A stretch of DNA of 63,757 nt, filler included. It is 8 parts of 8 records of this genome, joined end to end, with 100 filler letters (N's around TTAATTAATTAA, not from the genome) between each part and the next. Parts side by side here need not be neighbours in the genome. Positions count along the whole stretch, not along the records: positions 1 to 9,040 come from SRR7504441_2186; positions 9,141 to 23,948 come from SRR7504441_2195; positions 24,049 to 34,768 come from SRR7504441_2197; positions 34,869 to 39,666 come from SRR7504441_2198; positions 39,767 to 45,758 come from SRR7504441_2204; positions 45,859 to 49,859 come from SRR7504441_2212; positions 49,960 to 57,393 come from SRR7504441_2214; positions 57,494 to 63,757 come from SRR7504441_2216. One strand, given 5' to 3'. Positions within the stretch are counted from its first letter, which is position 1; the number at the start of each line of letters is the position of its first letter. Of this stretch, positions 1 to 63,757 are shown piece by piece. The notes beneath the pieces were generated by a model, which was not told the origin of the DNA, made no database searches, and worked only from the letters and a program-made list of their open reading frames with translations. Position numbers and translations under genes: made by a program.

Positions 1-443
1 AGACGGGCAGCTGGACACCTGTTGGCAACGGGGTCAATTTACCTATCTCTAGATACACCGTTGCGTAGCCGAACAGTGCTCGCCGGGCCCCGAGCCAGAT
101 CCATCCGACAGCCGTTGTTCGGACGTTATTCGGACGTCCGGTGACCAGTCACTTCGGATAGAAGTCATCATGGTCCATTAGGAATGCTCATGCACTGATC
201 CACATGTATTAGGATTCTCCATAAATAATGTATTGTCATGTTATATTATATTGATCAGCAAATATTGAAAATGTTCTCGTATACATGTATCGAAAATTGA
301 CAGCGCACACCGTAAGAATCCAATCCGATGGCCGACACCGTGCTGTCACACCATCTGGATCGTCGTCTCTGATACACCGCTGGAGAGCGAGTCGCCGTTT
401 GCCTAGGCACGACCCGCTGCCTCTGCCGCAGTACATGTAAGAC

Positions 444-1238
444 TCAGTAGGCTGGTGGCTTGGGCGTCTCGCTTGTCTGTGGCGTCTCCTCGGGCGGCAC
501 CACCGGGCCGGTTGGCGCGGGCGGCGCCTCCTTTTGCACGCCTGAGGCGACCGGGTCGCTGGGGGCGTTGGCCGGCGCAGTGTAAACCGGAGCGGGCGCC
601 GGGGGCTGCGAAGGCTCGTTGGTGTAAACTGGGGCAGCCGGGGCCGCAGGGACGGTGGCGCCAGTTGATCCTGGGGTGGCCGGGACGCCGGCCTGGTCCT
701 CGAGCTTGTCGGCGTCCGGGTTGGCGACCTGGTTCCACAGAATCACCCAGAAGAAAGCGTAAGGGAAGAGGCAAAGCCAGACGATGATCGTGAAGGCGAA
801 CGAGGCGCCATAGTCGACGCTGTTGGCCTTGGTCCCGCCCTTGGTGTCGGCGTAGTGCCCCCAGCCGGCCGTCAGGAAGATCCAGGCCAGCGCGCAGTTG
901 GCCAGCGCGCCGATGGTCATGTACTTATAGTAGGACGTGCACTTCTCAAGCGCAATCACGATGTTCAGGCAGAGGTTGAGGCAGATGAAGATGAAGGCCA
1001 TCGCGCCCAGCCCGATCATGGCGTCTGCGGCCGACTTGGCGTCTCCGGTCAGGTCGCTCTTGCCCACGAAGTCGCAATCTACTTCTTGGAGCGAGAAGCT
1101 GCAATTCAAGCTGGAGTAGTCCACCACCCAGCCGAAGGTGGCGAAGCAGATGATCAGGACCACCAACATCGTCCCGGCCGAGGCGGCCAGCGCGATGTTG
1201 ACCCATTTGTGGTTGAACCGAGGTAGCTGAAACGCCAT
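444..1238 (-). CDS. Four-TM membrane protein (claudin/amastin-like topology) with Pro-rich C-terminal tail
   Basis: Intronless 264-aa ORF with four hydrophobic segments, a Cys-containing first loop, a 'YGASF' motif before TM4 and a Pro/Ala-rich tail. Confidence 0.65.
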   Translation of the reverse strand: MAFQLPRFNHKWVNIALAASAGTMLVVLIICFATFGWVVDYSSLNCSFSLQEVDCDFVGKSDLTGDAKSAADAMIGLGAMAFIFICLNLCLNIVIALEKCTSYYKYMTIGALANCALAWIFLTAGWGHYADTKGGTKANSVDYGASFAFTIIVWLCLFPYAFFWVILWNQVANPDADKLEDQAGVPATPGSTGATVPAAPAAPVYTNEPSQPPAPAPVYTAPANAPSDPVASGVQKEAPPAPTGPVVPPEETPQTSETPKPPAY

Positions 1239-1275
1239 GTGTTCGATTGAACTCGAGCCGGAGCGGACGGGAGAA

Positions 1276-1281
1276 CAACGG
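1276..1281 (+). promoter_or_regulatory. YAACGG (Myb-like) element in the 70-bp divergent gap
   Basis: CAACGGC between the ATGs at 1238(-) and 1309(+); the motif recurs in most promoter gaps. Confidence 0.55.
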
Positions 1282-1308
1282 CCGGGTGGAACGCGGGGGG
1301 TCCAGACG

Positions 1309-4300
1309 ATGGGGTTGCGGCCGGTGCTGTTGGCGTGGCTGGTGGGCTCGGCCGCGGGCGCACGTTATAGCTATAACGTGACCTGGAGCCCGCACAGCCC
1401 GGCGGTGGCCGCCCCGGACCCGCGCGCCGGGGCCAGCCTGGTGCCGCTCGGCTCGACTCTGTTCCTATTCGGCGGTCGCGGCCCAGACGGCCGGCCGGCC
1501 TCCCAGTCGCTGCTGGCGTACAATCTGGTGTCCAAGGCCTGGCAGCTGCCCTCGCTCACCGGCGATCCGCCCGCCCCGCGGTTCGGTCAGGCGGCGGCGG
1601 CAGTGCAGGGGGCGGGCCTGCTGATCCAGGGCGGTTTCGGCAGCTCGGGCGCGCTGGCAGACCTGTGGCTTCTGGACCTGGCCAAGATGCGCTGGCGGTC
1701 GGTGGCCACAACCGGGGGGAGCCCCAGCGCGCGCGGGTACCACTCACTGACCGAGCTGGAGGGGCAGAGCTACTTTCTGTGCGGCGGGGTGAACGCCAGC
1801 GAGCCAACGGAAGGAGCCGAGGTGATGAACCAAGTGTGGCGGCTGCAGCTCAACTGCGCCACAAACGGCAGCCTGGTCTGCACCGGGGTCTGGAAGCAGC
1901 TGACGCTTGCCGACCCTCATAGCACCGCGCTCCAAAGGTACGGGCACGCTGCAGTCAACTACGGGCTGAGCAGCTCCACCGCCAAGGACCAGGTGGTTCC
2001 GTTCGTGCTGATCATGCAGGGGGCCGACCAGAGCTTCACTCCGCAGCCCGGCGTGTCTGTCCTATCGGTGAGCGGGGACACAGTCAGTGCGGTCGCTGCT
2101 ATGGAGAGCTCGTCCGGGGTTGGGCCGCTCCAGTTCCACACCGCAGTGAGCGACCAGAGCTTCATCTACGTGTACGGCGGGATGCAGCGGTCGGGCCAGC
2201 TGTCGGGCGAGCTGCTCATGTTGGAGCGGCACGGGAATATGAATGTGAGGCTGAGTGCCGATTACCCGCCCACCAACACAAGCTTTGATCCACGGGCCGG
2301 GCACTCAGCTGCGCTCGTGGGCGCGGGCGCCTTCCTTCCCGGCCCGGGCTGGTATTGCCCGGCGTGCATGCCGGATGGGGTGGTGGATCCGCATAAGCTT
2401 TATGGCAAGAAGATGAATTGCGGAGTAGTGATGCTGTTTGGCGGCCGAGGTGTCGAGCGAATGTACAACGATATGCGAGGCTACCGCAACTTCAGTCTGG
2501 ACGACCGAGTGTTTCTGTCCTTCTGGAACAGCCGGGCCTCGGCCAAGGTGTTTATGCGCCCGCTGAGTAGCCGAGGCATCAAGAACGGCTCCACTCTGCA
2601 TGTTGTGGGTGGCGAAGTCAACACCGATGGCTCTGACCCGGGCGCTTTCATTGTTCCAGCCCAGCAGGATCTGGAGCTCTCGCTAGACGCAGGCCCGGTG
2701 ATCACACCGGCAGCCCAGTCCAGTGCAGATGCTGCTGCAGACGTTGGCTCTCTGCGCGACTTTTCGATGGTGCTGCGATCTAAGCCTGAGGAAGTGATTG
2801 TGCATGGCGGTAGGACCGCGCCCCTCGAGTTGGGGGCGGCTGTAGGGGTCCAGCTCAACATCAGCCAGGAGACGTATCGGTTTGATAGCTCCGGGAAGTG
2901 GACTCGACTCGAGTGCTCAGTTGCTCGTTCGTCGATGCTCGTGCCGCGATACTCACACTGCGCCGCCATGTTTGATGCCCAAACAATGATCGTGTTTGGT
3001 GGGGCAGTAAGCGGGACTGACACCTCGGGTGGAGTGCACAATCTCTTGGGTAACCTAGCGCTGCTGAACCTTAACACGCTCGAGTGGAATTCAACACAGC
3101 AGCAGACGCCGGTGGGACAAAGCATCTTCGGGCACGCGTGTACCATGATTGACAGCCACAGGCTAGTCATCACCGGTGGGATTGGTACCGACTCTAATTA
3201 CGAGGTACCGAGCTCCAAGGATTCATGGAATTGGGTCACGACGACATACATGTACGACTTTGCCCAATCGTCTTGGACACAGCTGTCCTTCACAGGAGGT
3301 AGTTACCCAGTAAGCTTTGCATTCCACAGCGTCCTTGCTGGCCCCAATCAGACGCTCCTGGCCATCGGTGGTCTCACAAAGGACTCGAGTACACAGAAAG
3401 TCACAGCCACCAATGAGGTCTATTCAGCGGACTTTGCCCCCTGCGTGCTTGATCCATCAGACGACTATTGTGATGGGTGGTACAAACCTGCCTCCAATGG
3501 TTCATTGAACGCTGATGCCCCAGCCTTGTATCGGCATTCAATCCACCCGATGCCTTTGCATCAACAGGGTCTGTCCTTCACAAAACAGGCTCTAGTGTAT
3601 GGCGGTGTGACGATTGACGGTTCAATCTCAGATACTATTTGGGATGTCAACTTTGGCTTCGACTTTGTGGCGCCTGCACCACCAACAATCGCGCCCACCA
3701 CACTGGCCCCCACCACAGCGCCGCCATTAACAGCTGCCCCGACCTCTAATCGCGAAAAGGACACTACAGAACTAGTGATCATTGCTTCAGTGAGTATTGT
3801 TCTTGTCATTCTGGCGGTTGGTTTCTGCACCATGATCTACTATCGCAGGCATGCTGCGAAAATACAGGAGTTCCAGGATAGTCTTGCTGCTGGGATGGCA
3901 CCTGGCGCGGAGGAAGATTCGCAGCCCTGGCAAGGTCCAATCAAGGAGAACCCTGAGGATTATCGCAACTGGGAGAAGGAGTTCGGATCCAAGCTGCTCG
4001 AGGCACCGGACTTTGTCATTCGGTTCTGTGACCTGAGAATGGTTAAGCAGATTGGGCATGGGTCTTCGTGTGTGGTCCACGTGGGTTGGTGGGGCGACGC
4101 GCCTGTGGCGATAAAAAGGTTCTTTCTCCATAGGAATTACCAGCCAAGCGACTTCTATAGAGAGACTCTTGTGCATAAGCAGCTAGACCACCAGAATGTG
4201 TTGCCGCTCCTCGCCATCACCATAAATCCGCCCTGCTCAGTGACGCCGCTGATGCGTCATGGGAGCCTGTTCCACATTCTCCAATCAACTCAGGAGTTGC

Positions 4301-4974
4301 AGTACAGTCACATTCTTCAGATTGCAATCGATGCTGTGGACGGAATGCGCTATCTGCATAGCCAAGATGTAATCCATCGTGACCTGAAGACTCTCAACTT
4401 ATTAGTGGACGATTCGTGGAACGTGAAAGTGTGCGACTTCGGTATCGCGAGGTTCCAGGTGTCTGCAATGACAGCCGCGATTGGGTCCATCCAGTACATG
4501 GCCCCGGAAGTATTTGTATCCAACCACTACACAACCAAGTCGGATGTTTATTCATTCGCCATCATTCTCTGGGAGATGGCAACCCGCCAGGTTCCTTACG
4601 CGGATAGTTTCACCTCTCCATTCGCAGTGTGCTGCAACGTCCGTGAAGGCAAGCGCCTCGAAATTCCGAGTAGCTGCCGGCCAGAATACACCGAGCTGAT
4701 AGAAAAGTGCTGGTGCCACGATGCCAACCTGCGACCAGACTTTGAGGAAGTGTTCGCTGAGTTACAAGCGATCTTGAAAGAGGCAGAGAAAGAAGCCGAG
4801 CAGCTACACGGCACGCCGAGGCAGTCGCTTCGGGACTCAATGAAGGAGCTTTTGCCTTCTTCACACGAGGCCAGCTTTGCCACGCTGCCCGGATTTGAGG
4901 AACCTAGCACTAGAGACTCGTCAGTTCATGAACTGCTCCTCGACCCAGCAGCTGAAAATTCGAGCAAGTCCTAA
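1309..4974 (+). CDS. Receptor-like TKL-group protein kinase with Kelch-repeat ectodomain
   Basis: Signal peptide (MGLRPVLLAWLVGSAAG), many Kelch repeats (LFGG, IQGG, VYGG, VFGG), PTT-rich stalk, one TM, kinase motifs VAIK, HRDLKTLN, DFG, APE, SDVYSF; intronless. Confidence 0.9.
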   Translation: MGLRPVLLAWLVGSAAGARYSYNVTWSPHSPAVAAPDPRAGASLVPLGSTLFLFGGRGPDGRPASQSLLAYNLVSKAWQLPSLTGDPPAPRFGQAAAAVQGAGLLIQGGFGSSGALADLWLLDLAKMRWRSVATTGGSPSARGYHSLTELEGQSYFLCGGVNASEPTEGAEVMNQVWRLQLNCATNGSLVCTGVWKQLTLADPHSTALQRYGHAAVNYGLSSSTAKDQVVPFVLIMQGADQSFTPQPGVSVLSVSGDTVSAVAAMESSSGVGPLQFHTAVSDQSFIYVYGGMQRSGQLSGELLMLERHGNMNVRLSADYPPTNTSFDPRAGHSAALVGAGAFLPGPGWYCPACMPDGVVDPHKLYGKKMNCGVVMLFGGRGVERMYNDMRGYRNFSLDDRVFLSFWNSRASAKVFMRPLSSRGIKNGSTLHVVGGEVNTDGSDPGAFIVPAQQDLELSLDAGPVITPAAQSSADAAADVGSLRDFSMVLRSKPEEVIVHGGRTAPLELGAAVGVQLNISQETYRFDSSGKWTRLECSVARSSMLVPRYSHCAAMFDAQTMIVFGGAVSGTDTSGGVHNLLGNLALLNLNTLEWNSTQQQTPVGQSIFGHACTMIDSHRLVITGGIGTDSNYEVPSSKDSWNWVTTTYMYDFAQSSWTQLSFTGGSYPVSFAFHSVLAGPNQTLLAIGGLTKDSSTQKVTATNEVYSADFAPCVLDPSDDYCDGWYKPASNGSLNADAPALYRHSIHPMPLHQQGLSFTKQALVYGGVTIDGSISDTIWDVNFGFDFVAPAPPTIAPTTLAPTTAPPLTAAPTSNREKDTTELVIIASVSIVLVILAVGFCTMIYYRRHAAKIQEFQDSLAAGMAPGAEEDSQPWQGPIKENPEDYRNWEKEFGSKLLEAPDFVIRFCDLRMVKQIGHGSSCVVHVGWWGDAPVAIKRFFLHRNYQPSDFYRETLVHKQLDHQNVLPLLAITINPPCSVTPLMRHGSLFHILQSTQELQYSHILQIAIDAVDGMRYLHSQDVIHRDLKTLNLLVDDSWNVKVCDFGIARFQVSAMTAAIGSIQYMAPEVFVSNHYTTKSDVYSFAIILWEMATRQVPYADSFTSPFAVCCNVREGKRLEIPSSCRPEYTELIEKCWCHDANLRPDFEEVFAELQAILKEAEKEAEQLHGTPRQSLRDSMKELLPSSHEASFATLPGFEEPSTRDSSVHELLLDPAAENSSKS

Positions 4975-5144
4975 CTAATTAAAGAATTAAAGAATTCGAA
5001 ACAGCATCGAATTATTTAATAAGCGCGCGTGGCACAATCATGATCAATACTTGTAACCACAATGATGATTTTTAAAGTGAGCGAGCTACTGGGCTAAGCG
5101 TTAGCTGTTTTCCAATTGCTTACGCCTTTAGTTACGGTACTACG

Positions 5145-6311
5145 CTATGCATTCGGGTGGACACGGGCTTCCAACCGCTTGCTTGCCTCCCTTGACCTAA
5201 TGGCGAGTTGCTGCTCGAGCTCATCCACCCTTGCCTCAAGCCTGTCCCCGGACGCCTTCTCGTTCTCGTACCACTCGAGCATGAACCGCTGAGCTGTGAT
5301 CGCTTGCTTCAGCTTGGACTCAGCGGCCCCTAGCTTCTGCTCAGCTATCACGCACTTTTGCTGCAGCCGGTCGGCGTGTGCTCCTTCGACCTCCAGAATG
5401 CAGACAGCCTCGTCCTTCAACGCAGCTACCGCCTGCTGTTGACTCAGCTCCGACCTGCTTTGGATGCTAGCAGCAAGCCCGTCCAGCCTTGATACGAGAC
5501 GGGGCAGCCGCTCGCTGCTCGGGGCCAGCATCGACTCCCGCTGCTTGGCGCACCGCATCTCTAGCCGCCACTGGTGGACCGACCCGGCCAGCGCCCCCTG
5601 GGACACCCGGGCCAGCACCAGCCGCACCTGCTGCAAGCCCGCCCTGTGTGCTGTCGCAGTGGCCCGCAGCTCACTTGCTTGCAGCTCGCGTCGGGTTCGG
5701 TCCAACTGCGCCTTCTCCTCTATCAAATCGGCCTTGGCCTGCTCCGCCGCCGCTCTCTGCATGTCGCGATCGGCCTTGGCCTGCTCCGCCGCCTCGTCCG
5801 TCGCCTCCACGAGCAGGTTCATAAACGGCGCCGGCGCGCTCTGTCGCCCCTGGTCGGCGTGGGCCGCCTGCGTGTCCATAAACGGGGGCACGCCCACCCG
5901 ACCGGGCCGTATCCGCTGATAAGCATGGGCCGCCCGCTGCTGCCAGTTCCGCACTGCGCCGTATAGCCGGCCGTGCAGCCGCCGCTTGAAAGCCCGGGCG
6001 AGCTGCCCGATCGCCCCCCGCTGCGTCCGCTGGCTCAGATCTTGCAAGTCCCGCTCCAATTCGGACCGCTCCAGCTTAGACGCTCGCAGCTCGGCCCCGC
6101 TCTGCTCGGCCTGGCGCTGCTCCGCTCGCAGCTGCTCACGATCCGCCAGGCGGCCGTCCTCAGCCATGCCGAACCGCCACTGGCGGACAGCCACGCCTGC
6201 CTGGCCAGTCAGGGATCTGTTCATCAGCAGCTTGAGTTGGGTCATGGCCGCGTGCTGGGTGATGTCCTTGACGAACTGTCCCACGTCGCACTCCGCCTCA
6301 TCCGCTGGCAT
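5145..6311 (-). CDS. Coiled-coil protein with three Sfi1-like (..G...AV..WR) repeats
   Basis: Long ORF with coiled-coil composition; repeats QLKLLMNRSLTGQAGVAVRQWR, QLARAFKRRLHGRLYGAVRNWQ, QVRLVLARVSQGALAGSVHQWR; start placed at the first ATG (6311). Confidence 0.55.
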   Translation of the reverse strand: MPADEAECDVGQFVKDITQHAAMTQLKLLMNRSLTGQAGVAVRQWRFGMAEDGRLADREQLRAEQRQAEQSGAELRASKLERSELERDLQDLSQRTQRGAIGQLARAFKRRLHGRLYGAVRNWQQRAAHAYQRIRPGRVGVPPFMDTQAAHADQGRQSAPAPFMNLLVEATDEAAEQAKADRDMQRAAAEQAKADLIEEKAQLDRTRRELQASELRATATAHRAGLQQVRLVLARVSQGALAGSVHQWRLEMRCAKQRESMLAPSSERLPRLVSRLDGLAASIQSRSELSQQQAVAALKDEAVCILEVEGAHADRLQQKCVIAEQKLGAAESKLKQAITAQRFMLEWYENEKASGDRLEARVDELEQQLAIRSREASKRLEARVHPNA

Positions 6312-6334
6312 TGTCTCAACAGCAACCCGTCCAG

Positions 6335-6340
6335 CAACGG
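6335..6340 (+). promoter_or_regulatory. YAACGG element in divergent gap
   Basis: CAACGGC between the ATGs at 6311(-) and 6473(+). Confidence 0.45.
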
Positions 6341-6472
6341 CAAAGCGTATATCGAGAACGCCCAGCAATCGGGGTCCCTTGTCTGAGCCGTCCTCCGCTC
6401 TCGGCTTTGATCCCGGATCGGTCGGCCGGCTCTCCCCGGCGCTTGAGTTGCTCACCCTAGCACAGAGCGGTG

Positions 6473-6997
6473 ATGGACGCCGCCACGGTGTTCGCCGAGC
6501 TAGATACGGACGGGAACGGCGAGCTGACGCTCCAGGAGCTCTCCTGCCGGCTGTCGGACATGGGCTTCGATGAGGACGATATCACCCAGCTGTTCCAGTC
6601 GCTGGACGCCAATAACGACGGCGTGATCACCCTGGAGGAGTTCGAGGCCGGGTACGAAGAATACTGCGATTACTGCGATGACGACCTGCCGATGTGCGTC
6701 GAGGGCCCCTCCTCCGAGATCAAGGGCCGGGCCAACCCGTACGCCCACGAGATGCACGGGAGCGCCCCGGGTGCGCTGCTCGGCCAGCCCAGGGCTAAAC
6801 TGGTGCAGATGCGGAGGAGAAGAAGGAGGAGAAGAAGGAGAGCAGCAGCTCAAGCAGCTCCAGTGCAGCCCCCCTAGAGCCGCCCACCGGTTAGGGGTTG
6901 GTGTACAGGTTCATCTGATGATGATTCGGATGATGACTTCCCGATGTGCGTAGAAGGTCCATCCAGTCACATTAAGGGCCGAGCTAATCCTAATTAG
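6473..6997 (+). CDS. Two-EF-hand Ca2+-binding protein with duplicated C-terminal motif (2 introns)
   Basis: EF loops DTDGNGELTLQE and DANNDGVITLEE; GT-AG introns near 6771-6808 and 6863-6908; motif DDD(L/F)PMCVEGPSS(E/H)IKGRANP occurs twice; TAG at 6995-6997. Confidence 0.8.
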
Positions 6998-7161
6998 CTC
7001 CCAATTAGCAGCAACAGTGCGCCGCCATAGCAAGACACGAGAGTACGTATGAGTGTCGGAGTGTCTACAACTACATACATTTAATGAACGCTTGAATAAC
7101 GCTTATAGCTCAGCATTGGATATAAACTTAGTTCCTAGGAGATGTCATGAATATGCCATGA

Positions 7162-7663
7162 TCAGCCGCTGTGTGGATTTTGTAAAGCCCTCCATAAGTC
7201 AAACACTTGTTGCTCAACTTGTTGCATTCCGAGCTTCAGTTCGAGTAATGCAGTGTGTTGGACGGTAACTTCCCCGCCATACTGCTTCAAGGAGGCCTCT
7301 AATACGTCCAATTTGGCAAACCCATGGTCAAACTTTTCGCATCGAAGCTGTTGCGCTGTCACGTCGGCTTCTAGTCCGTCCACCCGCCCTTTCATGGGAT
7401 CGAGCCGGTGCCTACAGGATCGAGCCTGGAGAATTGAGCCGCCGTGCCGCCCATGGCCTCCCATTCAGTGAGACCGATCGTCCCACCTGTGGCAACATCA
7501 ACCGCAGTCATCCACTTTGTGAAAAGGCATTCCATCATGCCCTCCACAGCTTCACTCAGTTCGACACAGCGCGTCTCCAGTGTACCCAGGCGCGCCTCAT
7601 CTGCCTCAGACAGGCTGCAGTCGGTGGTTTCGGTGGGCCTTTGGGCATAGCTCGCGGCCCCAT
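7162..7663 (-). pseudogene. 5'-truncated, frameshifted EF-hand-like/coiled-coil gene remnant
   Basis: Degenerate EF-hands (DVATGGTIGLTEW, RLDPVGTGSI) followed by a coiled coil in another frame; one missing C in the C-run near 7396 would join the frames; begins at a TTGCAG acceptor with no evident upstream exon. Confidence 0.45.
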
Positions 7664-7684
7664 CTGCAACACAGCTCCCATCAG

Positions 7685-8300
7685 CAACTTCAGGCAGAGG
7701 CATCTCTATGGCACTCTGCCACAAAGCTTCAGCAATTTGTCGAATCTCGTTTATCTGTGAGTGCTCACTTGCACTAGAGGGGCTCACTTCCCTGTGCAGC
7801 GATCTACACGGCAACGTCTTCACAGGAAGTCTGCCACACGGACTGGCCAACAGCTCGTCTCTACTGTGGATGTGAGTTGGATGCGTTCGTGCCGTGGTCT
7901 GACGTCCATTGATTGTCACAGAGACCTAACATACAACAAGCTGGAAGGCTGGGACTGGCTTGAGGGCCAGCCGTCACAACCGTGGCAGCAGTGGGGGCAG
8001 CTGACCCAAATCGATGGCAGAGGTAATTTCCAGCAGCCAAACACCGTGTACCACAAGCTGGAGTCATACGTCTATGGTCAGGGTCGCCGTGATTCTCTTG
8101 CAGCAAACCCTCCAGTACATGGCTCCGAAAATCCAGGTGGAGCACTCCAGGTTCCTTTTAAGCTATGGGTCGGGATCTCAGGTGTTGGAGGATTTCCGTC
8201 TACGCGATACGATCATGTTTCGTATGACCTGCACCAGCCTACTGGAGAAGGCACTTATGAATTCCCTAGCTTGAACGATGGATATCCAAGAAATGTTTAA
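7685..8300 (+). pseudogene. 5'-truncated LRR gene with one 24-aa LRR per 72-nt exon
   Basis: Exons 7685-7756, 7800-7871 and 7922-8300 splice (GTGAG..CAG) to NFRQRHLYGTLPQSFSNLSNLVYLDLHGNVFTGSLPHGLANSSSLLWIDLTYNKLEG; no start exon or promoter is visible. Confidence 0.65.
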
Positions 8301-8416
8301 TCAAAGTAATTAGCTCATAGGGACGAGCCATATGAGCTGAATAATCAAAGTTCAATTAATAACTAGTTCTAAGTTCTTGCATCGATTGGCTTTTTAGAGA
8401 GCTCTCCTTCTGTTCG

Positions 8417-9040
8417 TCACTCGCTGGCTCCTGGCCCAGCAGTCTTTTGCCGCTTCCTTTCCTCGCGCGCAGCACTCTCTGCCAGCTTTTCCGCCTCGGC
8501 GCGTGCCTGCTGGGCCTCGTTCTCGAGGGCCTTGTCGGATTTCTTCCTTGCGCGCTCATTCAGAAAGCTCCAGTCATGCTCAGGCAGCAGTGTCTGCAGG
8601 CCCTGGGCCACCTCGCCCTCAAAGTGGTACACCAGCGACCAGAAGCAGCGGGGCGATATCTGGGCCATCTTGAACGGCTTGAGGTGCTCCCTGGCCGCCT
8701 CGCCGCCCTCATCGAGCACCATCTGGTACACCGCCCTCAGTGCCTCCTTCTCCACCAACTCCACGTCCTTGTCGCACTTCCAGGCCCGCTCCCCCTTGAA
8801 CTTGACGTTGTACCGGCCGGAGCTCCCGTCGCCCAGTCGGAACGCCTGGACTGGCTCGAACTCGTACTGGCGGCCCATCGCGGCCCGGTAACGGAAGTTG
8901 GCCAACGTCTCGCTTTGCACGTGCGAGAGCGCGAACTTGAGTGCGTCACGCAGGTACGAGACTCCGAGGTCCTCGTCCTGGCCCTTCCGCCCGCCGGCCG
9001 CCACCATCTGCTCGGCGATCCCTTCCTCCGACTTGAAGAG
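8417..9040 (-). CDS. Hypothetical protein, 3' part (5' end lost at contig edge)
   Basis: GC3-rich ORF open up to the gap, with globular-looking sequence (LKPFKMAQISPRCFWSLV, LLPEHDWSFL). Confidence 0.7.
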   Translation of the reverse strand, partial: LFKSEEGIAEQMVAAGGRKGQDEDLGVSYLRDALKFALSHVQSETLANFRYRAAMGRQYEFEPVQAFRLGDGSSGRYNVKFKGERAWKCDKDVELVEKEALRAVYQMVLDEGGEAAREHLKPFKMAQISPRCFWSLVYHFEGEVAQGLQTLLPEHDWSFLNERARKKSDKALENEAQQARAEAEKLAESAAREERKRQKTAGPGASE

Positions 9041-9140
9041 NNNNNNNNNNNNNNNNNNNNNNNNNNNNNNNNNNNNNNNNNNNNTTAATTAATTAANNNN
9101 NNNNNNNNNNNNNNNNNNNNNNNNNNNNNNNNNNNNNNNN
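9041..9140. other. Artificial contig linker
   Basis: N-run with central TTAATTAATTAA (stops in all six frames). Confidence 0.98.
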
Positions 9141-11933
9141 ACAGTGTGCAGCGGCCACGCTGGCCACTCGGACAGCTCACAAAGAAAGCGGGAGTGCAGG
9201 CTACACAGTACCACTTGTGCCTGAGGACGCCAACTTAGAGGTTCTGCGAGACGCAGTTGACTCCCAACTGAAACTAAAGAACGAGGAGGAACTGCGCCAT
9301 CACTTTGCTGCTCAAGACCAAGAAGGGGTGCTGGCTAAGTTACAGGAGCGTCTCGATGCGGCAATCCAGGTATAAGTCGCAGTAATCCAGGTTGTGTCTG
9401 ATGTGTTAATAGGGCGCCAAACCTACGAATGTCGTGCTTGAGAGGGCTGCACGGGCAGCACTAGACACCAGCTGGGAAGAGTATGAGGATAGTTTTGAGG
9501 AGCCAGATGATTACGAGTGTGACGACTGCGATGAGCGTTATCACACTGGGAGCTGCAGCTGCTACAAGGAATATAGTGGTGAGCAATTGCTCATTGAAAT
9601 GAGCTGAAATTGTTGCAGATGACTATGGCAATTTCGCGTGTGTCACGGCAGCTGTGGAGGAGCTGATGGGAGAAATTGACGAGGACATTGGCAATGGATA
9701 TTGGGATGCAGCCATTGTAACGCTCAGTGCAGTGTGCAATTGGCTTTGCGATATCGACGCCACATCAGAAGCAGGAGCTCGTTTTGACAACAATGATGCA
9801 GTGATTTACAGCTCAGAGAAGTGGACCTCTTTGCTGTCTGCCATGCCTGAAAGCGAGCTATTGCCCATCAAGAGCGCTCTTGGAGCCGAGATTGATCATT
9901 GGGCACGTGCTCTTGCATCAAGTGAATTCCACACGGTGTCCGGGTTTCTGCGTACAGCTTGGACTGACCCCGAGCTCACACGGATTTTGGAGACAGGACA
10001 GGGCTCGCTCTGTGAACCGGCGGCCGTGACTATATCCCGGCTCACAGCGCTGGAGAAAGAAGACCGCTTCGACGCGATGCTAAACTTAGCCACGTACTCA
10101 AAACAACAGTGCTACATCTACCGCGCACTGATACACTTGCGGAAGTTTTCAGAATTGGTGCATCGGTTGATGCTAGAGCCATATGCTCCACCTGCAGATT
10201 CGATCGATTTCTCACAGCTACTGTCATTGCAGCTCAAGTCGAGTGATACGTGCACTCCAACTAGTGACAGCGTTCTTTGCTGCCTGCTGTTGAGTACACA
10301 TGCCACAGCTGGTGGATCCACATCATTAGGTCTCCCTGCGCTCGAGTGGCTACTAAAGCACTTAAAAAGTGTGTCCGCTGATGATGTGAGCTGCTATAAC
10401 GCTCCACCGCACCCTCAAGGAACACAGTGGCTTGAGCCTACACTAGCATTTGCACGCGAAAGTTCCCTCAAGGATGCGAATGAGATGCCAGTTGGCCTCA
10501 TGGTGCTCAACTCTGTCATGCTGATCGTGGACTTAGCGCAGTGTGCTCCTGTGCAACCACAGCCCAACTCTTGGAGACCATCTCCGACTGTTGCCCAGCT
10601 GGAAAAGATTGCAGTGGCTCTGTTGGGTGTAAGCACAGCAGTGCCTCCTTTGAATGTGATGATTCACATGGCCTCGTGGCATGTTGCAAGAACACACCTG
10701 CGCCATGACACCAGTCACAGCTGCAACGACGGCCTTCCGTTGCTCGTAAAGAGCTGCTTGTTGCTGCATCGGAAATTACCTGCGAAAGCAGAAAGTCTTC
10801 ACAGCGAAGGGAGTGCAAGTGCCACGGCAGTGTTCATCATAAAGCATATGAAGGAAAAGCACCAGTTGGTTTCCCTCACAAAGCGATTGGCTGCGTGCAA
10901 AGCAGATTGGTTGCTTGCGCCAATTGGTGTGCACTGCCTGAAGCTGCATACAGCAGGCGAGTCGCAACAATCTGGTACTGTCCCAACGGATCTCGTCGAG
11001 GTGCTGCTGGCATCGATTCCGCGCATTCCAGAATCAGCAGGCGATGTACGAGGCACAATTATAAATCAGCTGACGGCAAATGCATTGGAGGAAGTCCAGC
11101 CGCGCTCAGTGCATTCAGGCCACTACAGTGGGTGTTACAGCCCCCCACTGGTGCAAGCTCCGGTACGGAGTAGATTTGAGGTGGCTGGCCTGCAGATGTT
11201 GTGTGTATGGTACAAGAAGCACGAAGCAATGTACAGATCTTCGTGCTTCTCTGACAAATTGAAGCAGGATATCTCCAAGCTGGCCGCAATGTGGATTAGA
11301 GACTCGCATAGTGACCCTGATGCAATCGACTTCTTCACACAATTGGCCATCTCTCAAGGGAGCTTAGACTCCATTGCAGCTTTAGTCAAGCTTTCGGTAG
11401 ACAACCCGAAAGTGTACAGGATCCCATCTGGGAAGTCCTGGTACAAAAAGATCCAAGACCCTTCTAGCACCATCATAAAGGACGCACGGGCTGCTGCTTC
11501 GAGTGTTGCCGCAGAGCTGGAGGCAACAATGAGCAAGCTGCTGGAAACTGCTTCTCTCATTCAGAGCATATCGTCGAAGCATGCAAAGAAGCTTCGTGCA
11601 CTGGCAGCTGCGGAGCCTTTGCGGATGCTCGGGCAGTTGCAGACCAGCAAACGATTCACTGGAAGCAGCACCTGCGGCGTAGGGCACACTGCTTGGGGCA
11701 CTATGTGCTCTACTTGCACTAGCCCGCAATGCGATCTGTTTCTGTGTACAGCAGTGTTGTGGCTGGTGGCACATACTGTCGGTGCTCCTGAGGTAGCCAA
11801 AGCACAGTATCAAAAGGCGATGGAGGGTGCTAAGGCCCCGCTCAAAGCATCCCTGTCGTGTGTGCGCGTGAGAGACCCAATCGTTTCGAATAAGCTCAAG
11901 AGTTTGTGTGTCTCTTGCCGGGGAGATTGCTAG
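9141..11933 (+). CDS. Large helical protein resembling the C-terminal region of bacterial SWIM-zinc-finger family proteins (5' end missing)
   Basis: Two short introns (about 9370-9411 and 9579-9618) join upstream exons to the 759-aa ORF; segment AWTDPELTRIL..ISRLTALEKEDRFDAMLNLA recalls that family from memory; no SWIM motif is visible in the part present. Confidence 0.5.
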
Positions 11934-12069
11934 TACATACAAGTAGATTCCTTAGTGATTCCTTATATTAGTGATTCCTGGTTTTTAAATATCACTACCG
12001 TAACATTGGTAGACTCTGGAGTGGAGAGCCCTTCCGCGGCCGCAGCCGAGTTTCTTCCAAGGACTTCTT

Positions 12070-12075
12070 CCGTTG
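12070..12075 (-). promoter_or_regulatory. YAACGG element upstream of ARP6
   Basis: TTCCGTTG about 50 bp upstream of the ATG at 12124. Confidence 0.5.
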
Positions 12076-12123
12076 CCGCTCGGCTCGGGGCCGGGTTGTG
12101 TCTCCTAGCTGCAGTCTCGGCGG

Positions 12124-13728
12124 ATGCCGACCAGCAGCCAGGTCTTGGTGGTCGACAACGGCGGGGGCTCGATCAAATGGGGTCTGGCCGGCGAGGACGC
12201 CCCGCGCACGTGCCCCCCCGGCTCGCCCCCGCCCGAGCCCGGTCCCAGGGTTATGCCAGCCGCGATCGTCCGAGGCGCCGGGGGCAAGCGGTACGTCGGG
12301 GACGAGCTGTCCGGATGCAAGAGCTTCGCCAACCTGCACTTTCAGCAACCGTGCGACCGGGTCTCTACCCGGCCCGATCGGCGGCTCACCCGGCTCGGAC
12401 AGGGGTATGTGTGCGACTGGGGCACTCTGCAAACCCTGTGGGAGCGCGGACTCGGGAAGGCAGTGATGAATGTGCCGGGCCCGGGGGGAGGGGGTGGGAC
12501 GGGCCTGGGCAGGTCAAGCCGGCCGAGTGCAAGCTGCTGGTGACCGAGCCGCCCAACTGCCCGGGCAGCATTCAGAGTTCTATGGACTCCTTCGTATTTG
12601 AAGACCTGGGGTTCGCGGCCTACTACCGCACCCAGGGTCAGCCCCAGGCCGGCCCCGGCTTAGCCTGGCTGCAGGCGCCAGGCTGGCTGCGGCCAATGTG
12701 CCCGCCCTGGAGCGGCCGGCGCTGACTGTGGTGGATGCGGGGTCACGCCGCTTGTCGCAGCTCGGCTCACTTGCCGTGTCTCAGGTTCTCGTTCGCGCAT
12801 TCGTCGCCAGTGTTTGACGGGTTTGTGTGCAACTATGCGGTGCGGCGTGTGAATGTGGGCGGCAAGCTGCTCACAAACCAGCTCAAAGAGCTGATCTCCT
12901 ACAGGTTTGCAGACAATATAACTTAACCATAGCTCGGCCAGAGCTGAGCGCCGGCAGGGCGATGAACATGATGAACGAGACCTACACGATCAACGACCTC
13001 AAGGAGAAGGCGTGCTTTGTCTCTATGGACTTCAACGCCGACCTGGACAATGCGCGGTGTCGAGACGCTCTGCCTTGGCTAAGCCGCTGCCAGGCTCCGG
13101 AAAGGCAATAAACTCAAGTGTGAATATGTGCTCCCGGACTACCAGAGCATCATGGTTGGCTACATCAAGGATCAGGACGCCGAGCCCGAGCCTGCAGCCA
13201 AAAAGCAGAAGACGTCTAAAGTGCAAGCCGACGACGCAGACGAGGCATCCCATCCCGCCGCCGCCGCTGAGCCCCGGCTCAGCACCAGACCATCCCGCTG
13301 GCCAACGAGCGGTTCACCGTGCCGGAGCTGCTTTTCTCACCAACTGACATTGGTGCGTGCTCATCGGGGTGGGGGCTAAGCAGCGGACAGGCCTGCCGCA
13401 GGGCGGGATCGCCGAAGCGATTAGGCAGTCAATCGAGTGCTGCGCGCCCGAGATCCGGCCGCTGCTGTGGTCGAATATTCTGCTGGTGGGTGGCTCGTGC
13501 AAGATACCACACTTCAAGGAGCGGCTTGAACAAGAACTCCGCTCGCTGGCACCGTCCGAGTTCGAGGTCGGAATCACAATGGCGGAGGACCCTATCACCC
13601 ATACCTGGAAGGGCGGGTCGATCATGGGCTCGGTGCCGGGGTTTGAGCAGTGCTGTGTGACCAAGAAGGAGTACGAAGAGTTTGGGGCCGACGCGCAGCT
13701 CGGCTGCCAGCGGCGGTTCATGCTTTGA
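12124..13728 (+). CDS. ARP6: Actin-related protein 6 (SWR1 complex), 9 introns
   Basis: Spliced motifs [88 protein letters not shown]; introns 37-53 nt. Confidence 0.92.
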
Positions 13729-13854
13729 GATAGAAGGGCCTGGCGCACGCATCTTGGGCGGCTGATTCCACGTACAGATATGCATACCAAGATGGCGGCT
13801 ACCTATTTAAAATAAAGCTGTTTTACCTAGTGATTATAGCGATTGAATAGTGAT

Positions 13855-14139
13855 CTAGCCGGCCGACTCAGTGTCAACACACACCTCCACCACCGGATCG
13901 GCGCCGCGCCGGCGGAGTTTTTTGGTCAGCCGGGCGGCCGAGATGGTGCTGGTCGGCTGGTGGCTCCCCCGCTGGCCCAGGCCTAGGTTGGCCGCGGCCA
14001 GCTCGGCCCCGAATACCAGCAACCCGACTGCCAGGCCCCCAAGCACCATCAACGCCACCTTGTAAGCGCCGGCCGCCAGCGCCACCACCACCGCCGCCAT
14101 CGTCCAGAACACGATCAGCGTGATCCAGCACTCCACCAT
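13855..14139 (-). CDS. Small hydrophobic membrane protein
   Basis: 94-aa ORF with two hydrophobic segments; fits the divergent-pair pattern with the DEK-like gene. Confidence 0.5.
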   Translation of the reverse strand: MVECWITLIVFWTMAAVVVALAAGAYKVALMVLGGLAVGLLVFGAELAAANLGLGQRGSHQPTSTISAARLTKKLRRRGADPVVEVCVDTESAG

Positions 14140-14272
14140 CGGTGCGCCAAAGCCGGGTGGCTACAGTACCAGCCGCGGCAGCGGGCGTGGCAGCAGTCCG
14201 CAGGACCAGCAGCTGCTGTTCAAAAATCTCGCTGGCGGGGCAAGTTCGAAATCAGCAGGAAGCCGAGAAAGC

Positions 14273-15585
14273 ATGTCTGAACCCGTGTCTGAACAGTCGA
14301 CCGCGGCACCGATGGAGGTGGACGCCCCGCCAGCTGTCGAGCCGAGCGCCGCGCCGGAGGAGTCGGCCGCGGCCAGCGAACCGGAAGTCCAGGAGGCGAG
14401 CGAGGAGGAGGCCGCAGCCGAGGAGGCCGAAGAGCCCGTGGTTGAAACGGTAGAGGAGGAGGCCGAGGAGGAGGAGGCCGTGGAGGAGGAGGCCGAGGAG
14501 GAGGCGGCTGCAGAGGAGGTGTGACCCGCCGTGGCCCCGGCCCGAGCTGCCGCGACAGGTGGGATCCCGCGGGCGTCAGCGCAAGCAGGTCAAAAAGTTC
14601 GAAGTGGAGGAGATAAAGATCGTCGCTCCCGTCGAGATCTACGAGGCGCGCGACTGGGCCGTCCGGTTGGGCTCACTGGTCCGGGGCAGGGTAAAGGCAA
14701 GCCGCTGGGCGAGCTGGCCGGAGGTGCGCTCTGCCCAGCTGCTGGGTGACCGGTTGGCCAGTGAGGGAGCGGTTCGACAAATACACCGGCTCATCGGACG
14801 AGGCCAAGTCGCTGCACAACGTCATCTGGGGCCGGCCCGGCAAGGTGCGCACCAGTCTGCAGCCACGCGCAGCTGAGCGGGCGGCGTAGAGCAAAACGCT
14901 GAAGAGGGCACTTCATGAGTTTTGTGGACTGGACCCCAAAGAAAAGGCGACCGTGCCAATGCGACTGCTGGCCTGACAGCACCGGCAGGCGGCAGCGCTG
15001 AAGCGAGCGGCCAGACTGTCCTCAAATACGCTCAGAAACCTTTGTAAGATCGTCGGCGTGCAGCAGGGCAAAGCGAGTGAGATGGCCGAAAGCGTAGTCG
15101 AATGGCTGATTAGCCCGTCCGAGAAGAAAAAAGTCAAACGCAAATCGACCGGCTCGACAAGCCGGCCTGCGGAGCCTGCTAAAAAGAAGCCCAAGAGCGC
15201 GCCGGCAGCCAACAAGAGCACCCCCAAGCCTGCAGAGAAGCCTGTGGCCTCTGAGCAGAAGACCCAGGAGAAGGCGCAGAAAGAGCAAAAGCCCGAGGAG
15301 GTGGCCTCGGAGGAGCGGCAGCCGGAGCCGGAGGAGCCGATGCAGCTGGAGGAGGAGGCCTGCCAGGCTGAGCTGGAGCCTGCCAGTGCAGCGAGCACCA
15401 GCCAGACTGAACTGTTCACACGCAAGGTGCAGGCGATGCTGGACTCAGCCGGCGAGAAGGCGATGGAGCTGAGCCACAAGGTGATCAGGCAAAAGCTGTC
15501 GGCCGACCTGAAGATCACGATCGAGGGCGACGCCAAGGCTGAGCTCAAGGCGATCACCACGCGACTGTTCCAGGAAATGCTGTAG
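14273..15585 (+). CDS. DEK-like chromatin protein (acidic N-terminus, SAP-like core, DEK_C), 5 introns
   Basis: Spliced RGRQRKQVKKF..GKGKPLGEL..LHNVIWGRPGK..LKRALHEFCG..LRNLCKIVGV; C-terminal SHKVIRQKLSADLKITI; introns include GC-AG at 14646-14689 and 14947-14988. Confidence 0.82.
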
Positions 15586-15654
15586 ACTCCGGCCAAGGTG
15601 GACGAGACGGCCTGAGGCCGGTGGGCGCAACTGTTGGGAGATGCAGCGGCGGCG

Positions 15655-15860
15655 TATTGTACGAATAGAAAGTTTAGAGCTTGTAGAGCGCCGAGAGAAA
15701 CGTACATACTGGGTACTCGTACGAGGGTACTGGTCACGGTACCTAGACCTCGCGTGACGAGCTCGAGTCAAATAAAACTAGAAATCGCGAATTAAGTCTA
15801 TAGCGTCCCTGTATCCAGTTCCTTTCTACGCGTATTCAGACCTTAGAAAGTTACCGGTTT
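15655..15860. terminator. GTAC-rich convergent 3' spacer
   Basis: Six GTAC in about 90 bp followed by an AT-rich tract, between two convergent stop codons; function inferred from position only. Confidence 0.4.
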
Positions 15861-15907
15861 CAAGCAGACTTAATATTCCACACTAGAGCTCTCGCGGCCT
15901 GCAGTTT

Positions 15908-16516
15908 TCACTTGTACGGAGCAAACTTTGTCCAGAACTCGACGCTCTCCTTGTACTTGCTCCGCTCGAGCGCCACGCCGGAGCCGCCCTCCTCCTTGCC
16001 CAGGCTGTTCCGCATCATCGTGATCGGTTGCATCGGCAGCTCGTAGTCCACGTCCTGCGCCTTGACCGAGATGATCCCCCACGGCGCCGTCTCGCCGTCG
16101 TCGGCCCGGCCCATAGACTCGGCCTCCTTCCGGATCTGCTCCCGGCTGTACAGGATGATGTCCAGCCAGCTGGCCACCGGCGGCTCCGGGGAGGTGGCCG
16201 ACGGGAACCAACGGACCAGCACCGGCAGCTCCTGCTCGGTCCGGGCCTCGTAGCCGCTGCGGAGCTGGTGCTCGTTCTGTGGGGTGATGGCTAGGTAGGG
16301 CATCTTGACCGCATCGCCCACGAAATTGGGCACGAACAGATGCTTGCAGAACGGGGCGTACCCGTCCACGAGCTGGCAGCTCCCGCTGGCATGCCGCTGG
16401 TTGATCTCGGCCGCGAAGGCCACTTGGTCGTACGGGATTCGGGTGCCCGTATACGTGGCGTCCTCGAACTGCCGGCGCGCGAAGTCGTCCAGCACGCACA
16501 ACGTCGGGGACGACAT
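15908..16516 (-). CDS. DUF3228-family protein
   Basis: Motifs LDDFARRQF, LVDGYAPFCKHLFVPNF, LRSGYEART..ELPVLVRWF, LDIILYSREQI, ELPMQPITMMRNSLGKEEGGSG. Confidence 0.88.
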   Translation of the reverse strand: MSSPTLCVLDDFARRQFEDATYTGTRIPYDQVAFAAEINQRHASGSCQLVDGYAPFCKHLFVPNFVGDAVKMPYLAITPQNEHQLRSGYEARTEQELPVLVRWFPSATSPEPPVASWLDIILYSREQIRKEAESMGRADDGETAPWGIISVKAQDVDYELPMQPITMMRNSLGKEEGGSGVALERSKYKESVEFWTKFAPYK

Positions 16517-16581
16517 GTGCGCCACTGCTCTCAAGGCTCGACGGCTGAGCGTGGTGACAGTCGGTGGTGGCCGAGCTGCTT

Positions 16582-16587
16582 CCGTTA
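16582..16587 (-). promoter_or_regulatory. YAACGG element in the 74-bp divergent gap
   Basis: TTCCGTTA between the ATGs at 16516(-) and 16591(+). Confidence 0.5.
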
Positions 16588-16590
16588 GAC

Positions 16591-16905
16591 ATGGACACGG
16601 AGGAGGGCGACCAGCCATTGACCTGCGGTGTAGAGGACGAGGAGGACGGCTCGCGGACCATCGACGGGCTGGGGCTGATCCGCCGCCGGCCGTGGTGCGG
16701 GGAGAGCCGTCCGCGGTGCAACGGGTGCATCGACGAGTGTCTTTGATACTCGCAAGTGCGTCGCCGGCCAGTCGCGGGATCACGGGGGGGCAGTACGCAG
16801 TGCCGGTGCTCCTGCTCTGCGTGGTCCTCCCGGGGGGTGCGCGGTCCAGCCGGCCGCCGGATCAGCGAGGGGGCAGGCCTGGCGCTGGCGCTGTGGCTCT
16901 TCTGA
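16591..16905 (+). CDS. Small protein with C-terminal TM (tail-anchored-like), 2 introns
   Basis: MDTEEGDQPLTCG.. spliced through two short GT-AG introns to YAVPVLLLCVVLPGGLALALWLF-stop. Confidence 0.5.
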
Positions 16906-17189
16906 ACGCCTCGGCTTATGACGCTGTGCTTCGCCAGTGGGTAACAGAAGCACGGCCGAGCAGCCAGGGGGGTTCGCTGCCCCCTGTTGCAGTGACTGGG
17001 ACTGACCGACCAGCGCGTTTGACTCGTAGATGGCTGTGTCGGTGATTTAAAATTGCATAACTTAGTACGTACTAAAGTACATTGCACGCGTAAGACACGC
17101 GATATACCATAGAGTACTTTGTATGCCCTTTAGCGTATATAAAACTCGCTTAAATAAGCCAAGTCGCGCCGTGGCCGCCGTCCGTGTCC

Positions 17190-18011
17190 TCAGCGGGCCA
17201 GGTTTTGCCTGAGCAGCTCCAGCGCTTCCTGCACCTCGCGCCCGAGTACCTCCTTTGTGACCAGCAGACTCTCCTTGGGCATGCCCTTGCTCTGAAACGC
17301 CAGCTGGTGCCGCACGCTGCACTGCCCGCTCCCCCGGCTCTCCACCGTGAATGTGCTCCACACCCGCTGTGTTGCGTTGTCAGCTGCGTAGCTCCCCCGC
17401 AGTTCTAGACTCATCACCTGCTTCCCGCTCGCGCCCCACCCGCACCCGCCCGCACCGTCCCGCTCCCGGTCATGCCCGCCGCGTCGGTTCCCCACACGAT
17501 CCGGCGCGCTTCCCCGCCAAACGTGCAGTTCTGACGAAACTTTGCGCCCGGCCTGTCCTACCTCGGCCGAGCCGGCGGGCATGGGCACGTAAGTGGCCGG
17601 TCGATTGGGCCCTCGAGCAGGACCGCCCCACGCTGCCAGCGGAGCCAGCTGCTGGGTGTCCGCACATGTTCGAACACCAAGGCGGCCGACTGATTGACCG
17701 TCACCTGGCCCAACCCGTCAGCCGCCCGGCGGTCGACCGATCGCCTGCTTGATCACGGAGCTAGTGCCGGGCGGGAGCCGCGACGGCGGCGGGGCGATCG
17801 ACGGCGGGGAGAGCCAGAAGGTGAGCAGTCCCGCCAGCAGGGCGCATCCTGCGGCCACGAGCAGAGTGGTGTTGGAGAGCCCAGGGATTAACCCGGAACG
17901 GCGCTGGTTGTGCCGCTGCGCAGCCCGGGGTCGGCGGGCCGGCCGGGTGTGGGAGGGATCGGGCACCTTGAGCGCATCCCGGGCCTCCTTCTCGGCCTTG
18001 GGCTTCCCCAT
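17190..18011 (-). CDS. Membrane-anchored SRPBCC/START-like protein (several introns)
   Basis: TM (LLVAAGCALLAGLLTFWL), then VFEHVRTPSSWLRWQ, beta-rich STFTVE..SVRHQLAF and a terminal helix ALELLRQNL; exon boundaries approximate. Confidence 0.55.
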
Positions 18012-18049
18012 TGATCCCCGCTCGGGCTCGGGCGACGATGCTACGATGT

Positions 18050-18055
18050 CCGTTG
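18050..18055 (-). promoter_or_regulatory. YAACGG element in the 87-bp divergent gap
   Basis: GTCCGTTG between the ATGs at 18011(-) and 18099(+). Confidence 0.55.
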
Positions 18056-18098
18056 GAATCGCCTTGGCGCGTCGGGTCGGGAGCCGGGAGGACTCAAC

Positions 18099-20759
18099 AT
18101 GGCTTCAGATCAGCAGTGCGTGGACACAATCAGGGCCCTGTCGGCCGACGTGGTGCAGAAGGCCAAATCCGGCCACCCGGGCGCCCCGATGGGCTGCGCA
18201 CCGATCGCGCACACGCTTTGGACCAAGGTTATGAACTATTCCCCGGCCGAGCCCGACTGGATCAACCGCGACAGGCGCCCCGGGGGGCCCTCCCGGCCCG
18301 AGCCGGGCTGCAGGTTCGTGCTGAGTAACGGACACGCCTGCGCGCTGCAGTACATTATGCTTCACCTGACCGGGTACGACCTGTCGATGGACGACCTCAA
18401 AGCCTTCCGGCAGCTCAACAGCAAGTGCCTCGCCCCGCCGCCCGCCCGGCCTCAGCCGGCCGGCAGGACGCCCGGGCACCCCGAGAACTTCGTCACTGCC
18501 GGCATCGAGGTCTCCACCGGGCCGCTTGGGCAGGGTCCGCCTAGACCGCCGGCGCGAGCCGCTGAGCGCTGGCAGGCCTGTCGAATGCGGTCGGTATGGC
18601 GATAGCGTCGGCTCACCTCGGGGCCACGTACAACAAGCCAGGGTTCGAAGTGATTGACAACTTCACCTACGTGCTCTGCGGGGATGGCTGCCTCCAGGAG
18701 GGGATCACCTCCGAAGCTTGCTCACTGGCCGGCCACCTGGGGCTCGGGAAACTGATCGTGCTGTACGACGACAATAAAATCACAATCGACGGAGGGACTG
18801 AGCTCTCTTTCAGCGAGGATGTGCTCAAGCGGTACGAGGCGTACGGCTGGCATACGCAGGCTGTCCCTGACGGCGACTCGGGCTTCGACGCGATCGAGGC
18901 TGCGATAGCTGCAGCGAAGCAGGTGCCCGACCAGCCTTCAATGATCAAAGTGAGCACCACCATCGGGTTCGGGTCGGCCAAGGCCGGCACCGCTAAAGTG
19001 CACGGTGCGCCGCTCGGGGACGAGGATATTGCAAACCTTAAGAAGGTGCCAAGCGCTCGAGCCTCAGTCGAGCGGGTCTGGGCAGGCTGTTGGCTTGGAC
19101 CCAGAACAGAGCTTCCAGGTGCCGGCTGCGGTGAGCGAGCGCTACGCCCAGGTGCCGCCAGTCCCGGCCAGGACTGAGTGGACGGGCCAGTACCACGGCG
19201 CTGCCCATGCCAAAGCGTGGGAGGAAATGTTTGCGAAATACGCAACCGAGTTCCCCAAGGAGGCAGCCGAGCTGCAGCGGAGGATCGCCGGTGTGCAGTG
19301 GCGGTGCTGGCAAGCGCCTGAGTGCAGGCCAGGCGAGCTGCCAGATGGCTGGGAGGAGGCGTTACCGCAAAATACTCCGGAGGAGCCCGACAAGATTGCT
19401 GCCAATGTGCTCAGCTGCCGTTGACTGGGTGTGGGCTGAGACCGTTGGCGGCAGGCCACTCGGAAACACTCGCAGATGGTGCTCAATGCGCTGGCCGGGG
19501 TGGTGCCCGAGCTGATGGGCGGCTCTGCGGACCTAACCCCTTCGAACCTGACCAACCTGTCGACCTCCTTCGACTTCCAGCGAGCCGGTGCGCATCCCTA
19601 ACCTAGTACTTAGTATAATATGATAATATATTATTTATAGTCTTGCATGACAGCTAGCCCATCTGGCGACCCACCTGCCTCCAAGAAGCCCAAACTCTCG
19701 TCGTCGCCAGGCAGCTACGGAGGGCGGTACCTGAGGTTCGGAGTACGAGAGCACGCAATGGCCGCGATTTGCAACGGAATGGCCAGCTACGGCGCGTTCA
19801 TCCCTTTCTGCGCCACCTTCTTGAACTTCGTCGGGTATCAGCTCGGCTCGGTCCGGCTGTCCGCTCTCTCAGAGTTCCAGGCACGCACGCTCTGAGTCTA
19901 GCTGAGTTCGTTCAGGTGCTCTACGTTATGACTCACGACTCAATCGGGCTCGGCGAGGACGGCCCGACCCACCAGCCGGTCGAGATGCTCGAATCGCTAC
20001 GGGCGATGCCAAACATGCTCGTGATGCGGCCAGCCGACATCAACGAGGTATGGCAAGGTGCGTCATAGAGCGAGCGCGTGGGCAGGTGTCGGGCTGTTAC
20101 GCGGTGGCGCTGCAGAAGGGAAGTACCCCGAGCACAATCTGCCTCTCGCGCCAATCGTGTCCGAATCTGGCCCTGTCCACACCGAACAAGGCAGCCCAGG
20201 GTATGGGCAAGGGCTGAGTGCTCTTTGCAGGTGGCCAAGGGGGCATACGCAGTGCAGTGTGCGGAGAGTCCCATGCTGGTGATGGTGGCGACCGGGTCAG
20301 AGGTGCCTGGCCTGGGCGTGCTGGTGCGAGGCAGAGAGCAGGTGGGGCTGTGCATGGCGGCAGCTGAGCTGCTGGAGGGGGCTGTGGCTGTGGTCAGCAT
20401 GCCGTGCCAGGTCAGTGACACCGAATGTGACGAGTCTGATCCGAGTCGGCAGGAGCTGTATGAGCAGCAAGATCTCGAGTACAAGCTGTCACTGTTCCCG
20501 GAGGGGGTGCCAATCCTGTCAGTAGAGTGCTCGGCTGCCCGAGGCTGGGAGAGGTATTCACATGCCCAGATCGGCATGGGCGCGTTTGGAAAGTCGGCCC
20601 CTGGGAAGGATGTGCGCGCGCTGGCTTGGCTTGGATGATCGGTGGTAGGTGATGGCGTACTTTGGGTTCACCAAGGAAGCAGTTGCAGAGAAGGCCAAAC
20701 AAGTGGTCGAATTCTATAAGGAGAAGCCTGTCCCCAATTTGTATGACCGGTGCTTTTGA
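18099..20759 (+). CDS. TKT: Transketolase, 14 introns
   Basis: [85 protein letters not shown] at 20757-20759. Confidence 0.97.
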
Positions 20760-21068
20760 GTATTTTGCCATACTTTCGCCAAGCCCAAGATTTCATGTGC
20801 TATAGATTGGTGTCATTTCCTCCGACCCGCTCAGTAATGACTTAATCATTTACAAGTACTATAATTTACTAGCACTCACAATAGACAAAACTGACAAAGT
20901 CGGTAAAAATCCTTATTAAGGGACCAAATAATGATAACTAAATTACTCAAGTCAGAAAATTTTAGAATTACGGAAAGGGCTCTCATCAAATGGATGAACG
21001 GGTGCGTGTGAGTGTGCACAGTGCACTTGCTTCCATTGGCAATTGCACGCCAGACCTCTTACAGACCT

Positions 21069-23789
21069 CTAGGCAACTAGGCGCCGCCTTGGCCGATATA
21101 GCGATCCTTGTGGCAGCCGAGGTGGTGGTGCAGGCTTGAAGCTGCTGTTTTCTACGTCAGGTCTGCCTGGTGCGCGAAAGTTGCCATCCAGCTGGATTTG
21201 CCGGGTGCTGCGCATCACATTGCGTACATCATTCGGCGAAGTAGCGTACGGACTAGTAGGTGAATCCAGCCCAGGCTCAGTCTTTGGCCCACGCGACTCA
21301 GAGTTGTCGATGGCAATGTGGTCCCACGGTAGCCTCTCCCACTCCTGTCGCCGATACTTGAACGTGTTTGAGTCTGCTTGCTCCGGCTCCGGCCAGCAGA
21401 GTGGTGGTAAACTGAGCTGGTTGGTGTCTTCCATCAGGCTGCGGCACCACTGTGGTTGGTAATCCACGCGCGCTGGACTCTTGCCATACACCGCCCCAGG
21501 TTCGTAACCACCACCCGAGAGAGCCCCCCGTGCAGTCTTGGGCCAACGCCTGGCCTTCTTTGTCTTCTTCTTTACACTCTTTTTGGACCGAACGCTGACA
21601 TGACTTCGGGCTGTGTTGGGCACCGAGGGGCGGTAGCTTCGCGCTGTGGAAGGCTCGGCAGCAGGGTGGCTCCTATGGTGCTGGCGTGCCTTTGTAGCTT
21701 CATCAAGCGACCGTTTCATCACCTGGGTGACCTCGTGCTTCTGCCCCAGCCGGGCCTTGCAGATCGCAAGTGCCTTGGCATATGCCTCAACTGCCTCGTC
21801 ATACTCTTTCAGATATTCATGTTGTGACCCGAGGTTGTGGTAGGCGACAGGCAGCATTGTGGCCTCGTCTGTGGTAGCAGCCAGCACGACAGCACCGAGC
21901 TGCACTACCTTCGGCATGCGGATCTTCTCGCCAGCCGTAAGTTGCTTCTCGAGTTCAATCATCTTAACAGCCGCCTGGATCACAATGCTCACAAGCAATG
22001 CTTCGGGTTTGCCCAGAGTCTCCAAGTTGAAGATCTCAAAGCAACCTTCCTCCTCCAACGGGGTCATACATACGGCCAGCGCCCAACAGACGCGACTCAG
22101 GTCCTTATGAGCAGCCAACAGTGGCAACCGCAACTCCAATGACGCTCGCAGCATTGTTCCCAAATTCTCAGGCTGGACCGATAAGTACCCGAGGTGGTCA
22201 GACCACTCGTATGCGCGGCCAGCCGTCTTGAGTGCAGCCTCGACTGACTCTAGCCCATGTAGCACACGACCGAAAAGCGCCTTGAGGTCACCTCCAGGGT
22301 CAACAGCCGCAAAGCTCACATGTTCAGCCAGATTGACACCCACAAACAGCCCCGAGTCACTTTGGAATATGCCTCGGGCCTCGGGCCAGTCGCGTCGAAG
22401 CGCCTCGTGCTCCGGCGGACTGCCCAAGCTGCTCAGCCCGAGCTCGGCAAGTTGGTTCAGATCGAAAGAATCATCGAGAGACTCATACTCACCAGCCTGG
22501 TCCTCCGGGAGTCCTTCGAGCGCCGCTTTCACTACAGTCTCCGCCTCCTTACGCTCGGCCGCGTTGATGGACGGAGCGAAGGGCACTCCGGTCAGGTTTC
22601 GCCCTATCATCAGCCGGGCACGCAGCACTGGGTCTCCGACCGATGGGTGAGGTTCAATCTTTGTGTCACAAACCTGCCAGAAATTTCAGCTAGCCACTCA
22701 GTAATCCGGCCCACCTGATCAGTTGAGAGCCCGGGCTGATGCCGGCCGAGCGAAGGGAACTGGTGCAGCAGCTGGACCACCGGGCTAAACAGTTCTTCAA
22801 ACCGTGTGTAGCACTCAGCGTCGCCAGCCAGCAGCCCGCAGCTCTCTACCTTGCTCTCGGCTTGTTCGGGCGAGGGCTCGATACACTTGTCGATTGTTAC
22901 GCCGAACCGGGTGCAGCGAGGGTGCAGGTTGTCGAACAGCTGGCGGGACATAACGCGCCAGACCGCCCGCTTTGCTGACCTCGGATGGACCTGAATACCC
23001 GAGGGATCAGCGCAGGCAGTCCAACGCCCCACACCTCATCCCAGCTGGAGAACAACCGATGGGGCGGGTCCTCCCGGGGTTCCCGTGGTGGCTCGAGCTC
23101 GCCCCACTGATCCGCCAGCAAGATCTGCAGCGCAGTCTGCGCCACGAGCTCAGAGCCACGGCTGTCGACAGCAGACCTGAGCATGCCCGAGCGCCCGCAA
23201 GTGGTCTCCTCGGAGCGAGAGGGTGGCGCACAGGTTCAGGTGGGTCCCGGCAGGGTTCTCGGGCTCCGGCACTGCTTGCTCTATCGCGAGCGCCTTCTCC
23301 AGATTGCGCACCGCCTTGCCCAGCTGCCCGCGCCTGCCCGCCACCCTCGCCCCAGCCCCCAGGCCGCACAGCCACTGTTTGTTCAGGCATCCCATGTTGT
23401 TGTGCGTGATGGCCCGGAGCCGCAGACCGGTGTCCTGGCCGATGAAGAAGTTTTCGGCTTCGCTCATCACCAGCGCCCGTTTCAGAAACCTCTCCGCGTC
23501 CGTCTCCAGCTCTGCCCCAGGCTGGCCCGGCCGGCCGCACTGCGGGGACACCGATCCGGAGGCAGTGCATGGCCACGCTGTTGTACTCGCGCACGAGCAG
23601 CTCACCAAAGTGCTGCACCTCCTGGTCGGCGGCCCCGAGCCGCTGCTTGCGCTCGAGCAGCGCCGCCTCCATGGTGGACACCATCTGGATCAGCTGGCCC
23701 TGCCGCCCCCGCTGGCGCCCGGCGCTGGCCCGGTCGGCTGCCTCGGCTCGCAGCCGCCGCACCGCCAGGTCCAGGTCCCCGGCCTCCAT
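21069..23789 (-). CDS. TPR protein containing an inserted, degenerate ATP:guanido phosphotransferase (phosphagen kinase) domain
   Basis: TPR-like AITHNNMGC, GTHLNLCATLS and VAYHNLGSQHEYL flank kinase-like TRFGVTIDKCI, GLLAGDAECY..F, GRNL, RDWPEARG, DHLGYL..PENLGT.LRAS; several introns; start codon inferred. Confidence 0.75.
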
Positions 23790-23834
23790 GGAGCCCCTGG
23801 TACCGCCTACTGGTGCTCCCAAGTTGGGATCCGT

Positions 23835-23840
23835 CCGTTG
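23835..23840 (-). promoter_or_regulatory. YAACGG element in divergent gap
   Basis: GTCCGTTG between the ATGs at 23789(-) and 23897(+). Confidence 0.5.
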
Positions 23841-23896
23841 ACCTCGGCTCGCCAGTGCAGTGCGCTTCTGCAGCAGGTGGCGTCTCATCATTCCTG

Positions 23897-23948
23897 ATGG
23901 AGGGACCGGGGTCGGACCGTGTGCTCCGGGAGCTGGAGGAGCAGGTGC
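23897..23948 (+). CDS. First exon of an unknown gene cut by the contig end
   Basis: ATG followed by MEGPGSDRVLRELEEQ and a CAG|GTGC donor. Confidence 0.4.
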
Positions 23949-24048
23949 NNNNNNNNNNNNNNNNNNNNNNNNNNNNNNNNNNNNNNNNNNNNTTAATTAA
24001 TTAANNNNNNNNNNNNNNNNNNNNNNNNNNNNNNNNNNNNNNNNNNNN
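23949..24048. other. Artificial contig linker
   Basis: N-run with TTAATTAATTAA. Confidence 0.98.
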
Positions 24049-24209
24049 GTGTTCGTGTGTTCATCATTCATGCTCAAAAATCTCGCGACTGCTACACTAA
24101 GCTTAAGTGATAGTCAAGTCGGACGGACTCGGACCTTTACTTCAATGAACAAAGCCGTTTAATGCATAGGTAAAAAACAAGCTCATGGATCTCATCATCA
24201 TTCATATAT

Positions 24210-24246
24210 ACTCGTACTCGCACTCGTACTCGTGCTCGTACTTGTA
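24210..24246. repeat. Degenerate hexamer tandem repeat (ACTCGT)n in a 3' spacer
   Basis: actcgt actcgc actcgt actcgt gctcgt acttgt. Confidence 0.8.
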
Positions 24247-24306
24247 ATACATACCAGCTCATGTGAAAGCCACTGATCGCTTGCCACACTAGTCATGCGT
24301 ATGCAA

Positions 24307-25512
24307 TCACATGCCCGAGTCGCCCGAGTCCACGCTCGAGGATTGCCGTTCTGCGGCCACCAGCATGCGGATCGTCGCCGTGAACGAGCCCCCCGACTGC
24401 TGCAGCGCGCGTGCGTTGGCCTCACAATCCGTGAACCCCATCTGCTCCAACTCCCGGAGCTGAACCGTGTCGAACCCAGCTGCCGGCAGGATCTTTGCTG
24501 CCAGAGCTGGCTCTTGGTCGTCCTTGTCCAGATCAGCGCCGGTCTGCGGGCCGGAGGGCGACACCACTGCAGCTGCGGGCACCGGCACAGCCATCGCGGC
24601 TGGTGAGGCGGCAGGAGCTTGTGCCGGAACCGGTGCAGCCTCTCTTCGGGCGGAGGAGCAGCCGGCAGCCGCCACCAGTCCCGCCAGTCCAACCGCCAGC
24701 ATTGCAATCCAGCATTCATCGTCGTCAGTATCAGCAGAAGTTGTGCCGTGATCGTCAGCAGTATTCGCATCAGTCGCTCCGTCGTCGGCTCGCCGCCCCA
24801 GCTCCTCTTCAGCCCCCTCAGGCCTCGCCAACCCCGCCCCAGTCGGGGGATCTTGCCTGCCTCGATCAGTCTTTCCCGTGAGGCAGCTCGCAGGAGGCAG
24901 CTTGTTCACTCTGACTTGCCAGCCCTGACCCCGCCTCAGCCCGCGCCCGGCCCAGCCAACAACCCCTGAGCAAGCCTCGGGCTTCTCGGACGCCAGCGAG
25001 TCCACCTCTCGGCACAGCTGCGACGCCTCGCACCACGCGTTGGGTCCATTCTGCAGGCATTCCCGAGCCCGGCCCGTCGAGTCCTGCACGCCCAGCTGGT
25101 CCAGCTTCTCGCCCAGGACTCGGTTCTGCCGGCTGAGCCGCTCGAGCTCCAGCGCGCTGGCGGCAGCACCGGCCTCCAACCGGTCCACCGTCTCGGCCAG
25201 CTCGTTGGAGCCGCAGCTGGGCGTGGCCGCGCAGAGTGCGTCCACGAGCTCCCGCTTCTCAATCATGCCGACATAGCCGACAGCAAGCTGGTCGAGCCGG
25301 CGCTTGAGCTCGCGGACCGGGAGGCGGAGCAGCTGGCGGGGCGATCCGGGGTCGAGCGAATGGGCCCAGTCGGTAAGCTTACCGGCCCACTTGCCAGCGT
25401 GGTCGGTGAGCTTGCCAGCCCACTTGTCCATCAACTTGTCCAGGGGCTCGTGCGGTCGGGCGGCGGCCAGGGTGGCGAGCAGCAGCAGCACGCCGAGGGC
25501 AGACCGGTGCAT
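24307..25512 (-). CDS. Type-I membrane protein: signal peptide, SAP-like helix pair, coiled coil, saposin-A-like motif, TM, C-terminal UBA
   Basis: MHRSALGVLLLLATLAAA; LPVRELKRRLDQLAVGYVGMIEKRELV; CLQNGPNAWC; WIAMLAVGLAGLVAAA; QLRELEQMGFTDCEANARALQQSGG; may hide in-frame introns. Confidence 0.7.
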   Translation of the reverse strand: MHRSALGVLLLLATLAAARPHEPLDKLMDKWAGKLTDHAGKWAGKLTDWAHSLDPGSPRQLLRLPVRELKRRLDQLAVGYVGMIEKRELVDALCAATPSCGSNELAETVDRLEAGAAASALELERLSRQNRVLGEKLDQLGVQDSTGRARECLQNGPNAWCEASQLCREVDSLASEKPEACSGVVGWAGRGLRRGQGWQVRVNKLPPASCLTGKTDRGRQDPPTGAGLARPEGAEEELGRRADDGATDANTADDHGTTSADTDDDECWIAMLAVGLAGLVAAAGCSSARREAAPVPAQAPAASPAAMAVPVPAAAVVSPSGPQTGADLDKDDQEPALAAKILPAAGFDTVQLRELEQMGFTDCEANARALQQSGGSFTATIRMLVAAERQSSSVDSGDSGM

Positions 25513-25593
25513 GGCAGACCGATGCGCTCGTCGAAGCGATCGTCGATGATATCATCGTCTGATATTTCCATTTCCCTCTCTCCGAGAATAATG

Positions 25594-25606
25594 CCGTTGG
25601 CAACTG
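25594..25606. promoter_or_regulatory. Paired Myb-like sites (CCGTTG g CAACTG) in divergent gap
   Basis: GCCGTTGGCAACTG between the ATGs at 25512(-) and 25647(+). Confidence 0.5.
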
Positions 25607-25646
25607 ACGTCCAACCAGCACGGTCGCGGCGGCTGCGTCTCAAACC

Positions 25647-28600
25647 ATGGCGTCTCCTGGGCCTCCGCCTCGGGAGAAGACCTGGCGGTCATGGCTGGCC
25701 GGGGTCCGGGATGCCAGCGTCGGCCGAGCCTCCAGCGCGGTGGTCCGGACCGCCACCTCCCTGGCCAAGCGGGCGTACGAGTATCGCAAGGGCAAGCCGG
25801 GCCCGGGGGCTGAACTGACTAGTGGCCGTGTTCAGGCACCAGCGTGGAGAAGTTCATCGCCGAGGCGTTGAGCGAGTACCTGGACGTCAACATCGACATC
25901 TCCAGCCTCGGCCCGATCCGCGGCCGTTTCGGGGGCGACCAAGGCCCCATCCGGTTGAAGCCGATGGTGCGGCCCCTGGAGGCCGGGGCCGACCAGAACG
26001 GACAGGTGGCCGAGGTGGTCTATCAGGAGGCCGGTCTGATCATCGATCTGGAGCGGACCCGGATCGCCGTCATGGAGTTGTCTATTGACATGGAGGAGCT
26101 TTTCACCGGGCACCGGGCGGCCTCAATCGACGACACCACCTGCCAGCTCTCGTTCGGGGATGCCCCGGCGCTGGCCAAGGTCGGGATCACAGAGTTCCGG
26201 CTGGCGGCCCCGGGCATACGGCTGGTGCTTAAGGGCTTCCAGATGGTGATTCACCACCCTGCTGCCACCTACGCGGGCCTGCCCTCCATCCCGCCCCCGC
26301 CTCTCAAGCCCAAAGTGCTCAAGCCAGACAAACCAGATGAGTTCGAGCCGGTGGAGCCCGAAGCGGACGGGGCCGAGGCCGAAGCCGATGACGACGAGGA
26401 TCCTCTGGCCGGCTTATCCGGCACCCCAGGGTTTGCGGCAAACGTTCTGTCCGAGTGGATCTTGAAAGATGCTCGCGTGACGCTCGAGGGCCTAGCTGTG
26501 GAAGGCAACTTGTCGCAGGAAGCGCTGCCCGGCTCCAAGTTTGCGGCCGATTTCGGGTTGGAGGTGTCTAAGCTACGGTGAGCGCTTGCTGGCCGAGTCG
26601 CGTGCTGAGTCTGGGGCACAGGCTCGAGATCGGCAAGTTCTATGGGCATCACAAGGTGCTGTACCAGAACTTGATCAAGCAACGGAAGTACGTGGACGCG
26701 CTCAAGTTCCACATTATGCACCTGCCGCTCAAACTCAACTGCAGATCGCTCAAGCTAGACGTTGGCGATGCGATGGAAGTTAATATTGACGGGACTGACC
26801 AAGTGAGCGGACTGGACCTCACTGTAGTACACGATGATTGGCGGTTCTTCCTGCTGACTGGGCACATTGCGCGGTACAATATCTACTTGGGTAAGCACAA
26901 ATTAGTTGATGCGGATGGGAAGAGGCCTCGTCCTGGAGCGAATACGAGTGAGAGCGATCATTGGTTCCTGGGAAGCAGTGTGGGCAGAAGCATCGAGTTC
27001 AAGCTGTGCAACATGCTGCAGCGGATCGAAGGCAACAACGCAGTGCTCCGCAAGTGCTACCAAGAGAACATCGGCGGCGAAGGCTTCTATCAACTCAGAG
27101 CTTATCGAGCTCGTCACGCTGAAATTGTGGAGCAGCTAAAGGAGGCCGAAAAAGCTCTAGCCCAAACTGATTCTGAGAGCGAGCCAGAGGCCTTTTTCCA
27201 GAAGAAACAGGCGCTGGAAGACCTGAGAGATTCGTGGGAGCTGTCGCGTGTGGATCAGGAGCGGTTTTACGAGAAGTTGTTCTTCGCGCAGGTGGAACTG
27301 AAAGTGCTGCCGATGACTATCGACCTCTCGCTGCCGCCGATCTGCGAGACTATGCTCAAGTTTACGGGCTACTTGATGAGTTGGTCAGCCGCATTTTGAT
27401 ATTGAGTGTCGTTTAGAGTTGAGCATTGCTCTTGTGCTCATGGTGTGGTGCTCAGGGTAGCTGGACTTGACGAGGACGGCGATGGCGACATTAGCATGGC
27501 GGAGTGGAATACAGCTGTCGCAAATGAGGTTGGCCACGGCCTTGATACTGATGGAGACGGCACGGTGGCTGCTGGCCCACGCTAGCTGCCCTGAGATCGG
27601 TGTGGGTTGCTGCAGATATCCGCGGAGGAATGGATGGCCGCCACTGGAGTCACAGAGTTCACTCACGACAAAACGTTAGACGAGATGCTCGCCGAATGTC
27701 GCGATATGATTTATTCTCTGGACGACGAAGCGCTCATGATCAAGTACGAAGTGGCAGAGCGCGCACTCTCAGACGTGCTTGACCGCACTGATCGGAGTAA
27801 CCGGCACCTAGCTGTCATCGAGGACACCATGCAGCTTTTTGTTAATTTGGCAAATACAATCGAGCATCTCGGGGACAGCGAAGATGGGCCGTTGGTCGAG
27901 AATGATCACAGCGAGCTGGTCAGCTTGCTCAAAACGTGCTCAGACATGTTCCGCTCCGAATGCCGGGCCATGCTTATGGATTCTGGGTCAAGTCCCCCAC
28001 TGGGTGTTCAGCTCAAGGTGCGCGCTGCTCTACCAAACGTGCACTTCAGGCCTGTGAACACCAGTGACGCCTTTGCTTTCTACGGCGGGTGACCCCTGTT
28101 GCGTGCCTGCCTGCCTGCTTGCTGACGGTTCCATGTTGTGCAGCCGGATGAGCCTGGATTGCCCATCGCCAATGACTGAAGATGGCAGCGAGCTGTCACC
28201 TTACGATGCTGCTCATGACAAGGCATGCCTCTCTCTGGGAGCAACATCATTGGTTGTCAAGAGTAAGAACTGCCAGTACAACATACTCGAAATGCCTTCC
28301 AGATTGGTCGCAGGTCTTGCATGCTTGCCCTGTCTCCACAATTCACGGTATGTTTGCTGCAGTTGTCGGCTGGAATTGCCTAGGCAAGTCAATTGTGCTC
28401 ACACCGGAGAATATTTTGACGCTGGCAATCGACCTGTTCTCACAGACTGCCAGTGGCCAAGTCTCGACCTCTGCTGAGCCATTTTCAATCATGCTGAGCC
28501 AAGGTTGCCTCAAAGCAATCTACAGGCTTTTTGCGCATGCATCCAAAGAGCTCGTCAATGCAGAGAGCACAGGAGAGAGCATCAGGATGCAAGGCTTCAC

Positions 28601-31600
28601 CTTGAATCAGCTTTCTTCACTGTACTCTGGTATCATGGTGTCTGAGATTTATCGAAACTGGCTAGTGCCCGAGTACAAGAAGCCCGAGTCTGTCCTTCAA
28701 ATCCTAGCATACGTCCATTTCAATATCCAGATCAAGTTTGTTGAGGACAGTTCACAGCCGCTACACAGCCCCAAAGTAACGTTTGTGGGTCTGGAGAGCA
28801 ATGGCCACGATGAATTGCCTTCTAGTCCAACTGCTATGCTGCCAAAAGACGAGCCTGGCCTTGAGGCTATCGACTCTGGCTTGGTGGACATGATAAGCGT
28901 CAAAGTAAATGGGCTTCAGGTTTCTCTTCATGGGCCTCATACCTATATACGAGTGCACAAAGTCGACGCTCAGCTGAACATCGCACTGATCGAGAGTATT
29001 GTGCTCAGTATCATTGCTGCCATCAACAACCCTGAAGAAAATGATGAGGAAGACGACTTAGCACAGCAGGAGATCCCTAGTACAGATGGCACCTCCATAA
29101 TCATCAAGTTTCCTTCTCCAACTGCAGGTGAACATCTGAAATTCTAGTGAAACCCTCTATAGTTGATAACATTAGATTCTGAAGTAACAAGCATCTGTGT
29201 GGCAGGTACTATCAAAGGTTCAAAGCAAGATCTCCAGGTAAAGCTGGTCGAGGCACGTGGAGCTCTGGACGGGATTGCTGTCACAGCTCCATCTGTCATG
29301 CTCATTCTACGCTATCATGAAGACGTGATTGTGGATGGTCGCGCTGTACAAGTCAGGCTGGATGGGCTTGCTGCCAAGAGCATTCTGGAGAAACACTATG
29401 ACAATCTGGTTGAGGCCAAAAACGCCTGGTTCAACATGGAATCTGTCATCGACAAACTGGAAAACAAGGCCTACAACAAAGCCGAGCACGAAGCTGTTCT
29501 GATGGAAGCAATCAAAGGAATCAAAGAGTCCGAGATTGATAAAGCCAACCACACCCTTGCACACGATGATACTTTCAGGCTTGATAGGATAGCAATATTT
29601 GGCGGGTCTATCGAAGTCAGTGGTCGGTTGACAAAGGAGCAGAAAGGCGTCCCCTGGCTGATGGCCTTTACACCAGGCAAAGAGCCCCTGTGGCAGATGC
29701 ATGGCTCTTTGTCATCCCCAAAACCGACTTTCAAGGTGCTGGATCCCTTGATTGGGAAAAATGCCAAGATGGATGATTTGGAAGATTCAGAGTCGTTCAG
29801 AGACCAGGTTGGCGATAAAGTGGCTGATTATGCCCTCGAGGTTCGAAACGAAATAATCGACGCAGCCATTGACTACCACGATATTACCCTGTCCAACACC
29901 ACGTTGCTGGCATACGTAGCTCGGCATGCTATCTCGGACTTCCTTGATAACATCTTTGGTATCATCGAGCACAAGCCCTTCAATCCCTGTCCAGACTATC
30001 TCAATTTTCATTTTGATGCTCTACGACTCGACCTGTATAACGCTTGGGCTACACTGGGACTCGCTAATCACACAAACGGTTCTATTGGGGCAAAGCATTT
30101 CCTATGGAGTTACACCGCATGCCAAACGAAGCAATGGCTCTACAGCTTCTTGATCTGGTTTGTCTTTACTCTGGACATGATTCCGGCACTTTGCGGATTC
30201 CTTTCTTTTGTCTCCTATTCTGACACGGGCTGGAAAACATACGACTCGATGAAGGGGTACAGCAAAAACTGGCAGTGGATTGTTGTCGTCCTTCCCAAGG
30301 CCTTCTGGCTCTGTCTCTTTTTCCCGGTCTACATGACTGTCATAACTAATCGTGCTGCAGCAAGCCGCGTGTTCTTCATGATTGGAGCCCTTGCGATGTG
30401 GGTCGTCATGCTTATGTGGACCGCTAACTTTGGAGAAGTGATGTTGCCACCTTTCTACTGGCGTACTGAGACAGGCAATGGATGGGCTGCAACGCATCAG
30501 ATGACCATTGATTCTTTTATGACTTTCACCCTCATTCTTTCAATGATTTGTTTGATTTGGGGCAATATGACGCCTGACCTCTTCGAGGGCTTCTCTCGCA
30601 AGCTGCAGACGCCATTCCATCATAGGCAAAAGATCATGTATATTGCTATCTGTTATTACATTGGCATGGGCATTATGGAAATGACGATCTGCCTTGTGGA
30701 AGAAAACTGGAACAAGCACTTGCAATACGAAAACTGGGTGTGGCCCCCGGATGGTGCTGATTGCAATAAGGTTATATTTTTCATCTATACCACCGTCAAG
30801 CTGTTAAATGGGATTTATCTGTTGGGGATTGCTGTTCATGAAGGTTGTAAGGGCATGCCCAGTCCCGAACAAAGGGAAAAGCGCGGTAAGGCGCTCACTG
30901 TAAAAGTAATGTGCGGGGTTATCTTGAGCATTATTGCCGAAGTGATCATCGTATTCTTTGAGAATGGCTATGGCCCTGACGGAGTAGTCCTTTACAATGG
31001 CGTAAGCCTTGACCAGAATTTCCAACCCGACTCCAGCATTGGCATCCACCCGTGGACGTACAACCAAGTTTATGACGTAAACTGGAAGGTTGTTACCTCC
31101 TTTTGCATCTACAGGCAGTGGCACACAATGGAATGTGTCGCGAATATGATTTGGCTCTTTGCACTGTTTCTGTTCTACTTGTTCTGGATTTACCTGGCAG
31201 AGCGCGAGAGGTTAGCCTGGCCAGCCAACATTCTGCCCTGTTGGCAGACACTTATCCACTGTGTACTACCATTCCCTGCTTGTTGACTGCCATTGCCTGA
31301 CTGACAATGCGTTGTACTGATTGTGCCAATTATTGATACTACTTGTAATACTGACGTGTGCACGTTTACGGGTGTCGCTTGCATCCCGATACACACCAGT
31401 ATTCGCTGATACTGCTGTGTGTAGAGATGCAAGGAACCAGCATCGGTCCCGCACTGAGATCCAGATTATGCGCCTGATGGTGAGTTGCCCGGATCAACTG
31501 AAATAAAACTAACTGGACTCTCGATGCAGACACCCAAGAGGCAGAAGCGCCAGGAGTTGCCCATCCCCCCTGCCCGTGCTGCCAGCGATGAAGAATGGAT

Positions 31601-32037
31601 TGCTTGGATTAAGCAGGCTCAGGTGTGCAACACAGTAGCAAATTTGCTACTCTGGCTGCACGCTGAGTCCGCCTAATCAGGTGGCTATCATTTCAATGAT
31701 TGATGTTCTGGGTGAAAAAGAGGGTGGCAAACTCGCTGCGAATGTGGCACGTGATGGCATCTATGGGACTCTGGGCCAAGTTCAGGAGAAGAGCAATAAT
31801 CCAAAAGAGCCTCTCACCCACACGGCGTATGAAAGCGATCACGAACCAGAAGCTGACAACGAGCTGAATGGGATTGAACTGGAGCCGGTACCAAAACCAA
31901 AGTCGTCGCCTTCGAAGCCTGCGTGGTTCAAACGCACCACTGCCGACCTCCTACAAGCGACAGATGAGGAGCTCGCGGCTCTTGAACAAGAAGAGGTCGA
32001 TCATTATAAGTCTGATACTGCGACATCTCAGATATAG
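25647..32037 (+). CDS. Large protein (roughly 1,900 aa): chorein-N/VPS13-like segments, EF-hand pair, about 8-TM C-terminal domain; about 10 introns
   Basis: The ORFs at 25647, 25844, 26578, 27607, 28064, 28182, 29163, 31321, 31485 and 31681 join in frame through GT/GC-AG introns; EF loops DEDGDGDISMAE and DTDGDGTISAEE; eight hydrophobic helices at about 30130-31200; gene structure fairly secure, family call tentative. Confidence 0.6.
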
Positions 32038-32416
32038 AGCCGCGTTTGTCTGTTGTGCATTCAAAGTTCTGGCCCCACTTGTTATGATTTGCTTGCCTTG
32101 AGTAGTGGCCTCTTTGTGGAAAGTTTTGAACGCCTTTCCACAAAGGTGACTGCTGCTCGGGCACCAAGTCGACAGTACTAGGGTGGGAGCCGAGGCTGAA
32201 AATGCGCAAGGCGAGCCTTTTGCAACTTTGCAACAAGAACTGAACCTTGTGCAACTGTAGGCATCAAGATAAAAGTCTACACGTGCACGGCGATTGGAAG
32301 AAGGTTCGAGTGTCGCAATGTAGATTCTATTCAACATGAACGACCAAGTGAACGATGTTCAATTTATGTTCAATTTGAGTCGATTATTTATTAAAACGTG
32401 TATATAATCGTGACAG

Positions 32417-32451
32417 CATCTTCCGCACTATAGATCATCTTCCGCACTATA
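32417..32451. repeat. Short direct duplication CATCTTCCGCACTATA x2 just past a stop codon
   Basis: Copies at 32417-32432 and 32436-32451; CATCTTCCGCA also occurs in the last codons of the adjacent gene. Confidence 0.7.
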
Positions 32452-32462
32452 TGATGGTGAAG

Positions 32463-33534
32463 CTATAGATCATCTAATCCGGCATCTTCCGCATCTTGTT
32501 GTTCTTGCATGTATTTGAAAAACCTGCGCCATTAGAGTCAGCAACGGGCTTGATATGGACATATGACTTACTCTTCATAATCCACCGAGCCAGAACCATC
32601 TTGGTCGCATTCATTTGCTAGTTTGTCCAAATCCTCAGGCCGGATGTCGGGGTTCATCTCAAACATGAGAGCACACAATTCTGAAATATCAAGTGAGCCA
32701 CTATTATCCTTGTCTGCTTCACGAAATGCTTTTCGCCATGGCATGGACCTCATGAAGAAGATGAATTCATTCCAATCAATACTCCCGTCGTTATCTGCGT
32801 CTACCCCTCGAATGATCTCTTCGACCTCAGTGACAGCCATGTGAGGCTCAACGCGGAGTATCAAGGCTTTGACCTCATCATGGTTTCAATTCATAATGTC
32901 ACTGTCGGCTCAGCAGGACAAACGACAAGGAGCCGTGCCTGCAGGGAGAACAAGCGGTCGAGGTTGGCTACACACACGTCACAATGGTTGAGGTAGTTCA
33001 ATATCGCTGCGTGCCCGTCCCCGCTGATCAACCCGGTCATGTCGACAGCCTGCACCCCCGCTGTGCCCACTGCCACAGCTGCCAGCCCACCTGCTGCATC
33101 AGCTCCTCAGCGTCGCGCAGCTGGTCCGCCCCTCCCATGGTCATCAGGATTGTGGCTGCCATATTGAGCAGCCTGGAAATCTCGGCATATGCCACCACCT
33201 CACGGCCCGATCCTTGCCAGTCGTCGAGCACCGACAGTGTGGCCGCCCTCGCCTCCCCAAGCAGCTTGGTGGCCCGATCTAGTTGGCCGAGCGCCCGGTG
33301 CTCCCGCGCCAGTCGGAGCTGCACCTCCACCGTGGTCTGGTGCTCCAGTCCCACCGCCGACAGCGCCAGCTCGAGCGCGCTGTCCAGGTGCGACAGCGCC
33401 TGCCTGTGCTCCCCGGCCCGGCTGGCCTTGTCGGCCCGACGGAGCTCGGTCTGCAGCTCATCCGGCCCGGGGTCGTCCTGCACCGCCGGCTTGGTGTCCA
33501 CCCCGCCCACCGGCGGGCTGTGCGCGAGAGTCAT
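32463..33534 (-). CDS. TPR-like N-terminus fused to calmodulin-like EF-hands (3 introns)
   Basis: EF loops DADNDGSIDWNE, DKDNSGSLDISE and DQDGSGSVDYEE; last exon FFKYMQEQQDAEDAGLDDL-stop. Confidence 0.75.
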
Positions 33535-33594
33535 CCCTCCCCGCTTCTCGACACCGCCTCCCTGGAGTGGCTGTAAAAAGGCGTAAAAATGGTT

Positions 33595-33600
33595 TAACGG
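33595..33600 (+). promoter_or_regulatory. YAACGG element in divergent gap
   Basis: TAACGGA between the ATGs at 33534(-) and 33676(+). Confidence 0.5.
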
Positions 33601-33675
33601 AACCGGCAATTATCGGCCCAAAGAGCCGGGTACTCCGCGTCTACACCCTGCGGGGCGTCCGCGCCAAATCACCGA

Positions 33676-34599
33676 ATGCTGAACCTCTACTTAGTGGCAG
33701 CGGGCGGGCTCACCGCGGCCGGCTGGTTGTGGCTGGTGCACCGCACCGCCAGCTTCCAGCGGGCGCGATCGGCCGAGGCCGACGACCGGCTGCCTCTGGT
33801 CAATTGGCGCCGGCGGTTGCTTGCGGCCACTGTCTTCAGGCTGGATGACCCGGCGGCCGTGCTGGCCAAAGCGGCTGCGATCCGGGAGGCGGTCGAGGCG
33901 GCGGGCGGGGCGGCGGTATACGCCGGGCGTGTGGTCTTCCACGGAGTGCTGTCGGAGCAGGCTGACACGGCCGGCTGTTGGGACGGGGTGTTCATCTCGG
34001 CCTGGGACAACCGCGCACAGTTCGACAAGGCAGTACAACGGACCAGGCTCGGGCAGGAACTCAGCCCCAGCCCGGGTACTCCGGCAGTCTACACCTGCGG
34101 GGCGTCTGCGCTGCCGTCCTCGCTGCTGCCCGGGATCGGACTAGCGCTGCTCCGAGCGGCCAACTGGGTGCGGTGCAAGCCTTCTGTGCTGCCATTCGAG
34201 CCGCTGCCGGAGTCGCTGCCGGAGAAGGCCGCTCGTATTGCGGGGGAGCTGGATGAGGATATTGCCAGCCGTGGGCCGGAGGAGGGACGGGCTTTGTGCA
34301 TTCTGAACTTGATCAAAAAGAGCGCTGACAAGGCCAAAGCGAACGCTGACAGTGAGTACGTTATGCAGATGGTGAACATGTTTGCCGAGTGCAACGCTGG
34401 GCCGCTGCACATCGGATCAGCGGTGTTGCTGGAGGGTTCCAGCGAGTGGGATACGGTGGCGCTGGTGAGGTATCCGTCCAAGAGGTTCTTTGGTGAGTTG
34501 ATCAGGTCGAAGTTTATGCTCTCGGATGAGGTCGGCAAGAAGAAGCAGCTCGGGGACAGCCTGGCGGTCGCCACCATCCCGATCTTGTCCTCTCTCTAG
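33676..34599 (+). CDS. Membrane-anchored tandem DUF1330-like (dimeric alpha-beta barrel) protein
   Basis: Intronless; N-terminal TM; two related units (GGAAVYAG..WDGVFISAW and AGPLHIG..WDTVALVRYPS..F); ILNLIK motif. Confidence 0.65.
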   Translation: MLNLYLVAAGGLTAAGWLWLVHRTASFQRARSAEADDRLPLVNWRRRLLAATVFRLDDPAAVLAKAAAIREAVEAAGGAAVYAGRVVFHGVLSEQADTAGCWDGVFISAWDNRAQFDKAVQRTRLGQELSPSPGTPAVYTCGASALPSSLLPGIGLALLRAANWVRCKPSVLPFEPLPESLPEKAARIAGELDEDIASRGPEEGRALCILNLIKKSADKAKANADSEYVMQMVNMFAECNAGPLHIGSAVLLEGSSEWDTVALVRYPSKRFFGELIRSKFMLSDEVGKKKQLGDSLAVATIPILSSL

Positions 34600-34768
34600 G
34601 GATCACATTCTCAAAACGCTCACATGACACATGTACATACAATCATGACTTCAGTTATTGTAATCAGGCAATTAAAATGCGTCAACTGATCAGTCATCGT
34701 CTGACTTCTGACTTCACCGTACTTACTTGCAAGTCATGTGAGTACATTTATTAGAAAGTCGGGGCCCT

Positions 34769-34868
34769 NNNNNNNNNNNNNNNNNNNNNNNNNNNNNNNN
34801 NNNNNNNNNNNNTTAATTAATTAANNNNNNNNNNNNNNNNNNNNNNNNNNNNNNNNNNNNNNNNNNNN
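34769..34868. other. Artificial contig linker
   Basis: N-run with TTAATTAATTAA. Confidence 0.98.
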
Positions 34869-37235
34869 AAACCTGTAAGACCGACATCTTCTCCTGCAAG
34901 AGCTCAAACTTATCGAAGAACCGCTCCTCTATCGCTCGCCGCTGCATCTCAACCTCTGAGATCTCCTGCAAGGTGGGGGATCAGCGCCACCAGCCACATT
35001 GTCACCTCCGTCGTTTCCACCCGGAGGTTACCATCCTCATCATCTAGCTTATTCTGTGGATCGTCAGGCTCCCTCTGCGACCAGTCCTGGTTCTCTGCCA
35101 TCTCTTCATCATCGTCCCGACCAGTGCATATCCATCGAAGGCAGCTAAACGGACCAAGCTGGCGGCACTTGCGCGGATACTCACAGAAGACGATACGCAG
35201 TCTCTGCAACAGAGCTCAGGGCTTGTTGCAGCCGGCCAGCAACCGTCAGTAGTGGGTCAAAGTCTATGAATGGAGTCATCTCGATATCTCTGTAGATAAG
35301 CCGGTAGTTGGTGACGAGGATTGCCACAAACATGGTGAACAAGATATAGATCATTATAAACAGGAAGAGGGCCAGCATGATTCTGCCATCCTGAGCACCC
35401 CTAGTGAAAACTCGCCCAGCCGGCACTAGTGCCTCGTCCACAGCCGCTATCCCGAGAGCAAATGTGTTAACGTTCGTGTTTCCCACCAAATTCATAAAGA
35501 GGTACAGCCTGTCAGCCTGGTGAGTGGCAAGCGCTCCCCGCATAGCTTACAGGCCGTCCACGAATGTCTGCACCTCGGCTACGTAAAGATAGTATTGTGC
35601 ACAGAACATTTGCACGAACCCGATCATGATCATGAAGGCAGTAATGCAAAACACCCACATCGATGCGCTCTGCCGCGCAATAGATCGGTAGCCGATAGCC
35701 GGGCAGCCACACCGCATTGATCACTCGAATAGGGTAGCTGGCCAGCGGGAACATTGGCCTGAGCACCCATAGAAGCTTGACATAAAGCAGAAATAGTTGA
35801 ATCCCCAGCATGATACGCCAGAACCAAATAGCTTGCAGCGCATATGCAGCCGACAACACTCTGGAGAGCTCGGGCTGCTCGGGGAACGGATCGTCGTCAT
35901 CTCCAAATATCTGAAACGAGAAGGGCGCGTCTTGCCACGAGGCTGTCACACAACGGCTCAGCACGAGCGGCAAGCTAGTGTGTGACTGAAAGATTCAATG
36001 TTCAGGTCCTCCACATTGGCCTGGACTTCCAAGTAAGCGCCGAGCGCTATAAACCATATCTGCCGCCTGTCAGTGCCCAGCAGCCCGGCGCGCGCACAAT
36101 GGTGCTGATAGAATCGAGCCAGCGAATGGACTGATCCAGGAACAAACTGCGTAGCGAGCAAATCTGCCAGAGCAAGTACACTAGGGAGAGCGCTCCGCAT
36201 ATGGTGAAGAAGAGCAAGCACTGTCCCGGCTAGGGCCAAGCCGGCGGCTGAGGACGCACCGTTGGGTTCTCGGGGATAAAGACCTGAGTGTTGGCCTCAC
36301 TCAGTACCCGGCCTGTCTGATCGAAATAGAAGGTCAGCATCCCCTGCAGAACAGCCTCGCGCACAGCCGGCCGCAGCAGCACCAGAAACAGGCTATCGTC
36401 GTTGAGGAATGTGCCGTAGACCCGGATGGCTCGGGTGGATTCCGGCTCGTTCCAGTGGGAGGACGTGTTGAACAGCACGGTGCTAACCTACACAACCGGC
36501 TCAGCCATCCCACCCCCGGGAGCTACGTCCGCCGACGCCTGGGCGGCGGTAGTACTGGGCTTCCACGCCCAGTAGTATCCTGCATATGGGAAGAAGCGCC
36601 CGTTGGTTGTGGCGTCGCCGCTCGCATCAGCGTAGCTCTGAGTCTTGGTGGTCCCGTCGGCAGCTATATAGCTGTAGTCGCCGCTGCGGTAGTCTGTGGA
36701 CCACTGGGATTCTAACAGCGACTGGAACACAAAGATGTCCCCCAGCCGCGTATACGCCTGGCCCCTTGCTGAGCGCCGCAGCAGCTGTCCGCCGCACATT
36801 GTCTTTGAGCGTCACTCCTGGCCAACCGTACTGGGTGTAGGAGCTATCCCTGGAGGGGGTGAGCCACCGCTGAGCCCGGGGGGGGCACAGGTTGGTGAGC
36901 GGATCGGTGCTGTTGTAATTCACAAAGTTCGGGATGAAGACGTCGTTCAGAAACTTGGCAACGTCAGCCACCGAATTGACCTGCCGGCCCGGGTGCGGTC
37001 GCCGGGCGCGGGCGGGCACCTCGCTGAGGCCGTCGTGGACCAGCTCGGCGGCCGATTGGGTGTTAGCAGGCTCGGTCCAGAATCCGTCCATCTGACGGTT
37101 CCAGTTGTAGTTTATCCAGTACGCCCGCTCAAGCTGCCGGCTGGCCCCGAAAGCCATCACGTTGAGCACAATGAACCAGGTGAAGTAGTTCAGGTACACC
37201 AGCGTCGGTGTCGGGCTCTCGCGTCCGCATCCCAT
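34869..37235 (-). CDS. Polycystin-2 (PKD2/TRPP)-like cation channel, many introns, 3' end missing
   Basis: TM1 followed by a large loop (VNSVADVAKFL, STRAIRVYGTFLN, LTFYFDQTGRV), S4-like YVKLLWVLR and S6-like IYILFTMFVAILVTNY. Confidence 0.72.
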
Positions 37236-37314
37236 CTAGACGACGCGGACCTTAGGTTGGCCCTGCGCCGCAGCGGCAGAGGGTGCGTGGTGTCTCAAAG
37301 CTGGCGAGGCTCTT

Positions 37315-37320
37315 CCGTTA
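37315..37320 (-). promoter_or_regulatory. YAACGG element upstream of the PKD2-like gene
   Basis: TTCCGTTA about 80 bp upstream of the ATG at 37235. Confidence 0.5.
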
Positions 37321-37411
37321 GAGTCGGCCAGGCCGCAGCAAACCTCTACTTACGACTCGCGCCTATCGTGTAATTAATAAGACTAACTACATTGCCATGC
37401 GCCGCATGCAA

Positions 37412-38419
37412 TCATCCGGGCTGTTCATCTGATTCTAAGCGACTTAGCAGCAGTGCCGAGCCATCCACGTGTGGTCGATCAGTCTTCCCCGACCTCCGCA
37501 TCCTACGACTCCATGCAACCGCCACCAGATTCGGCGCAGCCTCGGCCGACCTAAGCACTCGCACCGGGCCAAAGTGCTTCTCCAGCTGCCGAGTAGCCAG
37601 TTCGGCCACCTCACACTCCGGCGTGCCTTGGCATGGCAGCAGGTTTATCACTAGCACGCCGCTCACAACCGCTTTGAGGTGCCGCAGCACCGGTTCGCTC
37701 AGCATATGCGGCGGCGGGGCCGCTAGCCCTGCCCCCGCTGGCTGGCAGCCCGGGCCTCCGTCCCACCCTCGGCCGCTCCGCTGTTGATATCCACGAGCAC
37801 ACCATCAAACCTTGAGCCCATCCGAGCCCAGCGCGCCACCGCCTCCGCCGCCTGCGCATGGTACAGCCGGAGCCGCCGGTCCGTCGGCAGCTGCCGGCCT
37901 GCGACTCAGCACCAGCCGGCGCCGGGCGGGCACCGCAAAGCAGCTGGTGGCCACCCTGAGCACCTCAGCTTCGGCGTCCACAGCGTGTATTCGGCAGCGC
38001 GGGAGTGCCCCCCGGCAAAAGTGGGCCAGCCCACCGCCGCCCAGCCCGAGCACGAGCAGCTGGGCGCTGGCCGGTAGGCTGGGGTGCTCGCACAGCCCGC
38101 GAGCCATCAGACGGTGGTACGCCAGCCGCAACTCGCACCGCACCGCGGCCTCCGGCCGCCCCCGCTGGCAGGGGTCTGCCAGGGCCAGCTCGGACTGTAT
38201 TTCGGTCGAGACCCACTCGCCGGCCTGTTTGGCGTAGAACCGGAGCCGGCGGACCTGCCCGGCCTGCAGCACCCGGGCTCGCTGGGCCTCCAGCTCGGCC
38301 GCGTCGTCCTCCGGCGATACAGGCCCGCAGGCGGCCGACGGCGCTGCGGGCGGCGAAGCGGGCTCGTCCAGCACCGCCAGCAGCCCACCGCCGCCGCAGT
38401 GCGCCGAGTGCACGAGCAT
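37412..38419 (-). CDS. Spermidine-synthase-fold SAM methyltransferase (METTL13 C-terminal-like)
   Basis: LAYHRLM, LLVLGLGGGGLAHF, IHAVDAEAEVLRVA..F, LVDI, APPPHML, GVLVINL; contains short introns. Confidence 0.72.
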
Positions 38420-38531
38420 CGAAGACCCCAGTGCCGGTGCACGTTCGCACAGGCCGTCCTTTCTTTTTATTCGTGCTGCAGCTGCAGAGCGACCGAAACA
38501 GCACCCCGCGGCGCGGTGTCTCAGGCCGGGG

Positions 38532-39666
38532 ATGGAGTTCGTGCCGCAGCGCACGTTCGAGTACCCGAGCGCCCGGCTGAACGGCTACCTGGACCGGCTG
38601 GCCGTGCAAGACGAGACCGCGCTGGCTGACCTGGCCCGGCTGCTCGGGGACCCCGGCAGCGGACTGACTGCCAATGACCTCGAGACGCTGGTGCGCGGCG
38701 CCCGGGCCCGACCGAGCCCCGGCGGCAGCACGTCAGCTCGCGAATGAACAGGTTTGTCACCCGGAGTACTACGCTCAGAGACAACAAGCGGCGCTGGAAT
38801 CTGTACAGGAGCTGGTTTTTCAAGGAGGGGGTGGGCAGGCCCGGCAGCACCATCTCTGAGGGTTGCTGGCAGGATGTGCCCGAGCAGCTGCGCCCTGGCT
38901 CGCCAGCGCTGCTACCAGGCGGCCCCGGCGTGGTGCCCCGGCCGATTTTAAAGCTAGCCCGGCCGGTGAGCATTCGGGCTGTGGCCGTCTGATGAGCAGG
39001 CGTCCAGGTGCCTCCACTGTGCGAATTGAAGATAGAGACCCCTCGGGAGCCCAACATGACTGTCCAGGAAATGACGGCTGAGTTTGAAAGGTGGGACGAA
39101 TAGATGGACTAACTGCTGAGCTGGCTCTGCAGTCATGCGGCCAAACTGACGCCACGGGAAGCAGCAGACGTGCAGTGGCCACTTGTTTCGAACAAGATTT
39201 GGAGCGCAGAAGCTGCAAGCTTATACACACAGAGCAGGGAGTTTTGTGAGCAACGCGAACGAGAGGAGAGACGGCTCGAGGAGATAAAAAGGTGCCGCAT
39301 CTGTGATTGTTGTGCTGACACACAGGACAGCCCCGTGAACTCGACACGACCCACAACTGCGGCTGACCTTGCCAAAGATCTCATAGTGGCTAGGCGGAAA
39401 GAGCGAATGCCGATGAAATCTGATCTACTAACTGCATTCCAAAAGTCTCGCCGATGCCAGACTCCTGGTGGACCATGGCAATCAAGCTCCCGGCCTATAT
39501 CACGTGAGCAGTTTGCCGAGGATCAAACTCGAACACTTGATGCAATGGATCGAGCGCTCCTGCATACACTACCAGCCCTGCATGAAGGAATTTCCAGGGA
39601 AAAGGCTCAATGGTCCGCTCACATTCCCAACCGCACTGCAGGAGAAGATGTCGGTCTTACAGGTTT
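38532..39666 (+). CDS. Hypothetical protein (introns; 3' end lost at contig edge)
   Basis: Successive ORFs can be joined through short introns; divergent partner of the methyltransferase. Confidence 0.5.
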
Positions 39667-39766
39667 NNNNNNNNNNNNNNNNNNNNNNNNNNNNNNNNNN
39701 NNNNNNNNNNTTAATTAATTAANNNNNNNNNNNNNNNNNNNNNNNNNNNNNNNNNNNNNNNNNNNN
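39667..39766. other. Artificial contig linker
   Basis: N-run with TTAATTAATTAA. Confidence 0.98.
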
Positions 39767-39890
39767 CGCCTTCAATGTCTTTGAGAATCATAAGTAAAGG
39801 CTTATTACATGTAATCATTAAAATGATTTACAACTCTTTTAATAATAAGAATACAACACAAAGATAGTTATGGCCGCTGCTTGGCAGCTC

Positions 39891-42800
39891 CTACAGGCCA
39901 TCTTTGTGGAATCTGCTACTGTCTAGGTCTTTGTCGAGCGCGTCTTTGTCATAAGCGTAGGCTTGCCAGCCGATAGCCCCGGGTCTATTGCTCCAAGGCG
40001 TACTAGAGTTTGCCCGCTGGTGCAGCACATCGAGATCATGCATGCTCATCGGCATGATCTCGATTTCGCCGTGCTCATCCTCGAGTGTCTTTTCATCCGC
40101 AGGATATTGTTGCAGCACTTTCAGGTGTTCGTTTGTCATCTCAGTAATCTCGAGCTTCTCGAGCGCATGATCATGATCAATGCACCATCCAGTCTGTTCA
40201 CTCAGGTCCTCATCCTCCACTGGACAGAGACCAGGCGCCTGACTCATCACTACTGCGACAACAGCGTCACGGTCATCTTGCCGTCTCAAGCTGTGCAGAA
40301 GTCGTTCTATCCTGCTTGAAACCGCATCAAGAGGGACATTTCGCCTAAAGAGCCATATGCCCAAAGCTACTATCCCACATAAGCTTGCGAAAACGACCAA
40401 GGTCACGAAACCAAAGTCCAGGTCAATCAGAATGAATGCGGTCATGGTCCAGTTTAGTGTGAGCGATATGGCGAAAAAGCTCCGCAAGGGCAATTGTACC
40501 ATTACACTTGCAGCTAGCACCACGCCAAACGGCCTACGATCGTGCTTGCAAATGTAGGTGTTGGCGCACATGTAGATCCATACCAAGAGCGGCTGCAGGA
40601 GCAGCAATACTGGCACCAAACTGCCAAAGACGGCTGCAATCATCGGGACAGTTAGCATCTTCACCACATTGTACTGCACGTCGAATGCGATTCTGTGGGT
40701 TTCTTCAAGCATATCCTCCGATCTGAACCATGAGGTTACATCATCCGACAAGGCAGCGATCTGCATGGGCGTGAGGTCCTGGTCTGCCGCGAGATCAACA
40801 GTCAGTGGGCGTGGTGCGTTAGTTAGCTGGTCCAAAATCCACTCGTAGGGCCTAGCGACCGCATAGACGCCCTGGATGCGAAGAAGCCGCATCCCCCGAC
40901 GGATCTTCTTTGGCTTTGCAGCCGTATAAACTCTATCCACCACAGCACCGCCGTGGCCATCCAGCGGAGGCTGGATCGTGAACTCTGGCGGCATTCCTTC
41001 CTCCAAAATCATCGTCACCTCTCTCAAAGGGGTGGGATTCGGGCCGACATCCTCCTTCTTTTTAGCCAATAGACTCTTGACGGCATCTAGCAGTCGGATT
41101 GTGACGGGTAGTTGCATCAGAAGCCATCGCGCTGGGGCAAAGAAAATGATGATCATCGACATTTCAAGCCACACCTGAAAGGCAAATTAAGTGGGCAAAC
41201 AAACGGCCAGGCGCAGCGCACATAGCAGAATTCAGAAACGAGTTGGCGGGAGCAAAACCCCAAGCGGTACGAATTGAAACCCGTATCGCCGATCCCCCAT
41301 GCTATAAATAGACCATGAAGGTCGGCGTCAAACCACAGATAGTACCTGCCCCACTGCTGATCTCCAGCCTAAGATTGGTCTTACCGCAGGCAAAGCTCGT
41401 CGAGCACGAAAACTGCGATGATTGGAGCCAGCAGGACACTGAGGACGTTGATGATCAGCGCGGTGTTGGCTTGCGTTTTATAGTATCGAAGCAAGTCTGG
41501 GTGACCGCTGTGGATTGTGCCCTTGATGCCATAGCGAAAGCGCGCCAGCCATCTGGTGCTTGGAGGAACTAAAAATGATTGGAAGAAGAGATTTGCTCCG
41601 GTGACAAACAGCGAATTGGCACAAAGCTCGGCAATGAATCCCATCTCGGATTTCGAAACATTGAGAGCCAATACATCTGCCAGAACAGAGCTATTTGTAA
41701 GCGCACCAGGATGCCAAGGCGCTACAATCTCTAGCAGGCTACTCACAAGCACATGAGGGGGATGAGGCTAAGAGGATCAATGGAATGTGAAGAAGCCAGC
41801 ATACAGTTGACCGGAATATAACAGCTGGCTGGAACAGGGATTCTTCCCTATCCTCCAACCCGACTGCTTGCTTCCAGTCGGCCACTGCCATCCCAGCCAC
41901 CAAAGTGTTCACGTCAAGCTCGTTCAGACACTTGAGTGCTGACATTGATAAGTGGGTGCGCTGCTCACTAATCAGTAAGAGACCCTGAAGAAATGGTACT
42001 GTGGAACTCAGGCAAGCAAGCACAACAAAAGCAAGTGCGTAGCCCGGGTCTGGCAGGATAGGGCTAATGGTCGTCCGAACAAGCAGGTCGCTGGTATCAT
42101 AGCGGTCATAGATGCCTTCGGTAGAAAGATTCAAGACTAGAAGCGCGAGGCCGAGAAGTGATAGCAACAGTGAACCAATCCAGATTCGGTTCACCACAAA
42201 CGCGACAATATCCCTTCCGAGATGTAAGTTCTGGTCACCCCTGGAGCAGCAAGGACACAGGTACGCACCCAGCCGAGCAGCAAGACCTGAGCTCGACTCT
42301 TGACTTGGCCATAGTGCCAAGAGTACAGCAACCGCATAGACAAGCACCAAAAGAGGTGCCAGCACCCACAGGAACATTTTCGCACGAGTGTGGCCACTGA
42401 ATAGCCCGTGCCTGCAATCAGGTAACACGTCAGACAGCGAGCACTGCACTGGGGGTATACCTTCCCTCACGAATTCGATCCTTCGTCAATAAATTCCCGG
42501 CTGGGTTCGGAGGCAACACTGATGCTGCTACAGTGAGCTCCGGGTTCCCACTGAAGGCCACTGCAAGATTAGTGTAGTTGACAGGAACGATGGTTTGGAA
42601 CGGGCTCGGGAGTATCACCGTAATGACCTGAGATATTACATCCACGGTTGCGAATCCAGCGTCGATGCTTAGTGGATCAAACCCACCATCCGAATACTTC
42701 ATGGCAGTCTGTCCTGGATCGCTGAAATCCCCAGTGCCGAGCCTAGTGGCCCCATTCAAGGCGGCTGCATTGTCGGAAAGGTAATTTGCCGACAGCAAAA

Positions 42801-45576
42801 GGGTCTGGAGGTCGTTGAGCCCATCTAGCATAGTAGTCCTGCCCGTGAAGTAATTCCGCGCCAGTGCTAGCGTATGGAGTGCTGTTAAGCTGACAAAGCT
42901 GTACGGAATTGAGCCGGACAGCTTCAGCCCACTTGCCAGCAGCGCAGTCAATCTCGTAAGTGATCCAAGCGATTCCGGCAGCGTGCCTGACAGTGATGGA
43001 TCGCTGGAGAGTGAAATGATCTCAAGGTTTGGCATTCTGAGCGCAAGGCTATTCTCAATTGTGCCACCCAAGTCGTTGTTATCGAGCAGCAGCGTCTTGA
43101 GGCTGTTGAGCTGCGGCAGAGCTTGCCGGCGCGATAGTGAAGACGACCGCCGTGTTGGCACAGTCCCCGGTAGTTCACACAGGTATATCCGATCGTCATT
43201 ACAACACTGATCGTTCCAGCCAAATAGCGTCGTTCCACAGGTCGAGCCTATTGCTTCACAGGCGTTGCGACCACACGCCACACACCCCCCATCACGTCGT
43301 CGGCGATTTAAAAATGACGCTTCGCTGAACATTTCCCCACAGTCTTCACTACACCCAAAACTGTTACACCCCCCACAGCTGGGCTCGTCCACATTCCAGT
43401 TGCCCCCGCCGGTGCCATCCGCTTCGCAGATCGGCGCCTGGTCAGGATGAGCACTTCCGTCGTCGTCGGTATTGAAGTAGGCGCCCCGACCATCGTATTC
43501 ACTTGTGAAGCATTTGGGTGGACTGCCAGGCCAATTGCCGACCCCATTATCACAGCCACCAGTTCCATGAGAGCAGTCAAAGGTCAGGTCCAGCATGGCT
43601 GCCGCCACCTTGCAAGTAGATGCTGGATCAATGGCGGTGTACCCCGCAGGGCACACATTGGTGTTCTGTGTCCCTCTTTCGACAGTCCCCAGTGTAGCAC
43701 GTTGATTCACAAGTATCGCCGTCGTATCAGTCGGCACCCCGCTGGACGATGTATAGTCGGTGCCAGACACCCAGTAGAAGCAATCTCCCGAATATGAACA
43801 TTCAGCAGAAGTCCCGGCGATTCGGCGCATCCCAAGCCACACGTTATTCGCCGCAAACCCATTCCCAACTAGCATAGTTTGCACGTTTGTGTTGTCCGCT
43901 GTGGTCTGGAGCCAAGCCAAATGACCCCCCAAATCAACACAGCCGTCCCGCGCACTCTCCCAACTAACGGCTGAGTTTACCAAGCAAAAGTATGACGACC
44001 CCGTGCTACTGGCTTTTGGAGTTACGGCACAGCCGGAGTTGGTTGTGGGCGCAGCAGTGGGCGTGGCGGTGGGCGTAGCGGTGGTGGGCGCAGCAGTGGG
44101 CGCATCAGTGGGCGCCCGGGTCGGAATCGGGTCCAGGCTTGAAACCACGCCCCGCAGCCCGCAGTTTTGGAACAGTGCAGTTGCAAGAGAGCCCCAATAG
44201 GCCAAGAGGCCAAGGTCCCAATCGAGCTGCGTGTTGCCAAACAGCGAAATCAGGGTTAGACCTTCCCAATTTTGGAATTCCGGTGAACTCGACCCGCTAA
44301 TTCGGTTTGAATGGAGGCAGAGCTCCTGTAATAAAGTCATCTGGCCCAGGCTGGCCGGAAGACTGCCAGACAGCCGGTTCTCGAACAAATATAAGCGCTG
44401 GAGGCCACTCATCTGGCCCAATTCGGCCGGCATGCTCCCCGATAGGGAGGCTGCGCTCACGTCCAGGCCAACAAGCGCGGTCAACGATGTCATATTTGCC
44501 GGTAGCTGGCCAGAGAATCGGTTGGAACTCATGTGCAGCTGCTCGAGTCCAGTCAAGCTCCCCAAGGTCTCCGGGATGCTGCCCGACAGCGAGTTGGATG
44601 TGCAGATCAAATTGGCCAGCCGAGTCAAGCCGCCCAGGGTCTGAGCAATGCTCCCGGAAAGCCGGTTGGACTGCAGCAATAGCTGTGTCAACTGACTGAG
44701 CCCCCCGATGCTGGGCGGGATACTGCTCGAGAGCGAGTTCTCGTTCAGGAACAGGCGCTGCAAGTCCGTTAGGCTGCTGATATACGAGGGGAAGCTCCCG
44801 GTCAACGAATTCTGAGACACTACCAGCGACTGGAGCTCACTAAGCGAGCTGAGATCTGGCAGAGTGCCAGAAAACCGGTTGGTTTGTACGTACAGGTGCT
44901 GCATTTTGGTCATGCTGGCTATGCCCGCCGGCAATGCCCCGGAGATCGAGTTGTCACTCACCATGAAGTGGTCCATCTCCGGCAGTTCCAGGCTCGCGAG
45001 CAGGGTGCCGGACAGCGAGTTTGAGTTAGCTATAAACTTCTGCATCAGTGTATTGCTATTCAGCGTGCTCGGAATGGTGCCGGAGATCGACATCCGTTGC
45101 ACGTAGATTTGTGTCAACGCGGTCATGCTCCCGAGCTCGGCCGGCAATGCCCCGGAGAGCGAGTTTGAATAGAGTGTCAAAATTCCAAGCTCGGTCAGAG
45201 ATCCGATCTCCGGCGGCAGTGTCCCGCGGAGCCCTTTATCGGGCAGGCTCAGCAACAACACACGGCAGTCCGCCGTACACGTCGTGGTGCCCAAAACCGT
45301 CAGGCACACCGGCGTCGGCACCACGCCCTCCCAGCCCCAGCAGCAATTCGTGCTCCCCCAGTTTTCTTTCGATGTCCAGTTCGGTCCGTCGGTGGCATCA
45401 TAGAGCGCCATCAGTGCAGCCCGGCCATCGGCATCACTGTAGCAGTCTGTGAACGCCGCCGCGGTGGCCCAGCAGAGGCACAACGCCAGCAACCGCACCC
45501 AGCCACCCCCGCCGGGGGGGCGCCGGTCCGCGCTCCGCCCGAGGCCTCGGAGCCGGCGAAGAACCGCCCGCGCCAT
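39891..45576 (-). CDS. LRR receptor-like protein with inserted C-type lectin, multipass TM region and PDZ-like insert (4 introns)
   Basis: Signal peptide, LRRNT (ALMALYDATDGPNW..W), many plant-type LxxNxLSGxIP repeats, PT stalk, CTL motifs (SWESARDGC..GGHLA, VWLG, WND..C..YLCE), further LRRs, then many TMs; four introns join the ORFs ending at 42430, 41739, 41381 and 39891 plus a short exon near 41225-41345. Confidence 0.82.
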
Positions 45577-45684
45577 GCCGGTCGACCGCGCGGGTGGGTC
45601 GGAGAGGGCCAGGGTCTCGCCGGCAGTCACCTCCAGTGTGCGCGGAGCCCCCTCTTGGCCCTCATTTCGCATTGAGGAAAGCTG

Positions 45685-45690
45685 CAACGG
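45685..45690 (+). promoter_or_regulatory. YAACGG element upstream of the LRR gene
   Basis: CAACGGC about 110 bp upstream of the ATG at 45576. Confidence 0.45.
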
Positions 45691-45758
45691 CAGCCATCAA
45701 AGCCCCTGTCCGCCTCTCTGCTGCAGACGCCCACATGCTGCTGGCCTCGACCCACAGT

Positions 45759-45858
45759 NNNNNNNNNNNNNNNNNNNNNNNNNNNNNNNNNNNNNNNNNN
45801 NNTTAATTAATTAANNNNNNNNNNNNNNNNNNNNNNNNNNNNNNNNNNNNNNNNNNNN
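45759..45858. other. Artificial contig linker
   Basis: N-run with TTAATTAATTAA. Confidence 0.98.
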
Positions 45859-45984
45859 CCCGCTTTGCGGCCCCAACCCCTTCGCCCCTTGGCAGCCCAA
45901 GCACTGCGCGCGGGCGGCTCCTCAATTTTTCCTGGATTGGCAGCAGGCGAGGACTCGTCAGTTGTCTTGAGAGGATTTGGCGCC

Positions 45985-46758
45985 ATGCATCAGCAGGAGG
46001 ATCCTGTCACCCCGGAGCGCTCCGACGAGGACACCGGGCTACGGGCCGGAACTCCGCCCAAGCCGTACCGCCCACTGCACCCCAGCCAGACCCGATCGCC
46101 CCGCCGGCAGCGCCCGAGCGGCCGGTCTGGCCTGCCGGCTGCGGCGCTGCTCCCTCCGGAGCTCGAGGTGCTCCAGCTGATCGAGCGGGACGCGCTGGTA
46201 GCCGAGCTCCGCCAGGCGGCCCACGCGGCTGACCAGCAGCGCGAGCTGATGGCGGCCGAGATCGCGCGGCTGCAGCTCGAGCGGGACGAGGCGGCGGCGG
46301 GCGCGCGGGCAGTGGCGGGTGAGCTCCAGCGGGCCGTGGCCGAGGCAGAGCGGCTGCGGACCGAGCTAGACCAGCCTGGGCGGTCCCCGGCGGCGAGCGA
46401 GCTGGCAATTTGGAGGGGTAGGGCCGAGAGGGCCGAGCGGCAGCTGGCGACGGCGCGGGCGGCGCTGGGCGCGGGGAGCGAGCAGGCTGAGCTGGTGGGG
46501 AAGATGCGCCGGCTGCAGGACCGGCTGGCCGAGGTGGCGGGCGAAGAGGAACCGGTTGAGGATAGTCAGCCGGCGGGCGGGGCGGGAGGGAAGAAGACCG
46601 AGAGGCCGCCCTGGCGACCAGCAGGTCAAGCCGTGCTGAACTCAGCACCAAGCACACCGCGCGTGGCCCGGAGCGACGTACCGAGCGGATGGAGCGTGCA
46701 GAAGCCGCACAAGACGGTACTTCGGCCGCCCGCAGCCATCGCGCAGGTCGGAATGTGA
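45985..46758 (+). CDS. Hypothetical coiled-coil protein
   Basis: GC3-rich ORF with heptad-rich centre; stop followed by a GTAC-rich spacer. Confidence 0.6.
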   Translation: MHQQEDPVTPERSDEDTGLRAGTPPKPYRPLHPSQTRSPRRQRPSGRSGLPAAALLPPELEVLQLIERDALVAELRQAAHAADQQRELMAAEIARLQLERDEAAAGARAVAGELQRAVAEAERLRTELDQPGRSPAASELAIWRGRAERAERQLATARAALGAGSEQAELVGKMRRLQDRLAEVAGEEEPVEDSQPAGGAGGKKTERPPWRPAGQAVLNSAPSTPRVARSDVPSGWSVQKPHKTVLRPPAAIAQVGM

Positions 46759-46764
46759 TGAAAG

Positions 46765-46940
46765 CGTGTACACGTACTGTACGAACATGCTCGTACTCAT
46801 ACGTACGAGTACCGTAGTACTGTACTCATCAATCTATTGTACAAGTAAGCTTATTTTAGTTCATCGATGTGCGGACAATTCAGAAGTGTATATTACGTAA
46901 GTAAAATGTATCCAATATCGATGGGTTTAGCTGAGCGCAA
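46765..46940. terminator. GTAC-rich convergent 3' spacer
   Basis: Nine GTAC in about 80 bp (46765-46845), then AT-rich; lies between convergent stops. Confidence 0.45.
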
Positions 46941-46945
46941 CGACA

Positions 46946-47668
46946 TCACGCCGATTTCAGAAGCTCCGCGACTACCACGTCCACCGCACCGCGATGGGCA
47001 AGCAGCAGCGCCAAGTTTCTATCTCGATCCACAAAGCCCATTTGCTCCAATTCCTCCAGCTCGGCCTCAAACCGTCCCTGCTCCTCCTTGAGCGACTGTG
47101 CGATCGCCAGCTGCAGCGGCTGCTGCGGCTGTCCCCCGAGCACTCGTCCGCCCTGCTCGCTGGCCGAGCTGTTCGCCGCCGGGGGGTCAGACCAGATCCA
47201 AGAAACAGTGCTATTCACACAGTCGCCCACCGCCGCGGCCGCCTGCCCAGTCCGGGTATTCCACCGGCTCTTCCGCTTACCCGCCCCGTCCGCTCGGCCA
47301 GTCGCTTGCAGGTCTCCGTCGGCTGACACCCAGCGCCGTGCTGCCGTTCTCCGGTTTCCGTCGAGCCGCCGGCAGCCTTCGCACAGGTCCTCGCTGCACG
47401 ACTCGACCGCATCGCACAGCCCGTCACCGGCTGCTGCCCCGGCCGAGCTCCCAGCCACTGCCCCGCCCACCATCCCGGCGAGCATCCCCACTGGGCCGAG
47501 CACCATGTCGCCCACCACCGAGCCCACCACCGAGCCGCCCACCGAGCCGGCGATCGACCCGCCGGTGGCGTAGTTACCGCGATCGGCCGCGGGTTGGATC
47601 AGCCGGCCGCACTGCCTGCAGCTGAGCACCCGTCGCGTGACCACCTCGCTCACCGTCTGGTACGGCAT
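46946..47668 (-). CDS. Protein with CxxC / glycine-zipper / CxxC module, UIM and UBA
   Basis: CRQC..GGSIAGSVGGSVVGSVVG..LGPVGMLAGMVGGAVAG..CEGC; LQLAIAQSLKE; LEELEQMGFVDRDRNLALL. Confidence 0.75.
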   Translation of the reverse strand: MPYQTVSEVVTRRVLSCRQCGRLIQPAADRGNYATGGSIAGSVGGSVVGSVVGDMVLGPVGMLAGMVGGAVAGSSAGAAAGDGLCDAVESCSEDLCEGCRRLDGNRRTAARRWVSADGDLQATGRADGAGKRKSRWNTRTGQAAAAVGDCVNSTVSWIWSDPPAANSSASEQGGRVLGGQPQQPLQLAIAQSLKEEQGRFEAELEELEQMGFVDRDRNLALLLAHRGAVDVVVAELLKSA

Positions 47669-47739
47669 CGCAAGTCAACAAAAATCCTGGGGCTGTCGAC
47701 CGGCGGCGTGCAGGGGTCGCGGTGCTTGTGTGGTTAGCC

Positions 47740-48223
47740 ATGTTCGCCAAAGGCACGTTCAAGCGGCACACGTGCGGGCGCCGGGTCATCTAGCTGACGG
47801 GCTGCGCAGGTCGCACACGGAGGCGGCGCTGGCCAAGGAGGCCGAAATGCTCCGGATCGACGGGATGATGCCAAACCGGAGTATGCTCAATCGGTGGAGC
47901 CGGGCCAACTTCGAACAGCTGTGCAGGCGACCGACCAGCGCGGCGCGGTGCTCACCCCCGGGGCGCAGTGACCCGAACAACAAGAAGACACTCATCACGC
48001 TGTTCAAGACCATGATCGTAATGGGGGTGGCCCCGCTGCTCTGTTTCTTCCTGGTGTACCAGGGCACCCAGATTGTGTTCGGAGGTGCCTGCCCACCTGA
48101 GCGAGCTGACTGCTGGCAGCGGGAATCGATCGGGCGCTGATGGTGGCGGGGGTGGCTGCGGTGATCACAGTCAACGCGGTCTCACTCGGGTATGCGTATT
48201 ACGCCGGCTGGCTCGAGGAATAA
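47740..48223 (+). CDS. VMA21: VMA21-like V-ATPase assembly factor (3 introns)
   Basis: Spliced TM1 LFKTMIVMGVAPLLCFFLVY and TM2 AGVAAVITVNAVSLGYAYYA..EE-stop. Confidence 0.7.
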
Positions 48224-48743
48224 AGCTTTTAACACACCGTCGCCTCACATGGGGTGCAGCGGAGTACAGCGTTGCCCTCGGCACAGGATCCGCGCGGTGG
48301 ATCAGTTCTGGGACTGGCAGTGCACTTACACGTGATTTACACGTGATTGCGCATGGATCCGTTCCTCTTGCATGCCATGATCGTCACGAGCTCATGGCAT
48401 TTTATTCAAGCTTGATGGCTCGCATCAGCTCGATTCTTTCCTATGGCTAGCGTCTCTCGGTCGTGCATCTCTCGCTGAGAATTCAATCACTTTGACTGAT
48501 TAATTCTGGATTTATGTTAAATATTTGTTAAAAATACTGGTACCGGTACCCTAGTAACCTTAAGCTTACTCTTCGTACATGTCTGTACAATTTTCGCCAT
48601 CAGTTTACGTCATTCCGTATACCTATACCCGGAAGAATAGGTTCAGGTATGAGTACAAGTAAAAGTAGTACACCATGTGCACTCACTTCTTAATTTGTGA
48701 AAGCTTATTGCATCTGCCAGCTGCCTGCTAAACAGAAAAGTGA

Positions 48744-49859
48744 CTACTCGTCTTTTTTGTCGCTTTGGTTGGACTGATCGCTCGTGCTTGCCATCGTCAC
48801 CACACTCTCCACTACACTTTCGACCACCTCAGCTGGTGGTATCACTGGCACTTCAGTGTCGACAATCCGAGCGCGACTGTTCGAACTCTGCAACCTTGAG
48901 GCCAAGTGGTGGCATATAAGCTGGTGGAATTGATGCGCCAGGCCTGGATCCTCGGACTCGAGCACCGACACTGTTGCAGACGAAAGCTGGGCGACTGTAC
49001 ATGGGTCACTTGCGCTTCGGTAGACGCAATCGGAGCTCGAGCCGCCGAAAAACTCTTCAAGTCCGAACAGCACCCCCGGAGTGAGCACTCCGGACTGACT
49101 GCTGCTCTGCCAGGTCACAGTCCCCTCGACTACAACGAATATTGACACCGATTCCATCGCGGCGTCCATCAGCACAACCCCCTCAGGGTGAGAGCCAAAC
49201 TCGGCATGCTGCAACAGAGGCAGCAGGCTGGTCATGTCCTCGCCTTGATAATGCTCCGCAAATGCCATCAAAAAGCTCAGAGCCGTCTCCGGAGTGGCTC
49301 CTGCAGCCGACTTACCCGATTCGCGTAGCAGCGCTGCTAACTTGTCGCGTTTTTCTTGCTGCTGGGCCGCTGGATCGGTGCTCGCTAGTATCTGATCCTC
49401 ACACCAGCAGAGCGCCTGATCGAGGTCGCTCAAGTGGTTGACACGCCGCCGCTCTGTTTTCTCTGCCTCTGTCACTATTTCGAGCTGCTTCAGGGGCTTA
49501 GCTAGCCTTTGGCTGCAGCATATGATGATCGTGTCAAACTTTCGCGTCTCGACCAGCGGCGGTATCTTACGGAGACATTCTATAGCAGAAGAGTCCATGT
49601 ACGATACTCCAGAGAAATCCAACACCACGAATTTGGGTGGCGAATCGGCTTGTCGCATCAGCTGCCATGGCGTCCGCTCAGCCACACTAGGCCGGGCACA
49701 AGAATTGCCTGCAGTGAGTGAATCACTTGCTGAGCCGTCCCAAAGAACACATTCCCTGAGGCCAGCAGGTCCAGCAGGCATCGCCGGCTCGGGCGCACCT
49801 TGTAGCACGAGGGTGCGGATAGTATCACGCTCATGCAGCAGCGTGTTCATCTGCTCGCT
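48744..49859 (-). CDS. SulP/SLC26-type transporter C-terminus (STAS plus cNMP-binding domain); 5' end missing
   Basis: VVLDFSGVSYMDSSA, DLDQALCWCEDQIL, IFVVVEGTV..PGVLFGLEEFF. Confidence 0.8.
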   Translation of the reverse strand, partial: SEQMNTLLHERDTIRTLVLQGAPEPAMPAGPAGLRECVLWDGSASDSLTAGNSCARPSVAERTPWQLMRQADSPPKFVVLDFSGVSYMDSSAIECLRKIPPLVETRKFDTIIICCSQRLAKPLKQLEIVTEAEKTERRRVNHLSDLDQALCWCEDQILASTDPAAQQQEKRDKLAALLRESGKSAAGATPETALSFLMAFAEHYQGEDMTSLLPLLQHAEFGSHPEGVVLMDAAMESVSIFVVVEGTVTWQSSSQSGVLTPGVLFGLEEFFGGSSSDCVYRSASDPCTVAQLSSATVSVLESEDPGLAHQFHQLICHHLASRLQSSNSRARIVDTEVPVIPPAEVVESVVESVVTMASTSDQSNQSDKKDE

Positions 49860-49959
49860 NNNNNNNNNNNNNNNNNNNNNNNNNNNNNNNNNNNNNNNNN
49901 NNNTTAATTAATTAANNNNNNNNNNNNNNNNNNNNNNNNNNNNNNNNNNNNNNNNNNNN
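49860..49959. other. Artificial contig linker
   Basis: N-run with TTAATTAATTAA. Confidence 0.98.
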
Positions 49960-51520
49960 GACCAATGTGGTGCTGCTAGTGAGCAAGCCGATGATCATGT
50001 TTTTGTTGCTCTATGTCATTTTCTATTGCAGCACAATCCAGACACTACTATTCTACCACCAGTACCCTCTGCCAAGCGATTGGCGCTATTCTGAGCTCGT
50101 CTTCTGGTCCACTACTGCCTTGTATTCTGGTCTGATGCAGTGCGTGAGTTGTATCGTTTTAAAGTGGGGCTTGGTTGGCCGGCTATCGCCAGGTGATTAC
50201 ACACCGAGTACGTGGCAAAAGCTGCGGCACTGGGCTGTTGATTTCAACGGGCATCTTGCATGGTTCTTGGCGCTGCGGCTGATCGGAGACGAAGCAGCGT
50301 ATCCCAACATCTGGGGAATGCTCTGCGGTAGCAGTATTTCCGCGAGCTCCATGATGATATGCTGGAACATGGTGCCGCCATCCAAGGCTGATTTATTCAA
50401 GGTTGGCAGCCAGTCGTTTGTCTCGGCTGCGCAGTGTATTTTCGAGGAAAAGAAAAGTGCAGACACCAAGACCAGGAGCCTAGTGCTGATTGGCGACCGG
50501 AGTGAAGTCGGATATCATGCAGTATTAGGGCCAGATGTCACTGTGGAGTCTGATGCTTCTGTTGGGCTGCTGACATGGGTGCATCATACTGTCGTCGAGG
50601 AAGGCACAAGTTACTTTGCTGAGATGATCATGAGGCTCCACAGTGACGTGCAGCAATCAAGAAGTCATGCGATGGCATGCTCACTCGCATTTGTTGCGTT
50701 CTTCTGTCGGCTCATCTGGATCGGGATGCTGGTGGCATGCCTGATTCCGGCATACGAATTTGAGATGCATGTGCTGTATGGAGAAGCAGCGATGGCCAAC
50801 TATAAGCAGTGGAATGGCGGGATCGAACGATACAGTGCTATTCTTCTAGTCAGCGTGTCGTATCTCATCACTACGATTTGCATTGCGCTCTTGGGAGTGC
50901 TGATGGCATTTCTGGTCATGAGTAGGGCAAGCAGACTGGTCACTGAAGGCCCGAGGGTTCCCTTCTTGTATTTGACGATGCAAATCACGTACGTATTAAT
51001 CAAGGAATTCCTTGCAATCCTTCTGAACGGCACTGTGGTTCTTGTGTGGCTATATCGCATGATGGGAGCCGAGATGCTCGCTGACGACACCTACATCAAC
51101 AACGTAATGCAAATGGAATATAATTTGCTCCAAGTCTCGCCTGGGTGTGTGATCAACAGTGCATCTGTCACTGGGCATAAATACGCCAAGGGGCAGATGA
51201 CTTTTGACTTCAATGCGATCAAAGATGCCACAGAGGTGCGACAAGGAGCTGTGACTTGGGCTGGCAGCATCACCGGGCCTAATGTCACCTTGGGCTCTGG
51301 AAGTTTCCAGACAGTCTCTTTAACACCACGATTTGCTGATACTGCGGAGAACGCCCGTGTGTTGCTGCAAGGATGCCCAGCTGACAACCTATCAGACCGG
51401 GAAGGGCCATTTGGAGGTGGAATGGTTGATGAGGACGAGCTAGCAGCCGTCTTGAATTCAAATGCATCCACCCCGACTACCCATGAATCGGAAGCTCCTT
51501 CTACCTACAAAAGTACATAG
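49960..51520 (+). CDS. C-terminal part of a Pls (poly-epsilon-lysine synthetase)-like membrane NRPS with hexapeptide/beta-helix units
   Basis: LKWGLVGRLSPGDY..W..LRHW, CGSSI, DLFKVGSQSFV, IGDRSEVG..AVLGPDVTV, WLYRMMGA; alternating TM pairs and beta-helix segments. Confidence 0.7.
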
Positions 51521-51582
51521 TTTTATACAAAAGTACATACGGTAGTTTTTATTCGTATACGTACGGTAGTTTTTACTCGTAT
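51506..51582. repeat. Two short direct repeats in an AT/GTAC-rich 3' spacer
   Basis: TACAAAAGTACATA x2 and TACGGTAGTTTTTAYTCGTA x2. Confidence 0.75.
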
Positions 51583-51677
51583 GAATTCGTATAGTATTCG
51601 TATACATGTACGTCTGTACGCGATCTTTAGTCTATCACATGATTGTAAAGGCCGACAAAAATTTGTAAGCCGTTTGC

Positions 51678-52892
51678 CTAGATATAAAGGCCAAGCCTCG
51701 TGGTCACCTGGGAGGTGGGACAAGCAAAGTACACGGTCTCGTTATAATTGCAGCCGAATGCAAACCACACAATTTGCTCAACCAAATTCGAATCTTTGAT
51801 GTAAACCTTGAGGACAAGAAAAGCAGTAGCCAACCAATGAAGTGCTTCACCGTGTGCTCGCCCTATTTGCTTGATCACTATATCTCTACAATGCTTTAAC
51901 GACAGGCCATCGTTGCCGTCAGGCAACACATCAAGGAGCCTTGAAGCCTCAAGGTTTGAAGACAAACAGTGATGCAGCACCTGCAAAAGCTATGCATTGT
52001 TGGTGGCCTGGGTGCTCACCGAATCGTGTGGCATCAGGGCCAAGAGATGAAGGCAGAAGTCCATCTCTGCCTCCGTTGCTGTCTCGTCGACTTGTTTCGG
52101 CTTGAGTCCTGCCTCCACCAGCTTATGCAGACCTTCAAATCCAGGAATCGGTTTGCCGTCGAAGCCGTCCACAGTGTCTAGTAGATCTCCATGAGGACTG
52201 ACGATGTTTCCGTCAAACTCGTTCTTTTCTGGATCGGCACCATTTGCAAAGAGCAGTGCAGCCATTGGGGTCCGAAGAGTGAGGACTGAGCGCTCGAGAG
52301 CAGTCATGGAAACCATCCAACTATCACATCCTGAGTTGGGATCTTTCCCATCCGCGAGCATCTGTAGCACGGTGGCGTAATCGCCCGATCCCGCTGCTTC
52401 ACACAGCTCTTCTTGGTGTTTCCAGAAGCTGAAATCTGGAAGCTCTTCTCTCATCGCAGCGAAATCTGTGACCGAAGATGCAAGGTCTTGCAACAACTTC
52501 TGAACCTCATCCATTTCTCCCAACACTCCTGCGGGCAGCACTGGGACGATGACATCAGGTTCAGCTTCCACACTTTGGTCGCCACCGTCCGACTCGCCGC
52601 ACGCTGTCACGGTCACGGTCTCGCCTTCAGCAAAGATTCCATTCGCAAAGACGGTGGCCTGCAAAGCCTCGGTCTCACGCGTCTGCGCATCCAGTCTGGT
52701 CTGCAGTTCGAGCACCTGGTTCCTCAGCTCAGAATTCTCCGCTTTCAGACGCTCGTTCTCCACTTTCAGCGTTTCATTTCTCACCTGGTGGCTCCTGCTG
52801 CAACCGATGCATGTCTTCGGTGCACTCGGCCTGAACTCGCTAGGTGGGCGCATGCACTTGCAGCTCGAGCAGTACCGGTCTGGCCCGTCCAT
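51678..52892 (-). CDS. C4 zinc-finger + coiled-coil + ankyrin-repeat protein (1 intron near 52020-51982)
   Basis: YCSSCKCMRPPSEF..KTCIGC; coiled coil; LCEAAGSGD..V.QML..GKDPN and TALERSV...AALLFANGADP; a GTGAG..TTGCAG intron joins the 51678 ORF. Confidence 0.72.
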
Positions 52893-53011
52893 GTGCACTC
52901 AACTGTGCGTAGAGAAAGCCGCTCCCAGTCCCCGTGTCCCTCATCTTTCCGGATTCCGGACAGCCCAAAGTAACGACTTTTATAACCGACTTTCTCGGTG
53001 GCTCCAAGCCC

Positions 53012-55579
53012 ATGAAGCGATGCCGGCTGCCCGGCTGCGATCTGGCGGTGTGGGAGGACCCGGCCACTGGCGAGCACAAGGACTTTTGCGGCCGCAAGCA
53101 CGCCCGGCTGTTCCCGGGGCGCTCAGTCGTACCAGCCTGCTTCCCGGTGGAGTTCGCCGTGGCGGTGCTCGTGGCAGGCCGCAAACTCGCCGCTGAGCCG
53201 CACGACCTGACCACGCTTAAAACACGGGCCGCGGCAGCCATCTCGGGGCGCCGACTGCAGGAGCCTGATGCGAGTCTGCTGGGGCTGGGGGAGCTGGTGG
53301 CCGAGCAGGCGCTGCTCTGCGGCCGAAAGACCGAGCGTGGCAGCCCTGTGTTTCCTGTGCTGGATGAGCAGGCGCAGACCGAGGCGATTGCGGCCGCTGT
53401 GGTTAAGTGGGAGCTGCTACAGCAGCAGATAGGGGCGCAGGAAGCCGATATAGAACTATATTCGGACCGCCCGGCTGTCAGTGAGCTGCAGCTTCGGGCC
53501 CGGTGGCCGATATACCAGTATAAAGCTCGATTGGTGCCGTCCGAGGCTAGGCTGGTGCCTTGTGACATTGAGCTCGACTCTGAAAGCGGGAAGCCAGCCC
53601 GGCGTGCGCTACTGCACTTCTTTGGGAGCAGAGACAGGTTTCTGCTTGTCCAGGGGGCCGACTGTAGGCAGACTTCGGAGGCGTGCGGGGTCCGACGCCA
53701 GTATACGCTGCTCGGACGGAGCTATGAGTACCTGATGGATAAGGATGCTGGTGGCAATTTCACATTAAGGTATTTCGCGCCTCTGCGGTCATCACAGTGC
53801 GGCTGGCTGGAATCTACTAGTAAGCTGCTTCGGTCGCCACCATTTGGTGACTATAGCAATGTGCAAATTGGGAGGCTCGGTGACAGGATTGGACTGGCGT
53901 TCTCTCTGACGAAGCCTGTAGTGGCGCTAGAAAGACCGAGGCTGTTAGATGCGGTCTATCACCATGGATTTGATTTCTGCGACGGACAGGGTCAGTTCGG
54001 AGACGATGTCCGAGAGCATGTCAGGGAGGCCTTCCAGCTGCCCGAGCTTCCGGATGCACTCCAAATGCGAGCGTTTGGCGCAAAGGGGGTGCTAGTCCAT
54101 ATGCCAGGTACTCGGGGAATTGGCCTGCGGCCATCGCAAATCAAGTATAAATCTTCGCATGCTGTACTCGAAGTCAATATGGTGGCAAAGGCGGAGAGCA
54201 AAGACTACGAATTGCCGCGGCAGTTTCTCTACTTGCTCGAAGCACTCGGTGTGCCAGCCCAGCGCTTCTGTCGGTTACTGGTGGAGGGATACGAGCACAA
54301 CATCCGGGGTGCACTGCACCATAAGAAAAAGCCCAACCAGAAGATAAAAAACCTGGAGCAAATCAAACTGCACGTGAAGCACGCAGAAAAGAAGCTACGG
54401 CTGCCACTGCCGATAAAGTCTGCGGGCTGCCTCCTCTTGCTCGGGGTGGTCGATGAACATGACTGTCTCCAGCCTGGGGAAGTTCTAGTGAATGATGGCA
54501 GCGGTTACACAGAGCGTTCCGGTGTGCTGGTGGGCCGGTCGCCGGCATACCACCCGGGCGACCTGCAAATGCTCGTAGCGGTGCCTAAACCGGGGGTGTT
54601 GATTTCGAAACAGGTCTCTCGCAGAGGATGCATTGTTTTCTCTGCCAAGGGCACCAGGCCAGTATTTGACGGGATGGGGCGGGGGGATGTTGACGGAGAC
54701 AAGTACTACATTCTTCGTGAAAACAGCCTCTTCCCACCACCTTCTGAGCATAATGAGGCGGCGGACTATGGCTCACAGACAGAGGAGCCACGCCATCTTG
54801 ACCGAGCATGCAGTCCTGGTGCTGACCATCATGACGCTGATTCGCATGGAGCATTTGCTCTGATGGAGCGGCTGCTGAAGCCGCATGTGGGTGGGCTTAG
54901 AGCGCTAGGACAGCTGGTGATGGAGTGGATGGTCACTTGCGATCAGTTGGGTGCCACTTCGAACGCGGCCAAGGATCTTGTCAATCTTGTCTTAGACGCA
55001 CACAGTGTCCGCACCCTGTCAACCGAGGAGCTCGATGGCTTTGAGAAGGAGTGGTTTGACAAAGTTTCGCTGTCAAGTCAGTCACACCCTGAGTACCTCC
55101 ACAGGAACCAGGCGGATCAAGGCGCCGAATAACATTCTGTGGTGGGTGTAATGGCGTACATCAATCAAATGATTACAGATAACATAGACTTGGCACTTGA
55201 GCAGCTGCGTGTGCAGCCGGATAGCAATGTCCTTGATTTCATCATGGCCCAGCTGGGTGAAGCCATGAACCAGCTCAACTCGCATCTGCAAGAGCTTGAG
55301 ACTCACAGAGCGATTGCACGGTCGGCGCTGTCTGGTGAGCAAGCTGGTCAAACTGCTGCTCCTTGCCGCAATGTTGCAGCACGCCTAGCCAGGGACAGAG
55401 ACCTTGCAAGGGAGTTGGATGAGTCTGAGCTAGAGCAAATGTCGATAGAGACTTTGCAGGCGTTTCTAGACGAGCTCAAAGGTCGATGTCAGGTCGCTCG
55501 TGAACGTGAAGAGAAACGACAACTAACTAGACGAATGGGGCAAGTTTACGCTGCTTTGGAGATGAAACGGCACGCATAG
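53012..55579 (+). CDS. Eukaryotic RNA-dependent RNA polymerase (RNAi RDR/QDE-1 family), divergent, with in-frame TAA at 55130-55132
   Basis: DGQG, QMRAFGAKGVL, LRPSQIKY, LEALGVP, GVVDE..LQPGEV, VLVGRSPAYHPGDL, CIVFSAKGTRP and catalytic GDVDGDKY; the 55139-55579 ORF is in the same frame. Confidence 0.9.
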
Positions 55580-55701
55580 ATGATTGTGCCGTACATGATT
55601 GTATTGTGGGGCTTATGGAGTGAGTACAGTACTCATCCCGGTAAGTAACCGTGGAGTGCAATTTCTGATTATAAAATTAATAGATGCATCTAAATACGAA
55701 G

Positions 55702-56758
55702 TTACAACAAAGGCGAAGATGACCAAGAAGCGCTGGGCCGGCACGCGGACTGAGACGACTCGTACGATAACCCATATGACCCTGTCGGTGTGCTGCCAGC
55801 ATAGTTCCACCAGCATTCTCGGGCCCAGTCTCGTCGCCCTGGCGTGTGACCGGCAGCTCTCTTCTTCAGCTCTCTCTCGAGGGTTCGCTGCCAATCATTT
55901 GGGCCAGTGCTGATGGGAATCGGCCTCGGTGCTGAGCGCGGCTTCGGGCTGCTCCTTGCAGCCCAGCCTGCGCCTGTGGCCCAGTGGCCTTGTGAACCTT
56001 TGGCACTCTGCTGGAGGCAATGCTCGGCAGCGTGAGCTCGGACCGCAGCCGCCGATAGGTTGGCCTTTGCGCTCACGGCCTGGCTCCATGCCTGGTGCCG
56101 GCACCAGCTGACCGGGCGGGGCTCGTACGAGACCCTGGCCTGCCGGCGCTCATCCTTGCGGCGCTGCAGGAACTCTGCGGCTAGCTGCTCGGGAGACACT
56201 GGCCCGCTCTCTTTGCCCTCGGTCTCCTCTGAGATAAACCGCGCCAGCTCCTGGTCCAGGAGTCACGTTACGGGGATACGGGGGCGCGACCTCGCTTGCC
56301 AGGAACTGCTCGAAAGGCACCCGGAGCTTCTCCATCCCAGCGGCGAGCAGCGCCACCACCGCCCCATTCCGCACCTGCCGCCCTCAGGTCAGTTTGGCTC
56401 GGGCTCCGAGTCGGCCTTGGGGTCGTAGCTGGGCATCGGGAAGGCCTCGGTGCCCAGCCCGAAATGCTCGGGCGCGTCGGGCAGCAGGTATTTGTGCATC
56501 AGCCCGTGGGCGATCTCGGCTTCCTTGGGCCCATTCTGGTGCCGGACGCATCGCGCCGCGTCAAAGCAGAAGTTGAGCAGGCTCTGCATGGGCGGCGGGC
56601 CCTCCTGCGGCTCCCTGCTCGCAACAAACTGCTCCCCAGTCAGAGTGCGGTCGGGCACAGAGGCTCCGGACCCGACAGAAGTGGGCGAAGGCGAGTGCGT
56701 TGCCAAGGAGATCGGCGAGGCTCATTGGGCACTCCTTCCGCCGTGGGAGGTGCGACAT
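55702..56758 (-). CDS. RGS-domain protein (several introns; 3' end approximate)
   Basis: Spliced SLADLLGNALAFAHFCRFV..LLNFCFDA..AHGLMHKYLLPDAPEHFGL..VVALL...FEQFLASE matches the RGS helix pattern. Confidence 0.6.
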
Positions 56759-56821
56759 GCGACAGGGTGAGCGCTGAGTGTCCCTCCACTCAGGCACTGA
56801 AGCCCAACCGCACAGTTCTTC

Positions 56822-56827
56822 CAACGG
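56822..56827 (+). promoter_or_regulatory. YAACGG element upstream of the RGS gene
   Basis: CAACGGC 64 bp upstream of the ATG at 56758. Confidence 0.45.
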
Positions 56828-57393
56828 CACGCGCAGCTCGGTTTGTGGTCGAGCTGTACTCTTCGCGGGCCACCGGTCACTTCATGCCTAGCTAGCTTTC
56901 GTGTGAGCTATTGATAATGGCAATTTCCGCGGCGGCCATCACCCTCCTCTAGCTGGTTTCTGTTTGAGTTGCATTGGGACCCCCTCTGGGCCTACTCTGG
57001 GCCGGCGCGGACCCTGCGATTCGAGAGGGTCTACTCATTTGGCCATTTGCACCGTACAAGTCGTTAATTGATTAATCAATGACATGAATATGTCGTTGCG
57101 TGTAGTATGTATACAAGACGCCCACGGGTACGCGTCGTCGAAACTAAGTACAGATAAATTACATGTGTAATCATGAGTACACGTTTGGCAAACCCTTCAA
57201 TGCGTCAGGTTGTCGCGGATGAGCTGGATAAGCTGAAGACGTCAGAAAACAACACGGTCGCCGATGGCTCAGATGGCCCCGATGGCTCACATCCCCAAAA
57301 CAACATGGATCGCATTTCACCGGCCCGGGGGTTAGTTGAACTCCTTCTGCACTTCCTCGTGAACCCTGTGCAAAGAATGGCTGATCACTTCCG

Positions 57394-57493
57394 NNNNNNN
57401 NNNNNNNNNNNNNNNNNNNNNNNNNNNNNNNNNNNNNTTAATTAATTAANNNNNNNNNNNNNNNNNNNNNNNNNNNNNNNNNNNNNNNNNNNN
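57394..57493. other. Artificial contig linker
   Basis: N-run with TTAATTAATTAA. Confidence 0.98.
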
Positions 57494-58527
57494 GTGTCAG
57501 GTACAGCCACAGCCGCCACTGCTCCTTCCGGGTCAATGTAGCCAGCAACATGAGTATCCAGCGGCACGCAGAGCTCATGCTCAGAGAAGCCTGATTCCGG
57601 CTCCGGAGCCCCGCGCCCTGTGTGTGCTTGTATCCCCCAGATCTCTGGGGATGCCACCAGCGTGCACTCGAACTGTGCCTGGGCCGCCAAAGCTTGCCAA
57701 AGTGGCTCGCTTGCACAAACTTGCTGCATCGCCTGGCAGCTTTGAGCAAACAGGCAGACCAAGCGCACCGAGCCGGATTTGGCCAGAATCAGCTGCATCA
57801 GGTTGTGGCTCAGGTTGAGCCAGGGCTTGAACTCGCGCACTAGCCGCAGCCACGCGACGACATTGACCCGGCTGCCACTCGAGACTGGGTCGGCCCCGTG
57901 CATGTGCTGACCTTGATGTACCAGCCCGCTGCCCACTCGGTGCGGCACCGGCACAAACATCGGCTCGGGCTGCTGGTCGTCGAGCTGAGGCTCGGGCTGC
58001 CCATTGACCCAACGGACGTTGGACTGGTAAGGCTCGGTGGGCATAAGCTTATCTTGAAGCGCCAGCCTACTTGCGGTATCTGCCTCCGGGTGGTCCGCTT
58101 GGTACTGATCGACCAGGTTGTACACCTCGTTCACTGCCACCGGGTCGCTGGCCAGCAGCAGATCGCCCCCAGCGAACTCCTTCCCGACGCACACGTTCAA
58201 CGTAAGGCAGCTGTCGTCCAAATGCGGCTGGTGCCTCTCACCGGTTGGGCTGGTGTACTCGATCACGAACGCGTGCGTCATCTCCACCCGGGCCTGCGGC
58301 TTGCGTGGGCCCACCAGCGCCTCCTGCACCTGGTCCAGCGCTCGGTCGAGGAGCCCGGGGCACAGTTCGTCCAGAGGCAGCCCGCGCTCCGGAGAGAGCC
58401 GGGGGCAGACGGCCGGATCGGCGAGCTTGAGCGCGGCGAGCTTGGCGCAGACCGACTGGCACTGATCGGGCGAGAGCAGCTCGGCCCGCCAGACCCCCGG
58501 CGGCTCGAGCACCCAGCCGCCCGGCAT
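57494..58527 (-). CDS. 2OG-Fe(II) dioxygenase (OGFOD2/PLOD-like) fused to an F-box; 3' end missing
   Basis: AFVIEY..PHLDDSCLTLNVCVGKEFAGGDL..HQGQHMHGA.PV.SGSRVNVVAW, then WLNLSHNLMQLIL..LFAQSCQAMQQVCASEPLW. Confidence 0.8.
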
Positions 58528-58571
58528 GTGTTCGTTCCGGAGCTGCCTCCACGCCACCTGGGCGGGAAGTT

Positions 58572-58577
58572 CAACGG
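58572..58577 (+). promoter_or_regulatory. YAACGG element in the 54-bp divergent gap
   Basis: CAACGGC between the ATGs at 58527(-) and 58582(+). Confidence 0.55.
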
Positions 58578-58581
58578 CAAG

Positions 58582-59921
58582 ATGGCAGCTAACACAGCTC
58601 GGTGGGTGGTAGCAGCCGGCACCTCGGTGGCACCCGCGCTGGGGAAGGGCTCAGCCCGGGGGGCGCAGGCGGCGGCACTCGGGCTAGCGGCCTACGTCCT
58701 GTGGCGCCGAGCCAGTCGCCGGTTGCCGTTCCTGGACAACCCAGCTCCGGCCGACTCGGGCAAGCCGATGCGGCTGGCGGCCAAGCACCAGGCGCCCGGC
58801 CGGGCCACGGGTGAGGGAAGGCCCGGGGCAGCTGTCGCACGACACCTGGCGGCTGGTGTTTGGGCTAGACCAGCCAGATCAGCCGCTCGGGCTGCCGGTC
58901 GGCGGGCATCTGATGCTCTTCTGTCCGCCTGCGGGCCCGCCGGCCAAGCCGGGCGAATGGAACGGCCGACCGGACTCGGAGGTGCCCCGGGCCGGGGGAG
59001 TGGTGCCAGCCCCGGGCAGGCGGATGCGGAGGTTATTCAGCGGAAGTACACGCCGACCTCACCGGTGACCGCTCTGGGGGAGGTAGAGCTGGTCGTCAAG
59101 GCGCGCGCGGGTGGTGGGCACTGGCGGACTCAGGGGGCAGCTGTACATGCCTGATGGCGACCGGTGGGCGGATGGTGGCAAGATGTCCCGATTTTTGTCC
59201 CAAATGCGCGTGGACGACAGGATTATGGTTAAAGGCCCGCTGGGAGGGATCCGGTACAATGGACAAGGCGAGTGCGCAGGAGGCCAGCGGTGACGGGCAG
59301 GGCAGGCAGCTTTACAGTGCACGGCAAGCCGGTCCAGTGCTCTCAGATCGGGATGATCGCAGGCGGGACTGGTACGTGCAGCGCCATTGCTAGTGCCGAC
59401 TCTGGCCAGGGATCACACCGATGCTTCAGATAATGCAAGCTATCGCAGCTGACTCGGCCGACAGCACTCGAGTCCGATTGCTTTTTGGGAACCAGGCGCG
59501 TGCAGGGCTGCCTGGGCTGCTGAGCGGGGGCTGCAGACTCCGGATGACATCCTGCTGCAGCATGAGCTCGAGCAGCTCCAGCTGGCCCCCGGGGGACAAT
59601 TCGGCGTCTGGTTCACCGTCGACCGACCGTCCGCGGCCTGGCCACCTGCTGGACAGCGCGACCAACCGGCCGAGCTCTCGACCGGTGGCAATGCGCGCCG
59701 AGTGTTTGTTGAGGCGACGGGGCAGGGTTTGTAGACCCAGCAAAGATCAGTGCGGCCCTGCCGCCGCCAGGTGAGCCCGTGGGGCGGGGCGGGCGGGAGT
59801 GCGTGGGGCAGAGGTGGACGGGGAGCCGAGCGTGGTGCTCATGTGCGGGCCGCCGCCGATGGTCAAGTATTGCAGGCAGCACCTCAAGGCTCTCGGCCAT
59901 CAAAAGATCTTTTGTTTCTGA
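58582..59921 (+). CDS. CYB5R: NADH-cytochrome b5 reductase, 9 introns
   Basis: LSHDT..F.L, LGLPVGGH, RKYTP, GGKMS, KGPLG, GMIAGGTGITPMLQ, LLFGNQTPDDILL, MCGPPPM; four GC-AG introns. Confidence 0.93.
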
Positions 59922-60122
59922 AGCGTAGACTTGATGATATAGCTCGCATCACCATATAGTAGAGTATAGACTAGACGTCGATCTTCTAATGATTTATTGA
60001 ATTCGTGTGTCTTCTAAAACGAGTGATCGAATCACCCCTCTCCACTTGCCGAGCGTCCGTTACGATTTTGTTTAATATTGTCCAGCCAACAATATCAAGA
60101 CCGTGATCGATTCGTCGATTGA

Positions 60123-62832
60123 TCAAAAGTCCTCAGCAATGATGGACACAACGAGCGAGGACCACCCGTTGAACGGCCTGGCTCGCTGCCCGGAGCCATC
60201 CAGGTCCGAGTACTGCTCCCAGAGGTAGTTTGTCTCCCGCCACACCTTGTGCATGTTTCGCACCACGTTCGTCCGGAGTTCATCATAGATCGCCTTGGCC
60301 TTCTCCTGCTGAGGCCCCTCAACCGTCGCATAGTGGTGTAACCCATAAAGCGCCAGATACTGCAGATTGATCCAAATCGCCCCCCGCCAGTACGGCGCGT
60401 CGCCTGGCGCGTTCTCCCTGTGGTAGTAAGCAGACTTCTTGGAGAGCGAGCGCAGGCCCCAGTCCGTCCAGAGCTGCCCCGGGTCCCTGATTGATGCTAG
60501 CACGGCCTCGAGCTGCGGCGCGTCCGTAGGGAGCAGCCGGAGCATCACTGGGAACAGCGAGACGTACCCGACGTGCTCCACGAACCGGTTGGCGAGCTTG
60601 GATGCAACAAACACTTCTTTTTGGAGCATGCCGCCTTTGCCATCTCCGAGCGGCCACTTGAAAAGAGGGTGGCTGGCAGGACATGCAGCGCGAGGGTCCT
60701 GATCCTGGCGGACGGTGGACTGGGCGCCTTCGCCCTTGGCGTTGTGGCACTGGATCACCACCTGCTGCTCGAACCGGCCTTTGTTCGAGTGCCGGCCAAA
60801 GTCGTTAAACGCATTGGCCCGAGCATTCCAGTGCAGCGGCACCACCAGCCCGGACAACTCAGCGGCGCGAGCACTGTACTTCTCGGCTAGAGCCTGCCAC
60901 AGCTCAACCCCATCAGGGCCGGGCGCACCGCATCGCCGAGGTGGGCCGCCAGCTGTGCAAGCACAGCGTTGGCTTTGGCGATCCAGCAGAGCAAGTCGAC
61001 ATGCCGCTCATCGCTTGTCGGATCCGACGCCCGTGGGTAGTCATCGAGCCCCGACGAGAGCGTCATTGCGTTCAGCCTGTTGTCGCCCTTGTCCCGTCCG
61101 CGCCAGAGGTACGCCTCAGCTGCGCTGCCACTCAGCGGCCGGCAGCAGGGCAGTGCACCGTGTGAGCCGCGTTGGGTCCTGTCAAACCACTCAAGCCAGC
61201 GCTCGAGCACAGGCAAAGCCGCCCGGAGCAACGGCTGAACCGACGGCGCCACCGGCGGCCGGAGCAGTCGTTCTACGACCAGCATGAGCGTGGGCGGGTT
61301 GGCCACCGAAGGGCTCTGGGCCACAAACTCGCGAGGGACGCGCCGGATCGCTTCGACGCCCAGGATCTGCTCGCTGCCCCACCAGGTAAGAGCGCGCCAT
61401 GTGGACGGTGAGGCGCGGACCGGGGGATCCAACCATCGGAGCGGGAGAGCTCTAGCCAGTGTCCGAGCACATCGCCCGAGATGGCTGGTTCCCACCAACT
61501 GACCAGCAGCTGGTGGAATCCCTCGTCCCACAGGAAGCCTGAACCCCCGACCATCCGGCCCACACGCCAGGCCCGGCCCACCGCGAGGGAAGAACGGCCG
61601 GCAGGGCACAGCGCTGAACAGCGGGACTACCGGTCCGATCACCGGGCTGGCCCTGCCTGGATGCTTCTCTAGCGTGCCGCCGTAGAAGTATCCGTGCCCG
61701 CCGAGCAACGCTGAAAGCGCATACCTGGCCGGCCAGCTCGCCTGCAGAGCTCGCACTGGCGCACCGGGCGAACGGCAGCTGATCGTGCTCGACCTTGCCC
61801 GAGAGCTTTGCGGCCAAACGGCTATCAAACTGTGCAGCCGCCTCACTGAGCTGCGTAGAATACTTCTCCGGGGACACGAGTTGCCCGCCAGAGGCGCCCG
61901 GGCTGTACCCAAAGTGCAGATCTGGGGTGCGGTCCAGAGCATAGTGAACCATCACGCAGCTGGCCCGCTGCTGGCCCGACCCGCCGCCTCCACGCCTGCC
62001 GTACCGTCACAGCCTGTCATGGACGCTAGTGCACGTACCTCGCCACCACTCGCTCGGCGTGCCGTTCCAAGGTCTGGAGCAGCACGCTCCGGTTGGCGTG
62101 TACCGTCCCGCCGGCCGGGGCTAGAATCTCGAACGGCCCAACCGGAGACTCGACGGCCGACAGGCTGATTCCTGCACCTGAAGAGCTCGGCGGCTCAAAG
62201 CTGTGCCGGGGTGGAGAGAGCTCCTCATCGGGCGTGTGCGCCTCCCGATCGTCGATCATGGCCGCGTACAGCACGAGCGACACCGCCGGCATGGGGTGGG
62301 TGCCGTTGAGCGCCGAACCGGACACGCGGGCCTGCCAGATCGGCCGGCCGTCCGAGTCGGCCCGCTTGACGAACGAGGTGTGCAGGACCAGATTGGCTGC
62401 CGGGTCTTTGAGTGTCTGCTCGCCGAAGCTGAACCCGTCGTGCCGCTCCCACCCGTACTGGCTCAACCCGTCGGCCTGGTCGCACTGGTGCCGCACCACG
62501 GTACGGCCGTCGCGCTCGAAACCCCAGAGCAGCCCGACAACCACAGACTCAGGGCCCTGCCGCGGACGGAGCCCGAAGTAGACGTTGGGCCGGTACGAGC
62601 CCCAGAGCATCGAGGCGTTGTGCTCGGCCGACAGATGCGCGAGCAACTGGCGGGAGGCCGGGCAGCTGGCCGGTTCGTCGGTCGGCTGCGCCCGGACCAG
62701 CCAGCCGCCGGCCAGCCCGGCGAGCAGCGCCAGCCCGGCCCAGACCGCCCGACGGGACAGCCCCGACCGCTCGGTCGGTCCGCTCGCCGCCGACTCCTTG
62801 GGCTGCCTCTTGGCCTTGGACTTGCCTCCCAT
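60123..62832 (-). CDS. MOGS: Mannosyl-oligosaccharide glucosidase I (GH63), several introns
   Basis: Type-[96 protein letters not shown]. Confidence 0.95.
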
Positions 62833-62860
62833 ACTGATGATCACCCGGCCGTGGCGCCTT

Positions 62861-62866
62861 CCGTTA
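62861..62866 (-). promoter_or_regulatory. YAACGG element in divergent gap
   Basis: TTCCGTTA between the ATGs at 62832(-) and 62953(+). Confidence 0.5.
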
Positions 62867-62952
62867 CTTTGGCCTCCGCTGGCTGCTCCGCACGCAGTGG
62901 GTCCAGGGGTGTGTCGGCGGCGGGCACCTACCGCTAATCCAGGCGCGGGGAG

Positions 62953-63757
62953 ATGTCGGTGGCCGAGTTCCGGAAGCTAGAGGGCGCGTTGCGCGACTCG
63001 ACCCGGCTGGTGGGCATGATAAACAAGCTGCACGACCGGCTGTCCAAGAGCTCGTTCGGTGAGCGGCAGGCCACCCCAGGGCTGAGCCTCAGCAGACCAA
63101 ACTGTATTTGACGCGGCCACCGAGAAGGACTGTCAGCGGTTGGCCGAGCTGTATGAGGAGGCGATCAGGGCGGCCGAGGAGGAGGACAGGTCTGCCCCCT
63201 CGCCCCGCCCGCGGGCCAGCGATCCGCAGGAGCGCCGGTCGTTCGCTCAAGACAGTCCAACAAGAGTTCGGGATGGGAGGTTCGGGCCCATCCAGAAAGT
63301 CGGCAGGTGCCCCCCTATTGCCCCGCCCGGGCCAGCGATCGGCGCAGTCCCACGGGAGAGCAACTTCTATGCCGAGAGAAACTCCTACCCGTCGCAAGTG
63401 CCGCGATGGCCGTGGGCCCGGCCCAAGCGGGGGGCAGGGCGGCGGGCAATACCAGAGGCCCAAGGGGCGGCCTGCTCCGATTGGAGACAAGCCCAAGAAA
63501 ATCTTTCCAATGGGCACCCAGGTGTTGTTAGCCATCGGGAAGTGGCCGACTCCAGTCAGGTGGCGTGTAAGATTGTTCAGTTTGGGATGGAGCCCTCCTG
63601 GATCCTGGCCTCGATCATGGAGTACGTGGGCGCCACCAAAAAGTGCCCCCCGCTGCCTACCCGCGGATGCTGAGCCCGGTGCAGGTATCGAGTCAAAGAC
63701 GAGGATCCGGAGACGCCCACGATCACGTGCTGCCGAGCCAGGGGGGGGGGGGGGGGG
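62953..63757 (+). CDS. SGF29: SAGA-associated factor 29 (tandem Tudor), 3' end outside the window
   Basis: N-terminal RLAELYEEAIRAAEEE; Tudor VACK..WILASIMEY..TKK|YRVKDED across short introns. Confidence 0.75.

Follow-up and report, generated by a model that had tools for sequence, protein, structure and literature searches.

The question raised by this gene-dense stretch of marine protist DNA is whether the short word YAACGG, which recurs in the intervals upstream of its genes, is a promoter element, and what kind of protein might recognize it. The window is the whole 63,757-nucleotide stretch, in which eight contigs are placed end to end with spacers (44 N, 12 nucleotides, 44 N) between them, so a contig end accounts for some of the apparent gaps; this is the case at 45685, 45959 and 23835, where the intervals are not full intergenic gaps. 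We defined 17 5' gaps totaling 2,123 bp with the help of ORFs, Pfam anchors and introns supported by RNA, and gene starts were anchored by Pfam and homologue alignment for the transketolase, EF-hand, actin-related-protein (Arp), DUF3228 and GH63 genes. The sample is small, the list was made by eye with the motif positions already known, and it matches only approximately the 18 promoter intervals of an earlier, sequence-only reading. A further 12 doubtful intervals upstream of a first ATG, mostly internal-exon boundaries, contain one site in all (23835). Contigs from one metatranscriptome RNA run covered none of the gaps, and a metagenome scan for comparable sequence yielded a 2.5-kb locus that lacks flanks.

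Across the window as a whole, YAACGGM is not enriched (35 occurrences versus 26.9 ± 5.6 in shuffles, with at least 35 in 9 of 100 shuffles), and YAACGG occurs 45 times, or about 0.71 per kb. Twelve of these sites fall within the 2,123 bp of 5' gaps and 33 in the other ~61 kb (10.3-fold, Poisson p = 4.5e-9). The gap sites are distributed singly, one to a gap in 12 of the 17, and dinucleotide-preserving shuffles of the gaps give a mean of 1.99 ± 1.37 sites and reached 12 gaps in 0 of 5,000 trials. A blind ranking of k-mers in gaps versus the rest placed AACGG first among 512 5-mers, CAACGG first among 2,080 6-mers and CAACGGC first among 7,982 7-mers. An automated control that is independent of the gap list took 46 greedy ORFs of at least 120 aa and 60-bp windows on either side of them. 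It found 7 sites in the 2,656 bp upstream of first ATGs (2.64 per kb), 25 in 43,767 bp within ORFs (0.57 per kb) and 1 in 2,756 bp after stops (0.36 per kb). The upstream rate differs from the ORF rate at p = 0.001 and from the after-stop windows at p = 0.03, an effect of about 5-7-fold that is weaker than in the 17-gap list. The 3' and convergent gaps, with the interval 1-443 excluded, show no enrichment (1 site in 1,986 bp). Seven of the eight contigs bear sites.

The observation made in the sequence-only reading is confirmed. All 13 of its YAACGG sites were recovered in place and on the implied strands, each followed by A or C, and the concentration in short 5' gaps stands. Its tally of 13 in 18 promoter intervals becomes 12 in 17 with 23835 set aside, and its term "near-universal" overstates a frequency of about 70%, which is lower if doubtful intervals are included.

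The true element is eight base pairs long, YAACGG[A/C]A. The two letters past the core are [A/C]A at 10 of the 12 gap sites versus 7 of the 33 others (Fisher p = 2.7e-4), and the full 8-mer, with 10 copies in gaps and 7 elsewhere, is enriched 38-fold. RAACGG is absent from the gaps and occurs 38 times elsewhere, and the one-letter variants YAACGA, YAACGC, YAACGT, YAACAG, YAACCG and YAACTG show no enrichment in gaps. CAACTG is indeed present at 45959 (minus strand) and 52900, as had been reported; however, it is not enriched in gaps (CAACTG/YAACTG, 3 versus 1.37 expected), so the two intervals are not to be counted as additional instances. Three copies of the core at 26, 58 and 112, noted earlier as lying where an off-window gene could have its promoter, are followed by GG, TG and CT and do not fit the extended consensus; they come after a stop codon, in sequence with a GC content of 0.50. 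Seven full 8-mers, mostly within ORFs, occur outside the gaps, and a 6-mer is present in one 3' gap (60057); the word is not sufficient by itself.

The motif-bearing gaps are GC-rich and span 54-190 bp. The copy CAACGGCC (1276..1283, plus strand) occupies the 70 bp (1239-1308) from which a minus-strand gene (ATG 1238) and a kelch-kinase gene (ATG 1309) diverge. The form CAACGGCA appears on the plus strand at 6335..6342, where a minus-strand gene (ATG 6311) and an EF-hand gene (ATG 6473) diverge from the 161-bp gap 6312-6472. On the minus strand it appears at 25592..25599; the gap there, 25513-25647, separates a minus-strand gene (ATG 25512) from what is predicted to be the first exon of a long gene on the plus strand (ATG 25648). 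An inverted CAACTG at 25601 adjoins the latter site. The same form recurs on the plus strand at 45685..45692, 12 nt upstream of and antisense to a minus-strand LRR gene (ATG 45672) in a gap cut by the contig end at 45758; at 56822..56829, in the gap 56759-56918 with weak flanking gene models; and at 58572..58579, in the 54-bp divergent gap 58528-58581 between a FAD/NAD-reductase-like gene (ATG 58582) and a minus-strand gene (ATG 58527). At this last site 4 nt separate the end of the 6-mer core from ATG 58582, and 44 nt separate its start from ATG 58527.

The form TAACGGAA is found on the plus strand at 33595..33602, in a 141-bp divergent gap (33535-33675) that has a TPR gene on one side (ATG 33534) and a plus-strand gene on the other (ATG 33676). 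On the minus strand it occurs three times, always in the sense direction: at 16580..16587 it precedes the DUF3228 gene (ATG 16516) by 65 nt; at 37313..37320, in the tandem gap 37236-37411, it precedes a minus-strand gene of several exons (ATG 37235) by 79 nt; and at 62859..62866, in the gap 62833-62953, it precedes a GH63 glucosidase gene (ATG 62832) by 28 nt. Two other minus-strand copies lie upstream of the Arp and transketolase genes. CAACGGAA (12068..12075), in the tandem gap 11934-12123, is antisense to the Arp gene and 48 nt from its ATG (12124). CAACGGAC (18048..18055), in an 87-bp gap (18012-18098), is 43 nt from the transketolase start codon at 18099, a position confirmed by alignment with relatives. 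A second CAACGGAC (23833..23840, minus strand), the one that was set aside, is upstream of ATG 23789 yet within an ORF open to the contig end at 23948, and the gene start here is ambiguous.

The 12 gap sites divide into six on each strand, in agreement with the orientation independence claimed earlier. The genes served are as unrelated as had been described (transketolase, GH63 glucosidase, Arp, DUF3228, kelch-kinase, LRR, EF-hand and FAD/NAD reductase), and no consistent TATA box is evident, since 8 of the 12 motif gaps have no A/T run of six or more. A general bidirectional arrangement holds for part of the set: a divergent pair is plausible for only some 7-9 of the 12, two lie between tandem genes and a contig end truncates one. 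Sites lie anywhere from 3 to 132 nt away from the ATGs that flank them, so a core element at a fixed position is not indicated.

In this organism YAACGG[A/C]A is a genuine cis-element of 5' intergenic regions, and we read it as associated with promoters. It is probably a main promoter signal, because some two thirds of these very short gaps have a single copy each. We give a probability of roughly 0.5 to the reading that a single sequence-specific protein, most likely a member of the Myb/SANT family, binds this 5' element and has a role in the promoter. The family assignment is suggested by the likeness of the word to Myb sites; no Myb-domain match was found in the ORF translations of the window (sets of 20, 150 and 103 scanned), and none is expected in 63 kb. 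Such a protein would act at the level of DNA, and one bound copy in most short, GC-rich, TATA-less 5' gaps could mark or open the promoter, whether the protein is a general regulatory or pioneer factor or a proximal activator. Within divergent gaps of 54-161 bp the lone site would inevitably be common to both genes, and we infer that it acts on transcription and is shared between the two genes of a pair. The earlier interpretation is partly supported: its strand-independent word of Myb-site type is indeed concentrated in short 5' gaps before unrelated genes; one such site as the general core promoter for both genes of each pair is a hypothesis.

A protein from outside the Myb family, with another or a lineage-specific DNA-binding domain that prefers AACGG, might fill the same general promoter role, and we regard this as possible but rather unlikely. 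Of the two forms of the Myb consensus, just the one with G is in use (YAACTG, 3 in gaps versus 1.37 expected), and the 3' flank [A/C]A(G) is unlike the YYA flank of the MSA element in plants. At four sites the sequence is AACGGAAG, and this includes GGAA, a core of a kind that factors of other families use. However, the GGAA-containing form covers only 5 of 12 sites, so GGAA is not the common determinant, whereas YAACGG is common to all 12 and YAACGGHH fits every one. Chance or ascertainment is a different kind of objection, namely that a common GC-rich word was noticed post hoc in intervals chosen to contain it. The window-wide count is not above chance, and both gap lists were made by eye from only 63 kb. 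This explanation is nonetheless largely refuted within the window by the shuffles (0 of 5,000), by the first rank of the word at k = 5, 6 and 7, by the bias reproduced under an ORF rule with no gap list, by RAACGG (0 in gaps versus 38 elsewhere) and by flanking letters that were unused in selection and still differ between gap and other sites (p = 2.7e-4); its remaining likelihood is minimal.

The word could instead be transcribed, either as an initiator-like sequence at or just downstream of the transcript start or with a role in the RNA of the 5' UTR, such as translation control. At 10 of the 12 gap sites, and at 23835, the sense direction leads to a gene start 4-132 nt farther on, but divergent gaps have a gene downstream in either orientation, so this count is little informative. 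Sites 58572 and 45685, at 4 and 12 nt from an ATG, may well be inside a 5' UTR. A DNA-level role is favored over an RNA-level one because at least two sites are antisense to the only gene assignable to them (12070, and 45685 at 12 nt from the LRR gene); the spacing to the ATG is also not fixed, and we consider a transcribed word unlikely. It is less likely again that the element is a boundary or roadblock, where a tightly bound protein stops read-through or antisense transcription and phases nucleosomes in a dense genome. Single copies between closely packed genes would suit such a function, as would the two tandem gaps, in which the upstream gene ends 91-136 nt away, and roles as roadblocks and in nucleosome phasing are reported for yeast general regulatory factors in the cited portions of PMC5052057 and PMC8163841. 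Convergent and 3' gaps, however, would have equal need of read-through control and are nearly devoid of sites (1 in 1,986 bp). A condition-specific regulon, under cell-cycle (MSA-like, 3R-Myb) or other control, is suggested by the AACGG core that the word shares with the MSA element but is very improbable for a word that is in about 70% of gaps, next to unrelated genes of housekeeping kind (transketolase, GH63, Arp, DUF3228, kinases, reductase) and without matching MSA flanks.

Returning to the Myb/SANT reading, the core is identical to the G form of the canonical recognition element of animal c-Myb and R2R3/3R Myb proteins, and the form YAACGGHH, which fits 12 of 12 gap sites, is an extended c-Myb site. 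The canonical element is given as [CT]AAC[GT]G in the cited part of PMC10887745, and the gaps show no enrichment of its T form (YAACTG). As far as that source describes them, known elements mark particular regulons, and those of Entamoeba invadens occur in 21% of genes, spread over 500 bp (PMC10887745); here most gaps hold one copy at no more than 132 nt from an ATG. Pioneer-factor activity is described for c-Myb in the cited part of PMC6022509. The plant MSA element, (T/C)C(T/C)AACGG(T/C)(T/C)A, is bound by 3R-Myb and works in either orientation, according to the cited text of PMC5405339. It has the AACGG core and the orientation freedom in common with our sites, but these continue with [A/C] and then A rather than Y-Y-A (a pyrimidine at +1 in 6 of 12 and at +2 in 2 of 12), and the MSA element, as described there, is specific to G2/M genes whereas the genes in the window are unrelated.

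Trichomonas vaginalis provides a similar case in a protist with very short upstream regions, compared here by a review's description. A Myb-like core promoter motif near gene starts, Motif 3, is bound by a Myb-like protein (M3BP), and it is used by genes without the other promoter class: most genes there have the initiator, and Motif 3 occurs in part of the ~25% that have none (PMC4693282). The Myb-type word is the majority element in the window and a minority one in that description, and the binding protein and position relative to the transcript start are known there.

Yeast general regulatory factors offer a functional analogy, not a membership. One of them, Reb1, is a Myb-like protein. As these factors are described in the sources cited above, they bind one tightly specific site per nucleosome-depleted promoter at many unrelated genes and have effects on divergent transcription and roadblocks. 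Reb1 recognizes a sequence other than the window word, and the chromatin data belong to yeast.

A minority class of gaps may carry an A/T run in place of the word. The motif is absent from 5 of the 17 5' gaps, and all five have such a run. AAAAAT occurs at 14222 in the gap 14140..14272 and at 47680 in the divergent gap 47669..47846, in both cases inside CAAAAATC (at 14221 and 47679). The gap 38420..38531, which has weak gene models, contains TTTTTATT at 38464, and the contig start upstream of ATG 45985 (45859..45984) contains AATTTTT at 45924 along with the CAACTG at 45959. The fifth, the divergent gap 52893..53011 between a minus-strand gene (ATG 52892) and an RdRP gene (ATG 53012), has TTTTATAA at 52978 and the CAACTG at 52900.

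The Myb-type word YAACGG is concentrated in the short intervals in front of gene starts (5' gaps). A sequence-only reading of this DNA had proposed the word as a near-universal core promoter of divergent gene pairs, and all 13 of the YAACGG sites that it listed are present, with A or C as the next letter in every one. Over the whole window YAACGGM is not above chance (35 copies against 26.9 ± 5.6 expected; 35 was reached in 9 of 100 shuffles), so the only question is where the copies lie. Exactly one YAACGG occurs in each of 12 of the 17 gaps, and 33 copies are scattered over the remaining ~61 kb, a 10.3-fold difference (Poisson p = 4.5e-9). The earlier interpretation is supported in part, as a Myb-type word associated with promoters; its role as a general core promoter that drives both genes of a pair is hypothetical. 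Dinucleotide-preserving shuffles of the gaps yield 1.99 ± 1.37 sites, and none of 5000 reached 12 gaps. When k-mers are ranked by gaps versus the rest, the top places go to AACGG among 512 5-mers, CAACGG among 2080 6-mers, and CAACGGC among 7982 7-mers. A CpG-island effect might be suspected from the CpG observed/expected ratio, which is 1.04 in the gaps and 0.88 elsewhere, yet shuffles with these same dinucleotides give 2 sites rather than 12, and the higher CpG content is therefore not the cause. We put the probability that YAACGG[A/C]A is a real 5'-gap element at about 0.85.

The 17 gaps total 2,123 bp and were drawn with the motif positions already known, which is a weakness of the set. 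Gene starts were anchored as independently of the motif as possible, using Pfam domains, relatives, and long high-scoring ORFs. In five relatives the transketolase begins at the position that aligns with ATG 18099, the EF-hand domain begins at residue 7 of the ORF that starts at ATG 6473, position 4 of the actin profile falls on residue 10 of the actin-related protein (Arp) ORF starting at ATG 12124, and position 2 of the DUF3228 profile lies seven residues after ATG 16516. The GH63 glucosidase and the FAD/NAD reductase start at ATG 62832 and ATG 58582, and the other starts come from long high-scoring ORFs. An exon-chaining gene finder was used only as a hint, since it over-merged genes or missed high-GC ones, such as the RNA-supported Arp gene.

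An automated control that requires no gap list is based on 46 non-overlapping ORFs, chosen greedily with a minimum of 120 aa; many are internal exons or wrong-strand frames. In this control, the 60 bp before the first ATG contain 7 sites in 2,656 bp (2.64/kb), the 60 bp after stops contain 1 site in 2,756 bp (0.36/kb), and the ORFs themselves contain 25 sites in 43,767 bp (0.57/kb). The pre-ATG rate is significantly above both the ORF rate (p = 0.001) and the after-stop rate (p = 0.03). DNA that is 3' or convergent is not enriched: its nine intervals (2,429 bp) hold 4 sites, three of which form a cluster at 26-112, and only 1 site is found in 1,986 bp if 1-443 is set aside. Twelve further intervals that are doubtfully "upstream of first ATG", mostly internal-exon boundaries, contain one site (23835), so the motif share of true 5' gaps can be given only as ~70% on the 17-gap list. 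"Near-universal" overstates this share.

The element extends beyond the six to seven letters originally described and has greater specificity. The letter after GG at the 12 gap sites is A in 6 and C in 6, and 10 of the 12 have A one place further on. Only 7 of the 33 other sites carry [A/C]A after the core (Fisher p = 2.7e-4), and the resulting 8-mer YAACGGMA has 10 copies inside the gaps and 7 outside, a 38-fold difference. A purine is excluded at the first place (RAACGG is found 0 times in the gaps versus 38 elsewhere), and changing either of the last two core letters gives words no commoner than expected. CAACTG was considered as an alternative form, but YAACTG is not enriched (3 in the gaps versus 1.37 expected), and the two additional CAACTG intervals that were once included should not be counted. 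An ETS-like reading of AACGGAAG as the common determinant is also rejected, as no more than 5 of the 12 gap sites contain GGAA.

Near the window start (inside 1-120), ~90 bp contain three YAACGG copies (26, 58, and 112), 3' of the gene ending at 444. The earlier reading had suggested that the promoter of an off-window gene could be there. The next two letters are GG, TG, and CT, respectively, so that none of the three fits the extended consensus, and all lie 3' of a stop codon; we do not count them. The copies at 26 and 58 are inverted relative to each other, with an AT-rich spacer between them. A different arrangement is seen at 25594-25606, where a minus-strand CAACGG abuts a plus-strand CAACTG with one base between them. 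This is the only such pair of inverted Myb-type half sites in the gaps.

The gap sites are divided equally between the strands (6 plus, 6 minus) and occur on 7 of the 8 contigs. The site at 12070 is antisense to the sole gene that it can serve, and the site at 45685 is antisense to the start of a leucine-rich repeat (LRR) gene 12 nt away. The orientation independence that had been proposed for the element is borne out by these observations, and we conclude that it works in either orientation, which favors a role at the DNA level. The 6-mer core is separated from the flanking start codons by anything between 3 and 132 nt, without a favored spacing, and the site at 58572 ends 4 nt before an ATG. 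Some copies are probably inside 5' UTRs, and a classical core element at a fixed position is accordingly not indicated.

Approximately 7 to 9 of the 12 motif-containing gaps separate divergent gene pairs with ATGs 54-161 bp apart. Six of these are at 1239-1308, 6312-6472, 18012-18098, 25513-25647, 33535-33675, and 58528-58581, and the pairs at 62833-62953, 56759-56918, and 16517-16590 have weaker gene models. Two motif gaps are tandem (11934-12123 and 37236-37411), and a contig end truncates another (45673-45758). Two divergent starts lie close together in the divergent motif gaps, as in bidirectional promoters, and one site per gap is compatible with sharing by both genes of a pair. The genes served are unrelated, as had been stated, although by annotation only; they include transketolase, GH63 glucosidase, DUF3228, Arp, kelch-kinase, and reductase genes.

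The extended form of the c-Myb site is YAACGGHH, and every one of the 12 sites in the gaps fits it. For the Myb recognition element, the canonical consensus is [CT]AAC[GT]G (PMC10887745); its core is identical here, with YAACGG at 12 of 12 gap sites, but the T form is not enriched. The plant MSA element, (T/C)C(T/C)AACGG(T/C)(T/C)A, is described as confined to G2/M genes (PMC5405339) and has the AACGG core in common with the gap sites, which do not match its full consensus. Instead of its pyrimidine-pyrimidine-A flank, the 12 gap sites show a pyrimidine at +1 in 6 cases and at +2 in 2, the other 10 having A at +2, and its G2/M restriction does not extend to the flanking genes here, which are unrelated by annotation. 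The nearest described system is Motif 3 of Trichomonas vaginalis, a core promoter motif resembling the Myb recognition element that is bound by the Myb-like protein M3BP in initiator-less genes (PMC4693282). Motif 3 is a minority element there, whereas the Myb-type word is in the majority here. Core promoter elements such as Motif 3 and the initiator have a fixed position relative to the transcript start, which they help to select; the variable distance to the ATG in the gaps would bear on this only in combination with UTR lengths. The pioneer activity of c-Myb outlined in PMC6022509 and the yeast general regulatory factors (Reb1-like, with sites in nucleosome-depleted regions whose loss closes the promoter) are no more than analogies for a pioneer or general-regulatory role.

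By inference, the most likely mode of action is that one sequence-specific protein binds the single copy in each gap and marks or opens the promoter. The gaps are so short that a bound site would necessarily have one start of a divergent pair on either side. Taken as a whole, the statement that this is a promoter-associated element recognized by a Myb-family protein, a family suggested by sequence likeness, has about even odds of being correct. None of the window ORFs scanned has a Myb-domain match, as would be expected for 63 kb.

The gaps that lack the motif may contain a different signal. All five have one run of at least 6 A/T (AAAAAT twice, AATTTTT, TTTTTATT, and TTTTATAA), and such a run is present in only 4 of the 12 motif gaps (Fisher p = 0.03), two of which are tandem and therefore include a 3' end as well. 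The window has 4 copies of CAAAAATC versus 1.26 expected (14221-14228, 47679-47686, 24075-24082, and 59190-59197), and two of these copies are in motif-less gaps. The other A/T runs of motif-less gaps are at 38464, 45924, and 52978. These runs are suggestive only, but may represent a second, TATA-like promoter class. A more ambitious and rather doubtful possibility is that a minimal two-class promoter code runs most genes of this uncultured marine protist. In the majority class, GC-rich gaps of 54-190 bp would have no specific signal other than a single YAACGG[A/C]A in either orientation, common to both genes of divergent pairs, and the minority class would have a short A/T run (such as CAAAAATC or TTTTATAA) in place of the 8-mer. 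If this code exists, then a Myb-like protein would be the general promoter-recognition factor of the organism.

To our knowledge, few free-living protists have had their promoter architecture described, and among uncultured marine lineages there are hardly any. We found no report of such a motif in one limited literature library, where the matches listed include plant promoter scans, and a preprint on marine protist single-cell genomes uses the words promoter and motif 0 times. If the word marks most gene starts, then it provides a handle for annotating starts and strand in fragmentary single-cell and metagenome assemblies of this lineage. It would also show how a genome with intergenic gaps of 50-160 bp can still specify promoters, add to the Trichomonas case, in which a parasite has a Myb-like element as a minority motif, a free-living protist with GC-rich DNA in which such a motif predominates, and nominate one protein family as a candidate general factor. 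Base composition is sharply asymmetric and could additionally reveal gene direction in this lineage: 5' gaps have a high GC content (0.52-0.69; for example, 1239-1308, 18012-18098, and 62833-62953), whereas 3' and convergent gaps are AT-rich (0.38-0.51; for example, 4975-5144, 20639-21068, and 46759-46945).

The window (49-67% GC in 2-kb steps) derives from a eukaryote with split genes. It encodes a multi-exon GH63 glucosidase, transketolase, Arp, a kelch-kinase, an LRR protein, an RNA-dependent RNA polymerase (RdRP), an arginine-kinase-like protein, and EF-hand proteins. RNA contigs confirm five GT..CAG introns, each 38-53 nt long, in the genes for Arp and transketolase (12637-12674, 12742-12784, 12905-12957, 18425-18466, and 18535-18575). 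The first transketolase exon (within 18099-18422) has an in-frame insert of 13 residues (~39 nt) when aligned with all relatives, which is probably another tiny intron because nearby introns have that size. Introns are about as large as the smallest promoter gaps, so calling genes by eye is risky. Scans for tRNAs and Rfam families found no match in the window, and thus no non-coding RNA gene accounts for any gap.

The window is not a single molecule but a concatenation of 8 short contigs of 4-15 kb (1-9040, 9141-23948, 24049-34768, 34869-39666, 39767-45758, 45859-49859, 49960-57393, and 57494-63757). The seven spacers (9041-9140, 23949-24048, 34769-34868, 39667-39766, 45759-45858, 49860-49959, and 57394-57493) each consist of a 12-letter linker with stops in all frames, flanked on either side by 44 N. 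Features that span them are consequently not real neighbors, and intervals that touch them are contig ends rather than intergenic gaps. The ends of the fourth contig form a perfect 30-nt inverted repeat (34869-34898 and 39637-39666) that looks like an assembly or amplification artifact rather than biology.

Only two public runs, one metagenome and one oligo-dT metatranscriptome, were found to share words sampled from a 10-kb stretch, ~5-6% each. Their contigs are mostly 90-95% alike to 9141-23948, and those aligned there cover none of its gaps. The runs contain a strain that is ~92% alike. Summed contig depth is very high in a GAG/GAA-rich, acidic-repeat coding stretch at 14081-14574, especially 14455-14507 (58.8 and 111 in the two runs versus ~0-4 in most other bins), which presumably reflects low-complexity cross-matching from other organisms.

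The RdRP gene at 53012-55132 is of the RNAi type (Pfam RdRP) and has only 5 relatives in a large protein collection, the best of which is a EukProt Picozoa single-cell protein with 52-57% identity. The best transketolase matches have 81-85% identity, and neither gene places the organism. A metagenome contig search with a 3-sequence RdRP alignment recovers one 2.5-kb locus that the gene fills, without flanks. The arginine-kinase-like gene at 21069-23789, with a provisional start, contains the N and C domains of ATP-gua_Ptrans. TPR repeats follow these domains within the ORF and also occur in exons upstream of it, which is an unusual fusion.
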